DNA of 64,000 bases from an uncultured Spirochaetota bacterium (GTDB taxonomy: Bacteria > Spirochaetota > Brevinematia > Brevinematales > JAOACQ01): contig CAWAOD010000005.1 in assembly GCA_963783575.1 (NCBI GenBank), positions 160,001-224,000 of the forward strand. Direction: 5' to 3'. The notes beneath the pieces are model-generated. The model did not search any database. It worked only from the letters and a program-made list of their open reading frames with translations, and was not told the origin of the DNA. The position numbers and the translations under genes are program-made. Positions within the stretch are counted from its first letter, which is position 1; each line of letters starts with the position of its first letter. Shown in pieces: positions 1 through 64,000 of the stretch.

Positions 1-1
1 T

Positions 2-223
2 CAAGGGGAATGGTATTTTCAACAAGCATGCCGCTTGACCTTAAAGACACAAAAGGCTTTATTACTTTTTGGCAAAAAGGAATCAAAAGCTTTATTACTT
101 TCTTTCCTGAATTCGCCAGGAAAGAAAGTAATCAAAGAAAGGAGCGACCCCTTCGTATGGGCACCATTTCTGCAACATCGTGTTGCTGCCGAACTAGCGT
201 TCGGCTATCTTCATAGTCTATGA
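2..223 (+). CDS. 3' end of a hypothetical protein, truncated by the window edge
   Basis: Frame open from position 2 (QGEWYFQQACRLTLK...GYLHSL) to the TGA at 221-223. No recognisable motif. Confidence 0.35.
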   Translation, partial: QGEWYFQQACRLTLKTQKALLLFGKKESKALLLSFLNSPGKKVIKERSDPFVWAPFLQHRVAAELAFGYLHSL

Positions 224-372
224 AAAGTTCTATTGAACATCCTGTTCTCAAGGTAAGTAAATAATAGATTATTTATTAAGGGGGAATGATATATTAAATA
301 AAAGCTTTTAGAATTTAGGTGTTGTTATTCGAGATAATTTGTTAAAGCTGTCTTTTAGTAACCGCCTTGTCG

Positions 373-421
373 CAGTCCCTCCGTGGACTGACTCCTCGGC
401 TGAAGCCATCCCTGGCTTCAG
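373..421. repeat. REP-like pair of GC-rich hairpins
   Basis: CAGTCC-ctccgt-GGACTG and CTGAAGCCA-tccc-TGGCTTCAG in an AT-rich intergenic region between convergent genes. Confidence 0.55.
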
Positions 422-751
422 TATAATAATACAATCGATTATTTTTCAGGAATAACAACGATTGTTATATTGGGTTCTCTTTTAATCATACAAAAGTTCA
501 ATCAGAAATGGCGCTCATACTGCGGGGGGCAAGGAAGGAACGCCGGAATGAATACACTAGCTTAATATTTTAATAAGTCTGAGTAAGAAAGGAACAGCCA
601 GAATAAAATAACCGATTCTTTCATCATAAAACAAAGGAATTTGATACTTTATTTTTAAATTATGTTTGGACGGCTGTTCTATATAACTATGGATGAAATG
701 TACACAAATATTATAAGTTTTTGTAAATACAATAAAACCTAAAATTGTAGA

Positions 752-3700
752 TTATTTTTTGGCCATTAATTTTTCATTATTAATTCTTTTTTTGACATCA
801 TCCTGATTAAAATCCGGTGGAGTTGGTTTAAAGCCTGTTTTATCCTCTAATTGGTAATCCTGCGTTTTTAATTGATAATCTCTTAATTCACTAATATCGA
901 TTTCTTCAACAAGTAAAACATTATTACTCCCACCTTTGATTTGAAGAATATTTTTCCCCTCAGTTTTAAAAGGTTTTGTAATTCTAGAATCACCAAATTG
1001 AGAAGTATTGGATTGTAAAAAATAGCAATGGAGGTCTCTACTAGTTGCTTCTACAATATTTGAATAATAACTTGTATCTTTATTCCATTCTGAAGCAAAT
1101 ACTAAATCAATTTTTGATTTGAAAATACTTCGATGTACTATATCTGCAAGCTCAAAGCAATAATATATTGAAAAATAAATATTATGCCAATTTATTAAAT
1201 GATATAAATAATTTTTTTCATCAGGTATGGTAAAATGATATCCAGAAATCATTTTCTTTTCTGATGGAGAGTAATGATTCTTTATTCTAAATATAGGTAA
1301 AATATCTTTTCGTCCGTTTATTTTTATGGGAATAAAGCAAATAAGTATATTATAAATTGTATCATTTACTTTAATATGTTCTGATCCTATAATTATCATA
1401 ATTTCATTTATTGCTGAATTTCTTGCCACATCATAGATGTGATCCAAAGACAGACAACTTTCTGGGAAAAGAATTGTATCACAATGTTGTTCATGTGCCG
1501 ATTTTAAAATTTCAACTACTTTATCATAACTACTATGCTTTGAAATTCCTGATTTAATATTTTCTTCAATTTCATTTTCTTCAATCTTAATATTAGCAAT
1601 TCCAACTTTTATTTTATTTTTTTTGTTACTATATATATGAATTTCTAAAATATTAATTTTAGAAATAAATGTAGAATTCTCATTGTATATTTTTTCCTTT
1701 AAATCTTCATAATATTTTTTATCAATAATATTATCGATTTCTTTTTTATTAATATTTGAATAATCTGAGATATTATTATAATTTATCTTATTGTTTGATA
1801 GAAAATAGCACCTTAAAGAATCATCTAAAAAATTATTTTCTTCATAAATACCTTTGTTATCTCTTATTTTTCCTGAGAATAATTTTTCATAAAATTTCCA
1901 AGTAATGATTTCATATAATTTTATATTACGCGGAGAAAAAACTAATGAAAATAGATTAATTTTTGTTTTTTCTTTAATTAGTTCATCATAACTTTTATCA
2001 TAAGAAAAACCTTTATATTTAACAGCATCAAGAAAACCTAGGATTGGTTTCCTTAAAAATTGATATCTAATAAGATTGGAATGTGCAAATATAGATATAT
2101 AATTATTAATTTCATGAATATCAAATTCCCAATTTCCTCCATATTTTATGTAAGTATGGACAAAGTTTTCATTAGCTATAATTTCAAATTTAGTCCTATT
2201 TCTTTGTATAAAGTTATAATTAAGTGAAGTTGCCATTTCAAGGCTTAATATTAAATGTTCAAAAAGAGCGAAATAAATTTTATCACTAATATCTATATTA
2301 TCTGCTTTAATTATTGGAATTTCTTTACAGATTTTTTCAAAATTCTCCAAAAAATATTTATCATTATCCGTAATTACAAAAAATGTAAATAATTTTTCCC
2401 ATAATTGATAATAAAAATAATATTCATTCCTATAAAAAATGATGTTAATAATTTTGCCTCTTTCAAACTATCTTTTCCTGGATTATTCTTATAATACTCT
2501 ATTTTTTTAGCCAGGTAAATTGATAGTCCGTATCGTGTTTCTTTGAAATCCTTAAGTGTTTTTAATTTTCCTTTACTGTCATCAAAAATAAATTCATACA
2601 TAGCATTATCTGAATCAATTTCCTCATTTTTGTTATCTGGTAATGATCTAAATTCACTACTGCTTTTTAATAATTCTTCTTTAAACTTATTAATTACTGT
2701 TGAGGGACCATACCTATCAAAATAAAAAACTTGTATTTTTTCTGTTTGTAAAAACAAGTTGTTTTTTTTAATTTTTATTAAGCCCTTATTATTTGGATCA
2801 TCCTCAAATATTTTATCAAACCTCTCATTGATATAATTTTGTAAATTTATATTATCTTTTATATAATCAGTTATTACTAATGATAAGTCATCAACATATC
2901 TTCCATAATAAATTGGTTTTATATTTTCAATTAAATCTTGATCAAAGTCTTTAAGGTACCAGTTACATAAAATACTAGATGACATCAAACCAATTGGTAA
3001 AAAAATTTTTTTGTCATTAACAATATGAGGTTTAAAATCAGTATTAAATTTATATTGATATACTTCATGAGTTTTTATAAAAATTTGTACCAAGGTATTT
3101 AAAACTTTATCTTTTTCGTCATATTTTAGAATATTGACATGCAAGTCATTTAAATCTAATCTTATACTGTGATAACAATCCTTAATATCTAAATTAACAA
3201 TTGAAATGCTATTACCTTTTTCATGTAGATCTTTTGCTTTATTAATGCAATTATCTCTCCATTTTTGATATTGTTTAATATATGGAATAAATAAAGGCCC
3301 GTCATATTTTATGTTTTTACTAGTTGTTAATAATAACCTATTACCATAAACACAATCATTAAAGTCTTTTTCAAGTTTGAACCCTATTTTTAAAATCCAA
3401 AGCACATTTAATATATGAATTTCAATTGGAGCATCAATAAAATATACTTCTTTCTTAATTTTATAATTATTCGTGTTTTTAATGTTATAAGTAATATTAT
3501 TATTTGTCTCTTCATTATTTTCTGTTTCATTAATATCATTATTTTTCATGAATGATTTTGGCAATAGGAATATTCTGATATCACGAAACAATTCATCAAA
3601 GTACGTTAAATTATTATTAATTAAATTTTCATATAAACTTTTTAATCTATGAATTAGAATTGGTTCATTAGTTTTAACCATTTTTCTATTTAAAAATGTC

Positions 3701-3846
3701 ATAAATGCTCTTCTAAACAAACTAAAAGAATCTCCTGATTCAAATATTGCCATTCTTTTTCTCAATACTAAATTAGTATTGTCATAATATACTTCCTGCT
3801 TTAGTTTTTTATATGCTATCATTAAATCAGATAATTCAATTGACAT
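752..3846 (-). CDS. Reverse transcriptase fused to a C-terminal nitrilase (carbon-nitrogen hydrolase) domain, UG1/DRT1-like defence RT. One frameshift near 2410-2420 splits it into ORFs 2374-3846 and 752-2350.
   Basis: RT motifs LDIKDCYHSI, LPIGLMSSSILCNWYL and YYGRYVDD. Nitrilase triad motifs ILFPE, RIKNHYSPSE and YYCFELAD. Shifting frame at the ATTATTTTTATT tract reads YYQLWEKLFTFFVITDNDKYFLENFEK straight into the downstream ORF, giving ~1030 aa. RBS AGGAG at 3853-3857 (- strand). Confidence 0.85.
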
Positions 3847-4056
3847 AACTTGCTCCTAGTTAATTATTACCAAACTCTAAAATCTTTGTTTTCTTATATT
3901 ACAACCATTCATCTTATTAAAAAATTGATGGGGAAAAAAGCGAAAGGATGCGTGTCTTAGGAGCTTTAAGCCGAATGGTTAAAATTATAAAAATGAATCT
4001 CCATTACCCCCTATCAAAAAAAAGAGGGGATAAACTGCAATACGATTTATCCCCTC
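3847..4056 (-). ncRNA. Candidate structured leader or ncRNA of the RT gene
   Basis: Perfect 11-bp hairpin (4024-4034/4046-4056) followed by U8. Further inverted pairs at 3903-3910/3973-3980 and 3925-3933/4008-4017. It begins at the predicted +1 of the reconstructed promoter. Confidence 0.4.
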
Positions 4057-4191
4057 AAAAGATTATATGGAAATGATAAACTAATTTACCAGGGTAGCAA
4101 TAAATGAAATTCCCATACCTGTCACAAACAGATTTCCCATAGAGAGGCTTGAAGATTACCTTTAATGAAAATTCATTAAAGGAAGGCAGGA

Positions 4192-5745
4192 ATGGTGAAA
4201 AATATTATGTATCAGGACATAAAAAAACTGAAACTTTTGGGGAAAAGTAAAAATGGTGTATCCCGGGAACTGTCAATAGATATTAAGACAGTCCGAAAAT
4301 ATTGGGCTATGAACGATTCCGAATACCAGAAAAGCCTGATGGAATTCTCTTTCCGTGAAAAAGAATTCGAAGGAATAAAAACAGACATATTGAAAGTATA
4401 TGAAAAGAATGATTACATCCGGCTGAATATGTCTGCTGTGTATGACTATTTATTGGAGGTAAAAGGCAAACTACCGGCGAATGAAAATACGATGAGGAAT
4501 TTCGTACATTACCTGATTGAAAGCGGGCAGCTTACCTTGAATGAAAAGCGCCGGTATTACACAAAAGTGCCTGACATGCCATATGGAAAGCAGCTCCAGC
4601 TTGATTTCGGTCAATATACCGACAGATATGGCAGAAGGTATTACATATTTGCCGCGGTGTTATCCGCCAGTCGTTTTAAGTATGCGGCCCTCCAGGAGAG
4701 GCCATTCCGGACAGAAGACCTGATCAATCATCTGTTGGACTGTTTCGCATATATGGGCGGGATACCGCATGAACTTGTCATCGATCAGGACTGCACGATG
4801 GTTGCGAGTGAGAACTCAGGCGATATCATCTACACGAAAGACTTTCAGTATTTCATCGGGGAAATGGGTCTTAAAATGTATGTGTGCCGACCTGCTGACC
4901 CGGAAAGTAAGGGAAAGATTGAAAACGTAGTCAAATTCATCAAGCACGGTTTCTTCTCAGTCCGGGAGTTCAACAGTTTAATGGAAGCGGAAGAAAGCCT
5001 GATGAAATGGCTGGAAAGAAAAGCCAACGGGAGAATATCCCAGGCTACAATGAAAATACCGCTGATAGAGATTGAAACGGAAAGACCATATCTCCAATCT
5101 GTCAGGAATTCGATATTCCGTAAAGACAGGATAGGAGCAAGGGAAGAGCGCAGTGTAAGCGATAAATGCCGGATCGCAGTTGATGCAAGCCAGTATGATA
5201 TTCCCGAAAAATACAGGAACGGTTCGGTGGACATCTACAAGACGGGCAGTCGGCTTTTTGTCTTTGACAGGATAACGGGAGAGCAAATCGCCGAATACCG
5301 GCTTTCAGTGATTCCGGGGCAGATTGTAACCAACAGGGCAATGATCCGGGAAATGGGAAAGACTGTGCAGTTATTGAAAGAAGAAGTAAGCGGGTACTTT
5401 GATATTCCCGGCTGGAAGGATTTTCTTGAATGTAATTTCAGGAAGTTCAATCGTTATGTAAGGGACCAATGTCTTTCCGGAAGAAAATACTTCAGGGACA
5501 AGATAATTGATACCGGGAAGCTTACACAAGCGATCTCAAACTGCCTGGAGAGTGATAGTTATTCCATGAAGGATTTGTGGGATAATTACCTGAACTGTTT
5601 TATAACAGAAAAGGCAGAAATACCCTTGAATGTTGAAAAGATTGTCAGGCCTTCAGTGAATCCTGAACACTATCTTGAAGTAGCTAAATCAGACATCGGG
5701 AAATACCAGAGTTTCTGTGACTCCATCGGGGGCCGGCAATGTTGA
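4192..5745 (+). CDS. istA: IS21-family transposase
   Basis: N-terminal HTH (SRELSIDIKTVRKY). DDE motifs QLDFG, VIDQD and ESKGKIEN. Confidence 0.95.
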   Translation: MVKNIMYQDIKKLKLLGKSKNGVSRELSIDIKTVRKYWAMNDSEYQKSLMEFSFREKEFEGIKTDILKVYEKNDYIRLNMSAVYDYLLEVKGKLPANENTMRNFVHYLIESGQLTLNEKRRYYTKVPDMPYGKQLQLDFGQYTDRYGRRYYIFAAVLSASRFKYAALQERPFRTEDLINHLLDCFAYMGGIPHELVIDQDCTMVASENSGDIIYTKDFQYFIGEMGLKMYVCRPADPESKGKIENVVKFIKHGFFSVREFNSLMEAEESLMKWLERKANGRISQATMKIPLIEIETERPYLQSVRNSIFRKDRIGAREERSVSDKCRIAVDASQYDIPEKYRNGSVDIYKTGSRLFVFDRITGEQIAEYRLSVIPGQIVTNRAMIREMGKTVQLLKEEVSGYFDIPGWKDFLECNFRKFNRYVRDQCLSGRKYFRDKIIDTGKLTQAISNCLESDSYSMKDLWDNYLNCFITEKAEIPLNVEKIVRPSVNPEHYLEVAKSDIGKYQSFCDSIGGRQC

Positions 5746-6488
5746 AGATAAGAGAACAAATCATAACTGCGCTTACAACTCTCGGGTTGAAGGGTATGAT
5801 AAAACGGATTGATGAGGAAATTGGTGAGGCTGAAAAGGCAAAAGAGTCTTATCTGAGTTTTCTGCAGAGGCTGCTTTCTCTGGAATTGAATTATAGAGTG
5901 GAAAAACGTTTTCAGCGGAATATGGCAGGAGCACACTTCCCGGTCCGCAAAGATGTGGAAGGTTTTAATTTTGAAAAAGTGAATGGAATATCTAAAATGG
6001 ATGTTTCACAGCTATTGGATTTCTGCTGGATTGATAATCATCATAACCTGTTGTTCTTTGGGTCTCCGGGGCTGGGGAAAACGCATCTGGCAATTAGTAT
6101 CGGAATCCGGGCAGTTGAAAAGGGATATATTGTCTGCTTTGAAAGGATGACTACTCTCATTAAGTTTCTGAAAACGGCGGACATCCAGAGAAGCTCTGCT
6201 TTCAGGCTGAACCGGATGATGAAGTCACACTTATTAATCATTGATGAGATAGGTTACACACCTATCGAAAAGAAGGAGGCAAATCTATTCTTTAGTCTTG
6301 TAAGTGAATTGTATGAAAAGACATCAATTGTGATAACATCGAATAAGGGATTTCAGGATTGGGCTGAAATGATGGGAGACCCGATTATGACAACAGCTCT
6401 TCTGGACAGGCTTTTACATCATTCAAATATTTATAACTTGAGCGGAGAATCTTACAGAATACAAAATTTGAATAAGGAGGTTGAGTAA
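5739..6488 (+). CDS. istB: IS21 helper AAA+ ATPase
   Basis: Walker A GSPGLGKT, Walker B LLIIDEIGY, ITSN and ALLDRLLHH motifs. Confidence 0.95.
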   Translation: MLKIREQIITALTTLGLKGMIKRIDEEIGEAEKAKESYLSFLQRLLSLELNYRVEKRFQRNMAGAHFPVRKDVEGFNFEKVNGISKMDVSQLLDFCWIDNHHNLLFFGSPGLGKTHLAISIGIRAVEKGYIVCFERMTTLIKFLKTADIQRSSAFRLNRMMKSHLLIIDEIGYTPIEKKEANLFFSLVSELYEKTSIVITSNKGFQDWAEMMGDPIMTTALLDRLLHHSNIYNLSGESYRIQNLNKEVE

Positions 6489-6602
6489 CCATTCTTGCCT
6501 CCTCCTATGGGAAAAACTCTTGTGAAGCATATGGGAAATACTCTTGTGGAAGGGGTGGGAAATTACCCGAGTACAGGTATGGGAAAAACTCTTGACATTT
6601 CC

Positions 6603-6632
6603 ATTATAGCACAATCGCAGCGTTAATGTCAA
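6603..6632 (-). promoter_or_regulatory. Consensus sigma70 promoter (TTGACA-18 nt-TATAAT, extended -10 TG), probable native promoter of the RT gene
   Basis: The reverse complement of 6603-6632 is TTGACAttaacgctgcgattgtgcTATAAT. The IS21 target duplication lies inside its -10 box. Confidence 0.75.
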
Positions 6633-6730
6633 CAGTTAAACCTGCAACTCGCGGAATGACGGGTCTTCTTTTCACCTGCACATCTTGTCTCAATACTTCG
6701 CGGAATGATTCTGGTTAGCTTGGAATTTTA

Positions 6731-6985
6731 GTATTTCCGAACTGCAAAAAAGTACCTCAGAGGTACCTTTTTGTACTTCCGAACAGGAAAAAGGTACTTC
6801 GGAAGTACTAATTAATACCTCAGAACAAGAAAAAGCCAGTTCTGAAGTACCTTTTTCTTGTTCTTAACTTTGGCTCCGGGTTCTGAACCCGGAGTTTCTT
6901 GTCTTTTTCTCCGGCGTCCGGGTTCTGAAGTATTAAAAGCATGTTCGGGGGTAATTAACCGGAGTTTTGAACATGGTGAAAGTTT
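6731..6985. repeat. Degenerate tandem array of ~12 units, 21-bp period, palindromic core TTCNGAA (best unit GTACTTCGGAAGTAC)
   Basis: Cores start at about 6735, 6756, 6777, 6798, 6819, 6840, 6861, 6881, (6902), 6923, 6944 and 6965. Confidence 0.75.
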
Positions 6986-6992
6986 TTAAACC

Positions 6993-7473
6993 AGTGCTGG
7001 AAAAAGTTTCATTTGCAAAGGATTAACACAAAAATTGAATATAAGGTGCTATACAGCAGGTGAAATTATTAAAGAACAAAAGAATTTTGATAAGTAAATG
7101 ATATAAATGATAATCAAAGATTACTTATTGAAGGCATAAAATCACAAATAGATAAAAATCAATATTGTCTTCTGGATGGTCATTATACACTAATAAACTT
7201 AAAAAATGAAATAGTCAGAATTCCATTGGAAACTTTCAGATTAATTTCTCCAATAGCTTTATTATTGAAAATATGTAATGTGAAAGTCATTAAAAATCGT
7301 TTAAGAGATAGAGACGGAAATAATTATGATGAAGATTTATTAAATCGGATGCAGGAAGAAGAAATTTCTTATTTTGAAGAAGTTTCCTAACTGCTTTCTA
7401 TACCAAAAGTTATTATATCCGATAATCAAATTGAAGATATTATCAAATTTCTCATTGCGGATGGAATAATTAA
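6993..7473 (+). pseudogene. P-loop nucleotide kinase-like (adenylate kinase/AAA_17-type) gene remnant
   Basis: Reads ..SAGKSFICKGLTQKLNIRCYTAGEIIK.., then after a frame break ..NQRLLIEGI..LLDGHYTLIN..IPLETF..RLRDRDG..QEEE. Stop at 7388-7390. The 5' end and start are missing and abut the repeat array. Confidence 0.6.
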
Positions 7474-8990
7474 TGAGAGTCTTATTAGACACTAATATTA
7501 TTATTCACAGAGAAGCAAATCGGGTCATTAATCAAGATATTGGAATACTTTTTCATTGGTTAGATAAACTACATTATGAGAAATGTATTCATCCTTATTC
7601 CATCGATGAAATCAGAAAATATCAAGATCAAGATGTTGTTAAAACATTTGAAGCAAAAATTAAAAATTATAATGAATTGAAAACTATTTGCCCCGATAAG
7701 CCGGAAATTATTAAATTAGGAAACCAACTTGATCAAACTGATAATGATAAAATAGATACATCTATTCTTAGTGAATTATATTCAAATAGAGTTGATTATT
7801 TAATTTCAGAAGACAAGAAAATCCATAATAAAGCACGTCAATTAGGAATTTCTCAAAAAGTTTTTTATATTAATTCTTTTCTTGAGAAATTGACATTTGA
7901 AAACCCGGAATTTAAAGATTATAAGGTATTATCAGTTAAAAAAGAATATTTTGGTAACATTGACTTATCAGATACTTTTTTTGATACATTTAAAGAAGAC
8001 TATCCAGGATATGAAAAATGGTTTAATGGGAAGGCCAATGAAATCGCATATGTTTGCCATTCTGATCAAGGTAAGATATTAGCATTCTTATATTTGAAAA
8101 TAGAAAATGAAAAAGAAAATTATTATGATATTGAACCAATATTTTTGCCTAAAAGGCGGCTAAAGATTGGTACATTTAAGGTCATTAATAATGGGTATAA
8201 ATTAGGGGAACGATTTTTAAAAATTATTTTTGATAACGCTCTTAATTTCTCAGTACAAGAAATTTATGTAACAATTTTTAATAAACGGCCTGAACAGCAA
8301 AGTTTAATAACTTTACTTGAAAGTTTGGGATTCAGACATTACGGTATAAAAACTTCTTCCGGCACAGAACAAGTATATGTAAGAGATTTTAGTAAAAAAG
8401 TGAATATAACTGAACCAAGGATGACTTTTCCTTTTATATCATCAAATCAAAATATATTTATAATTCCTATTTATCCACAATACCACACAGAATTATTTCC
8501 AGATTCCATTTTAAGTACTGAATCACCTTATAATTTCGTTGAAAACGAACCTCATAGAAACGCAATTAAAAAAGTATATATATCAAGATCAATTGAGAGA
8601 AATTTATGCTCAGGCGATCTTATACTATTTTATAGAACAAAATATAACGGGCCAGCTTATTTTACATCCGTTATTACCACAATAGGTGTCGTTGAAAGCA
8701 TAAATGACAATATAAAAGATGAAAATGAGTTCATAAGTCTTTGCAGAAAAAGAAGCGTTTTTTCTGATAACGAATTAAAAAGTCATTGGAATTATAACAC
8801 AAGAAATAAGCCTTTCATTGTTAATTTTTTATATGTATACTCTTTTCCAATTCCAAGAATTAATCTTAAGCAATTAACAGAATATGGCATTATATCTCAA
8901 GCTCCAAGAGGATTTGAAAGAATTGAGAAGTCATGTTTTTTAATACTTTTAGAGGTTACAAATGCACAAAGAAGTTTTATTGTCGATTAA
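7473..8990 (+). CDS. PIN domain-GNAT acetyltransferase-PUA/ASCH-like fusion protein
   Basis: PIN start VLLDTNIII and later D..I...LISEDK. GNAT motif LKIGTFKV..GYKLGERFLK. C-terminal KKVYISRS..GDLILFY (PUA/EVE-like). Confidence 0.8.
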   Translation: MRVLLDTNIIIHREANRVINQDIGILFHWLDKLHYEKCIHPYSIDEIRKYQDQDVVKTFEAKIKNYNELKTICPDKPEIIKLGNQLDQTDNDKIDTSILSELYSNRVDYLISEDKKIHNKARQLGISQKVFYINSFLEKLTFENPEFKDYKVLSVKKEYFGNIDLSDTFFDTFKEDYPGYEKWFNGKANEIAYVCHSDQGKILAFLYLKIENEKENYYDIEPIFLPKRRLKIGTFKVINNGYKLGERFLKIIFDNALNFSVQEIYVTIFNKRPEQQSLITLLESLGFRHYGIKTSSGTEQVYVRDFSKKVNITEPRMTFPFISSNQNIFIIPIYPQYHTELFPDSILSTESPYNFVENEPHRNAIKKVYISRSIERNLCSGDLILFYRTKYNGPAYFTSVITTIGVVESINDNIKDENEFISLCRKRSVFSDNELKSHWNYNTRNKPFIVNFLYVYSFPIPRINLKQLTEYGIISQAPRGFERIEKSCFLILLEVTNAQRSFIVD

Positions 8991-9372
8991 ACCAACGTAT
9001 GTTCAAAGAATATTTGAAGGCAGTAAAAAATATGAATTTAGACGAGTTATTTTCAAAGAAAATAATATAGATAAGATTATTGTTTATGCCTCCGCACCAA
9101 TAAGTAAAATTGTAGGAGAATTTACAATAGAAAATATTATCTATGACAAATTAGATTATATTTGGGAATTAACGCAAAAAGAATCAGGCATATCTAAAGA
9201 TAATTACTATGATTATTTTGATTCCAAACATTATGGCTATGCAATTAAAATAAGTAAATACCTGAAATACGAAAATCCGATATGTTTAAAAGAAATTGGA
9301 ATTACTCCCCCTCAATCATTTATGTATATCAGTCTTAATACTCTTTGTGAAAATATCAAAATAGCGTTCTAA
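8962..9372 (+). CDS. ASCH domain protein
   Basis: LLSIKP..IFEGSKKYEFRR, VYASAP..IVGEF and PPQSFMY motifs. Confidence 0.85.
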   Translation: MHKEVLLSIKPTYVQRIFEGSKKYEFRRVIFKENNIDKIIVYASAPISKIVGEFTIENIIYDKLDYIWELTQKESGISKDNYYDYFDSKHYGYAIKISKYLKYENPICLKEIGITPPQSFMYISLNTLCENIKIAF

Positions 9373-9400
9373 AATTGTCAAAATAAAAGGAGCCATAGCA

Positions 9401-10006
9401 TTGACTAATAATACAGATAACGATTACGCCCTTTTTGTATCAGAATTAAAGAATATTTTAAATGATAAAGAAATAATTGATGAAAGTGAAATAAAAAAAG
9501 TTTTTAAAATAGAACGATATGATAAAGGAAAATTTTTTGTGATGGAAGGTAATGTACCCGAAAAAATGGGCTTTATTACGAAAGGTCTTATGAAATATTA
9601 CTATATTGATTTTGATGGAAATGAGTGGATAAAGCACTTTGCTGCAGAAAAAAATATTGTTGCGTCTTATTCCAGCTTCCTGAATCAAATTCCTTCTCCC
9701 TATAGTATAGAAGTAATGGAGGATACGAGTATTTTGTCGATTAATTTTCATTCATATATCAATAAAATAAATAATTCGATGAAATGGTGCACTATTGCCA
9801 GAAAATACACCGAAAGAATTTATTTTGAAAAAGAAAAACGAGAAGCCAGTTTTTTGAAGGAAGACGGCAGTGAACGGTATTCCATTTTTTTGAAAGAATA
9901 TAAACACCTTATCGACAGAATCAGCATGAAGGACATAGCGTCTTTTTTAGGACTGACACATGTTTCCTTATCCCGTATAAGAAATAAAAAACAGGGTAAA
10001 AATTAA
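9401..10006 (+). CDS. Crp/Fnr-family transcriptional regulator
   Basis: cNMP-binding-type N-terminal domain (GLMKYYYIDFDGNE). C-terminal HTH IASFLGLTHVSLSRIR. GGAG RBS before the TTG start. Confidence 0.85.
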   Translation: MTNNTDNDYALFVSELKNILNDKEIIDESEIKKVFKIERYDKGKFFVMEGNVPEKMGFITKGLMKYYYIDFDGNEWIKHFAAEKNIVASYSSFLNQIPSPYSIEVMEDTSILSINFHSYINKINNSMKWCTIARKYTERIYFEKEKREASFLKEDGSERYSIFLKEYKHLIDRISMKDIASFLGLTHVSLSRIRNKKQGKN

Positions 10007-10017
10007 CAAATGTTAAT
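10002..10017. promoter_or_regulatory. Palindromic operator ATTAACAAATGTTAAT, probable Crp/Fnr site for the flavin oxidoreductase gene
   Basis: Near-perfect palindrome about 20 bp upstream of a TATACT -10 hexamer (10039-10044). Confidence 0.5.
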
Positions 10018-10082
10018 GTGCCTTCCATAATTTTCTGTTATACTCTTTTAAATCAAACAAAATTTAAAGGAGGATATGAATT

Positions 10083-11235
10083 ATGGACATTTTTAAAGAG
10101 ACATCGATCGCCGGGATCAAATTGAAAAACCGGATCATCCGGTCGGCAACCCATGAATACTTTAATAAACCAGTACCGGAATTGAAGGAAATTTATACCA
10201 GACTTGCTCTTGGCGGAGCCGGAGCCATAATTACGGGTTTGACTGGAATTGACCCGGAACAGATTGGGTTTCCAAAGATGCCATTGTTATACAATAAGGA
10301 AGAACGTAATGAATGGAAGAGTTTTTTGAAGGATCTTGCGCCGTACAAAACCCCAATTATCCTGCAACTGACCCATAGCGGGGGAAAATCGATAGGAAAA
10401 AATGGAAAATCACCTTCTCCTTATAAGTATTATTTTAAGGAAAGTGATGAGATCACGCAGGAACAGATAAAAAAGGTAATAAATGATTTTGCGATCTTCG
10501 ATCGAATTGGCAAAATCGGCCGGTTTTGACGGCGTCCAGATACAGGCTTCACACGGTTATCTGTTATCCGAATTCCTTTCTCCGCGATTGAACCGGAGGA
10601 CAGATGACTGGGGCGGAAACACTGAAAATCGCTTCAGGATCATCAGGGAAATTATTTCAGAATCCAGGAAAAGGGTCGGCGATTTTCCCTTACTTGTAAA
10701 AATTTCCGCTTATGATACGGATGAAGGAGGTATGAGGATAGAAGAATCGATAAAGATCGCAAAATTGCTGGAAGAGGCAGGATGCGATGCCTTAGAAATT
10801 TCATGCGGTAACCTCAACGGATTCGATACAATAAGATCTGAAAAACCGCCGGTCGAAATGATTTTAAATCTTCCCAATTACAGAAACCTTCCTCCTGAAA
10901 AAAAACAATTTGCCGCAATCGAAATTAATAAAAATTTTATTCAGCACGAGAGATCGAAAATTATAATGTCGAAGCCGCATCAGAAATTAAATCGTCCGTT
11001 TCCATGCCGGTCATTGTAGTGGGCGGAATCCGAAAACTTGATAAAATAAATGAAATTATTAGTATCAGGAAAAGCAGATTTCGTTTCAATGTCCAGGCCT
11101 TTCATCATTGAACCGGATATCGTCAACAGATTTAAAAACGGACAAAATAAATCATCCTGTATAAATTGCGCCTACTGCTCGCCTGGTTTAGCCGACAAAC
11201 TGAAATGTTCATATGGAAAGTTTGTGCCTGATTAA
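10083..11235 (+). pseudogene. NADH:flavin oxidoreductase (old yellow enzyme family), frameshifted into three ORFs
   Basis: LKNRIIRSAT, QLTHSG, AGFDGVQIQASHGYLLSEFLSP..NRRTDDWGG, ADFVSMSRPFI and CINCAYC are spread over ORFs 10083-10529, 10483-11019 and 11050-11235. Confidence 0.85.
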
Positions 11236-11599
11236 AAAGATGGGCTGCATAATGAAAAGGATACAATTCTGCATATATAAATCGAAAAGTAAAGCTTTTA
11301 TATGGCATCCTTGCCAATAAGTTACCTTTATTAAGCTGATCCCTGCACAAGAACAGCCGGCCAGGCTTTTTATAGAATTGAAGAAAATATTCTTTTAGTT
11401 AGTCAATCCACTATGTTAATCATAAAACTGTGCAGTTTCGTCTTGCCCGGACATATACTTATCGAAACTGCAAAATGCCGGGTTTGCTTTCAATTACGCT
11501 TTCCCCGGCATTAAATCGGTTATTTTATTCCGGCTGTTCATCTTTTACAAGGCTTTTGTAACGGCGGCAAAGGTTACATTTGATAATAGCTGAATAACT

Positions 11600-11728
11600 T
11601 AGTGGAGTCAAACTGTACTTTTTGAGAGCGGCTTGGAGGAGCGTCCCGCCGATCTGTACGGAACGAAGTTCCGGGCGAAACATGATGTGAGTTAAGGCGG
11701 GCTCAAAAAGAACAGTTTGACGGAACTA
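11600..11728. mobile_element. MITE-like element with ~27-bp terminal inverted repeats
   Basis: TAGTggaGTCAAACTGTaCTTTTTGAG ... CTCAAAAAGaACAGTTTGACggaACTA, with a GC-rich interior. Confidence 0.65.
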
Positions 11729-13112
11729 TTTTATTAAAAAGCTGTTTTTAACCTTCGTACTAATTCCGAGTTCCTTCATTTTCTTATATAAATCCTGCCG
11801 GTGAAGCCCTATCTGGCTTCCTGTCCGGGTTATATTGAAATTGTTCTGTTTCAGGTAATATATGATGAATTCCTTCTCAAATTTTGAAGATATGATTTTC
11901 TTCGCCTGCGTTATATTGGCAGGCAATGTTTTGAAATCATAATCCTCTCCGGCGGCCGTTTCATTGTCATCCCCGGTTGATCCCTTATTTTCATTTTGCA
12001 GGTCGCCGGTTTCAATCCATTCCCTTTTGCTGAAAATAACCGATTTTTCAACTGTATTTCTTAGTTCCCTGATATTTCCGGGCCATTCGTATTCCTGAAA
12101 ATAATCAAGCAATTTTTCATCAAAGCCGATGATATTTTTTTCATATTTTTTCGAAAAATCTTTCAGGAATACCTGTGCAAGCGGTTTGATTTCATCTTTT
12201 CTTTCTCGCAGTGGCGGGATGTGAATTCTTATAAGATTCAAACGGTAAAGCAAATCTTCGCGGAATTTATTATTTTCGACCTCATTTTCGATATTTTTAT
12301 TGGTAGCGGAAATAACCCTCGTTTTGATTTTGACGGGAAGACTGCCGCCGACCCTGGTAATTTCATTTTCCTGCAGGACCCTGAGGAATTTTGCCTGCAG
12401 ATCCACAGGCATTTCGGCGATTTCATCGAGAAAAATGCTTCCTTTATCGGCCGATTCAAAAAAACCGATTTTTCTTTCGCTTGCCCCGGTATATGATCCT
12501 TTCTCAGCGCCGAAAAGGGCGCTTTCTATAAGGTTTTCGGGAATGGCGGAACAGTTTACGGGAACAAAATTCCCGGTTCTTTCGGAATACTTGCTGGATC
12601 ATCTTCGCTATTACTTCTTTTCCTGTTCCGGATTCCCCTGTTAACAAAACCGGAACATCTGTTTTTGAAATGGTTTTTACCTTTTCAATTATCGAATTCA
12701 TTACGGATGAAAAAAAATAGCCGTCCTGTGGTATTGTGATCCCTGATTTTAAAATAAAACTTTCTTTGATATGGCTGACGCGGTTTAACAATTCGTCATT
12801 ATCAAAAGGTTTTTTTACATAATCATAGGCTCCGTTTTTTATCGCTGTAATCGCCAGGTTTTCATTGCCGAAGGCGGTTATGAATATGACCTGGGTCAGT
12901 GGATATTGCCGTTTAATTATTGAAAGAAGCTCAAGCCCGTTCCTGCCCTTGAGCTGGTAATCAAGGATGATTATTTCAAAAAAGTCCTTTTTTATAATTG
13001 CAAGGCATTCCTCGAACGAGTTCGCGAAGACCGTATCATAGCCGTTATGCTTCAACAATGATGAAAGCGCGATGCACAATGCCTTTTCATCATCCACTAT
13101 AAGTATTTTCAT
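11726..13112 (-). CDS. Sigma54-dependent response regulator (REC-AAA+-HTH, NtrC-like), frameshifted around 12480-12600
   Basis: REC start MKILIVDDE, Walker [37 protein letters not shown] and a Fis-type HTH. Confidence 0.88.
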
Positions 13113-14475
13113 TTTTTGCTTCACCTTTATAAAAAGATAGTTTGAATACGGTCTTATTCCTGGTGCTTCCGACAAGTTCAATATTTCCCATATGGTCGTT
13201 CATTATTTCCTTGCACACGGAAAGTCCCATGCCGGTACCGTTGTTTTTCGTGGTCCAGAACGCATCGAAAATTTTATCCTTGTCGCGGAAATCTATCCCG
13301 GTGCCGTTATCCTCTATGAAAATATTAACAAATCCAACGGTTTCATCGGAATAAACCGTGATGGTTGTGCAATCAGCTTCTATCGCATTATAAAGCAGGT
13401 TCAGGAAAATCTGGCGGACCTGGTAATTATTAAAATTTACCGTTGTATTCTTCAGCGGCTCGCTCAAAACCAGCCTTATGTTTCTCTTCTCAAAGTCGAA
13501 CATCAGCAATGTTTCAAGCGAGAGGAGCAATTGATGAACACCTATCCGGGAGACATCCTGCTTTTCATCCTTCCTGTAGGTTTTCAAAAACGATTCCGAG
13601 AGTTTTTTTATTTTCCCAAGCTCGTCTGATGTAATCTCTAGGAACTGCCTGACCTCATTTTCCTGCATTATTGAAAATCTGTCAAGCAATTGCTGGTTGA
13701 AGGATTGGATTGCAGTGACCGGGTTCTTTATTTCATGGATGAGGCTGCTAGTAAGTTTCTCAATGATCGTCTTTTTTTCATATATCTGAGTTTTTTTCAG
13801 CGTGTCAAGGTTAATGTAGTATTCATAATCCGATTCAAGCATATTTTTTTTGTAGGAAAGATAAAGTGTGAGTACCGACGCCAAAGCGAGAGAAATAGGC
13901 AAAGTGTCAAGCAGTAACATTTTGTTTTTTATAGTAAAAATAAGGTTAATGAAAACATAGGGGCTGACAGCAACTATTATTATAAAAACGAGCGGCAAAT
14001 CTTTTTTTGATTTTGCTTTTTTCCCGTCCGGTTTCACAACATAGTAGGCGAGAAGAGCAGACCAGAAGATAAGATGATAAATTACTCTGAAAAGAAGGTA
14101 CCCTTTAATAAATACCTGTCTCATAATTGTAAGGTCAATGATGAGTGAAAAAACCGGCACCAGTAATATGGTAAGGTATATTAATTTTAAAGTGTTCTTT
14201 TTATTCACGATTATATAAATGAAAGCAAAAGATGGAATGAAAAAATGGATTTTTTGGGAAAGATCAATATAGGAAAAGGCAGAGTTTTGTAAAATGCCCT
14301 GAGTGTTGTTATTGAGAGTATAAAAAAACACATAAAGAAAAACGGCGAACCAAAGCAATGCATAAATCCTTGTGGAAATAACCCTGGTTCCCATCAGGAA
14401 TATTGTTATCGAGGTGATGAAAATTATACCGCATGAAAAAATGTTTATGAATGCAATTATACTCACGTTATCCAT
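13090..14475 (-). CDS. Membrane sensor histidine kinase
   Basis: Multiple N-terminal TM helices. H-box HEIKNP, N-box NLLYNAIEA, G-boxes DNGTG and GTGMGL. Confidence 0.92.
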   Translation of the reverse strand: MDNVSIIAFINIFSCGIIFITSITIFLMGTRVISTRIYALLWFAVFLYVFFYTLNNNTQGILQNSAFSYIDLSQKIHFFIPSFAFIYIIVNKKNTLKLIYLTILLVPVFSLIIDLTIMRQVFIKGYLLFRVIYHLIFWSALLAYYVVKPDGKKAKSKKDLPLVFIIIVAVSPYVFINLIFTIKNKMLLLDTLPISLALASVLTLYLSYKKNMLESDYEYYINLDTLKKTQIYEKKTIIEKLTSSLIHEIKNPVTAIQSFNQQLLDRFSIMQENEVRQFLEITSDELGKIKKLSESFLKTYRKDEKQDVSRIGVHQLLLSLETLLMFDFEKRNIRLVLSEPLKNTTVNFNNYQVRQIFLNLLYNAIEADCTTITVYSDETVGFVNIFIEDNGTGIDFRDKDKIFDAFWTTKNNGTGMGLSVCKEIMNDHMGNIELVGSTRNKTVFKLSFYKGEAKNENTYSG

Positions 14476-14512
14476 CTCTTACCCCATTATTATAAGCCGT
14501 TTTGCTTATTAT

Positions 14513-14528
14513 GGCAATAAGCATGCCT
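14513..14528 (-). promoter_or_regulatory. Sigma54-type promoter for the kinase/regulator operon
   Basis: Minus strand reads AGGCATGCTTATTGCC, with GG(-24)/GC(-12) at canonical spacing. Confidence 0.45.
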
Positions 14529-14535
14529 TTAACTA

Positions 14536-14677
14536 AGTCGAAAGTCATATAGTCGGCAGTCGAAAGTCAGAAATTCGTCAGGAAATCAATAATAGGTGAA
14601 ATATCAAAAAACTGGCCGGCGACTCTTGACTTACTACTTTCGACTAATTTGATTGCCGGCTATATGACTGGCTGACT
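14536..14677. repeat. Short-period (~7 bp) AGTCGAA/TTCGACT inverted repeat cluster
   Basis: agtcgaaagtcatatagtcggcagtcgaaagtcag on the left. cgactcttgact..ctttcgact..tatgactggctgact on the right. Confidence 0.5.
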
Positions 14678-14760
14678 CATTTTGTCAGTAAAAAATCTTC
14701 ATTGTAGGTAAAAATCCCTCCACTTTTCCCCGATTTTTGTTAAAAATATGGGACTTTTTA

Positions 14761-14776
14761 TGGCATTAAAATTGCA
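14761..14776 (+). promoter_or_regulatory. Sigma54 promoter
   Basis: TGGCATTAAAATTGCA matches TGGCAC-N5-TTGCA. It lies next to a sigma54 activator gene. Confidence 0.75.
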
Positions 14777-14801
14777 ATTAATGTCAGTTGAAGGAGTGAA
14801 T

Positions 14802-15626
14802 ATGTTTAAAGAAGAAAGAATCATAATGTTGAAGGTTTTAGCGATACTGATCGCTGTATTTGCAATGATTGCTTCCATAACCGGAATTGTTTATCCTGAT
14901 ATTTACAAACCTATTGTATTATTTAAAGCTATGTCGTTCATATTTATCCAGGATTTAATTTCATTAATAGCGGCAGTCTTATTATTAATTTTAACTCTTG
15001 CCGGAAAAAAGGAAAATATAAAAATTGGTATTTTCCAGACAGCAATAATAGGGTATATGTTTTATGCTTATGGAATGTATGTGCTGGGAACTCTGTACAA
15101 TTATTTTTATATTTCATATCAAGCCATATTCAGCCTTTCTATTTTTTATTTCATCAACGCCTTTACCGGAATCGAATACGAAAAGCTTGACTTCGGCATG
15201 CTTAAATCTTTACGGCTTATCATCGCCGTATTTTGTGCTGTTACTCCCGTTGTGTTTGCACCCCAGTGGATAAGCCTCATTTTACAATGGGCTCATAATG
15301 GTTTGAGACCAAGCGGAGGCAATTTTAATTTCTTTGTCAGTCTCCCAATACTGGACTTATGTTTTATTATACCGGTTTTCATTTTGAGTTCGATTTTTCT
15401 ATTTCAGAAAAAAATCCTGGGGGTTATATTAAGCGGGATATTACTGATAAAATTTATCACGCTTTTCCTGGCGGTTTCATTAGGATATTTATTACAGCCG
15501 CTCTTTCAAAATGATACAAAAATGGACGTCTTTAATGCGCTTCTATACTCTATAATTGCATTTGCCTGCATAGTTTTAGGCACCTTCTATTTTATTAATA
15601 TGAAAGTAGTAAAAACGGATTCCTGA
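14802..15626 (+). CDS. Multi-pass membrane protein, hypothetical
   Basis: About 8 hydrophobic segments. RBS GAAGGAG before ATG 14802. Paralog of 16242-17060. Confidence 0.8.
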   Translation: MFKEERIIMLKVLAILIAVFAMIASITGIVYPDIYKPIVLFKAMSFIFIQDLISLIAAVLLLILTLAGKKENIKIGIFQTAIIGYMFYAYGMYVLGTLYNYFYISYQAIFSLSIFYFINAFTGIEYEKLDFGMLKSLRLIIAVFCAVTPVVFAPQWISLILQWAHNGLRPSGGNFNFFVSLPILDLCFIIPVFILSSIFLFQKKILGVILSGILLIKFITLFLAVSLGYLLQPLFQNDTKMDVFNALLYSIIAFACIVLGTFYFINMKVVKTDS

Positions 15627-15748
15627 TTTTGTAAAAAATTTCATAATTATTATGGGTTTTGAAAGGATTTAAAGATAAAATAATTCAAGAAAATTCTATC
15701 GCAGATGGTTACAAGCATTACAGCGAAAATTTTCATGGAGGTAAAATA

Positions 15749-16144
15749 ATGATAGGAGCAATCATTGCGAAGCAAGTAATCAGATCGGGGTTCGACGCCC
15801 TTAATAAAGGCAACCTGGAGAAATTCCTGAAGACATGGAGTGAAAATTGTGTCTTTATTTACCCGGGGAGGGTCAGGGCAGGCGGACAGTTTACAGGGAA
15901 ATCCCAGGTAAAAAAATGGTTTGAGGAATTCATCAAACAATTTCCTCAAAGAAAATTTACGGTAAAACATATGGGTGTTGAAAATATATTTGATATGGCA
16001 GGTAATAATACGATTTTTGCAAATTTGGATTTGGAACTTACAAATAAGGATAGACTTAATGTTATTAACAGTGCCGTTTCTGTAATCAGGATAAAAGGAT
16101 CAAAAGCTGTTAGAGTTGAAAATTATGGACGGCGACGAATATAA
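15749..16144 (+). CDS. SnoaL-like/NTF2-fold protein (3' end possibly frameshifted)
   Basis: FDALNKGNLEKFLKTWSENCVFIYPG...FTGKSQVKKWF pattern. GGAGG RBS. Confidence 0.75.
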   Translation: MIGAIIAKQVIRSGFDALNKGNLEKFLKTWSENCVFIYPGRVRAGGQFTGKSQVKKWFEEFIKQFPQRKFTVKHMGVENIFDMAGNNTIFANLDLELTNKDRLNVINSAVSVIRIKGSKAVRVENYGRRRI

Positions 16145-16241
16145 AAGAGGCTGGGGAGATATAAAATAAGGGATTTAAAATAATGCATGCGCTCTGACGG
16201 ATTCTATGTTCGAGAATTAATTTTAAAAAAGGAGAAAGACA

Positions 16242-17060
16242 ATGTTTAAAGAAGAAAAAATCACGACCCTGAAGGTTTTATCGATATCGATCGCCATATC
16301 TGCACTTGTCGCTTCCACAACAGGTATTATTTCCCCTGGAATCTATAAATCTATTGTATCGGATAAAGAAATGCCGTTTATATTTGCCCAGGATTTAATA
16401 TCATTCACAGCTGCAATACTGTTATTGGTTATAACATTTTTTGGAAAAAAGGAAAATGTGAAACTTAACATTATCAGGATAGGAATGATAGGATTTTTGT
16501 TTTATGCTTACGGGCCGTATGTTATGGGAACTCTGTATAATTACTTTTATTTTTTATATATATCCGTATTCGGCCTTTCTATTTTTTATTTTATCAACGC
16601 CTTTACCGGTATCGAATACGAAAGGTTTGACTTCAGCATACCAAATTCCCTTCGGATTATAATCGCGATATATTGCGCCATAGTTGCCGTTTTCTTTGCG
16701 CCGCAGTGGATAGCCGCCATATTGAATAATATTCATACTAATTTAAGGCCGGAGGTAAGCGGTTTTGCTTTCAGCTATTATGTTTATATGCTGGACTTGT
16801 GTTTTGTATTACCGGTTTGCGCATTGGCTTCGGTTTTTCTCTTTCAGAAGAAAACCCTGGGAGTCTTATTGGGAGGAATAATATCGATTAAAGGATTCAC
16901 GCTGATGCTGTCCGTAGCATTGGGCTTTATCTGCCTGCCGCTCTTCCATCAAAACAGCGATGCCGGCAATGTGGCTCTGTTCTCCATATTATCGTTTGTT
17001 TTCCTGGTTTTAAGCTTCTTTTACTTTTTTTATACAAAAGTAAAAAAAGCGGATGCATAA
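16242..17060 (+). CDS. Multi-pass membrane protein, paralog of 14802-15626
   Basis: Shares MFKEE, QDLIS, GTLYNYFY, FYFINAFTGIEYE and LDLCF.LPV with its paralog. Confidence 0.8.
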   Translation: MFKEEKITTLKVLSISIAISALVASTTGIISPGIYKSIVSDKEMPFIFAQDLISFTAAILLLVITFFGKKENVKLNIIRIGMIGFLFYAYGPYVMGTLYNYFYFLYISVFGLSIFYFINAFTGIEYERFDFSIPNSLRIIIAIYCAIVAVFFAPQWIAAILNNIHTNLRPEVSGFAFSYYVYMLDLCFVLPVCALASVFLFQKKTLGVLLGGIISIKGFTLMLSVALGFICLPLFHQNSDAGNVALFSILSFVFLVLSFFYFFYTKVKKADA

Positions 17061-17104
17061 ACCCAATTTTATTATACTTTAATTTATTATGACATAATAG
17101 GTAA

Positions 17105-17506
17105 TGTCAAAATTTTTACCTGCCTGGCCTGCCTACGCCGGGATCTCCGGCAGGTAGATGGAAGACAGGTGAAATAAGGGGAGATTTTAGGAAAAGAAAA
17201 AGAGGTGTTCAGGAATTTCCCCTCCTTGGAGGGGCTAGGGGTGGGTTCCCTCGATAGTTTTTAAGCAGGAAGCCATATACTCGGGAATCGGTCGTCGTGG
17301 TTCGGCAAGCTCACCAACCGAAATTTAGCATTGAAGTAAACTAAACCTGGTCCCTGAGCCTGTCGAAGGGCTATACTATCGAGATGACCCCAACCCCGGA
17401 GCCTGTACTGAGCTTGCCGAAGTGAGGGAGGGGAGGTCGTTAAACAAAGCTTTATTTGTAAATGAATTAAGAAATTATAGATTGATATAACATAAAACTT
17501 TTGACA
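17105..17506. mobile_element. MITE-like composite repeat with TGTCAAAA.TTTT / AAAACTTTTGACA ends, filled with REP-like palindromes
   Basis: Inverted ends. The left part (tacctgcctggcctgccta..gggatctccggcagg) is shared with 44148-44317. Internal ggttcggcaagctcacc and ccctgagcctgtcgaaggg. Confidence 0.6.
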
Positions 17507-17527
17507 TTATGATCACAGGAGGAAAAT

Positions 17528-17899
17528 ATGATCGGTTTTTTGAAAAAGAAAGTTCTTTTCATTGCTGTTAACGTAATTTTGTTGCTGGCTTTTACCGGCT
17601 GTAAGAAGGATATTACTATAAACAATCCCGACATGAAAACAATTATGGACGGTTCTTATACCGGTGAATATGAGGCAGGTCCCGTGAAGGTTAAGATTCT
17701 TGTAAGTGTTACAAATCACACTATTACCATGATAAAAATACTGGAACACAGGACCGGGTTCGGGAAAAAAGCTGAAAAGCTTACAAATATTATTGTGGAA
17801 AAACAGTCACTCAATGTGGATGTTATTAGCGGAGCAACGCTTTCAAGTAAGGTAATTTTAAAGGCGGTGGAAAGCGCCCTGTTGAAGGGAACAAATTAG
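17528..17899 (+). CDS. FMN-binding domain lipoprotein
   Basis: Lipobox FTGC. DGSYTGE and VDVISGATLSS (flavinylation motif). Confidence 0.88.
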   Translation: MIGFLKKKVLFIAVNVILLLAFTGCKKDITINNPDMKTIMDGSYTGEYEAGPVKVKILVSVTNHTITMIKILEHRTGFGKKAEKLTNIIVEKQSLNVDVISGATLSSKVILKAVESALLKGTN

Positions 17900-17907
17900 G
17901 AGGACAT

Positions 17908-18567
17908 ATGATACGCTTTATTATTATGATATTTTTTCTCATAATTTCGGCTTTTATATTCTTTGTCCATTCTTCGGCAAAAAATTTGATAACCCCCATT
18001 CTTTACGGAGGTATAAATGACGGTGGCATCGTGATGATAGGCAAAGTCGACGGTGTAACAGGCGCCACAAAAATGGGAGGCCATGCCGGCCTTCAGGCCG
18101 AGTTTAATTTGTGGGGTAATTATATTCAAACGGGTATTGATTATTTGTATTATGCTGAAGACATCATATATAACGATCCGAAGAACAGCATCAGCGGGAC
18201 AAGGTCATTCGCCTTACAAACGGTCTCCTTTCCGGTTACTTATAATTTACACTTTTTCAACCGGAGTAATGGGACTCCCATTTTAGTTCTGAGCCTTGGT
18301 GTTCAGGGTTCCTATTTCTTATCGCAGGATGTGCGCGATTCTGGAACCCTATCCGGCTATCAATTAAAAAATTACACTTTTGCGCCATTACTCCGCTTTT
18401 CGGTATATCCCTTTAACTTTTTGGATCAATATTCCGCCGGGGTTTATCTTAACGTATCCCGTACTTTTAAATCGCAGTTTTATTCGGATGATTATTATTC
18501 AAAAGATTTTGCTGGTGATGTTGTAACGCTGGATTTAGGGATTGCCTTGAATTATTTATTATGGTGA
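17908..18567 (+). CDS. Secreted, outer-membrane beta-barrel-like protein carrying a DGVTGAT flavinylation-like motif
   Basis: Signal peptide, alternating beta-strand pattern, terminal aromatic residue. Confidence 0.55.
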   Translation: MIRFIIMIFFLIISAFIFFVHSSAKNLITPILYGGINDGGIVMIGKVDGVTGATKMGGHAGLQAEFNLWGNYIQTGIDYLYYAEDIIYNDPKNSISGTRSFALQTVSFPVTYNLHFFNRSNGTPILVLSLGVQGSYFLSQDVRDSGTLSGYQLKNYTFAPLLRFSVYPFNFLDQYSAGVYLNVSRTFKSQFYSDDYYSKDFAGDVVTLDLGIALNYLLW

Positions 18568-18607
18568 TTGTCAATAGTCTGACAGATCGAATTATAAGGA
18601 GATTTTG

Positions 18608-19420
18608 ATGAAGCGTTACTTTTTGGTAGCAATTATTCTGATCATTTTCGGCTCAACTTACTCTGAAATAGTCAAAGAAGGATTTTATCTTAATGCGAAT
18701 TTTGACAGCTCTGTAAATCCGGTAGGAATGATGCTGGAAACAACCCTGTTTTACCGCTGGCCTTTGTTCGGAAATAAAGGGATATTGTTTGAAAATTCCA
18801 GGGTAGATACGGGAGTCATGAATTGGCTGACTCCAACGGACAATCTGGCAGGACTTTATTTAAGGTTTGAACCGATCGCTTTTTTTGATATTGCATTTGA
18901 GGGCGGTTATTATGGTATATTTGACGGCTTGAATATCGGTTTCCGGCCTATAGACAGCCCGAAAGAACCTTACGATCCAGATTCCGCAAAGAATCAGCAG
19001 CATCTCGAGCGCTCGGGGATTTGGTGGATGGTTATTCCAACGCTCAAGATGAAATTCTGGAATATTTTAGTTTCGGATTCGCTGACCTTTAATTACTTTA
19101 ATTTGTATTATTCCGGTTATTATGTGGCCATTCATACTGACTCAATCCTTCGCGGGGAGGATGTGAATTTTCTGAACAATATTTATGGGCTTTATCTATG
19201 GAACAAAAGTTTTCTAACCGGATTGAACGATTATTACCTGTTTGTGCCGAATAGCGGCTATGTTTCCCACAGATTGTCCGCAATAATTATCTACAATCCG
19301 GCAATCGGCTGGTTTGCTGATACTTATATCGTTGCCTGGGCCGGCACTTTTCTTCAAGATCATTGCTATGAGGGGAAACTTTTCTTGATGACACAACTCG
19401 GTTTTACCGTAAAACTTTAA
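18608..19420 (+). CDS. Secreted hypothetical protein, possibly a beta-barrel
   Basis: Signal peptide, AGGAG RBS, aromatic-rich strands. Confidence 0.6.
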   Translation: MKRYFLVAIILIIFGSTYSEIVKEGFYLNANFDSSVNPVGMMLETTLFYRWPLFGNKGILFENSRVDTGVMNWLTPTDNLAGLYLRFEPIAFFDIAFEGGYYGIFDGLNIGFRPIDSPKEPYDPDSAKNQQHLERSGIWWMVIPTLKMKFWNILVSDSLTFNYFNLYYSGYYVAIHTDSILRGEDVNFLNNIYGLYLWNKSFLTGLNDYYLFVPNSGYVSHRLSAIIIYNPAIGWFADTYIVAWAGTFLQDHCYEGKLFLMTQLGFTVKL

Positions 19421-19686
19421 GAAATAAGCTTAAAGCTTGATCATTTCAAGCCTTACTCCGTTCCACAAAAGCACGCTTTGAGAGAGCAATCCGTGGAGAT
19501 TTCCGTAAGACGCATGGTTTATTAAGATGAAATAATAAGAATATTTTTTATCTGCCTGTAATTAAAATTTTCCTAAAACACTTGACAAAAAGTGACTACA
19601 AGTGTAATATTAATGACTTCATATGTAGTCACCGGATAAAGGAGTCTAAGAAGATTAATAAAAAGCCTTTCAGCAGGAGGTTTCGA

Positions 19687-20481
19687 ATGAGTAAAATTAG
19701 AATAATAAGGGTAATAGCTATCTTAATTTTGACGGCTGGTGTCATATTTTCAAAATCAGCTGAAGTAATTCAGCATGTATCAAAAAGACCTGGAAACTTT
19801 TCTAAAGGAGTTTGGATTAAAAAGTACCCAAAAAATTATGCATGTTTCAAATTTGAAACTCCCGATGGATTTACAATCATTTGTGATCCTTTTGAGATGG
19901 ATGAAACAGTATCGGCGGACATTGTGACTGAAAGTCATATAGATGCGGATCACACGAATACATCAAAAATAACAGGTTTCTACAACCTATTTCGAAATCC
20001 GGGTGTATATGAAGAAAATGGAATAAAAGTAACCGGTATCGGCGGATGGCACGATAAAGCAGGCCCCGCAAATGAAACCAACACGATATTTGTTTTCGAG
20101 ATCAACGGTATTAAAATCGCCCATTTTGCTTCTCTGGGTCAGGCGCCAAGTAAGGAGATGTGGGCAAAACTTGATGCTTTTAATTGTATTGACATTTTGC
20201 TGATTCAGGTATTTTCAGACGCTCACGTTTATATCAAATTGATGGTTGGCGAAAGCTGTGAAATTATCGACAGGCTTAATCCCAAGATTGTCATTCCGGA
20301 ACATGGTACGCCGGGTATTAGTAAGAGTATTGCAGAGCACTATCATACGCAGGCTAAACATATAAACTATAACGGGTTTGTTGTTACACAGGAGATGCTG
20401 AAAAATATAAATGGTCATAGAATTTTTGACATGGATAATGGAATAATAGTTATGGATGATGGAACGATAATTACTAATTAA
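19687..20481 (+). CDS. Metallo-beta-lactamase-fold hydrolase, secreted
   Basis: ICDPF, TESHIDADH, GWHD, IAHF and IVIPEH motifs. AGGAGG RBS. Upstream TTGACA-17-TAATAT at 19582-19610. Confidence 0.75.
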   Translation: MSKIRIIRVIAILILTAGVIFSKSAEVIQHVSKRPGNFSKGVWIKKYPKNYACFKFETPDGFTIICDPFEMDETVSADIVTESHIDADHTNTSKITGFYNLFRNPGVYEENGIKVTGIGGWHDKAGPANETNTIFVFEINGIKIAHFASLGQAPSKEMWAKLDAFNCIDILLIQVFSDAHVYIKLMVGESCEIIDRLNPKIVIPEHGTPGISKSIAEHYHTQAKHINYNGFVVTQEMLKNINGHRIFDMDNGIIVMDDGTIITN

Positions 20482-20523
20482 TACCAAAAGACTAGAATAT
20501 TGCACAATAAACTGTGATAATTA

Positions 20524-22384
20524 GTGTCTGAACGGAAATACAGATAATGCAGTACTAGCAAGGGAATTATGGCATAAAATAAAATTGAAGATTTGAATAA
20601 AAAAGCAATACAAAACCGAATAAAAATGCTATAATATATTATCAGATATGGACATGCATCAACCCGACAAAAATATAATTTTTTAAATCTTCGAGGAAAA
20701 ATTTATGAGACAAAACGAAGAAGTACAGAAAAAGATCGGTGAAGTTGATATCAGTGAAATAGTGATTGATTTAACTTGCCGTGAGGTTCCAAAGCTGCTT
20801 ATGGGCCTGAAATATATATATTGCAATCCTGAAATCAAGGACAAAATATTCAAGATATTTGAGGAAATGATACCAGATAAAAAAAAGAAAAGAATCGGAA
20901 GAAAGGGGATGAGTATATGGGAAATCTTTGTGATGGGAATGCTGCGATTGAATTGCAACTGGGACTATGACAAACTCCAGGATCAGGCGAATAATCACAA
21001 AGCTATAAGGCAGATGCTTGGCAAAACTGAGTTTACTGTCGATAGATATGCTTTGCAGACACTCAGGGAGAACATTTCTCTATTCACTCCTGAAATACTA
21101 TCAAAGATTAATGAAGTGGTTGTTAAAGCCGGCCACGATCTTATTGGGGAAAAAGCAAAAAAAGGTTTAAAAGTGAAGGTTGATTCCTTTGTTGTTGAAA
21201 CAGACGTTCATTTCCCGACAGATATCAGTCTTCTGTTTGATGCCATGAGAAAGGTAATTACAGGTATAGTCGGATTCTTTAAAAATGCAGGTCTAACAGG
21301 TTTTCGCCAGGGGAAACATACTATCGGGAAGCTTAAAAAAAAAGTTATGAGCATACAAAGGCTGAAACGATCGACTTCAAAAGATCAAGTAAAGATAGGT
21401 AAAAGTGACAAACGGATAAAAAAGGAATACAGGAATTATCTCAAGGATATCGAAAATATTCTCTTGAAAGTAACAGATTCTCTAAAGATGGTTACAAATA
21501 TACCATTGGAAATGACATTAGAACATTATATTAGGCTGGCTCTAAAGCTGATGGATCAAGTCAACAGACGGGTACTGAAAGGTGAGGTTATCCATCACGA
21601 AGAGAAAATATTTTCGATTTTCGAGCCTCATACAGAGTGGATCAGTAAAGGAAAAGCCGGAGTACCACAGGAACTTGGAGTCCGGGTTTGTGTGGTGCAG
21701 GATCAGTTTGGTTTTATGCTTAATCACATGGTTATGGAAAAGAAGACTGACGAAGCGGTGGCAGTTAGTATTATGGAAGAAACTATTTCTGTATTTAATA
21801 ACATCAGACAGGTGAGCTATGATAAAGGATTTTACAGTCCTGAAAACAAGAGCAAACTGGGAAAAATGGTGGATAAACTGATTATGACAAGGAAAGGCAA
21901 GCTAACGATTGATGAAAAGGAGCGGGAAAAAACAGAGGAGTACCGGGTGGCAAAACGGGCACATAGAGCTGTGGAGTCAGGGATCAGCGCCATGGAAAAT
22001 CATGGTTTGGACAGATGCCTTGACCATGGAATAGTTGGGTTTAAGAGGTATGTCAGTTTGTCTTTTGTCGCCAGGAACATTCAGATTATGGGACATATCC
22101 TTGTGCAGAAAGAGATAAAGAGGCAGGAAAGAGAGGCACGCCTCCCGGGAAAAAAGAAAATTATGAAGGCAGCATAGATTTTCCGGCTAATTTGATATCT
22201 AAGGGTATAGTCTGCCCATAAGCTTTTAAAATGTTATATTTTGGTTTTTTTTGTATTAATTCTTAGATACGGTGCAAAGTATTTAATAAGTTTTGTTTCA
22301 GGAAAAATTTTTGTAATCAGGAAAATAGCATAACTGAGCTTTTGATTTAGAAATTTTTTAAAATTGGAGTTTCCGTTCAGGCAC
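20524..22384 (+). mobile_element. Insertion sequence (ISNCY/IS5-like DDE), 1861 bp
   Basis: Inverted repeats GTGTCTGAACGGAAA / TTTCCGTTCAGGCAC. 6-bp direct repeat TAATTA at 20518-20523 and 22385-22390. Confidence 0.88.
20705..22177 (+). CDS. DDE transposase
   Basis: VDSFVVETDVHFPTD, KIFSIFEPHTEWISKGK, SYDKGF and HRAVESGI motifs. Confidence 0.9.
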   Translation: MRQNEEVQKKIGEVDISEIVIDLTCREVPKLLMGLKYIYCNPEIKDKIFKIFEEMIPDKKKKRIGRKGMSIWEIFVMGMLRLNCNWDYDKLQDQANNHKAIRQMLGKTEFTVDRYALQTLRENISLFTPEILSKINEVVVKAGHDLIGEKAKKGLKVKVDSFVVETDVHFPTDISLLFDAMRKVITGIVGFFKNAGLTGFRQGKHTIGKLKKKVMSIQRLKRSTSKDQVKIGKSDKRIKKEYRNYLKDIENILLKVTDSLKMVTNIPLEMTLEHYIRLALKLMDQVNRRVLKGEVIHHEEKIFSIFEPHTEWISKGKAGVPQELGVRVCVVQDQFGFMLNHMVMEKKTDEAVAVSIMEETISVFNNIRQVSYDKGFYSPENKSKLGKMVDKLIMTRKGKLTIDEKEREKTEEYRVAKRAHRAVESGISAMENHGLDRCLDHGIVGFKRYVSLSFVARNIQIMGHILVQKEIKRQEREARLPGKKKIMKAA

Positions 22385-22462
22385 TAATTAGTTATATTTA
22401 GATCACCTTTTTTTAATAGTAAAATAAATTTAGTAAAAACATTTATAAGAAGGAAGGGCAAT

Positions 22463-23656
22463 ATGAACAAGGTTAGAATAATTTTATTGATGATAGTTGT
22501 CTTAATTCCCGTAATTAGCGCAACATTTCTGATAAAAGGAAAAATCTTTTCTGAAATAATGAAAACGGATATTCTGGCCGTTTCTAATGAGGGAGCCCTT
22601 ATGGATCTAGCTGAACGAGAAAAAGATAAACAAATGATTCGCAAAGCCGTCGAGGATGTTTTTGATGCTTATAACAGCACAGATGATGCCAGAATCACTT
22701 CAGTCCTTCATCAGTATATAAATCCGGATCAATGCAGGCTTGTTTTAATTCATATACCGGACTACGCGAACAGCATCAATGTAAACGGCAACGTCATTTA
22801 TAAGGACGGAATTGATTTTAGAAATAACAGATTTACTCTGGGAGATAATGACATTTTTACTACTTCTCCTGATCCCCTGTTAACCGGTTATATGAACGGA
22901 TATGCCGATGGGAGCGTTTCGATTCCAGACAAAAAAGTCGAAAAAGGCCCGTGGAAAATCTTTTGCAGCCTATATAAGATCGGAGACAAATGGTTTATCG
23001 AATATCTAATACTTGAAAAGTTTGATATGATTAAACTGGAATACTATACCCAATTACCTAAGGATTACGGGAAAGAACCGGATAAAAAATGGCCTTTGAT
23101 TGTATTCATGCACGGTGCCGGGGAAAGAGGAGGAACGCTTGATGACGTTAAAAAAATTAATCACAGTATTCCGATGGTAGCTTCAACCGCCAAGGATTTT
23201 CCTTTTATTGCAGTGTCTCCTTTGTGCCCTTCACTTTATCCATGGAAAAATTTGCCATACTCAATTAGTAATATGATAGATGAACTATCTGCAAAATATA
23301 ATATTGATGAGGATAGAATTTATTTGACCGGTTTAAGCCTTGGCGGCATTGGCACCTGGAGCATAGCCCTGCAGTTTCCTGATATGTTTGCCGCAATAGC
23401 ACCGGTTTGCGGAAGTGTGGACCCGGATAAGGTGGAAAAACTGAAGAATCTTCCGATTTGGGCTTTTCATGGCGCAAAAGATACCATAGTCCCAATGGAT
23501 GAGGAGCAGAAAGCGGTTGATGTATTAAAGGCTTGCGGTGGCAATATTCGATATACAGTTTATCCTGATGTGGAGCATGATGCATGGAATAAAGCATATC
23601 CGAATATGGAATTGTATGACTGGTTTCTGCAGCATTCACGGATGAAGAATAAATAA
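22463..23656 (+). CDS. Secreted alpha/beta hydrolase (esterase/peptidase-like C-terminal domain)
   Basis: PLIVFMHGAGERG, GLSLGG nucleophile elbow, FHGAKD and H-D-A-W. Confidence 0.85.
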   Translation: MNKVRIILLMIVVLIPVISATFLIKGKIFSEIMKTDILAVSNEGALMDLAEREKDKQMIRKAVEDVFDAYNSTDDARITSVLHQYINPDQCRLVLIHIPDYANSINVNGNVIYKDGIDFRNNRFTLGDNDIFTTSPDPLLTGYMNGYADGSVSIPDKKVEKGPWKIFCSLYKIGDKWFIEYLILEKFDMIKLEYYTQLPKDYGKEPDKKWPLIVFMHGAGERGGTLDDVKKINHSIPMVASTAKDFPFIAVSPLCPSLYPWKNLPYSISNMIDELSAKYNIDEDRIYLTGLSLGGIGTWSIALQFPDMFAAIAPVCGSVDPDKVEKLKNLPIWAFHGAKDTIVPMDEEQKAVDVLKACGGNIRYTVYPDVEHDAWNKAYPNMELYDWFLQHSRMKNK

Positions 23657-23742
23657 AGACTTTTGCAGTTATCAGGGGATCGGGCGAATGATAAGTTATA
23701 AATATATTGAATTCAGGTTAAAAAATAAAGGAGGTTATTAAT

Positions 23743-24171
23743 ATGTTAAAAAAAGAAATGGTAATTCTATTGCTGTTTAGCGTATTTATTGAAGCAGGAT
23801 GTTCCAAACAAAATGCCGGGGACATAAAGGCTATCCGGAAAACAGTGCAGGATTATTGCGAAGGATTTCAGACTGGTGATGCCGACAGGATGGCTAAATC
23901 AGTGCATCAGAATTTGGCGAAAAGAATGGTAAGCAGCCCGGAACAAGACAGTGTATTGAACGAATTAAACAAAGATCAAATGATTGAAATAACAAAATCC
24001 ATAGGAAAAGGCGCAAAAATAAAATATGAGATGAAAATACTGGACATAGATGGTAACATTGCTTCGGTAAAAACCAAAGGCCGTTTCATCGATTATTTAC
24101 ATTTGGCAAAATTTAATAATGAATGGGTTATCATAAATGTACTTTGGGAAAATCATACTAATAAAATGTAA
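23743..24171 (+). CDS. NTF2-like (lumazine-binding-like) lipoprotein
   Basis: AGC lipobox. DYCEGF..GD and DYLHLAKFNNEWVIIN. Confidence 0.75.
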   Translation: MLKKEMVILLLFSVFIEAGCSKQNAGDIKAIRKTVQDYCEGFQTGDADRMAKSVHQNLAKRMVSSPEQDSVLNELNKDQMIEITKSIGKGAKIKYEMKILDIDGNIASVKTKGRFIDYLHLAKFNNEWVIINVLWENHTNKM

Positions 24172-24439
24172 ACAGCAAGGGAGAAGGTAGATCTTGATAT
24201 GGCTTTTATCTATTCGCTTTATTCAAGCTTTACTCTGTCCCACAAAGGCAAACTTTTAGATACCACCCCGGGGAGATTAATGTTGGCTTACAAATCCATA
24301 CTTGAAAGAACTGCTTAATCTTCGAAAAAAAGTTGCTTTGATCAATATAATCCAGCCATATAGTAGTTTCAATTATCTGTTGTAAAATCATTTCTCATAC
24401 CTTGATCGAATGTTATTTTAAAAAATATTTTTATACATC

Positions 24440-24500
24440 TTGACAAATCCATTTTTTTATTTTATATTAAACATTGCTTATAACATTGTTTAAAACATTG
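24440..24500 (+). promoter_or_regulatory. Sigma70 promoter plus three AACATTG repeats at 12-bp period (probable TetR operator)
   Basis: TTGACA at 24440, then 17 nt, then TATATT at 24463. AACATTG at 24470, 24482 and 24494. Confidence 0.55.
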
Positions 24501-24517
24501 ATTTGAAAGGAGATTTT

Positions 24518-25135
24518 ATGAAAAGAAACTTGGATAAATCTACCAGGGAACATATCCTGAAAAAAACAATGGATTTGCTTTTCAGCACTATGCCGGAAAA
24601 ATTGACTTCAAGGGGTATCTCGGAAGCATCCGGCGTTAATGTAGCAGCCATTAATTATTATTTTCAGAGTAAAGATAAACTGGTTGATGAAGCGGTTGAG
24701 ACTGGAACGGAGATTGCCTTCAGAAAGGGAATGGAAATACTCATGACGGAAGGTAATGATCCCAGAAAAAGACTTTCCGATTTCCTGACCGGTTATGCGC
24801 ATGGGTCGATGGAATATCCCAGACTCACCCGGGCAGCTTTTAATAACCTCTTTTTAAAGGAAGCTGAAAGCAATCCTTTCGGCCGCTATAGTAAAGAAAT
24901 GATTGAAAATATCGGAAAGGTTATAGGAGAAGCATCAGGATCAACCGATCAGGAAAAAAATAAAAACAAGGCATTAATGATGGTTGGAAGTGTCATTTTC
25001 CCATTTTTGATCCCCAAAACATTGCTGGAATCGGGGATAATTGATTATGGAAACGCTGAAAAACGGAATATATATATTGACGATATGATAGATTTATTAA
25101 TGGAAAATTATATTAAGGAGACGGGTCATGCCTAA
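24518..25135 (+). CDS. TetR/AcrR-family regulator
   Basis: TSRGISEASGVNVAAINYYFQSKDKL HTH. Confidence 0.88.
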   Translation: MKRNLDKSTREHILKKTMDLLFSTMPEKLTSRGISEASGVNVAAINYYFQSKDKLVDEAVETGTEIAFRKGMEILMTEGNDPRKRLSDFLTGYAHGSMEYPRLTRAAFNNLFLKEAESNPFGRYSKEMIENIGKVIGEASGSTDQEKNKNKALMMVGSVIFPFLIPKTLLESGIIDYGNAEKRNIYIDDMIDLLMENYIKETGHA

Positions 25136-26609
25136 AAAAATTATTATTATTGGAGCAGGTATCGCCGGACTATCAGCGGGTTGCTACGCCAGAATGAATG
25201 GTTATGAAACGGAAACCTTTGAGATGCATACATTGCCCGGCGGTGTTTGTACCGGCTGGAGAAGGAATGGATATACCTTCGATGGCTGTATGCACTGGTT
25301 AATCGGATCATCAACCGAAAATCCTTACCACCGTATATGGGAAGAGCTTGGGGCCCTGGAGGGAAAGAAAATAACCAACCATGAAGAATTCTGCCGGATG
25401 GTTCTAAGGGACGGGCATGTACTTTCGCAGTATGGAAATATTCCACAGCTGATCAACCATCTGAAGGCGGAGTTTCCTGAAGATTCCGGGGAGCTCGATG
25501 CGATGGAGAAGGATATATTATTATTCTGTGAGCTCAGAATGCCGCTGGGATCGGCAAAACCCATGAGTTTATGGAAGAAAATTAAAGGATTCTCAAAGAT
25601 TAAACCTTATCTTCCTCTTTTTAAAAAGTACTCCTGTAATATTGAAACCTTTGTTCGGAAATTTAATAATCCTGACCTTCGGGAATTTATACTCGCCATT
25701 ATACCGATGCCGGATTTTCCAGCAACTTCACTGCTCGGAATAATGTCTGTTTTGCATAAAAAGGAAGCAGGATGGCCTGAAGGAGGTTCTCTTGAGTTCG
25801 CGAAATCTATCGAGAAACGATACACAGACTTGGGAGGAACAATCCATTACGGATACCGGGTTAATGAAATAATTGTAAACCGCGGAAGAGCTACGGGAAT
25901 AAGGCTGGCTGATGGAAGCGTACATTTTGCCGATGATGTGATTGGAGCCGCCGACGGCCATTCCACAATCTTCGGTATGCTACATGGAAAATATGTTAAC
26001 GGCAGGATCAGGAAAGATTACGAAACCATGCCGCTTTATGATCCGATAGTCCAGGTATCCTTCGGGGTCAAAAAAAATATCGATCTTCCAAGGCTGACCT
26101 TTTATTGTTTCCAGGAGGGCGTTAAATTTGGTAGTACCAATGTTGGGTGGCTTTGGCTGAATAATTACGGCTTTGACCCGGCTATGGCCCCGGCAGGGAA
26201 GTGTCCTCTCACTGTGATTTTTATGAGTCCATTCGACATATGGGAAAAATTAAATGATAATAAAGATGCTTACCTCGAGGAGAAAAACAGGGTACTTGCA
26301 GAAATTACAACCTGGCTGGAATCCAGAATCCCGGGAATAACCGATGCCATTGAGGTAACAGATGTCGCGACGCCATTGACAACCGTGCGTTATACCGCGA
26401 ATTACCGCGGTTCTTTTGAGGGATGGCGGCCTACTGTTTGTACCATGCAGAAAAAACTCGCAAGAAAATTACCGGGTTTGAAAAACTTCACCATGATCGG
26501 ACAATGGACTGCCGGTTTTTCCGGACTTCCATCTGTTGCCAGGGACGGAAGAATTGTCATCGAGGAATTGTGTATCAGGGACGGAAAGGAATTTATGACA
26601 AGCATATAA
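25128..26609 (+). CDS. NAD(P)/FAD-dependent oxidoreductase, phytoene desaturase-like
   Basis: GAGIAGL Rossmann motif, PGG..W.R.GYTFD, ATPLT..RYT.N..GS and PGLKNF.MIGQW. Confidence 0.88.
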   Translation: MPKKIIIIGAGIAGLSAGCYARMNGYETETFEMHTLPGGVCTGWRRNGYTFDGCMHWLIGSSTENPYHRIWEELGALEGKKITNHEEFCRMVLRDGHVLSQYGNIPQLINHLKAEFPEDSGELDAMEKDILLFCELRMPLGSAKPMSLWKKIKGFSKIKPYLPLFKKYSCNIETFVRKFNNPDLREFILAIIPMPDFPATSLLGIMSVLHKKEAGWPEGGSLEFAKSIEKRYTDLGGTIHYGYRVNEIIVNRGRATGIRLADGSVHFADDVIGAADGHSTIFGMLHGKYVNGRIRKDYETMPLYDPIVQVSFGVKKNIDLPRLTFYCFQEGVKFGSTNVGWLWLNNYGFDPAMAPAGKCPLTVIFMSPFDIWEKLNDNKDAYLEEKNRVLAEITTWLESRIPGITDAIEVTDVATPLTTVRYTANYRGSFEGWRPTVCTMQKKLARKLPGLKNFTMIGQWTAGFSGLPSVARDGRIVIEELCIRDGKEFMTSI

Positions 26610-26999
26610 CGGCTTCTCATTTAACGGTATCGTTTGAGGGAGGAGATTTATTCCGGTATGGTCTTTTTTAATTGTTCAAAATCCTGTTGTGAGGCTTTAT
26701 CAAACTTATCAAGACACTCGCCGGAATTGACTGCCGACGAGTGTCCTTCCTTATTTTATTCCAAATATCAACCAAACATACGGTATGTCCTTTAATTTGG
26801 TTCATTCACCACATTCCGGCTTAATATGCTCACAGTCCAGATTTTCTTCCAAGCCTCAGTAAACACATTTTTTTACAATCTATCAACTGCTTATCCTTAC
26901 GAAGAATATCCGACCATAAAATGATACCATCGCTAAGTTGTTGGATTTTGACTTGATTTTCATTTCTTCTTATACTAAAATAAGTCTGTTAAAGAATGG

Positions 27000-27929
27000 A
27001 TGAGAAAAATGAAAGATTTTACTAAAAACAGGGATTATTTTTCTAAAAAAGTTGCAGATTCAGTTAGCGCAATATTATCCTATTGGGATAATGACCAGGT
27101 ATGCAGGTTTGTAAATCATGCTTTTTTGGATTGGTTTGGTAAAAAAAGTGAAGATATTATTGATAAATTGACAATAAAAGAATTATTGGGGCCGGTTTAT
27201 CAAATAAGCTTGCCGTATTTAAAAAAAGCATACAGGGGTTTAGTTCAGGAATTTGAACGCGAGATACCATCTCCGGTTGGAGAAGTAAGATATACCATAA
27301 CAACTTATACACCGGTTGTAGAAAATGGAGAAGTTATAGGAATAATTTCCCATATTGCAGATATTACCTATTTAAAAAAAATGGAAATGGAGCTTAAAAG
27401 AGCAAAAGAAAAAGCCGAGGAATCAGCAACGCATGATTTTTTAACAGGCCTGCCAAACAGGGTTTTTCTCCATGATAGAATTCGAAATGGTATTTCGTTG
27501 GCCGAAAGAAATGGAACAATGATAGGAGTATTGCTGATTGATATTGATAATTTTAAAGCGATAAATGATACTTTCGGGCATTTATCCGGGGATGAAGTAT
27601 TGAAAGAAATAGCAAACAGGTTAAAATCAGCGATAAGAAAATACGATACGGTATTCCGGGTCGGAGGAGATGAATTTCTTGTTCTGTCAATTGAAATTAA
27701 AAAAATAGATCAAATTGATATCCTGGCAAAGCGCCTTTTAAAATTAGCCAGATTGCCATTAATTATAAAAAATATGACTATTCAACCCCTATTTAGTATT
27801 GGAATAGCTGTTTATCCTGAAAATACCGGAACTCCTGATGAATTGATAAATAATGCGGATAAAGCATTATATAAATCTAAAGAATCAGGGAAAAACTGTT
27901 ATTATTTTAGTAATTTAACTAATGCATAA
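27000..27929 (+). CDS. PAS-GGDEF diguanylate cyclase
   Basis: PAS-like N-terminus. HDFLTGLPNR, DIDNFKAINDTFGH and RVGGDEF. Confidence 0.92.
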   Translation: MRKMKDFTKNRDYFSKKVADSVSAILSYWDNDQVCRFVNHAFLDWFGKKSEDIIDKLTIKELLGPVYQISLPYLKKAYRGLVQEFEREIPSPVGEVRYTITTYTPVVENGEVIGIISHIADITYLKKMEMELKRAKEKAEESATHDFLTGLPNRVFLHDRIRNGISLAERNGTMIGVLLIDIDNFKAINDTFGHLSGDEVLKEIANRLKSAIRKYDTVFRVGGDEFLVLSIEIKKIDQIDILAKRLLKLARLPLIIKNMTIQPLFSIGIAVYPENTGTPDELINNADKALYKSKESGKNCYYFSNLTNA

Positions 27930-30147
27930 CAAAAATAAATACTATGATAACATCAAAAGTATCATGAGGGAGGGGAGATTATGAAATTATGTGTTATTTT
28001 TAAACAGGGTAATAAGTTATTAAACTTTGAAATAAAAACTTTTGACAATACGAATACTATTAACAGGGGGTTGCAATGAAACAAATTGACCTTCTTTTCA
28101 ATATTCTGGAGCAGAACAACATCTATGAAGACGGATCTGATCTAAACATAATACTAAACAAGATGGTGCATACGATATCCGAGTTTATGAAATCTACTGT
28201 TTGTTCCATATATTGTATAGATGAGCAATCCGGAGAACTGATCCTATTCGCTACCGCCGGCCTCAACCCGGAAGCAATTGGAAAAATTAAGATGAAAATA
28301 ACTGAAGGCCTCGCCGGTCTTGCGCTGAGGGAATCAAGGGTAATTTACGATGAGCGGGGTTCAACTAATCCGAATTTCAAAAGTATTCCCGGAATCAATG
28401 AGGAGAAATACGATATTTACCTTGTTCTGCCCATTGAAAAAGGGATCACGAAAATAGGAATTATCATTCTTCAGCGGGAAATAGGAAAAACTTTTACAAA
28501 AAGCGAAATCAGGTTGTCAAAAGCCGTCTCTTCTTATCTGGCTGTATTGATTGAAAATGCCAGGTTAATGAACGATATAGGCAGCCTGTACAAGGCTAAA
28601 AGTCATAAAATTGTAAAAACCGGGATTGATGCCACTTATAATATCATTCAGGGAAAAACTGCGTCTGAAGGGTATAATTATTCCGAGATATACAAAATCA
28701 GCCAGACAAATCCTTTTTTTATAAAAGAGAGCCTGAATAAGAAATACACCAGGGAAGAATTTATCGAAGCCTGAATTCGACTGAAAAAGAAATAGCCAAA
28801 CTTCAGAAGATGATTGAGAAGGATTTCTCCGAAGCGGCTTCGCTTATTTTCGGAACCTATCTTATGATGCTTCGTGATAGTAATTTCAGCGGAGAAATGC
28901 TGAAGCTGATTGATAGCGGCGAAAATCCCCCCATCGCTATAATAAAAATTGCGAAGAACTATATTAAACTTCTTTTGAATAGTCCCAATGATTATATTAA
29001 AGAAAAGGCGAAAGACATAGAAGACATAACAAAAAGGATTTTGAATAATCTCTTGAAAAAAGAAGACGGCATTTCAGGCATTATGAACAAAATCGTCATT
29101 GCCCCTGAACTTCTTCTTTCCGATCTTTTCCGCCTTTATTCGGAGAAAGCGGGGGGGATTATTCTTCTGAAGGGAGGTGTGACATCCCATTTCTCGATCC
29201 TTGCCCGTACCCTGCACATACCTGTCATAATAGTGGAAGACCCGGGTATCCTGGAACTGCCGGATTCAACCAGGATTTTAATGGACAGCGAGACCGGTAA
29301 TATTTACATTAATCCTTCCAAAGAGATAATAGACGAATACTACCAAATTGAAAAATCAAGAAAAGAACTCCTGCATGAAAATATGAAATTGAAACAAAAA
29401 ACCATTACATTGGATGGAGCCGGAATAAACCTGATGATTAATGTAAATCTTCTGAGAGATTTGAAGATCGCGGAGAAGATACCTTACGAAGGTGTGGGGC
29501 TTTACAGGACGGAAATGCCTTTCCTGATAAGAAAGGATTTCCCAGACGAAGAGGAACAATATAAGATATACAAAATACTCATGGACGGTACCAAAGGCAA
29601 AGAAGTGACTTTCAGAACGCTTGATATCGGAGGGGATAAGGTCTTGCCGTACAATAATTTCCCGAAAGAACAAAACCCTTTCCTCGGCCTTCGTTCTATT
29701 CGGTTTTCATTAAGACAAACCGACATTTTCAAACAACAAATCAGGGCCATTCTCCGCGCCGGATACATGTCGAAAATTAGGATTATGTTTCCGATGATAT
29801 CTTCCATTGAAGAATTTGTTGAAGCGAAAAATATCGTCATCGAATGTTCAAAATACCTGGATAGTAAAAATATCCCTCATCATAATAACCCGGAAATCGG
29901 TATGATGATAGAACTTCCTTCTGTTGTGGAGATGATGGATGATTTTTGCGCCGTATCCGATTTTTTTTCAATAGGAACAAATGACTTCATACAATACATT
30001 TTAGCGGTCGATAGAACTAACGATAACGTTTCAAATATGTATATTGCTCACCACCCGGCGGTTCTCAGGGCGCTGAACCTTATTATTACTTCGAGTATAA
30101 ATCATGGTAAGGATATCTCGATTTGCGGCGACATGGCGAACAAACTA

Positions 30148-31280
30148 GTGCTTAATTGCGTAAGTTAACGATAGTATTTCTTAATTGAGAACCTTTCACT
30201 TCCCGTTTTCTCCACACAAAAGGTTTTGCGGTTTCAGTGTATGCTTTAACAAATGCATCTATTGCTTCTCTCAATTCTTCCGTGTTTTTAAAACTGGCGC
30301 CTCTAAGAGCTTTTCGGCTCATAATACCAAACCATATTTCCACCTGATTTAACCAACTTGCCGAAGTAGGCGTGTAATGAAAAAAAACATTCTTATTCCG
30401 GGATAACCATTCATCGTTCTTTTTGTGAATACAATAATTGTCTAAAATTACATGAATTTCTTTATCTTTTGAAACATCTACCACCACTCTATCCATAAAC
30501 TCAAGAAATTCAATACGTCTTTTGTATTCAGTAGTTTGGGTGTGTATTAACCCTGTAGCTACTTCCAGCGCAGCAAATAGGTTCAGCGTTCCATTTCTTT
30601 TATATGTACTTTTGTATCCTCTTACAATTTTTCCATTATCCGTCTCTACATAGCCGGTTGTCCTTTCCAACGCTTGAATACCAGGTTTTTCGTCTACAGA
30701 TATAACCAATGCATTCATCGGCGGATTTAAATACAACCCAATAATATTTGTGGCTTTTGTCGAAAATTCAGGATCAGTGCTGACACACCAACTTCGCTGT
30801 CGGGATAAGCAAATTCCTTCTTTTCTTAAAACCCTCCATACTGCATGCGTTGATGTGTTTAAATGTTTTGCTAAAGCCGGACCATCCCAAATTGCCTGCC
30901 CGATAGGCGGTGTTTTTTCCAGAGTTTCTAAAACTTTGTCCCTGAAATTCTGCCCATATATTTTTGGCTTTCCTGACCTGGGCAGATCATACAATCCATC
31001 AATTCCTTTTTGCTGAAATCTTTTTTTCCAATCAATAACCGTATTTGGTCTTATGTGAAGGTCAGCCGCAATCTCAGATACATTTTGTCCTTTCAGGCTA
31101 TTGACAATTATTTTCGCCCTCTCTACAAGTCGCGCTTCCATAGTTCGGCTTCTCACCCAACTATCAAGAATAATTTCATCCGCTTTGGTGCATGTTATAA
31201 CTTGCGTTTTCTTAGACATACAACCTCCTTTTTTATGTCTAAGATTATAATTAATAACGCTTATTATTGCAATTAAGCAC
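30148..31280 (-). mobile_element. IS630-family insertion sequence
   Basis: Inverted repeats GTGCTTAATTGC / GCAATTAAGCAC. TA duplicated at 30146-30147 and 31281-31282. Confidence 0.92.
30152..31219 (-). CDS. IS630 transposase
   Basis: SVDEKPGIQAL, ILDNY and TPTSASWLNQVEIWF motifs. Confidence 0.95.
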   Translation of the reverse strand: MSKKTQVITCTKADEIILDSWVRSRTMEARLVERAKIIVNSLKGQNVSEIAADLHIRPNTVIDWKKRFQQKGIDGLYDLPRSGKPKIYGQNFRDKVLETLEKTPPIGQAIWDGPALAKHLNTSTHAVWRVLRKEGICLSRQRSWCVSTDPEFSTKATNIIGLYLNPPMNALVISVDEKPGIQALERTTGYVETDNGKIVRGYKSTYKRNGTLNLFAALEVATGLIHTQTTEYKRRIEFLEFMDRVVVDVSKDKEIHVILDNYCIHKKNDEWLSRNKNVFFHYTPTSASWLNQVEIWFGIMSRKALRGASFKNTEELREAIDAFVKAYTETAKPFVWRKREVKGSQLRNTIVNLRN

Positions 31281-31668
31281 TAGAATACCTGACCTTCCTG
31301 ATCGGTTCGGGAATAAGGAAGATCAGCATTGAACCCATGAATTTTCCGAAAGTCCAGGAATTCATCTCTAGTATTGATACAAGTCAAGCGGTACTGCAGG
31401 TTCAAGAGGTCTTAAAAATGAGCACAATTAAAGAGATAGAAACAATATTGATGCGTTCCCACACTACCTAAAATAATTATAATTCACAGGCTTCTGTCAT
31501 CTTCAATTCGACTTCCAATAGCCTTTCTGCTATTTTCTCGATGGTTCCTTTTTTCCCTTCTAGAAATTTGACAACTTTTTCGAACATAAACTAACCTTGC
31601 ATTTAATTCTGGCTTTTCAATGGTTCGATTTGACTCACCGCATCAAAATTCATAATCTGGCGTATGCT

Positions 31669-33393
31669 TCACCTCAAATGTAGTTTGAGATAAGTGAATA
31701 CACCGTCTAGTGCATCGGGAACATCTGGGTGAGGCCATGAGGAAAAATCTGATTGACTCCAGATGAAAGGTTTGCCATCATAGTAAGCTGTACCGTAACG
31801 CATCCAAAATCCTCGTACATTGGAGGTCAAGTCAATTTTCCCTGAAAGTCTTTCAAAATCGCGGACCATGCTGGCTGTGATAACTTTAGCGTCAATAGCC
31901 CCGAAAGGTGCGGTTCCAAATTCATCCAGATAAGGTTCTATCGCAAGATCGAAGCGGGACATAATGTTGTCCCTGGTATTGGGTTCTGCATATGTAATAA
32001 GCGATTTGGCTGTATTGATATCGTTTACGCCATTAATAAGATTCTTGAGCTCGCTTTCGCGGTTTGTCCAGATGATATCACTTTCACCGCACTGCAAATC
32101 ATTTCTGGCAAGCAAAGTCGGGGAATAATTGTATCCCAGAATGTATCGGGATGTCACCATACCAGTGTCATATTCTGTTGATTGTCCTTTGGGGAGAGTT
32201 GTTACTGAATAAGGACCACCCCAGGACTTTAACAAAATGAAATTCTTGTATGACATGTCCACAAGACCGATCTCGCCGGTGTTTGCATTTACCAACATGT
32301 ATGCGTTCATATAGGTTCCGGTGTTATCCAGCGAAATGTACTGGAAGAATTCGTCCAGTGATTCGGAAAATTCTTCAGCCAGGGCTGAACGCCAGAAGAT
32401 GAATATGCCGTCAGTCTTAGTCTGGGTGTAGTTATATCTACTGGTTGTTTCATTGAACATCAGTCCCTTGTTGTTGAATCCGAAATCCGTTTGGGATCCG
32501 ATCTGACCGGGACCGTAAGTGTTTACGCTCACCATGTCACCGTTGACATTGATAGTCATTGACATGGTCATAGAGAGATACCAGGCCCAGGTATTGTGTG
32601 CCATAACTATGTCTCCATCGATCCGTTTAACGAAAGCTGAACACCTTAAAGGGTTCATGTTTCTCCTTTTCGTCCACGGGGACGCCTTCTTAGTGGCTTT
32701 CGTAGTACTTAAAGAAGCGGATACGGACGGTAAATTATAGAAAACATCCCAGAAATCCATTACCGCATTTATGAAATAGACATCCATGAACGTGAGGCTT
32801 GTACCATAACCGGTCTGCAATTCAGCAGCTTTGAAGTATTTGGAATCCGGCAGGAACCTGCCTGAAAAATCCAGATTCTCGGGATGTACACGTGTGGCTC
32901 CGTGATAGATGCCCAGCATTCGGAATAAGAGCCGTTTGAGACCATACACCGCTTTGGGATTCGAACTTGTTTTCAGGTATTCTATGAAGTAATTGAAGTT
33001 CTGGTTCATAATGGAATTTGCTGCAGCAAGTTCATCACTGGAAGGACCTGGAGACCACTGGTTGTCTCGAGCTGAGGCAATCGTGCTTCCTTGCAAGTGT
33101 CCCTGGATGAAACCTGCCTGATACTCTGCTTTGAACACATTGTCATCCCTGGAGACCACAGTCAGGTTGGCGATGTTGTTAACCATCTCCAGGACACCCG
33201 ATGCCCCGGGATTCAAGACATAGTTGACAAGACCGGACTTGTTTGGTACATTGATTACATTTTCAAGTTGTAAAGTCGTGTCTGACTTTCCTTCTTTATT
33301 ATCGCTGCCTACCGTCAGCGAACAACTGAAAATTAAGCTTAAAATTACTAAGCTTAAAACCGTCAAAAAAACTTTTCTCATTTTATCCTCCAT
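31669..33393 (-). CDS. Phospholipase B-like (Ntn-hydrolase) lipoprotein
   Basis: Lipobox IFSC. CSAFVK..AHNTW, ETT, NTGTYMN and GAIDAKV resemble the phospholipase B-like family. Confidence 0.75.
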   Translation of the reverse strand: MEDKMRKVFLTVLSLVILSLIFSCSLTVGSDNKEGKSDTTLQLENVINVPNKSGLVNYVLNPGASGVLEMVNNIANLTVVSRDDNVFKAEYQAGFIQGHLQGSTIASARDNQWSPGPSSDELAAANSIMNQNFNYFIEYLKTSSNPKAVYGLKRLLFRMLGIYHGATRVHPENLDFSGRFLPDSKYFKAAELQTGYGTSLTFMDVYFINAVMDFWDVFYNLPSVSASLSTTKATKKASPWTKRRNMNPLRCSAFVKRIDGDIVMAHNTWAWYLSMTMSMTINVNGDMVSVNTYGPGQIGSQTDFGFNNKGLMFNETTSRYNYTQTKTDGIFIFWRSALAEEFSESLDEFFQYISLDNTGTYMNAYMLVNANTGEIGLVDMSYKNFILLKSWGGPYSVTTLPKGQSTEYDTGMVTSRYILGYNYSPTLLARNDLQCGESDIIWTNRESELKNLINGVNDINTAKSLITYAEPNTRDNIMSRFDLAIEPYLDEFGTAPFGAIDAKVITASMVRDFERLSGKIDLTSNVRGFWMRYGTAYYDGKPFIWSQSDFSSWPHPDVPDALDGVFTYLKLHLR

Positions 33394-33831
33394 AAATTTA
33401 TTGTAAAAAGGCTGTGTGGACCTTTCGTTACCTCTGTATCAACCGATAAATTTTTGGTTTATCGATATACAATTTGTTTTTATGGTTTCTTGGTTTACTA
33501 ATAGGAAAAATTATAATCAGAAGCTGGTAAAAACTCAAAAAAAGATGAGATAGGAAGATTCGACGAAACAACTTGCGTAAATGAAAATTTGTGGCTACAA
33601 TATTTCAGTTCGGAGAAACATTCTTTAAGCGTTCGGTCCAGACTGGTCCTTTTCAGAAACACCGGTGCAGGATAAATTCAGCTGGTATTGCTAAAGTTCT
33701 GCACCACTAAACATACTTTGATATTTTTCAAATAATTTCCTGATGTTATTCCGAGCATTCCTGAAGTAGACAATCAAAGAAGCAGTATCAACTCCCATTG
33801 ACTTTGGAGGATATTAAATATAAAATTTCTT

Positions 33832-36800
33832 ATGGAAAATAAAATGATAAATAATCGTTATGAGATTGTCAGGCAGATCGATGAAGGGGGGATATCGAAG
33901 GTATACCTGGCGAGGGATATTGAGACGAAGGGCGAGGTAGTGGTCAGGACGCTGAAGAAGGAAATAATATCGAGCAGGATAGAAGATATCATTCGTTTCC
34001 GGAATGAAGCTGCGATATTATCCCGGCTGGACCATCCGAATATTGTCAAGTTATATGAAACCGCTGAATTTGAAGGACAGAATTATATAGTAATGGAGTA
34101 TATTCCCGGGGAAAGTTTGTATAAAATCATTAAAAGCGGGAAAAAGTTTCTGGAGAGAGAAATAATAGAAATGACGATCCAGATATGCAGTTCTCTGGAT
34201 TATATACACCCGATGAGCATAATTCATAGGGATTTGAAGCCTGGCAATATTATGGTGCATACCGATATGAAAGGTGAGCTTCATATTAAAACTATTGATT
34301 TTGGCCTGGCATTTTTAAAGGAATACTCCTCAATAAAAGGCATAGAAGATATAGCCGGGACCTTCTGTTACATGCCGCCGGAACAGTTCGGGGTCATCAG
34401 TGGAGGCGTGGACGAGAGGAGCGACCTATACTCGCTGGGGATTATCTTATACCAGCTGTTAACGGGGGTCCTGCCTTTTGAGGGAGAAACCCCGGGCTCT
34501 ATTATCCACCGGCAGATCGCGATGATTCCGGAGACCCCTTCTTATTATAATAAATCCATATCGGAAACTCTTGATAAAATTGTATTGAAGCTCCTGGAGA
34601 AGGAGCCGGACAGGCGTTACCAATCGGCGAAAGGCCTGCTCTTCGACCTGGAAAAGTACAAAAAAGGGGAGCGGAATTTCCATCCGGGCATACATGACAA
34701 GCATATAAAATTGACATTTAAAACGGGGCTGATATCGCGGGAGGAAGAATTCAGCGCCATAAAGGAATTATACGATAAAGCCCGGAAAGGTGAGGGGAGT
34801 GTCTGTTTTATCAGCGGGGAAGCGGGGAAAGGTAAGACCAGGCTGGCTGAAGAGTTGAGGAGCCATGTCTATACTGAAGGCGGCGTTTTTATAGATGGGA
34901 AATGCTTTGCCGGGAAGAGCAAGACGCCATACGGTCCATTTAAGGACGCCCTCAACATTTATTTAAAGATATACCAGGGTTATCAGGAAGAAAAAAAGCA
35001 GGATATTAAGAATAAGTTAAACGAGATGACGGGTGATCTCTGCGGCCTGATCCTGCAGCTTAACCCGTCATTTTCAGTGATTTTTAATAAAAGACCGGAA
35101 TTGGTAAGGCTTGAGATTGACAGGGAAAAGAAGAGATTTTTAATGGTTGTGGGGCAATTTTTCCTGAATCTCAGCAGTGTTGACAATAAGATGGTCATAT
35201 TCCTTGATGATTTACAGTGGGCGGATGAAGGCAGCATGGACCTGTTAACCGAAATATCGGGGGAATTGAGTAAATATCCGCTATTCATCATCGGGACATA
35301 CCGCAATGATGAAATAAGTTCGGACCATAAGCTTATCTCATATAAAGAAAAAGCCGCAATAAATCAATATCCGTATCATGAAATATACCTTGAAGAGTTT
35401 AGTAGGGTGGTTGTCAAGAAATTAGTTATCTCATTACTTTACGCGAAGGTGGAGAATATAGAAGAGATATCTGATGTGATCCATAAGAAGAGTAAGGGGA
35501 ACCCGTTCTTTGCGATAGAGATCCTCAAACAGTTCGTGAGTGAGAATATCTTATACTATAAAGAGAATTCCTGGGTAATTGACGCTGGCAAACTGAGGGG
35601 AGTGGAGATAGCGTCGACGATAGTTGATATAGTGATGAAGAGAATATCACTGTTAAGTGATGAGGAAACGAAGGTCCTTTCCTATGCTGCGGTGATAGGA
35701 AGAAGGTTTGACGCCGGGATATTGTTCCGCCTGCTGGACTATGAAGCGCCGGAGATCATCCGGATAGTGGACCGGGCGATCAAGCTGCAGCTCCTGGAGG
35801 AAGACATACAGGAAAAAGGGAAGATATTATTTGCGCATGACCGGATCAAAGAGGCTTTTTATAAAAAGTGCGGGGAGGGAGAGAGAAAACTGCTGCACAG
35901 GCGGATAGGCAAAACGATGGAGGAGATGAACCGGGGTGATAAAGAGAAAGTGATCTTTGATCTGGCATATCATTATATAGAGGGTGAAGAAGAAGAGAAG
36001 ATTCTGGAATACGCTTACCCCGCCGGGATCAAAGCGAAAGAAAATTACGCTTATGAAGAAGCGATAAGGTGTTTATCTTTCATAAACAGAATAACGGAAG
36101 GAAAAGGAGAGGAAGGTAAGGAACTATGGATAAATACGAACAGGAATATTATTGAAATCTACCTGGTAATCGGAAAAAATGATGAGGCGATAGAAATCAG
36201 CGGTAAAATATTACCATTTATCGCGGATAAGTTAAACAAAGCGGAAATATGTAAGCAAATAAGCACAGCTTATTTTAAAAAAGGAGACTGGAGGAACTGT
36301 GAAGAATACGGAAGAAAAGGTTTATCATTGCTGGGAGAAAAGCTGCCAGTTGAAAATGTCGCAATAATATTTAGAATCATAAATGACTCTTAAAGCATAT
36401 TTTACATCAGTTGTTTCCAAAAATATTTATAAAAAATATTGGGAATCGCGATATTGAGAAATATAAATTAATAGTATGGTTTTATATAACATTAAACTGG
36501 ATGTATTCATTAAGCGATATTGTCAAAATGGTAGGGAATCAATTGAGGATGTTAAATATTTCAGAAAGCAAGATCGGAAAATCACGAGAATTGGGATTGA
36601 GTATGGGAGCATATGCCGGAATATGCATGGCAATCCCGCTATTTCGCCATTCAATCGAGTTTCATGAAAAAGCCCTTCAGTTAAGAAAAGAAATGAACGA
36701 TCAATGGGGTATTGCGCAGTCATTGCAATTGCTTGGATTTTGTTATCAATGGAAAGGAGATTATGAGAAGAGTAATAATTATTTTTTAGAAAGTTATGAC

Positions 36801-39244
36801 AAATTCAAAAAAATGGGCGATTTATGGGAAGTTAAAATGGTTTTACAGGGGATGGATTTGAATTATTTATGGTTAGGCGATTATAAAAAAAGCCTGGAAT
36901 TAATTGATCAATACCTGAAAATAAGTGAACAGTTGAATGATAATTATGGAATATGCAGCGCTATGAGCGACTACGCCTTAGTCAATTATCAAAGAGGGAA
37001 TTACGATCAGGCGTTGAAATACGCCGAAAAATCATTAATCATATCGGAAGAACATAAGATAGTATTAATCGATTGTCTTGTTAATATTTATATGGGAAAT
37101 GTATTAAATGAGTTTGGTGATTATAAAAAAAGCATTGAACACCTTGAAAGAGCATATGAATTATATGAGAATAATAACCTGCTGGAATATTACTCGGTCT
37201 TTATTTATTCTTATCTTGCGGAAGCATATTTAATTGAATTTACCAATTTGTATTCTCATAAAATCAAAGGCAAGAAAAAAGAGTTAAATAAGATAAAAAA
37301 ATTATGTAAAAAGGCCCTATTAAAAACCAGGCCATGGAAAGCCCATTATAGTGAAACGTTGCGGATTAGCGCCAGATATTACAGCTTTATCGGTAAAACA
37401 AAAAAAGCCGAGCGTTTGCTTTTGCAGAGTATAAATATAAACACCAAATTAGGGAAACCACATGATCTTGCACTGGGGCTTTATGAGTATGGTAAGCTTT
37501 TAAAAGAAACAGGACGTGCGGAGGAAGCGAAAAAGCGTATTGAGTCTTCTTATATAATATTGAAAGAGATTGACTCTAAAGTCTACTTGAAGAGAGTATC
37601 GGATATGCTCGGAATAAACGAAAAAGAGGAGAAGGACGATATGGATTCTATTCAAAAGCTTAAGTACAGGGAAAGATTATCATCCATAATAAAAGTCAGC
37701 CAGACAATCAGTTCGATACTCAACCTGGACCTTCTGCTGAAAAATATTGTCACACTGGCCATGGAAATTACCGGAGCCCAGAGGGGTTATCTTTTCATAA
37801 AAGACGAGGTTTCAGGGGAACTTGTCCTGAAAGTTAAGAAATTCATAAACGAGGGGAAAATCGATTCCAGGCCGTCTGTTATATATTCCGGAAATATCGT
37901 TAAAGCAGTTTTTAAAACCGGGGAGGCTGTTCTCTTAAACGACGCGGAACAGGATGCCGATTATTCAAAATATAACAGTGTAGTCCTGCACAGGCTGAAA
38001 TCCATTCTCTGTGTTCCCATTAAACATCAAAACACGATCCTGGGTGTATGCTATTTTGATAACCCGCTCTCCTCATCCGTTTTTTCCGCTGAAGATCAAG
38101 AAATCCTGGAAGCCATAATGACGCAGGCCGCCATATCCATAGAAAACGCCAGACTCTATGAAATAACGAAAATAATGAAAGAGAAAGCCGAGAATGAAGT
38201 GGAAAAACTGACCATTCATATTTTACAGAAGCAGGAAAAACAGCTTGACGAAAAAAGCTCCCTGGTCTATCAGAGCCCCCAGATGCAGGAGGTTGTCGGT
38301 AAGGTCAGCCAGGCCGTAAAAATATCCAGACCGATTTTGATCACGGGTGAGACAGGCACGGGAAAGGAACTTATAGCAAAACTCATTCATTATTCGGGAA
38401 AATATCAAAATGAGCCATTCATTGCTTTAAACTGTGCGACTATTCCCCCAGCTATCTGGGAAGCGGAGCTGTTCGGTCATGTCAAAGGGTCATTTACCGA
38501 CGCGAAAGCGAACCGTGAAGGCCGGGTTACGGCGGTGAGAAAGGGACTCTCTTTTTTGACGAAATCGGTGAAATGCCTCTAGACATTCAATCCAAAATTC
38601 TTCGTCTTCTGCAGGAAAATCAATACAGTCCCATCGGGAGCAATAAAGTATTGACTTCTAACTGCCGGTTTGTTTTTGCCACGAACAGGAAAGTGGAGGA
38701 AATGATCAATGAGGGGAAATTCAGGAAAGACCTTTATTACAGGATCAATGTCTTTAATATTCATATACCGCCGTTAAGGGAAAGAAAAGAAGACATTCCC
38801 GTTTTGCTGGATTATTTTGTTAAGCAGTATTCCAGTGAGTTCGGTCTTCCTGGAAATCTTGAAGTTGAAAAGAAAGCGATGAATAAGATTATTAATTACA
38901 GTTGGCCTGGAAACATCAGGGAAATGGAAAACTTTGTCATCCGCGCACTGGCTCTTTTATCCGACTCGGAAAACGATAAAAACGTATTGAAGTTAAATCA
39001 CTTCCCGTCCAGTATTGAAGCTGTTTTTCAGAATGATGAAATAAAAAAGGAAGTAAAAGCGGCCGGAGAGGATCAGGAGGTCATAATTAACGGAAATTAT
39101 GACGAGCTTGTCAACCAGTATTCAAAATTTCTGATCCAGCAGGCGCTCAAGCGGTCATTCGGAAACATCAGGATTGCCGCCGAAATACTGGGCGTTAAGC
39201 GGACTACTCTGAATGATAAGATAAAAATCCTTAATATAAAATGA
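33832..39244 (+). CDS. Ser/Thr kinase-NTPase-TPR-GAF-sigma54 activator-HTH fusion, copy 1, frameshifted near 36385 and 38540
   Basis: Colinear with the intact paralog at 49691-55099. At 36385 one G is missing relative to copy 2 (AATGACTC vs AATGAGCTC). Confidence 0.88.
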
Positions 39245-39339
39245 ATAAATCCGTATTTGAGCGCTTGTGCACATTCGATCCTGCTTCATAATTATTCATA
39301 ATAATCAGCCTGCCCGGTTTTATAAATAATACGGCAGGA

Positions 39340-39525
39340 GACGTTTAAACGTCCAAATCAGACGGTTTTCCGTCATCTTTATCCCCAAAAAAGCGAATGA
39401 TTCTAAACAAAAAAACATTTATCTTGGGAATTTATTAATTTCTCAATTTCATATAATGCAAAGAATTATCCTCATCTGGCATATTCAAATCACAATTCCG
39501 AATCTTATCCTGGCATACGATTTGC
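39340..39525 (+). promoter_or_regulatory. Cassette 1: paired palindromes GACGTTTAAACGTC / GACGGTTTTCCGTC plus sigma54 promoter TGGCATACGATTTGC (39511-39525)
   Basis: Canonical -24/-12 spacing. The block recurs six times. Confidence 0.8.
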
Positions 39526-39928
39526 TTATAATCACTATAAATATGAGTTGAAAAAAATGGATCGCTGTAAAAATAGAAAATAGCTTTTTTATAGTTAATT
39601 TGATTGAAGCATACTTCTATTGAAAAGAAATAATTCACAGGAAGATTAGAAGCGATGCCCTAAGTATGTCGAAGGGTCGGGTATTGGAAGTAGGCAAAAA
39701 TTATATTTTAATTTCAATCCAAATCCAAAACATATTGATAAGTAGCCACTAATTACACTAAAACGAATAAATAATAATTAGTGTAAATTCGTTCAATTAG
39801 CGGCTAAGATTCTTTATCACTTCCCGTCTTCCTGTGAAAAAAATTTATACCGACTGAAATAGTATTAAGTTATAAACTTATAATAACAAAACTTTTGACA
39901 TTACAATAATCTATAAAAGGAGGATTTT

Positions 39929-40972
39929 ATGAAGAAAGTGTTGGCAATAATCATTGAAATAATGATTATTACGTGTGTTTTCGTTTTATCAGGCTGCAAT
40001 TTATCGCCTGGACCGGGCAATGATAAAAAATCCGGATCCAGTGCCAATGAGCCTATTTCCACAAGCAGCGGGCCAAAAAGGGCAGTTACGGCCAGTCAGG
40101 TACAACAGCTGGCGTATCCTTATGCTGGCTACCCTTTCATAAGCGGGGCGCAGGGCGAAATCTGCAAAGATCCGAACAATCCGCTTAAGCCAACATATGA
40201 TATCGGCTACATGCAAGACGGAGCTGTTTGCAATTATCCGAATGTAAGCTTTCCTTACGGAATGGTAAATTTTACTGCCAGTGTAGCAAGCGGGGGAAGC
40301 GGCGGAACCATCGAAGTATGGGGAGGATATCCCTCTACAAAGTTGTTCCAAATCAGTGTTAATAATACCGGTGGATGGCAGAATTGGACTACTGTAAGTT
40401 GCCATATTCCCAATTACGCAGGCCTGAATCTGGGTAACACAGGTTTTACTCTTATATTTCACGGTGTATCAGGCAACATGTTCAACATTGACTCGGTTAC
40501 ATTTCAAGGACTAGCTACTCCTACTTCCGGTGGAGCAATTTTCAACAAAATGTCCATCCAACAGTTTAAAAACAAAATGATGGCTATGCCAGATTATCAA
40601 AAGGGTACGCAAGCCCAAATAACGGCTCTGGCTAGTGGCGCATACGGAATATGGGCTTATCCATTTGGAGGACATTATCAGCTAGTTAGCCCTTATACTT
40701 ATAACAACCAAGGGGTCACAACTTTAGTATTAGGAGTAGATGCCGGTTCAACGGACGATGGCGCCAGGATTATTCAATGGACTATTGATAATCCTGAGAC
40801 CGCTAATCAGTTATGGGATTTTGTGCCTGTCGGCGACGGAAGCTACAAAATTCAAAACGTTGGCAGCGGTAAGTTCATAGGCGTTGATGCCTGTATAATT
40901 GCCGATGGCAGACCGTTAATTCAATGGCATGATGATGGATTCTCTGATAAGCAGTGGATATTCATGGATTGA
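39929..40972 (+). CDS. Lipoprotein with CBM6-like and ricin-B (CBM13-like) domains and no catalytic domain
   Basis: LSGC lipobox. VASGGSGGTIEV..NTGGWQNW (CBM6). QW/QLW ricin repeats. Confidence 0.8.
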   Translation: MKKVLAIIIEIMIITCVFVLSGCNLSPGPGNDKKSGSSANEPISTSSGPKRAVTASQVQQLAYPYAGYPFISGAQGEICKDPNNPLKPTYDIGYMQDGAVCNYPNVSFPYGMVNFTASVASGGSGGTIEVWGGYPSTKLFQISVNNTGGWQNWTTVSCHIPNYAGLNLGNTGFTLIFHGVSGNMFNIDSVTFQGLATPTSGGAIFNKMSIQQFKNKMMAMPDYQKGTQAQITALASGAYGIWAYPFGGHYQLVSPYTYNNQGVTTLVLGVDAGSTDDGARIIQWTIDNPETANQLWDFVPVGDGSYKIQNVGSGKFIGVDACIIADGRPLIQWHDDGFSDKQWIFMD

Positions 40973-41010
40973 TCTTAATCTTGACTGTTAAAAAGATCCA
41001 TAAATAAACA

Positions 41011-41051
41011 GGGGGCAAGGAAGCGTTTTAGGCAATCCTTGCCCCTCTCTT
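41011..41051 (+). terminator. Conserved terminator-like hairpin GGGGCAAGGA...TCCTTGCCCC (also at about 43824-43858, 57475-57508 and 62068-62100)
   Basis: GC-rich inverted repeat just after each lectin-domain gene, followed by a pyrimidine-rich tract. Confidence 0.7.
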
Positions 41052-41198
41052 TGATCTCATTTGTTACCTATCAACTTTTTCAGGAATTAAAATATATGGA
41101 ACAGCGATTTTGAAAAATATTACCAAACCTTATGCACACTGTTTCATAATCATCCATGATAATAATCACCCTGCCCGGTTTTATAAATATTATGGCAA

Positions 41199-41381
41199 GA
41201 CGTTTAAACGTCCAAATCAGACGGTTTTCCGTCTTATTTATCTTCAAAAAAGCAAACGATACTATACAAAAAAATTTTGCCATGGAATTTTTTAATTTCT
41301 CATTTTCAGATAATGCAAGGAATTATCCTCATTCGGCATATTCAAATCACAATTCCTGACCCATCCTGGCATACGGTTTGC
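41199..41381 (+). promoter_or_regulatory. Cassette 2: paired GAC-N8-GTC palindromes plus sigma54 promoter TGGCATACGGTTTGC (41367-41381)
   Basis: Near copy of cassette 1. Confidence 0.8.
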
Positions 41382-41821
41382 GTATAAACTTTTTAATAAG
41401 AGTGAGAAAAATGGATCACTGTAAAAATAGAAAATAGCTTTTTTATATTTAATCCGATTGAAGCATACTTCAATTGAAAAGAAATAATTCACAGAAAGAC
41501 TGGAAGCGATGTACTGAGTATGATGTACTGAGTATATTGAAAGGTCAGGAAGCTTATCTTGAGCTGAGTCTGTTGAAGTATCGAAGGGTCAGGTATTGGG
41601 GTTGGGTGATCACAATCAAAGACGGACGGATATATAGCCACTAATTGCACTAAAACGAATAAATAATAATTAGTGTAAATTCCTACAATTAGAGGCTAAG
41701 ATTCTTCATCACTTCCCGTCTTCCTGTGAAAACAAATTTATGCCGACTGAAATAGTATTAAGTTATCAGCTTATATTAGCAATACTTTTGACATTACCTT
41801 AATCCAAAAGAGGAGGATTTT

Positions 41822-43783
41822 ATGAAGCCAGTGTTGGCAATAATCATTGAAATGATGATTATTTCGTGTATTTTCGTTTTATCAGGCTGCAGTTTGACAC
41901 CTCAAGAGAAAAATGCATCCAAATCCGCATCAGCAGGGCCCGTAAATAACGCACCGTTATTACACACAGGCCCGAACTTTAGTGTCGGTACCCCATCCAC
42001 TTACGGAACACCTTTATTTACGTACCGTAATTCTTCAGACCCCCATTCATACGTCTTCAATGGAGTGCTTTACCTTTACACTTCGTGCGATTTAAACGGG
42101 CAGGGTGCGCCGACATATCCGATGAATACCACATATTGTTATTCGACTTCCGATTTGATTAACTGGACTGATAATGGTGCAATGGTAACAGAAAGTCAAC
42201 TTCCATGGGCTTCGCAGGTCAATGGGATGTGGGCGCCTTGCGCTGCTTACAAAAACGGAACATATTATCTTTATGTACCTGAGAAAATAAATCAGGATGG
42301 ATCCCAAATGAGAATCGGTGTATGCACTGGCAGTACTCCAACGGGCACATTTGCACCTCCGCAGAATTATATGACAATACCAACCGTAGCGAACGCCCCC
42401 CAGGGGGATTTTAATTCCGACCCCTATGTGTTTATTGATACCGGCGGCACTCCATATATGCTATATTGCGACGGGAATAACCCGCAAGGGAGGGTATGCA
42501 TAGTACAGATGGACAACATGACAACAATAACTAAAACGCCTGTTACAATAGATTCAAGAATAACTGGCGGTAACCCGCCTCAGAATCAATTTGAGGAAGG
42601 CGCAAGATTAATTTTAACTAACGGCACATACTACCTGTACTATCCGGCTTCCGTTAACTCCGTCAACGAATACCTGGTTTATGCTACATCCACTACCGGC
42701 CCGATGGGGCCATATACTTACAAGGGCCAATTTATGAAGGCAAACCAAGGTGAATGGACTATTCAGGGCGATATTGTTAATTATGATAATAAATGGGTAC
42801 TCTTTTATCACGATACCCCGATGACACCTCAATACGCAAGAATGGTGTGCGCGGAATATTTTAACTTTAATAGCGATTATTCTATTCCTCAGATCAACAG
42901 GACTGTGCAGGGGCTTACGGTAGACCCGACCAATCAGATACAGGCTGCTACTTACTTCAGTCAAGCCGGAGGTCTGCAGACCGAAGCAACCAGTGATCCG
43001 GGCAGCACTCTGGATGTAGGATTTATTCAAAACGGAAGTTATTGTTATTATAGCGGAATTAACTTTATGGCTAATAATGGAACGGGACTCACAGGGTTCA
43101 CTGCACGCGTAGCGAGCGCGACAAGCGGCGGATACATTAAGATATATCAGTACGACCCTTCTAGTGGTATTTTGCTGGGAACCGTATCGGTTCCAGGAAC
43201 CGGGGGCTGGCAGAACTGGGTTACAGTATCATGCTCCTTCGTTAATCCTTCTCCGGGACCGAGAATGAATCAAATTTGTCTTGTGTTTACCGGTCAATCG
43301 GGTTACCTGTTCAACATAGACCGGTTTCAATTTTCGTACAACGGAGGCGTAACTCCCGGTGTTTATACAATTAAGAACAGGAATAGCGGCACCGTGATGG
43401 ATATGCCCCAACCGTATACCAAGGGTACGCAAGCTGATATCCACTCTTATCTTGGTTATAACAATCGGCAGTGGATCATTCAAAATTCAGGGCCCTATAT
43501 TACCATACAGAATAATTACACCAAATTTGTATTAGGAGTAGATGCTGATTCAACGGGGCAGGGCGCTCGCATTATTCAATGGGATGCTAACAGTAAACCT
43601 TCTCAGCAATGGACTCTGGTGCCTGTAACTGGCCAAGGCGTCTCCGGATATTTCTACATTCAAAATGTTAACAGCGGTATGAATATAGGCTGTGATGGCG
43701 GGAAAATTGCCGATGGTACACCGTTAATCCAATGGCCGTATGATGGATCCTTGAATCAGCAGTGGTCATTCCAGGCTCCGTAA
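41822..43783 (+). CDS. GH43 glycoside hydrolase-CBM6-ricin-B lipoprotein
   Basis: SDPH, WAP, SDPYVFID and FEEG GH43 motifs. TGGWQNW CBM6 motif. Ricin QxW repeats. LSGC lipobox. Confidence 0.88.
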   Translation: MKPVLAIIIEMMIISCIFVLSGCSLTPQEKNASKSASAGPVNNAPLLHTGPNFSVGTPSTYGTPLFTYRNSSDPHSYVFNGVLYLYTSCDLNGQGAPTYPMNTTYCYSTSDLINWTDNGAMVTESQLPWASQVNGMWAPCAAYKNGTYYLYVPEKINQDGSQMRIGVCTGSTPTGTFAPPQNYMTIPTVANAPQGDFNSDPYVFIDTGGTPYMLYCDGNNPQGRVCIVQMDNMTTITKTPVTIDSRITGGNPPQNQFEEGARLILTNGTYYLYYPASVNSVNEYLVYATSTTGPMGPYTYKGQFMKANQGEWTIQGDIVNYDNKWVLFYHDTPMTPQYARMVCAEYFNFNSDYSIPQINRTVQGLTVDPTNQIQAATYFSQAGGLQTEATSDPGSTLDVGFIQNGSYCYYSGINFMANNGTGLTGFTARVASATSGGYIKIYQYDPSSGILLGTVSVPGTGGWQNWVTVSCSFVNPSPGPRMNQICLVFTGQSGYLFNIDRFQFSYNGGVTPGVYTIKNRNSGTVMDMPQPYTKGTQADIHSYLGYNNRQWIIQNSGPYITIQNNYTKFVLGVDADSTGQGARIIQWDANSKPSQQWTLVPVTGQGVSGYFYIQNVNSGMNIGCDGGKIADGTPLIQWPYDGSLNQQWSFQAP

Positions 43784-43945
43784 TTTTATACGGACTATTA
43801 TTAAAAAAGATTAATAAATAAAACGGGGCAAGGAAGGGTTTTACATCTTCCTTGCCCCTTCCTTTGATCTCATCTGTTTTATCACGTTTTTACCCGCCTA
43901 GGTATTACATGAAAAAAATCTATATGGAACAAAATTACGTCAGGA

Positions 43946-44129
43946 GACATTTAAACGTCCAAATCAGACGGTTTTTCGTCTTCTTTATCATCAAAAAAGC
44001 GAATGATCCTATACAAAAACATTTACTTTGGGAATCTTTTAATTTCTCATCTTCATATAATATAAGGAATTATCCTCACCCGGCATATTCAAATCACAAT
44101 TCCGGACTCCATCCTGGCATACGATTTGC
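43946..44129 (+). promoter_or_regulatory. Cassette 3: paired GAC-N8-GTC palindromes plus sigma54 promoter TGGCATACGATTTGC (44115-44129)
   Basis: Near copy of cassettes 1 and 2. Confidence 0.8.
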
Positions 44130-44147
44130 TTATAAGCATATTGGTGA

Positions 44148-44317
44148 TGTCAAAAGTTTTACCTGCCTGGCCTGCCTATAACGGGATCTCCGGCAGGAAG
44201 GTGGCAGACAGGTGGGGGGTAGGGGGATTTATTCCTTGAAAGGGGGAGTGAGGTAATTATGAAGTAATTTTATTTATTATAAATAGTTATAAGTTTTAAC
44301 TAATAAAACTTTTGACA
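44148..44317. mobile_element. MITE-like element, 170 bp
   Basis: Perfect 13-bp inverted ends TGTCAAAAGTTTT / AAAACTTTTGACA. Interior shared with 17105-17506. Confidence 0.65.
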
Positions 44318-44344
44318 CTGCAGAATATCAACAAGGGGGATAAA

Positions 44345-44699
44345 ATGAAAGAAAAAAAATGGATCGCTGTAAAAATAGAAAAGAGCTTTTTTATTGTACA
44401 TATAGTCACAAAAAGCGGGGTGCACAAAATCCAGAAAATATTCCTTGAAAAAAGACGGGATCGGTGAATTTATAAATGAACTGGATTTTGATACGGTTAT
44501 TAATATAGAAAAAAGCGATAACGCACAGAAACTTATAGAAAATATCAAAGGGCTGATAAAAGACTGTTTCGTGTTGAATAAAGTGGAATTGCTTGAATTC
44601 AACGGTTATTTTGATGAAAATAATATGGACTCGATATACGATATTGAAAGTATAACAGCTGATAATATTAAAGGGGAGAATCAGGAAAGTTTACGTTAA
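44345..44699 (+). CDS. Small protein, paralog of 62693-63046, with a +1 frameshift in an A-run near 44435
   Basis: 355 nt versus 354 nt for the intact copy. Same MKEKKWIAVKIEKSFFIVHIVTKSG start. Confidence 0.7.
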
Positions 44700-44719
44700 A
44701 TAAACATAAGGAGGAATAT

Positions 44720-46924
44720 ATGTTTAAGAAATTAACCCTTTGCGGGTTACTTGGAGCCCTGGTACTTGGCTTCATGATGTCCGGATGTTCTCTAAAGCCG
44801 GGTAGTGATACTGCCGCGAAAAAGCCGGCTGATAATTTAGGGAATGGGGCACTGGTTGAAAAGTCTATAGGCGGTTATGTATACGGCCAGCCTTATATCT
44901 CAACAGCGGCGCGTGATTATGATTTTACGGCCGATTATAACAAGTGGAAATCCACATATGTGACAAGTTCCGGCGCCAATGGAAATCTAAGGGTACAGAG
45001 AGACCTTTCTTCAGCTTATGATACCGTTTCCGAAGGCATAGGCTACGGAATGCTGCTTGCCGTTTATTTTGGCGACCAGGCGACATTTGACAAATTATAT
45101 AATTATTGTCAGGCGCATTTCATATCATCATCCATTCCGCTTATGCACTGGAAAGTGGACAGCAGCGGCAACAATGTAAGTGAATTCGCCGATTATAAAA
45201 TTGATCCTACAGGCATAGTTGTAACACTCTCTTATGGCATACCAGGATATCTGTACTCCGCAACCGCAAATGTTCCTCATGGTATTGTTTATGGTAATTT
45301 GAAAGACGGATCAATCTGGATATTACCGGAACCATCAACTACTTATGTTACAGCTGCGCAAAATTATCTTGATAACAGTTCGGATTATTACCCGATGGAC
45401 AAATTTACCAGAGGTTTAAGCAGCGCGGCCGATGCCGATCAGGACATTGCGGCCGCCTTATGTTTTGCGTGCAAAGTATGGCCTAATAATTCATTATTTT
45501 ATGGTAATCAAGCAAAAGCTATGATTACTGCCATTAAACAAAATGATTTCGGAAATCCGGCCGGAGGTAAAAACAATACTTATGGTAAATATGGCTTTAT
45601 AATGAACGGCAGTGGATGGGGAGGAAATACGGGATGGAATCCGAGTTATTTTGCCCCGGCGTATTATATTAATGTATTTGCCATGATGTGTCCCGATCAG
45701 TATGATTTTTGGACCAATGCATATAACACAATGTACGCTGAAATGAAAAAAATTTCTGATTATGTTTATTCTACCGGGAAATCGGCCGTTTTTTATCCTG
45801 ACTGGTGTAATACATCGTCCGGAAAACCTGTCCAGGCGACAACAATGAGCGACAGATATTATTACAATAATGGAACCGCCGGAACCGGTCCGTCTATGAT
45901 ATATCCCCAGAGCGCGATGTGGACAACGGGAACAAAAAAGGGAGATTATACTAAATCATGTATGAGTTTTAACCAGTACTATGATGGTATAAGAGTGCCG
46001 TGGAGAATAGCTTTAGATGTCGCCTGGGATATGACGGGCGCTTCTCAAACTGGTAATACCTGGGCACAAGGTTGCTTACTCAGTTCATATAAGGCGTATA
46101 AACCCATATTATCAACAATTGTGGATGGTTATCAAATTACCGGAGATCCATGGAATTGGGATTATAGGGACGGGTTCAATAATTCAGTGGGCGGAAAAGC
46201 GCATTCAACGACGTTTATAGCCATGGGCGCATGCGCTTTAATAGGAGTGCCTGGTGTCGATATGTCAAGCCATTGGAATGAGGTTGTGAATGCGAATGAT
46301 TATGGCAACGCCGACTATAATTATTATGGAAACACATTAAGACTGCTTTCCATGCTGTTTTTGTCCGGCAAGTTCGAGAATCTTTACAATTCCCCGCCTC
46401 CTTCGGGAACTATAGTGAGAATCAGAAATTACTGGAAGGGAACCTATATGAATATCGAACATACAATACCCCATATTGTAGAATGCAGCAGTATCAGTTC
46501 AGATTGGACCAGTGCAAAATGGATCATTCAAAGAACCAGCGACGGTTATTATACATTTGCAATGTGTTGGTCACCGCCGGCACCGAATAATTATAAAATT
46601 TATCTTCATGAGGAAGATAATAATGCGGTAACTGCCGAATGGGATAAACCAACCACCGGTAATAATATTGGTGTTGTTCCTAACACGGGCTGGTGGAGTT
46701 CGCAATGGATACTGGAACAGACGGATGCAGCGGGTTATTATAGATTTAAGAACCGCTGGACAGGCACTTATCTTTACATTGAACATCAATATCCTACTGG
46801 TAAAACGGGTAATAATGGTGATAATTCAGTAGAAGTAGAAAATGGGAATGCTTGTTCTTCCCAACCGCTCTATGGCAATTCTTGCTGGTTTAGCTCCAGA
46901 TGGGGATTTGAAATAGTCCAGTAA
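44720..46924 (+). CDS. GH8 glycoside hydrolase lipoprotein with a C-terminal beta-trefoil/ricin-like domain
   Basis: TVSEGIGYGML, SAADADQDIA, NPSYFAPA and YYDGIRVPWR GH8 motifs. MSGC lipobox. C-terminal repeats RIRNYWKGTY / RFKNRWTGTY. Confidence 0.88.
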   Translation: MFKKLTLCGLLGALVLGFMMSGCSLKPGSDTAAKKPADNLGNGALVEKSIGGYVYGQPYISTAARDYDFTADYNKWKSTYVTSSGANGNLRVQRDLSSAYDTVSEGIGYGMLLAVYFGDQATFDKLYNYCQAHFISSSIPLMHWKVDSSGNNVSEFADYKIDPTGIVVTLSYGIPGYLYSATANVPHGIVYGNLKDGSIWILPEPSTTYVTAAQNYLDNSSDYYPMDKFTRGLSSAADADQDIAAALCFACKVWPNNSLFYGNQAKAMITAIKQNDFGNPAGGKNNTYGKYGFIMNGSGWGGNTGWNPSYFAPAYYINVFAMMCPDQYDFWTNAYNTMYAEMKKISDYVYSTGKSAVFYPDWCNTSSGKPVQATTMSDRYYYNNGTAGTGPSMIYPQSAMWTTGTKKGDYTKSCMSFNQYYDGIRVPWRIALDVAWDMTGASQTGNTWAQGCLLSSYKAYKPILSTIVDGYQITGDPWNWDYRDGFNNSVGGKAHSTTFIAMGACALIGVPGVDMSSHWNEVVNANDYGNADYNYYGNTLRLLSMLFLSGKFENLYNSPPPSGTIVRIRNYWKGTYMNIEHTIPHIVECSSISSDWTSAKWIIQRTSDGYYTFAMCWSPPAPNNYKIYLHEEDNNAVTAEWDKPTTGNNIGVVPNTGWWSSQWILEQTDAAGYYRFKNRWTGTYLYIEHQYPTGKTGNNGDNSVEVENGNACSSQPLYGNSCWFSSRWGFEIVQ

Positions 46925-46943
46925 TCAAATTTCAAACCAGTTT

Positions 46944-46979
46944 AACCCTGATGATGTTTTATTCATCAGGGTTTTTTTT
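46944..46979 (+). terminator. Rho-independent terminator
   Basis: AACCCTGATGA..TCATCAGGGTT followed by a T-run. Confidence 0.8.
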
Positions 46980-47112
46980 GGGGTGGCGTTTTATACAGGT
47001 TTTTTTTGTATTTTTATTGTAATTTTTCCTGCCTACGATTATAATTCTTCCTATCAGTTATCAATTTGCCTGTTCTAAATATTAATTAATTGGAAGCCAT
47101 CAAGGAGGATTT

Positions 47113-47889
47113 CTGGATATTGAAATCTTGAAGAAGATCCCTTCTTCTGCCTCCCATTCAAACCCGGTTTTGTTCGTACATGGAATGTGGCATGCAGCCT
47201 GGTGCTGGGAAGAGCACTTCCTGGATTATTTTGCCCGGCATGGTTATGAAGCTTATGCTCTCAGCATGAGAGGACATGGGGCAAGCGGCTGCGATAAAAT
47301 CATTCGCCGTATTACCCTTGCCGATTATGTATCCGACATTGATCAAGTTGTGAAACAACTAAAAAAACCTCCGTTTCTGGTAGGTCATTCAATGGGAGGA
47401 ATGATAATCCAGAAATACCTGGAAACACATCAAGTACCGGCGGCAGTTATGCTTGCATCTATTCCGCCAAATGGCCTCATCCCGGCCACGTTGAGGACCT
47501 TTCTTAAACATCCTTTGAAAATTATGCAAATTAATCTGAAATTAAGCACTTTCCCGATTATTAGTACGCCCCGGTTGACACGGGAAGCGTTTTTTTCCAG
47601 CATTATGCCTGAAGAAATGGTTATAAATTATTTTTCCCGGATGCAGGATGAATCATACCATGCATATTGGGATATGATGGTTTTTAACTTACCCCGTGTG
47701 AGGCTGGTTAAAACACCGATGCTGGTATTAGGCGCCGAAAATGACAGTCTGATTACCAAACGAGAAGTTGAAAATACCGCTAAAACATATGGCGTAAAAG
47801 CCGAGTTTTTTCCATCGGCTCACGACATGATGCTTGAGCCCGCCTGGGAAAGTGTTGCTGAACTGATATTAAATTTCTTCGAATCCTGA
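47113..47889 (+). CDS. Alpha/beta hydrolase, copy 1 (start codon changed from ATG to CTG)
   Basis: FVHGMWH, GHSMGG and HDMML motifs. Same length as copy 2. Confidence 0.8.
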   Translation: MDIEILKKIPSSASHSNPVLFVHGMWHAAWCWEEHFLDYFARHGYEAYALSMRGHGASGCDKIIRRITLADYVSDIDQVVKQLKKPPFLVGHSMGGMIIQKYLETHQVPAAVMLASIPPNGLIPATLRTFLKHPLKIMQINLKLSTFPIISTPRLTREAFFSSIMPEEMVINYFSRMQDESYHAYWDMMVFNLPRVRLVKTPMLVLGAENDSLITKREVENTAKTYGVKAEFFPSAHDMMLEPAWESVAELILNFFES

Positions 47890-48033
47890 CATCGGAATAC
47901 TTAAAATCCTAAAGTCCGATTTACCAAGAATGGTAGCAAGGATAAGATTACCTCATTATTGAAAGAGAGAGACAAAAAGAAGCCGTTTTAAGCGGACTAC
48001 CCTGAATGATAAGATAAAATTTCTTAATATAAA

Positions 48034-48374
48034 ATGAACAAATCCATATCACTCCCAAAACCAGAAACATTGTGCAGGATATTCTCAAAGACTATTTTCC
48101 TGCCTTCGAGGCAGCTTATGATACATATTATTCCGCTCATTACGGAAAATTCAACATGGAGCGGATTTCCGAATCAGTAGAAAAATTTATCGATTGCGGC
48201 GACTACAGCAAAGGCATTGCGCGAATCCAGTGCACAAACAAGGACTGTGATCACGAATACTTCCTGCCATTTTGGTTTCGACAGGCTCACCACAAGTACT
48301 GCAAGCAATGGTATCTCTGTCCATCTTGTCACCAGAAGCGACTTACCGGGAAAGGTTTGTTGACAGGAAAATAA
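48034..48374 (+). pseudogene. IS91-type transposase zinc-binding domain fragment
   Basis: KFIDCGD..G.ARIQC..C.HEYF.PF..CK..LCPSC..KR, then truncated. Frameshift near the start. Confidence 0.7.
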
Positions 48375-48839
48375 AGTCGATTTTTTGCAGTTTTATTTTC
48401 CCCAATGTACAATATCTCGCTGTAGGAATTATAAATTCTTCTATCAGTCATTTTTTATTTTTTGCGCTATTCTACAAATAAAATGCAGAAATTTACTATA
48501 CTGATTAAGTCATTTAAACCTAAAATCTATACACATTCTTTTATAAAAGAGTTAATAACAGAGAAGAAGAACTATATTAAGTAACATAAGATTATAAATA
48601 AATATTATTATAATACTCAATCTATAAAATTCTACCACGGATTTAATGGCCGGAGGGTCAAAAGTTTAATAATATAAATATTATTAAATATTTTCAGTTT
48701 TCTTTGTCCCAATGTACAATATTTCGTGTTAGAAATTATAATTCTTCCTATCAGTTATCAATTTGCCTCTTCTAAAATATCAATTTAATAGAAATTAATA
48801 ATTATTGGATATAAAAATTAATGCTTTCAAGGAGGATTT

Positions 48840-49616
48840 ATGGATATTGAAATCTTGAAGAAGATCCCTTCTTCTGCCTCCCATTCAAACCCGGTTTTGT
48901 TCGTACATGGAATGTGGCATGCAGCCTGGTGCTGGGAAGAGCACTTCCTGGATTATTTTGCCCGGCATGGTTATGAAGCTTATGCTCTCAGCATGAGAGG
49001 ACATGGGGCAAGCGGCTGCGATAAAATCATTCGCCGTATTACCCTTGCCGATTATGTATCCGATATTGATCAAGTTGTGAAACAACTAAAAAAGCCTCCG
49101 TTTCTGGTAGGTCATTCAATGGGAGGAATGATAATTCAGAAATACCTGGAAACACATCAAGTACCGGCGGCAGTTATGCTTGCATCTATTCCGCCAAATG
49201 GCCTCATCCCGGCCACGTTGAGGACCTTTCTTAAACATCCTTTGAAAATTATGCAAATTAATCTGAAATTAAGCACTTTCCCGATTATTAGTACGCCCCG
49301 GTTGACACGGGAAGCGTTTTTTTCCAGCATTATGCCTGAAGAAATGGTTATAAATTATTTTTCCCGGATGCAGGATGAATCATACCATGCATATTGGGAT
49401 ATGATGGTTTTTAACTTACCCCGTGTGAGGCTGGTTAAAACACCGATGCTGGTATTAGGCGCCGAAAATGACAGTCTGATTACCAAACGAGAAGTTGAAA
49501 AAACCGCTAAAACATATGGCGTAAAAGCCGAGTTTTTTCCATCTTCTCACGACATGATGCTTGAGCCCGCCTGGGAAAGTGTTGCTGAACGGATATTAAA
49601 TTTCTTCGAATCCTGA
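48840..49616 (+). CDS. Alpha/beta hydrolase, copy 2
   Basis: GHSMGG nucleophile motif. AGGAGG RBS. Confidence 0.88.
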   Translation: MDIEILKKIPSSASHSNPVLFVHGMWHAAWCWEEHFLDYFARHGYEAYALSMRGHGASGCDKIIRRITLADYVSDIDQVVKQLKKPPFLVGHSMGGMIIQKYLETHQVPAAVMLASIPPNGLIPATLRTFLKHPLKIMQINLKLSTFPIISTPRLTREAFFSSIMPEEMVINYFSRMQDESYHAYWDMMVFNLPRVRLVKTPMLVLGAENDSLITKREVEKTAKTYGVKAEFFPSSHDMMLEPAWESVAERILNFFES

Positions 49617-49690
49617 CATCGGAATACTTAAAATCCTAAAGTCCGATTTACCAAGAATGGTAGCAATATATAGATCAAAGGAAAAATAAA

Positions 49691-52600
49691 ATGATAAATA
49701 ATCGTTATGAGATTGTCAGGCAGATCGATGAAGGGGGGATATCGAAGGTATACCTGGCGAGGGATATTGAGACGAAGGGCGAGGTAGTGGTCAGGACACT
49801 GAAGAAGGAAATAATATCAAGCCGGATAGAAGATATCATCCGTTTCCGGAATGAAGCTGCGATATTATCCCGGCTGGACCATCCGAATATTGTCAAGTTA
49901 TATGAAACCGCTGAATTTGAAGGACAGAATTATATAGTAATGGAGTATATTCCCGGGGAAAGTTTGTATAAAATCATTAAAAGCGGGAAAAAGTTTCTGG
50001 AGAGAGAAATAATAGAAATGACGATCCAGATATGCAGTTCTCTGGATTATATACACCCGATGAGCATAATTCATAGGGATTTGAAGCCTGGCAATATTAT
50101 GGTGCATACCGATATGAAAGGTGAGCTTCATATTAAAACTATTGATTTTGGCCTGGCATTTTTAAAGGAATACTCCTCAATAAAAGGCATAGAAGATATA
50201 GCCGGGACCTTCTGTTACATGCCGCCGGAACAGTTCGGGGTCATCAGTGGAGGCGTGGACGAGAGGAGCGACCTATACTCGCTGGGGATTATCTTATACC
50301 AGCTGTTAACGGGGGTCCTGCCTTTTGAGGGAGAAACCCCGGGCTCCATTATCCACAGGCAGATCGCGATGATTCCGGAGACCCCCTCTCATTATAATAA
50401 ATCCATATCGGAAACTCTTGATAAAATCGTATTGAAGCTCCTGGAGAAGGAGCCGGACAGGCGTTACCAATCGGCGAAAGGCCTGCTCTTCGACCTGGAA
50501 AAGTACAAAAAAGGGGAGCGGAATTTCCATCCGGGAATGCATGACAAGCATATAAAATTGACATTTAAAACGGGGCTGATATCGCGGGAGGAAGAATTCA
50601 GCGCCATAAAGGAATTATACGATAAAGCCCGGAAAGGTGAGGGGAGTGTCTGTTTTATCAGCGGGGAAGCGGGGAAAGGTAAGACCAGGCTGGCTGAAGA
50701 GTTGAGGAGCCATGTCTATACTGAAGGCGGCGTTTTTATAGATGGGAAATGCTTTGCCGGGAAGAGCAAGACGCCATACGGTCCATTTAAGGACGCCCTC
50801 AACATTTATTTAAAGATATACCAGGGTTATCAGGAAGAAAAAAAGCAGGATATCAAGAATAAGTTAAACGAGATGACGGGTGATCTCTGCGGCCTGATCC
50901 TGCAGCTTAACCCGTCATTTTCAGTGATTTTTAATAAAAGACCGGAATTGGTAAGGCTTGAGATTGACAGGGAAAAGAAGAGATTTTTAATGGTTGTGGG
51001 GCAATTTTTCCTGAATCTCAGCAGTGTTGACAATAAGATGGTCATATTCCTTGATGATTTACAGTGGGCGGATGAAGGCAGCATGGACCTGTTAACCGAA
51101 ATATCGGGGGAATTGAGTAAATATCCGCTATTCATCATCGGGACATACCGCAATGATGAAATAAGTTCGGACCATAAGCTTATCTCATATAAAGAAAAAG
51201 CCGCAATAAATCAATATCCCTATCATGAAATATACCTTGAAGAGTTTAGCAGGGTGGTTGTCAAGAAATTAGTTATCTCATTACTTTACGCGAAGGTGGA
51301 GAATATAGAAGAGATATCTGATGTGATCCATAAGAAGAGTAAGGGGAACCCGTTCTTTGCGATAGAGATCCTCAAACAGTTCGTGAGTGAGAATATCTTA
51401 TACTATAAAGAGAATTCCTGGGTAATTGACGCTGGCAAACTGAGGGGAGTGGAGATAGCGTCGACGATAGTTGATATAGTGATGAAGAGAATATCACTGT
51501 TAAGTGATGAGGAAACGAAGGTCCTTTCCTATGCTGCGGTGATAGGAAGAAGGTTTGACGCCGGGATATTGTTCCGCCTGCTGGACTATGAAGCGCCGGA
51601 GATCATCCGGATAGTGGACCGGGCGATCAAGCTGCAGCTCCTGGAGGAAGACATACAGGAAAAAGGGAAGATATTATTTGCGCATGACCGGATCAAAGAG
51701 GCTTTTTATAAAAAGTGCGGGGAGGGAGAGAGAAAACTGCTGCACAGGCGGATAGGCAAAACGATAGAGGAGATGAACAGGGGTGATAAAGAGAAAGTGA
51801 TCTTTGATCTGGCATATCATTATATAGAGGGTGAAGAAGAAGAAAAGATTCTGGAATACGCTTACCCCGCCGGGATCAAAGCGAAAGAAAATTACGCGTA
51901 TGAAGAAGCGATAAGGTGTTTCTCATTCATAAACAGAATAACGGAAGGAAAAGGAGAGGAAGGTAAGGAACTATGGATAAATACGAACAGGAATATCATT
52001 GAAATCTACCTGGTAATCGGAAAAAATGATGAGGCAATAGAAATCAGCGGTAAAATATTACCATTCATCGAGGATAAGTTAAACAAAGCGAATATATGTA
52101 AGCAAATCAGCGCAGCTTATTTTAAAAAAGGAGACTGGAAGAACTGCGAAGAATACGGGAGAAAAGGTTTATCATTGCTGGGAGAAAAGCTGCCAGTTGA
52201 AAATATCGCAATAATATTTAGAATCATAAATGAGCTCTTAAAGCATATTTTACATCAATTATTTCCAAAATTATTTATAAAAAATAAAGGGGATCGTGAT
52301 ATTGAAAAATATAAATTAATCGTGTGGTTTTATATAACATTAAACTGGATGTATATATTAAACGACAACGTCAAAATGATAGGAAATCAATTGAGGATGT
52401 TAAATATTTCCGAAAGCAGGATCGGTAAATCACGAGAGCTTGGAATGAGTATGGGAGCATATGCCGGAGTATGTATGGCAATCCCGCTATTTAACCGTTC
52501 AATCGAGTTTCATGAAAAAGCCCTTCAGTTGAGAAAAGAGATGAACGATCAATGGGGTATTGCGCAGTCCTTACAATTGCTCGGATATTGTTATCACTGG

Positions 52601-55099
52601 AAAGGGGATTATAAGAAGAGCAATTATTATTTTTTAGAAAGTTATGACAAATTCAAAAAAATGGGCGATTTATGGGAAGTTAAAATGGTTTTACAGGGGA
52701 TGGATTTGAATTATTTATTATTATCTGATCATACTAAAAGCCTTGAATTAATCGATCAATACCTGAAAATAAGTGAACAGTTAAATGATAATTATGGAAT
52801 ATGCAGCGCCATGAGCGACTACGCTTTAGTCAATTATCAAAGAGGGAATTACGATCAGGCGATGAAATACGCCGAAAAGTCATTGATCATATCAGAAGAA
52901 AATAAAATATTATTAATCGATTGTCTCGTAAATATTTATTTGGGGATTATATTCAATGAATTTGGTGATTATAAAAAAAGCATTGAATACCTTTCAAGCG
53001 CATATAAGTTATATGAGAATAATAACCTGCTGGAATATTACACGGTTTTTATGTATTCATATCTTGCGGAAGCATATTTAATCGAATTTATCAATTTGTA
53101 TCCTCATAAAATCAAAGGCAGGAAAAAAGAGCTAAATAAGATAAAAAAAGCCTGTGCAAAGGCCCTATTAAAAACCAGGCCATGGAAAGCCCATTTCAGT
53201 GAAGCGTTGCGGATTAGTGCCAGGTATTACAGCTTTATCGGTAAAACAAAAAAAGCCGAGCATTTGCTTTTACAGAGTATAAGCATAAACTCCAAATTGG
53301 GAAAACCATTTGATCTTGCATTGGGGTATTATGAGTATGGTAAGTTTTTAAAAGAAACGGGAAGGATTGAGGAAGCAAAAAAGCGTCTTGAGTCCTCCTT
53401 TATTATATTGAAAGAGTTAGACTCTAAAGTCTACTTGAAGAGAGTATCGGATATGCTCGGAATAAATGAAAAAGAGGAGAAGGATGATATGGATTCTATT
53501 CAAAAGTTTAAGTACAGGGAAAGATTATCATCCATAATAAAAGTCAGCCAGACAATCAGTTCGATACTCAACCTGGACCTTCTGCTGAAAAATATTGTCA
53601 CACTGGCCATGGAAATTACCGGTGCCCAGAGGGGTTATCTTTTCATAAAAGACGAGGTTTCAGGGGAACTTGTCCTGAAAGTTAAGAAATTCATAAACGA
53701 GGGGAAAAGCGATTCCAGGCCGTCTGTTTTATATTCCGGAAATATCGTTAAAGCAGTTTTTAAAACCGGGGAGGCTGTTCTCTTAAACGACGCAGAACAG
53801 GATACCGATTACTCAAAATATGATAGTGTAGTCCTGCACAGGCTGAAATCCATTCTCTGTGTTCCCATTAAACATCAAAACACGATCCTGGGAGCATGCT
53901 ATTTTGATAACCCGCTTTCCTCATCAGTTTTTTCCGCTGAAGATCAAGAAATCCTGGAAGCCATAATGACGCAGGCCGCCATATCCATAGAAAACGCCAG
54001 ACTTTATGAGATAACGAAAATAATGAAAGAGAAAGCCGAGAATGAAGTGGAAAAACTAACCATTCATATTTTACAGAAGCAGGAAAAACAGCTTGACGAA
54101 AAAAGCTCCCTGGTCTATCAGAGCCCCCAGATGCAGGAGGTTGTCGGTAAGGTCAGCCAGGCCGTAAAAATATCCAGACCGATTTTGATCACTGGCGAAA
54201 CAGGCACGGGGAAGGAGCTTATAGCCAAACTTATTCATAACTCGAGTAACCATCAAGACGAGCCTTTTATAGCTATAAACTGTGCCGCTATACCTGAAGC
54301 CCTCTGGGAGGCGGAAATGTTCGGGCATATGAAGGGGGCCTTTACCGATGCAAAAACCGGCCGGGAAGGCAGCATCGCCACCGCCGGGCAGGGCACACTG
54401 TTTTTTGACGAGATAGGGAACATGCCCCTGGACATACAATCCAAGCTTCTACGGCTGCTCCAGGATAATCAATACAGGCCGATAGGCAGCAATAGAGCGC
54501 TGAATTCAAAATGCCGTTTTCTTTTTGCAACAAACGGGGAAGTGGAAGAAATGATTAAAAAGGGGACATTCAGGGAAGATCTTTACTACAGGATCAATGT
54601 CTTTAATATTCATATACCGCCGTTAAGGGAAAGGAAGGAAGATATCCCCGTCTTGCTGGATTATTTTATTGAAAAATTTGTGCGGGAATTCAGCCTGCCG
54701 GAAAACCTGGAAGTAGAAAAGAAAGCAATGGATAAGATTATTAATTACAGTTGGCCCGGAAATGTCAGGGAAATGGAAAACTTTGTCATCCGCGCGCTGG
54801 CGCTTTTATCCGAATCGGAGGGAAACAGGAGCGTTTTGAAATTAATGCACCTGCCTTCCAATATCGATACCTTTATTGAGCCGGTTAAAACATTACAAGA
54901 AGAGAAAGAAAAGATTGTAAAAGAGGAAATCGTCGTAGATGGTAATTATGAAGATATACTCAATCAGCATTCAAAGAAAATGATCGAATGGGCCCTTAAT
55001 AAATCAAAGGGCAATATAAAGAAAGCGGCCGAAATACTGGGTATAAAGCGAACGACTCTGAATTATAAAGTCAAAGAACTTAAAATAGATATAGAGTAA
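49691..55099 (+). CDS. Ser/Thr kinase-NTPase (AAA_16/STAND-like)-TPR-GAF-sigma54 activator-HTH fusion, copy 2, intact 1802 aa
   Basis: HRDLKPGN, DFG and GT..YMPPE (kinase). GEAGKGKT, FLDDLQWAD and KGNPFF (NTPase). TPR-like helices. GAF (SILCVPI). GETGTGKE, FGHMKGAFTDA, FFDEIG, FREDLYYR and WPGNVRE (sigma54 AAA+). AAEILGIKRTTL (HTH). Confidence 0.93.
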   Translation: MINNRYEIVRQIDEGGISKVYLARDIETKGEVVVRTLKKEIISSRIEDIIRFRNEAAILSRLDHPNIVKLYETAEFEGQNYIVMEYIPGESLYKIIKSGKKFLEREIIEMTIQICSSLDYIHPMSIIHRDLKPGNIMVHTDMKGELHIKTIDFGLAFLKEYSSIKGIEDIAGTFCYMPPEQFGVISGGVDERSDLYSLGIILYQLLTGVLPFEGETPGSIIHRQIAMIPETPSHYNKSISETLDKIVLKLLEKEPDRRYQSAKGLLFDLEKYKKGERNFHPGMHDKHIKLTFKTGLISREEEFSAIKELYDKARKGEGSVCFISGEAGKGKTRLAEELRSHVYTEGGVFIDGKCFAGKSKTPYGPFKDALNIYLKIYQGYQEEKKQDIKNKLNEMTGDLCGLILQLNPSFSVIFNKRPELVRLEIDREKKRFLMVVGQFFLNLSSVDNKMVIFLDDLQWADEGSMDLLTEISGELSKYPLFIIGTYRNDEISSDHKLISYKEKAAINQYPYHEIYLEEFSRVVVKKLVISLLYAKVENIEEISDVIHKKSKGNPFFAIEILKQFVSENILYYKENSWVIDAGKLRGVEIASTIVDIVMKRISLLSDEETKVLSYAAVIGRRFDAGILFRLLDYEAPEIIRIVDRAIKLQLLEEDIQEKGKILFAHDRIKEAFYKKCGEGERKLLHRRIGKTIEEMNRGDKEKVIFDLAYHYIEGEEEEKILEYAYPAGIKAKENYAYEEAIRCFSFINRITEGKGEEGKELWINTNRNIIEIYLVIGKNDEAIEISGKILPFIEDKLNKANICKQISAAYFKKGDWKNCEEYGRKGLSLLGEKLPVENIAIIFRIINELLKHILHQLFPKLFIKNKGDRDIEKYKLIVWFYITLNWMYILNDNVKMIGNQLRMLNISESRIGKSRELGMSMGAYAGVCMAIPLFNRSIEFHEKALQLRKEMNDQWGIAQSLQLLGYCYHWKGDYKKSNYYFLESYDKFKKMGDLWEVKMVLQGMDLNYLLLSDHTKSLELIDQYLKISEQLNDNYGICSAMSDYALVNYQRGNYDQAMKYAEKSLIISEENKILLIDCLVNIYLGIIFNEFGDYKKSIEYLSSAYKLYENNNLLEYYTVFMYSYLAEAYLIEFINLYPHKIKGRKKELNKIKKACAKALLKTRPWKAHFSEALRISARYYSFIGKTKKAEHLLLQSISINSKLGKPFDLALGYYEYGKFLKETGRIEEAKKRLESSFIILKELDSKVYLKRVSDMLGINEKEEKDDMDSIQKFKYRERLSSIIKVSQTISSILNLDLLLKNIVTLAMEITGAQRGYLFIKDEVSGELVLKVKKFINEGKSDSRPSVLYSGNIVKAVFKTGEAVLLNDAEQDTDYSKYDSVVLHRLKSILCVPIKHQNTILGACYFDNPLSSSVFSAEDQEILEAIMTQAAISIENARLYEITKIMKEKAENEVEKLTIHILQKQEKQLDEKSSLVYQSPQMQEVVGKVSQAVKISRPILITGETGTGKELIAKLIHNSSNHQDEPFIAINCAAIPEALWEAEMFGHMKGAFTDAKTGREGSIATAGQGTLFFDEIGNMPLDIQSKLLRLLQDNQYRPIGSNRALNSKCRFLFATNGEVEEMIKKGTFREDLYYRINVFNIHIPPLRERKEDIPVLLDYFIEKFVREFSLPENLEVEKKAMDKIINYSWPGNVREMENFVIRALALLSESEGNRSVLKLMHLPSNIDTFIEPVKTLQEEKEKIVKEEIVVDGNYEDILNQHSKKMIEWALNKSKGNIKKAAEILGIKRTTLNYKVKELKIDIE

Positions 55100-55145
55100 A
55101 CCTTTCAAAAAAACCTTAATCACCCGGTGATATTATTTTGTCATA

Positions 55146-55328
55146 GACAAAATTCAGTCACTTTTAAGACAAATTTTTGTCTCTTTTCGTCTTATTTGAA
55201 ACGGCCGCATAATTGTAAATAAATCTTTATTTAACATATTTAATCCATTAAATTATATATAGCAAGGAATTATCTCATTCTGCATATTCAAATCACAATT
55301 CCGGACCCCATCCTGGCATATAGTTTGC
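55146..55328 (+). promoter_or_regulatory. Cassette 4: paired palindromes GACAAAATTCAGTC / GACAAATTTTTGTC plus sigma54 promoter TGGCATATAGTTTGC (55314-55328)
   Basis: Same promoter-proximal block as cassettes 1-3 but a different upstream palindrome variant. Confidence 0.8.
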
Positions 55329-55477
55329 ATATAAGCATATAAATAAGAGTGGAAAAAACGGATCGCTGTATTATCTGGCCTAGTTGGGCTGGGCAGTCGA
55401 ATCGCTTAAAGTTTGCAAATCAGGGATATATAATATGTTATATAAAAATATTAGTTAATCCAAAAAAGGAGGATTTT

Positions 55478-57455
55478 ATGAAGAAAGTGTTGGCAATAAT
55501 CATTGAATTGATGATTATTATGTGTATTTTCGTTTTATCAGGATGCAATTTATCGCCTGGGCCGGGAAAAGAAGCATCCAAATCCGTATCGCCGGTATCG
55601 CCCGCAGGTCCGAAGTTTAGCATCGGTACCCAGCAGGTTTCAGGGACAGTTACCAATATCGGCAGGCCTTTATTTTCGTTCCGTAGTTCCTCGGATCCAC
55701 ATGCCCGCGTATTCAACGGACAGGTTTACATTTACTGTTCACAAGATATGTACGGCAACAGCGGCGGCGGTATTTATCCGATGAACACTACTTACTGCTA
55801 TTCATCAGCCGATCTGGTAAACTGGAAGGATAACGGCGCGGTAATGACGGAAAACCAACTTCCCTGGGCAGCCCATGGATCCAACGAGCTTTGGGCGCCA
55901 TGCTGTGTCCAGAACCCGAACAATGGGCAATATTACCTTTATGAACCTGATGAACCTAATAACGGTGCCAACTCCTATGACAAGAGGATCGGGGTAAGTG
56001 TAGCATCCAGCCCGACGGGTCCTTTTACCCCATTGCAGAATTATATAAGCATTCCAAGAGTTGCGAACGCCCCCCAGGGAGACTTCAATTGCGATCCTTT
56101 CGTGTTTATTGACACGGCAAACGGCAACACACCGTATCTTTTATATTGCGACGGAAATAACCCAAATGGTAGGGACTGTATCGTACAGATGAACAGCGAC
56201 TTTGAGACAGTAAGCAAACAGCCAGTAACGGTAGATTCATTGATGGCTAACGGAGTGCCGGCAAATCAGTTCGAGGAAGGCCCGAGGCTTTTCTACATCA
56301 ATAGCAAGTACTACCTGATTATGCCTGTTTCTTACGGCGGATCTGAATATCTGGCTTACGCCATATCAACCCAAGGGCCGATGGGTCCTTATACTTTCAA
56401 GGGTAATTTTATGTCGCAGAACCAGGCGGAATGGACTATCCAGGGAGACATCGTTCAGTTTGACAACAAGAACGTACTGTTTTATCATGATGTTCAGCAG
56501 CCCCAGATAAAAGGTTTTTACAGACAGGTGTGCGGGGAATATTTTTATTTTAACAGCGACGGGTTACTTCCCCAGATCTCAAGAACCCAGCAGGGGCTCA
56601 CTATTGACACCACCAATATAGTACAGGCAGCTAGCTACTTCACAGCCTCCAGCGGCGTACAGACAGAATCAACCGGTGATCCGGGCAGCGGTCTGGATGT
56701 TGGATGGATTCAAAATGGAAGCTGGATTGAATACAGCGGGATGAACTTTGCCAATCTTAACATTACCGGTTTTACCATTAGCGTAGCGAGTGCGACAAGC
56801 GGCGGTAATATTTATATAATGGCGCCGAGCACAGGCGGTCTCGGCTGGGTTGAAATCGGACAGGTCAGCGTTCCTTCCACTGGAGGCTGGCAGAACTGGA
56901 CGACGGTAACATGCCCCATTAATTACAATTCACTGCCTGGACCTCAAACCATTGAACTTCAATTTTCCGGCGGTTCGGGTTACCTGTTAAACATAGACCA
57001 GTTCCAGTTTTCCGGTAACGGAGGAATCGCCCCGGGTACTTACAAAATTATTAACAGGAATAGCGGCACAGCTATGGACATGACCGGGTTTTCAACGAGT
57101 GCAGGCACCCAGGCCCAGATATGGGCTTATGGCGGAGGCGCCAACCAGAAGTGGACCCTTCAGCCCTCTGGGCCCTGACTATTACATCATAAATGTCAAC
57201 AGCGGTCTGGTACTGGGAGTAACTTCCGCTTCATTGAATGAAGGCACTTCCATCGTTCAATGGCAGCAAATCAGCGGCCATCCCGATCAACTGTGGATCC
57301 TGCAGCCTGTCTATAATTATTACTATATTAAAAATTTGAACAGCGGACAGGTAATAGGATGTTGTAACGGAACAACTACCAACGGCACACCGCTGGTCCA
57401 GTGGCCAGCCATTTCAGGAGATCTGGACCAGGAGTGGTCATTCCAGAATCCGTAG
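55478..57455 (+). CDS. GH43-CBM6-ricin-B lipoprotein, frameshifted near 57170
   Basis: Paralog of 41822-43783 (SDPH, WAP, CDPFVFID, FEEG). The C-terminal ricin part is in ORF 57099-57455. GGAGG RBS before ATG 55478. Confidence 0.85.
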
Positions 57456-57573
57456 ACTAATCCTTAATAAAACTGGGCGAGGAAGCGTTTTACGCTTTCC
57501 TTGCCCCTTTCTTTGTTCTCATCTGTTTTTTTTTGTTTTTACCCGCCCAGGTAGTTCCTGAACGAAAATTTGT

Positions 57574-57837
57574 TTTGAAATTAATGCGCCTGCCTTCCAA
57601 TATTAATACCTTTATTAAACCGGTTAAAATATTACAGGAAGAGAAAAAAAGATTGTAAAAGAGGAAATCGTTGTAGATGGTAATTATGAAGATATACTCA
57701 ATCAGCATTCAAAGAAAATGATCGAATGGGCCCTTAATAAATCAAAGGGCAATATAAAGAAAACGGCCGAAATACTGGGTATAAAGCGAACGACTATGAA
57801 TTATAAAGTCAAAGAACTTAAAATAGATATAGAGTAA
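57574..57837 (+). pseudogene. Duplicated 3' tail (HTH-coding) of the 1802-aa activator gene
   Basis: Near-identical to about 54834-55099, with indels. Confidence 0.85.
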
Positions 57838-57882
57838 ACTTTTCAAAAAACCTTAATCACCCGGTGATATTATTTTGTCATA

Positions 57883-58065
57883 GACAAAATTCAGTCACTT
57901 TTAAGACAAATTTTTGTCTCTTTTCGTCTTATTTGAAACGGCCGTATAATTATAAATAAATCTTTATTTAACATATTTAATCCATTAAATTATATATAGC
58001 AAGGAATTATCTCATTCTGCATATTCAAATCACAATTCCGGACCCCATCCTGGCATATAGTTTGC
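57883..58065 (+). promoter_or_regulatory. Cassette 5: paired GAC-N8-GTC palindromes plus sigma54 promoter (58051-58065)
   Basis: Near-identical to cassette 4. Confidence 0.8.
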
Positions 58066-58206
58066 ATATAAGCATATAAATAAGAGTGGAAAAAAAGGAT
58101 CACTGTAAAAATTAGGAAAGAGCTTTTATGGTTAATCCAATTGAAGCTTACTTCTATTTGAAAAGAAATAATTCACAGGAAGACTAGAAGCGATGCCCTG
58201 AGTATA

Positions 58207-59825
58207 CAGACTGTGTGAAAACTCAGTAAAATTTTATAGTAAAATCGATTAATTATACAAAAACTCCATTTTTTGATATATTTTTCAAGCTAAAAAAATC
58301 TTAGTTTAAAAAATCTATCCGAATACGATAAACGATGGTTTATTAGCATCAAACCAGAGTCATAAGTCTCTTTATTCCCAATATATTCAATACTTTTATT
58401 AAATTATGAATGAATCCTGCCAAACTGGATTCCGTCAGAACGCCATCCTTTCCCTTCATTAAAAAATAACTGTAACCCATATTCCTTTTTATCGATCCAA
58501 ATGGATGTTCACATATCTCTTTCCTTTTCTCTATGATCTTTTTCCCGGCTTCAGAACGAATTTTCCTCTTGAAGTTCTCAATTTCTTCTTTTCTAACTGG
58601 TACTTTGATACTTCGTCCTTCCACGCTTTCAGTACACTTATTTCTTACTTCACATTGGCTGCATAAGCCGCACTTGTACCTGACTATCTCTTTTCCTCCA
58701 TTGACCTTCTCTACTTTTTTCCCATTTCTCACTAATGGGTTTCCCTCCGGACAATAATAAACATTTTGTCCCGGATCATATTTGAATTTATCAACCTGGT
58801 ATTCTTCAGCAGGTACTCCTTTATTATCTTCTTTGCCTCGAATCCTTGCCTTATGTCCGTCATCCGGATTCGGCATATATACGTTATGTCCCTTATCTAT
58901 ACATTCCAGTATCTGCGGTTCGCTGTAATAACCGGCATCCGATACTTTGACCGTTTCAGTCTCTACCTTAAGCTCGTCCTTTATTTCTTCTACTCGGTCA
59001 CACATTCCTGCCATCTGCAGATTATATGCAATGTCGGATTTCCCTTTATCATTCATAAACCGGCTTTCCGGGTCATTTGAATAATATTTCTCCATTTCAG
59101 GATTTCCCTCAAAAATCTTTTTAATAGCCTCAACTTTATCCTTTTTTGTTTTCATTTTCTTTAAACGTTCCGCTATCTTTCCGGAAAGAAATTCAAATTC
59201 ATTCTTTTCTTCCTTATCGTTCTTATCCATCTCATTCAAATATTCTTCGATCTTTTGATCTATTCTATGTATGATTTCTTCTATGTTTTTCCTATGATAA
59301 ACATTGTTATTGTGGTTTTGCGCACTGATCTTGGTTCCATCAATTCCAACAACGTCAAATGATAAAAGCCCGGCTTTATGACATATCTTCAAAAATTCTC
59401 TGAATATCGACTGTATTCCCTTCTTATTATCTTTCCTGAAGTCGGCAATCGTCTTGAAATCCGGCGCTAGTCGTCCAGTCAGCCACATCAACTCTGTGTT
59501 TCTTCGGCACTCTCTCTCTAATTTCCTGCTTGTCCTGATTTTATTCAAATATCCGTAAATATAGATTTTTAAAAGTATTTCGGATTTATATGAACTTCTG
59601 CCGGTTGATGCTTCTTTTACTTTAAAACCAACTCCTTTCATATTTAGCTTATCAACAAAAATATCTATAAACCTTACCGGATCTTCTTCTCCTAACAGAT
59701 CTTCCAGTGTTTCATTGAACAGAACTATCTGATCCCTTGATTCTCCCTCAATATGCTTCATCTTTTACTCCGATTATTTTTGTTCTAATAATTATAGCAT
59801 ATTTACTGAGTTTTCACACAGTCTG
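58207..59825 (-). mobile_element. IS1182-family insertion sequence
   Basis: 24-bp inverted repeats CAGACTGTGTGAAAACTCAGTAAA / TTTACTGAGTTTTCACACAGTCTG. Apparent 3-bp ATA duplication. Confidence 0.9.
58349..59761 (-). CDS. IS1182 transposase, possibly with an internal in-frame deletion after AYNLQ
   Basis: SRKLERE, PDFKTIADFR, IDGTK, SDAGY, Zn-ribbon Cys residues and EHPFG.IK. Confidence 0.88.
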   Translation of the reverse strand: MKHIEGESRDQIVLFNETLEDLLGEEDPVRFIDIFVDKLNMKGVGFKVKEASTGRSSYKSEILLKIYIYGYLNKIRTSRKLERECRRNTELMWLTGRLAPDFKTIADFRKDNKKGIQSIFREFLKICHKAGLLSFDVVGIDGTKISAQNHNNNVYHRKNIEEIIHRIDQKIEEYLNEMDKNDKEEKNEFEFLSGKIAERLKKMKTKKDKVEAIKKIFEGNPEMEKYYSNDPESRFMNDKGKSDIAYNLQMAGMCDRVEEIKDELKVETETVKVSDAGYYSEPQILECIDKGHNVYMPNPDDGHKARIRGKEDNKGVPAEEYQVDKFKYDPGQNVYYCPEGNPLVRNGKKVEKVNGGKEIVRYKCGLCSQCEVRNKCTESVEGRSIKVPVRKEEIENFKRKIRSEAGKKIIEKRKEICEHPFGSIKRNMGYSYFLMKGKDGVLTESSLAGFIHNLIKVLNILGIKRLMTLV

Positions 59826-60096
59826 ATATCGAAGGGCCGGGAAGTCAGGTATTGGAAGTAGGCGAAAATTATATTTTAATTTCAATCCAAATCCAATACA
59901 TATTGATAAGTAGCCAATAATTTCACTAAAACGAATAAATAATAATTAGTGTAAATTCGTGCAATTAACGGCTAAGATTCTTCATCACTTCCCGTCTTCC
60001 TGTGAAAAAAATTTATGCTGACGGAAATAGTATTAAGTTATCAACTTTTACTAACAAAACTTTTGACAATATGTTAATCCAAAAAAGGAGGATTTT

Positions 60097-62047
60097 ATGA
60101 AGCCAGTGTTGGCAATAATCATTGAAATGATGATTATTACGTATATTCTCGTTTTATCAGGCTGCAGTTTATCGCCTGGACCGGGTAAAGAAGCATCCAA
60201 ATCCGCATCAGTAGGGCCTGTAAATAACGCGCCGGAATCACACACAGGTACGGAGTTTAACATCGGTACCCCAGCTACTTACGGGACACCTTTATTTACT
60301 ACGCGTAATTCTTCAGACCCCCATTCCAGTATCTTCAATGGTGTGCTTTACCTTTACACTTCGAGCGATATGGGCATTACAGGCTCATATCCAATGAGTA
60401 CGACATATTGTTATTCAACTTCCGATTTGATCAACTGGACAGATAATGGCGCAATGATCAATGAAAACTCGCTTCCATGGGCTTATCATAACACCAACCA
60501 GTTATGGGCCCCAGACTGCGTTTACGCAAACGGTCAATATTACCTTTATACGCCAGACGACGCTGCTGATGCAACCGGGAATGATATAGGCAAGAGGATC
60601 GGAGTATCCATTTCAACCAGCCCTACGGGCCCGTTTATTCCTCAGAATGATTATATCCATATCCCTACAGTAGCGGGCGCCCCCCAGGGAGATTTTGCAA
60701 GCGACCCCGATGTTTTTATTGATACCAACGGTACTCCATATATGCTATATTGCGATGGAAATGCCCCGAAAGGGAGGGTCTGCATTATAAAATTAGACCC
60801 AAGCATGACAAAGACAGCGGCAAACGCAACGCCTGTACTAATAGAATCATTAGGCAACGGCACTTTTCCTAATCAGTTCGAGGAAGGCGCGAGGTTAAGC
60901 CTTATTAATGGCATATACTACCTGTACTATCCGGTTTCCATTGGGAGTCGAGAATTCATTGTTTATGCTATGGCAAGAAATGTGATGGGCCCTTATACTT
61001 ACCATGACAAATTTATGTCGGCAAACCAAACTGAATGGACTGTTCAGGGCGATATAGCTAATTATGATAATAAATGGATACTCTTTTATCATGATACCCC
61101 GATGGTATCCCAGGGATATAAAAGAATGGTGTGCGGAGAATATTTTACCTTTAACTCCGATGGAACTATTCCTACAATCAGCAGGACAGTAGAAGGGCTT
61201 ACGGTAAACCCGAACAATCAGATACAGGCGGCTACTTACTTCAGTCAATCCGGGGGTCTGCAGACCGAACCGACCAGCGATCCGGGAAGCAGTCTGGATG
61301 TCAGGATGGATTCGAAATGGAAGTTATTGCTATTATAGCGGAATAAACTTTAACAATGCTAACTACATAGAGTTTTTTGCGAGCGTAGCGAGTCCAAGTA
61401 ACGGCGGAACCATCTCATTATATCAGTGGGACCCTAGCAGAGGTATTTTGCTGGGAACATGCGCTGTTCCAAACACCGGAGGCTATCGGAAATGGGTTAC
61501 AGTATCATGCAACATAGCCAGTCCATCTCCGGGACCTTTCATGAAACAACTTTGTCTTAAGTTTACCGGCGGACCGGGTTACATGTTCAACATAGACCGG
61601 TTTACATTTACAACTGACAGTTTTCCCGGTATTTATAAAATTATCAACAGGAATAGCGGCACAGCGATAGATATGCCGGGATCTTCAAAGGGTACTCAGG
61701 CCCAGATATGGACTTGGGGGCAAACAGCCAATCAAAGATGGACCGTTCAATTTTCCGGAAGCTATTTTTACATGATGAACAATTATAGTAGTTTGGTATT
61801 AGGCGTATTAAGTGCTTCACTGAACCCGGGCGCAAAGATTGTTCAATGGTCTCATAACACTTCCAGTGATCAGCAATGGGAGCTGGTGCCAACCGGTGAC
61901 GGATATTACTATATTCAAGACGTTAACAGCGGATGCGTTATAGACTGTCAAGGCGGGGCAACTGCCGATGGCACCCAATTAATCCAATGGCCGAATGATG
62001 GAGCCAATAGTCAACAGTGGTCATTACAGGATGCCGCCAATAATTGA
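60097..62047 (+). CDS. GH43-CBM6-ricin-B lipoprotein, frameshifted near 61303
   Basis: Paralog of 41822-43783, split over ORFs 60097-61338 and 61298-62047. Confidence 0.85.
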
Positions 62048-62164
62048 AAAAAGTTTCATTAATAAAACGGGTAAGGAAGCGTTTACGCTTTCCTTGCCCC
62101 TTCCATTGATCTTATCTGTTTTATTTCGTTTTTACCCGCCTAAGAAGTTCCTGAACGAAAATTT

Positions 62165-62433
62165 GTTTTGAAATTGATGCACCTGCCTTCCAAATATCTG
62201 TATCTTTATTAAGCCGGTTAAAATATTACAGGAAGAGAAAGAAAAGATTGTAAAAGAGGAATTGTCGTTGATGGTAAATATGAAGATATACTTAATCAGC
62301 ATTCAAAGAGAAAATGATCGAATGGACCCTTAATGAATCAAAGGTTAATATAAAGAAAGTAACCGAAATATTGGGTATAAAGCGAACGATCCTGAATTAT
62401 AAAGTCAAAGAACTTAAAATAAATATAAAGTAA
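62165..62433 (+). pseudogene. Second duplicated 3' tail of the activator gene
   Basis: Similar to about 54834-55099 but more diverged than the copy at 57574. Confidence 0.8.
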
Positions 62434-62478
62434 ACCTTTCAAAAAACCTTAATCACCCGGCGGCATTATTTTGTCATA

Positions 62479-62662
62479 GACAAATTTCAGTCACTTTTAA
62501 GACAAAATTTTGTCTATTTTCGTCTTATTTGAAATGGCCGCATAATCGTGAATAAATCTTTATTTAACATATTTAATCCATTAAATTATATATGGCAAGG
62601 AATTATCCTAATCTGTCATATTCAAATCACAATACCGGACCACATCCTGGCATATGGTTTGC
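62479..62662 (+). promoter_or_regulatory. Cassette 6: paired GAC-N8-GTC palindromes plus sigma54 promoter TGGCATATGGTTTGC (62648-62662)
   Basis: Copy of cassettes 4 and 5. Confidence 0.8.
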
Positions 62663-62692
62663 ACATAAACATATAAACAAGAGTGGGAAAAA

Positions 62693-63046
62693 ATGAAAGA
62701 AAAAAAATGGATCGCTGTAAAAATAGAAAAGAGCTTTTTTATTGTTCATATTGTCACAAAAAGTGGAGTGCACAAAATACAGAGGTATTCATTGAAAAAA
62801 TCCGGGATCAGTGAATTTATGAAGGAACTGGATTATGATACGGTTATTAACATAGAAAAAAACGATAACATACAGAAATTTATAGAAAAAATCAAAGGGC
62901 TGATAAAAGACTGTTCCGTGTTGAATAAATTGGAATTGCTGGAATTCAACGGTTATTTTGATGAAAGTAATATGGATGCAGCATATGATATTGAAAGTAA
63001 AATAACAGATAATATCGAAACGGAAAATCAGGTAAGTTTAAAATAG
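62693..63046 (+). CDS. Small hypothetical protein resembling a degenerate IS110 N-terminal (DEDD/RuvC-like) domain
   Basis: Intact 117-aa ORF directly after a sigma54 promoter, with a second copy at 44345. The IS110 similarity is by eye only. Confidence 0.65.
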   Translation: MKEKKWIAVKIEKSFFIVHIVTKSGVHKIQRYSLKKSGISEFMKELDYDTVINIEKNDNIQKFIEKIKGLIKDCSVLNKLELLEFNGYFDESNMDAAYDIESKITDNIETENQVSLK

Positions 63047-63186
63047 CTTTATCTTGATAAAACTTTTGACATTAGGCTAATAAATATAGGGGGGTACTTA
63101 TGTAATAATTAACTTTAAAAAGTTTTTAGAATAGTTACGAAAGTGAAAAAAAAGCGCAAAGCCAGTAAAAAAGGAGGATTTTCATC

Positions 63187-64000
63187 GTGAAAACAAAAAT
63201 TTCGTTAGTGTTAATGTTTTTAGTAATTGGACTTTCCGGATGCAGTCTTGATATCCAACAGCATCCTAGTGATACACAGAACAAGAGTTTGGATTCTGGA
63301 AACTTAACAAGATCGGTGTCAGCTGCGATACCTATATCAACTACTTATACCACTTCAGATCCAACGGGGCGTGTTATGCCTGATGATAACTGTGTCTATG
63401 TGTATACATCAAGTGACTTAGATCAGTCTGGCAGCTGGCCAATGAATCAAACACGTGCTTTTCGTGCACCAAATACAGCAGATCCAGCCAGTTTTGTTTT
63501 TCAGCCTGTTAATGATAATGGCGGGGTGATACTTAATGAAAGTCAAATACCCTGGGTAACAGGGTCGCCTAATCACTTATGGGCTCCGGATTGTGTATAT
63601 GAATTTGATAATTATTGGGATAAAAGTTATTATTTATATTTTCCGGACATAATAAATAATAATGGTACGCAATCCAGGATCGGTGTAGCGACTGCCTCAA
63701 CCCCTGATGCTGCTGCTGGTTATGGTACTGCCGGCGGTTTTTACCCAGAGGCCAATTATATACAAGGTATTGGTACTACGGCAAATAGCGGCTATGCAAG
63801 TGATCCGTGTATATTTCAAAGTTATCCGGGTGGTCCTTCCTGGCTGGTATATTGTACCGGAGATTGGAATACTACTCAAACAAAAGGGATGCTTGCCATG
63901 GCAAAATTGAATAGTGATATGAAAACCGTACGTTCAGGATCAGATAAAGCAATAACTATAACTGGCTTACCCAGCAAGTATGTTTATTTAGAAGGACCAT
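63187..64000 (+). CDS. GH43 lipoprotein, 5' part, runs off the window end
   Basis: GTG start after AGGAGG. LSGC lipobox. TSDP, HLWAPDC, ASDPCIF and YLEGP motifs. Missing from the ORF track because there is no stop in the window. Confidence 0.85.
   Translation, partial: MKTKISLVLMFLVIGLSGCSLDIQQHPSDTQNKSLDSGNLTRSVSAAIPISTTYTTSDPTGRVMPDDNCVYVYTSSDLDQSGSWPMNQTRAFRAPNTADPASFVFQPVNDNGGVILNESQIPWVTGSPNHLWAPDCVYEFDNYWDKSYYLYFPDIINNNGTQSRIGVATASTPDAAAGYGTAGGFYPEANYIQGIGTTANSGYASDPCIFQSYPGGPSWLVYCTGDWNTTQTKGMLAMAKLNSDMKTVRSGSDKAITITGLPSKYVYLEGP

Follow-up and report, generated by a model that had tools for sequence, protein, structure and literature searches.

MalT-type regulators carry a STAND ATPase followed by a TPR sensor, and the output of the MalT family is a LuxR-type helix-turn-helix (HTH) acting on sigma-70. 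SWACOS-type STAND proteins have an N-terminal Ser/Thr kinase domain. How dozens of sigma-54 activators with near-identical Fis-type helices avoid cross-talk within a single cell is, to our knowledge, known motif by motif only. Reconstructed regulons of sigma-54 enhancer-binding proteins (bEBP) and their upstream activating sequences (UAS) are available for Clostridiales (PMC6615313) and for Desulfovibrio (PMC4641369). In the sections of these papers considered here, motif similarity goes with HTH similarity in the former and is not always in line with the HTH tree in the latter. The helix of Escherichia coli FhlA reads KRTTLLSR, and in the regions that FhlA targets there are sites of the GTC-first kind but none of the form GAC-N8-GTC; for FleQ, the box GTCaNTAAAtTGAC was proposed in a source that itself doubts its reliability (PMC6120874).

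We analyzed a window (the whole stretch of DNA studied, 64,000 nucleotides) of an uncultured Spirochaetota bacterium in which two giant activators adjoin six promoter cassettes (Table 1). The activators resemble MalT and SWACOS proteins in having a STAND ATPase and then TPR and, like SWACOS proteins, carry a Ser/Thr kinase domain at the N-terminus. Unlike these, their output consists of GAF, sigma-54 AAA+ and a Fis HTH (HTH_8) instead of a LuxR HTH or a histidine kinase, which places them outside the MalT family. As in the regulons of PMC6615313 and PMC4641369, the HTH is of the Fis type, a -24/-12 promoter is co-localised with palindromic UAS close by, and the regulons are small. However, the sections considered state neither a residue-to-base rule nor a GAC-N8-GTC class, and relative to the regulons they describe, the kinase-STAND sensor and the CAZyme output occur at our locus only. 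Paralogous sigma-54 activators adjoining their targets are also described in the part of PMC3333781 that treats D. vulgaris DVU0539 and DVU0946; these two share one site, whereas our paralogs have enhancers with a different base 4 and a different spacer. FhlA and FleQ are KRTTL-type like our activators, which have Asn and GAC-first sites. As regards E. coli Fis (relevant parts of PMC3711457 and PMC4784862), the helices align without gaps, Arg85 lies on the outer G, and the centre is A/T-rich; yet Fis reads shape at G-N13-C sites, while the sites in the window are G-N12-C and appear to be read directly by the Arg89 equivalent.

Table 1. Annotated features of the locus, by position in the window.
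Feature	Position	Strand	Remarks
Activator 1, kinase-STAND-TPR-GAF-AAA+-Fis-type HTH	33832..39244	+	three ORFs: 33832-36393, 36411-38582, 38573-39244
Cassette 1, type 1 founder	39340..39525	+	GACG-type palindromes 39340, 39361; -24/-12 promoter 39511
Predicted lipoprotein, CBM6 + ricin-type beta-trefoil	39929..40972	+	domain match; signal peptide with LSGC
Cassette 2, type 1 copy	41199..41381	+	promoter 41367; pattern match and alignment
Predicted lipoprotein GH43-CBM6-beta-trefoil	41822..43783	+	nearest solved relatives are beta-xylosidases/arabinofuranosidases
Terminator-like hairpin	43825..43858	+	related copies 3' of other target genes, ~41003-41065 and 57466-57527
Cassette 3, type 1 copy	43946..44129	+	promoter 44115; duplicated block begins 10 bp ahead of first palindrome
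Frameshifted copy of small IS110-derived ORF	44345..44699	+	
Predicted lipoprotein GH8 + C-terminal beta-trefoil-like part	44720..46924	+	hairpin 46944-46973
Relic of activator-1-type 3' end (HTH codons + stop)	47988..48039	+	behind first alpha/beta-hydrolase copy
Activator 2, intact, 1802 aa	49691..55099	+	helix KRTTLNYK, loop GAFTDA
Cassette 4, type 2 founder	55146..55328	+	GACA-type palindromes 55146, 55168; promoter 55314
Predicted lipoprotein GH43-CBM6-beta-trefoil	55478..57455	+	frameshift splits gene near 57100-57178
Cassette 5 + activator-2 3'-end relic	57572..58065	+	palindromes 57883, 57905; promoter 58051
IS, DUF772 + DDE_Tnp_1_6 transposase, terminal inverted repeats	58207..59825	-	inside cassette 5 leader
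Predicted lipoprotein GH43-CBM6-beta-trefoil	60097..62047	+	cassette 5's original target gene; split by frameshift near 61300
Cassette 6 + activator-2 3'-end relic	62165..62662	+	palindromes 62479, 62501; promoter 62648
117-aa ORF derived from N-terminal domain of IS110 transposase	62693..63046	+	first catalytic Asp lost
GH43 lipoprotein, continues past window end	63187..64000	+	another GH43 comes next

Two activators with a STAND sensor

Activator 2 comprises a kinase domain (residues 6-260), AAA_16 (296-483), TPR, GAF (1294-1433), sigma-54 AAA+ (1475-1641) and HTH_8 (1762-1796). The STAND part was recognized by its AAA_16 match (E 2e-27) and the motifs GEAGKGKT and FLDDLQW, followed by TPR matches. 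The sigma-54 AAA+ domain matches PF00158 (E 4e-67), shows Walker A/B, an arginine finger region and sensor II (motifs GETGTGKE, FFDEIG, REDLYYR and WPGNVRE), and aligns to NtrC1. Both activators match PF02954 at the C-terminal Fis-type HTH, whose register was set on Fis. Activator 1 has the recognition helix KRTTLNDK and the loop GSFTDA; GAFTDA and GSFTGA are tolerated variants of the GAFTGA loop, and GSFTDA combines two such changes, a combination that is itself not among the variants in the list consulted (PMC4641369). In the kinase domain, HRD and DFG are intact, Arg replaces the beta-3 Lys in activator 2 and in 7/7 close relatives, and the Lys is present in 4/4 scorable distant matches; the domain probably does not work as an ordinary, active kinase. 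A defence-system reading was dropped, since the PADLOC matches were to generic kinase and AAA+ models.

The activator family proper was found in 3 of 43 genomes of the class; a search for DNA of the five closest proteins (P0001-P0005) gave 0/401 genomes in the phylum's largest class, and another gave 1 distant match of 2. Contig scans for close relatives returned generic activators only (80 loci in one, at least 79 in another), viral contigs held no promoter-core pattern, and plasmids gave only generic matches below 60%. Elsewhere in the genome, five further cassettes, whose sites are GTC-first, belong to a third activator type. A GAC-N9-GTC found at the stop of activators 3/4 was discarded as a candidate site for them, since 3 of the 5 cassettes do not keep it. 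A same-family activator with Ile in another genome (G008) has two GTC-N8-GAC sites, and behind the full-length Asn-Tyr relative in G006 no such cassette is visible.

Six promoter cassettes from two founders

The sequence-only reading had proposed six TGGCATA-N3-TTTGC promoters, each with two GAC-N8-GTC palindromes about 170 bp upstream. An exact pattern check of the window recovered all six promoters and 12/12 palindromes with the sequences described, the first site lying 168-171 bp upstream and the pair 21 bp apart in type 1 (cassettes 1-3) and 22 bp in type 2 (cassettes 4-6). These sequences, together with an rpoN in the genome (C16, a 457-aa frame), back sigma-54 promoters with tandem enhancer palindromes. 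The suggested genome-wide scan yielded no tandem pair beyond these six in 4.9 Mb, against an expectation of ~0.12 computed from 259 single GAC-N8-GTC sites; the reversed and the complemented genome each contain one. Base 4 of the half-sites is G in 11/12 of type 1, and A in 9/12 and G in 0/12 of type 2. The tandem sites also contain a central GTC/GAC element, N7 in type 1 and N8 (a perfect GTC-N8-GAC) in type 2.

The enhancer variant tracks the upstream activator exactly, as had been claimed. Yet cassettes 4-6 share 96.8% and 90.8% identity over ~530 bp, including ~270 bp of the activator-2 3' end, and cassettes 1-3 are 81-87% identical. As the six are duplicates of two founders, duplication alone would yield such tracking, which by itself proves little. 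Our initial reading, that the variants reflect duplication history only, is weakened by the residue-base covariation in other genomes and the tree pairs (see below). Between types, identity is 79-88% at -61 to +20 and 0.39-0.55 at -230 to -62, i.e., at shuffle level (0.50 +/- 0.03). Hence, palindrome cores and spacing are conserved where the remainder is not. The activator paralogs have DNA identities of 94-100% over residues 1-860, ~90% in TPR, 96-98% in GAF and 60-82% in AAA+/HTH. Since the founder cassettes lie only 47-96 bp behind the activator genes, AAA+, HTH and enhancer act as one linked block; by these alignments, it behaves as a block that diverged between paralogs while the flanking sensor and promoter core stayed alike.

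The IS in the cassette 5 leader, which has many near-identical copies across the genome, separates this cassette from its own target gene. Residues 1-97 of an IS110 transposase encoded in the genome match the 117-aa ORF at 30% identity (E 2e-13). The ORF cannot be classed as such a transposase, as the first Asp of DEDD is lost and the C-terminal Transposase_20 domain is absent; its single-sequence fold prediction has low confidence (pLDDT 45).

A residue-to-base association in other bacteria

We assembled an outside set of 110 activators with a KRTTLxx helix and sought palindromes from -20 to +70 relative to the stop codon. The residue matching Fis Arg89, which can lie 3.4 A from the base adjoining the conserved G (in the part of PMC4784862 considered), tracks base 2 of the adjoining palindrome. 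GAC occurs in 25/29 activators with Asn (8/81 of the others), GCC in 21/41 with Gln (2/69), and GTC in 4/18 with Ile, Phe, Val, Thr or Tyr (1/92). With the stop codon left out, the Asn-GAC counts are 16/29 versus 4/81, and in a control window at +200 to +290 GAC is found in 0/28 Asn activators. Orientation is also marked, with GAC-N8-GTC in 25/29 Asn activators and GTC-N8-GAC in 1/29. The prediction that Asn goes with GAC was fixed beforehand: 2 of 351 genomes carry KRTTLNxK, and both have a tandem GAC-N8-GTC at the gene end. Among 39 activators of a second phylum, GTC accompanies Ile (4/12), Val (2/7) and Leu (1/7), GCC accompanies Gln (2/5), and GAC is found in none.

When the HTH was left out of the tree, 5.9 of 6 independent Asn/non-Asn pairs went in the same direction and 0 in the opposite one (p 0.031-0.063); the G006 C2 and type-3 half-sites were unlabelled in this final tree and labelled GTC in the first. 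An Ile/GTC activator is nested within the Asn clade, and an Asn/GAC one is sister to Gln/GCC activators. Gln-GCC and hydrophobic-GTC (4 pairs each) fall short of significance alone. There are exceptions: GAC also occurs with Ala (4/7), His (1/2) and Thr (1/2), Leu is mixed, Tyr gives 0/7, and two Gln activators hold both GAC and GCC sites. A guess that Thr reads GTC failed. Since spacings in the FhlA target regions vary from N6 to N9, these regions are consistent with the code but do not amount to a test of it. Both window activators have Asn at the Fis-89 position and a GAC core, although in flank (A versus T, 61/78) and spacing (21-22 versus 17-20) their sites depart from those of acidobacterial Asn activators. 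The proposed readable HTH-to-enhancer code is thus supported well outside the locus by covariation in 110 activators and by the tree pairs. One activator residue tracking one enhancer base is likely a simple, reprogrammable DNA-recognition code.

The next residue is the sole recognition-helix difference between the window activators at a variable position (Asp in 1, Tyr in 2). In the gapless register it corresponds to Lys90 of Fis, which contacts phosphate (PMC3711457, part considered). In Asn activators, Ser goes with G at base 4 in 47/60 half-sites (T in 11/60), Ala with C in 8/10 and Phe with A in 5/8. Pairs going in the same direction number 3.4 of 6 for aromatic-A and 3.2 of 5 for Ala-C, none opposite (p 0.25 each), and 3.4 versus 1.9 opposite, of 9 pairs, for Ser-G (p 0.69). 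Asp has no example among the outside activators, activator 1 being the only one, and Glu pairs with A (7/10 half-sites), not G. These counts are only suggestive that the second residue tracks base 4.

Discussion

The six cassettes derive from two modules, and we consider it somewhat probable that their tandem palindromes are the enhancers of the two adjoining activators, as predicted. The helix Asn would then probably recognize the A of GAC, and the residue after it, Asp or Tyr, would probably confer no more than a partial G/A preference at base 4. Two HTH dimers would bind both sites ~135-170 bp upstream and nucleate an AAA+ oligomer, which would loop to the sigma-54 holoenzyme. This would turn on individual units, each bounded by a terminator, that encode GH43/GH8/CBM6 lipoproteins of the cell surface. 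By analogy with MalT, STAND-TPR-GAF might make activation depend on a ligand inside the cell, an oligosaccharide being the most likely one. New targets would be acquired through duplication of the enhancer-promoter block.

The sequence-only reading went further and claimed two insulated regulons; in this view, recognition of base 4 by Asp and Tyr would be strong enough to confine each activator to its own three promoters. It overlooked the two frameshifts of activator 1, the IS that cuts off cassette 5 and the third activator type. The base-4 G of type 1 that type 2 lacks, the aromatic-A and Ala-C pairs that are never opposite, and the divergence of the entire AAA+-HTH-enhancer block between conserved flanks would fit insulation. 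Yet both activators share Arg/Thr/Asn and both site types the AGAC...GTC cores, base 4 is loose elsewhere (the T in Asn-Ser half-sites), Fis Lys90 touches phosphate, and DVU0539 and DVU0946 bind one site (parts of PMC3711457 and PMC3333781 considered). Insulation is thus not established and seems to us improbable; cross-talk between the two cassette sets is expected. At the other extreme, both activators might bind all six enhancers about equally, the variants recording the founder only, with activator 1 perhaps decaying and activator 2 serving its promoters. Local duplication from two founders, with activator-2 relics at cassettes 5 and 6, speaks for it, as do the non-significant residue-7 tests, the activator-1 relic at 47988 and the two 1-bp deletions, near 36387 and 38528, that a comparison with activator 2 reveals in activator 1; being split twice, activator 1 may be dead. 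The assembly is not error-ridden throughout, because rpoB and rpoC are intact, but indel errors do arise in these repeats, as overlapping contig ends of one activator gene disagree by 6-8 gaps over 4 kb. Moreover, near-perfect GACG or GACA on both arms needs paired changes, and Phe and Ala subclades within the Asn-Ser clade shift base 4 likewise. A single specificity therefore appears unlikely.

It is highly improbable that register or protein is wrong, with the central, FleQ/NifA-like GTC-N7/8-GAC as the true site or another regulator on the palindromes. Other family members do use GTC-first sites, type 2 holds the perfect central element, and TGT-N-ACA is the commonest bEBP motif class in the sections considered of PMC6615313 and PMC4641369. 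However, that central site varies in length between types, whereas all 12 GAC sites are N8 with strong inner symmetry, and Asn activators elsewhere favour the GAC-first orientation.

Beyond the partial-preference reading preferred here, a transferable two-position code of KRTTL-type activators is a tentative proposition, to be taken as a whole: at the Fis-89 equivalent Asn, Gln and Ile-Val-Phe would read A, C and T at base 2; at the Fis-90 equivalent Ser or Asp, Ala and aromatics would tune G, C and A at base 4; AAA+-HTH-enhancer blocks, since their HTH codons adjoin their own enhancer, would be swapped as a unit between sensors (kinase-STAND-TPR-GAF, LacI-type); and the spirochaete would use the code to operate three largely orthogonal regulons under NLR-like sensors. 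No publication on the sensor architecture or the residue code was found in the literature searched, whose scope ended short of subscription journals and bioRxiv supplements.

The locus contributes an NLR-like (kinase-STAND-TPR-GAF) sensor, so far unstudied, that is connected to predicted lipoproteins degrading glycans at the surface. If true, the code would allow targets of unstudied activators to be predicted from sequence, and would provide orthogonal enhancer-activator pairs or sigma-54 switches for synthetic biology. A one- or two-residue rule, seen across three phyla, makes the question of cross-talk testable by single substitutions.

Origin of the cassettes

All of the sigma-54 promoters and palindromes named by the sequence-only reading were located where it had placed them. 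A genome-wide scan for more cassettes found the tandem GAC-N8-GTC pair six times in the 4.9-Mb genome, against about 0.12 expected, and all six are inside the window. The first palindrome lies 96 bp from the activator stop in type 1 (cassettes 1-3, activator 1) and 47 bp in type 2 (cassettes 4-6, activator 2). The genome probably belongs to a spirochaete, judging by how the closest protein is labelled. Self-comparison showed that cassettes 5 and 6 include around 270 bp of the 3' end of activator 2. Their identity to cassette 4 is 96.8% and 90.8%, and cassettes 2 and 3 match cassette 1 at 81-87%. The six cassettes are two founders, 1 and 4, multiplied by local duplication. Hence, the reported tracking of the upstream paralog by the enhancer variant is real, but it is expected with or without a code and does not prove one.

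Duplication leaves two features unexplained. From -230 to -62, types 1 and 2 are identical only at shuffle level, yet both palindromes and their distance are kept. The block that diverged between the two activator copies runs from the AAA+ domain through the HTH to the enhancer, between flanks that are alike (sensor 94-100%, TPR around 90%, GAF 96-98%; promoter core 79-88%). In all six cassettes, an element of 50 bp that separates the enhancer from the promoter is also conserved; it is possibly a bending-protein site. A duplicated cassette occurs again at the acidobacterial locus L179, where a second GAC-N8-GTC pair lies around 1 kb downstream of the first.

Location of the features (window positions unless a contig of the window's genome, G000, or a locus is named)
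Feature	Position	Remark
Phospholipase-B-like predicted lipoprotein	31669-33393 (-)	divergent from activator 1
Activator 1	33832-39244	precedes type-1 cassettes
50-bp element	39450-39510 and equivalents	
Two alpha/beta-hydrolase copies	47038-49666	95% identical; second abuts activator 2
Activator 2	49691-55099	precedes type-2 cassettes
IS copy	58207-59825	most of the numerous other copies are around 70 bp longer; inverted repeats of this copy intact
IS110-derived small ORF	62693-63046; 44345-44699; G000:C15 233018-232746; L082 9501-9776	
Type-3 cassettes	G000:C14 5531-8364; C15 233242 (-), 142596, 125234	

Activators, targets, and relatives

Activator 2 comprises kinase, STAND (AAA_16), TPR, GAF, sigma-54 AAA+, and Fis-type HTH domains, in this order. 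Activator 1 is a version of the same gene that, as assembled, carries two 1-bp deletions. These may be assembly errors, as a related gene assembled twice, at overlapping contig ends, shows 6-8 gaps between its two versions over 4 kb; yet rpoB and rpoC are intact, and there is one indel event among three IS copies. The genome also has an intact rpoN. The kinase domain is likely a scaffold, since Arg replaces the beta-3 Lys in 8/8 family members. The genes behind the cassettes encode predicted lipoproteins in which GH43, GH8, CBM6, and beta-trefoil domains occur, and related hairpins follow these genes; a 1.6-kb IS stands between cassette 5 and its gene. Behind the first hydrolase copy lie a relic of the activator-1 HTH and a fragment of IS91 type, which suggests the remains of a collapsed third tandem unit.

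The predicted first gene transcribed from cassettes 3 and 6 is a small ORF from an IS110 transposase N-terminus, also present behind a promoter on contig C15 and in another genome (G006). It has 92-117 aa and has lost the catalytic Asp. Three diverged copies from two genomes, 41-44% identical, are each kept open as first gene after a sigma-54 promoter; relic codons of the ORF lead cassettes 1, 2, and 5. The ORF may have been domesticated as a partner of the activator.

Two further activators (3 and 4), on contigs C14 and C15, have the helix KRTTLYYK and similar C-terminal parts. Five type-3 cassettes each have three TGTCAG-first sites with a period of around 19 bp and a -24/-12 promoter, and two of them are 90-110 kb away from any activator. 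GH43 lipoproteins and two GT2 glycosyltransferases are among the products of their target genes; the distant cassettes precede the GT2 genes in a radical-SAM/glycosyltransferase cluster resembling the operon behind the activator of genome G008. In relatives from G008 and G006 (loci L081 and L082), the same AAA+-HTH module (62% identical) is fused to a LacI-type sugar-binding sensor; by sequence, the sensor appears to have been exchanged while the output block stayed fixed. The G008 relative (KRTTLIYK) has two GTC-N8-GAC sites, and no cassette is visible in the DNA behind the full-length G006 relative (KRNSLNYK). As their ends overlap by around 4 kb (99.6%) inside activators 3 and 4, contigs C5 (end) and C14 (start), and C3 (start) and C15 (end), probably join. 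Contigs C7 and C17 have 52% and 49% GC against 37% for the genome, a possible contamination.

Helix residues and enhancer bases

Aligned on Fis, the Asn of both window activators corresponds to Arg89 and their Asp/Tyr to Lys90. The guess set before testing was that Asn goes with GAC and Ile/Thr/Tyr with GTC. A search for KRTTLNxK in 351 genomes from the same phylum as an acidobacterial genome gave two matches, both with tandem GAC-N8-GTC at the gene end. A broader set, from 301 genomes of one class, joined all listed non-Gln matches, a Gln subsample, and the two earlier matches (113 rows, from which 3 non-activators were removed), and sites were scored at -20..+70 of the stop. Among the matches listed, GAC occurred in 25/29 Asn rows vs 8/81 others, GCC-N8-GGC in 21/41 Gln rows vs 2/69, and GTC-N8-GAC in 4/18 Ile/Phe/Val/Thr/Tyr rows vs 1/92. 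Also among matches listed, Asn rows had GAC in 16/29 (others 4/81) once the stop codon was excluded, and the control window (+200..+290) gave 0/28 for Asn and 3/41 for Gln. In acidobacterial FhlA-type activators (L179-L290) the first enhancer often overlaps the gene's own TGA stop, and several of these genomes have two or three paralogs that differ in their helix residues and have sites to match.

The Gln rule was formulated after seeing the data and then checked in new rows, from a search in which 39 of 85 matches were dropped (either no KR[TS]TL activators or without the AAA+ motif). In a deltaproteobacterial phylum, GCC was found in 2/5 Gln rows, GTC in 4/12 Ile, 2/7 Val, and 1/7 Leu rows, and GAC in 0/39 rows; of six further acidobacterial Gln rows, two had GCC (one of the six also had GAC). 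Contrary to the guess, one spirochaete-phylum Thr row has GAC. E. coli FhlA (Leu) has target regions with GTC-first sites at variable spacing and no GAC-N8-GTC.

Fisher values overstate these associations because the rows are kin. A tree was therefore built from the AAA+ region, excluding the HTH, for 76 rows that have a site or belong to the window's family; 4 short rows were omitted. On it, 5.9/6 independent pairs agree for Asn-GAC with 0 opposite (p 0.031-0.063), 3.9/4 for Gln-GCC, and 3.1/4 for hydrophobic-GTC. The covariation behind the proposed specificity code is thus supported, best for Asn-GAC. In one Fis complex, Arg89 is 3.4 A away from the base that adjoins the conserved G (PMC4784862), which fits an equivalent residue reading base 2.

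The insulation of two regulons fared less well. In the window, base 4 is A in 9/12 half-sites for Tyr and G in 11/12 for Asp; among Asn rows, Ser goes with G (47/60), Ala with C (8/10), and Phe with A (5/8). Once phylogeny is counted, the link is no more than suggestive: aromatic-A has 3.4/6 pairs and Ala-C 3.2/5, never opposite (p 0.25 each), and Ser-G 3.4 pairs the same way vs 1.9 opposite. As there was no second Asp example among the rows surveyed, Glu rows have A in 7/10, Fis Lys90 is described as a phosphate contact (PMC3711457), and paralogous activators sharing one site are a reported case (PMC3333781), we expect enhancer preference with cross-talk between activators 1 and 2, not insulation.

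Proposed mechanism and significance

The sequences, domains, duplication, and covariation are shown by the data. From established biology of sigma-54 activators, dimers would bind the two palindromes and assemble the AAA+ ring, which would open the promoter; GAFTDA is described as a tolerated loop variant (PMC4641369). More tentatively, STAND-TPR-GAF would gate activity on a ligand, which we guess may be an oligosaccharide because of the targets and the LacI-type sensors of relatives.

Kinase-STAND-GAF-sigma-54 fusions are widespread; besides those of this genome, six or seven proteins make up the close family of the window activators. That motif similarity goes with HTH similarity has been reported in general (PMC6615313). 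Literature searches covering openly accessible papers found no published residue-level rule or sensor-CAZyme wiring like the one in the window. The significance of the finding is mainly in the proposed code, and less in the six cassettes themselves.
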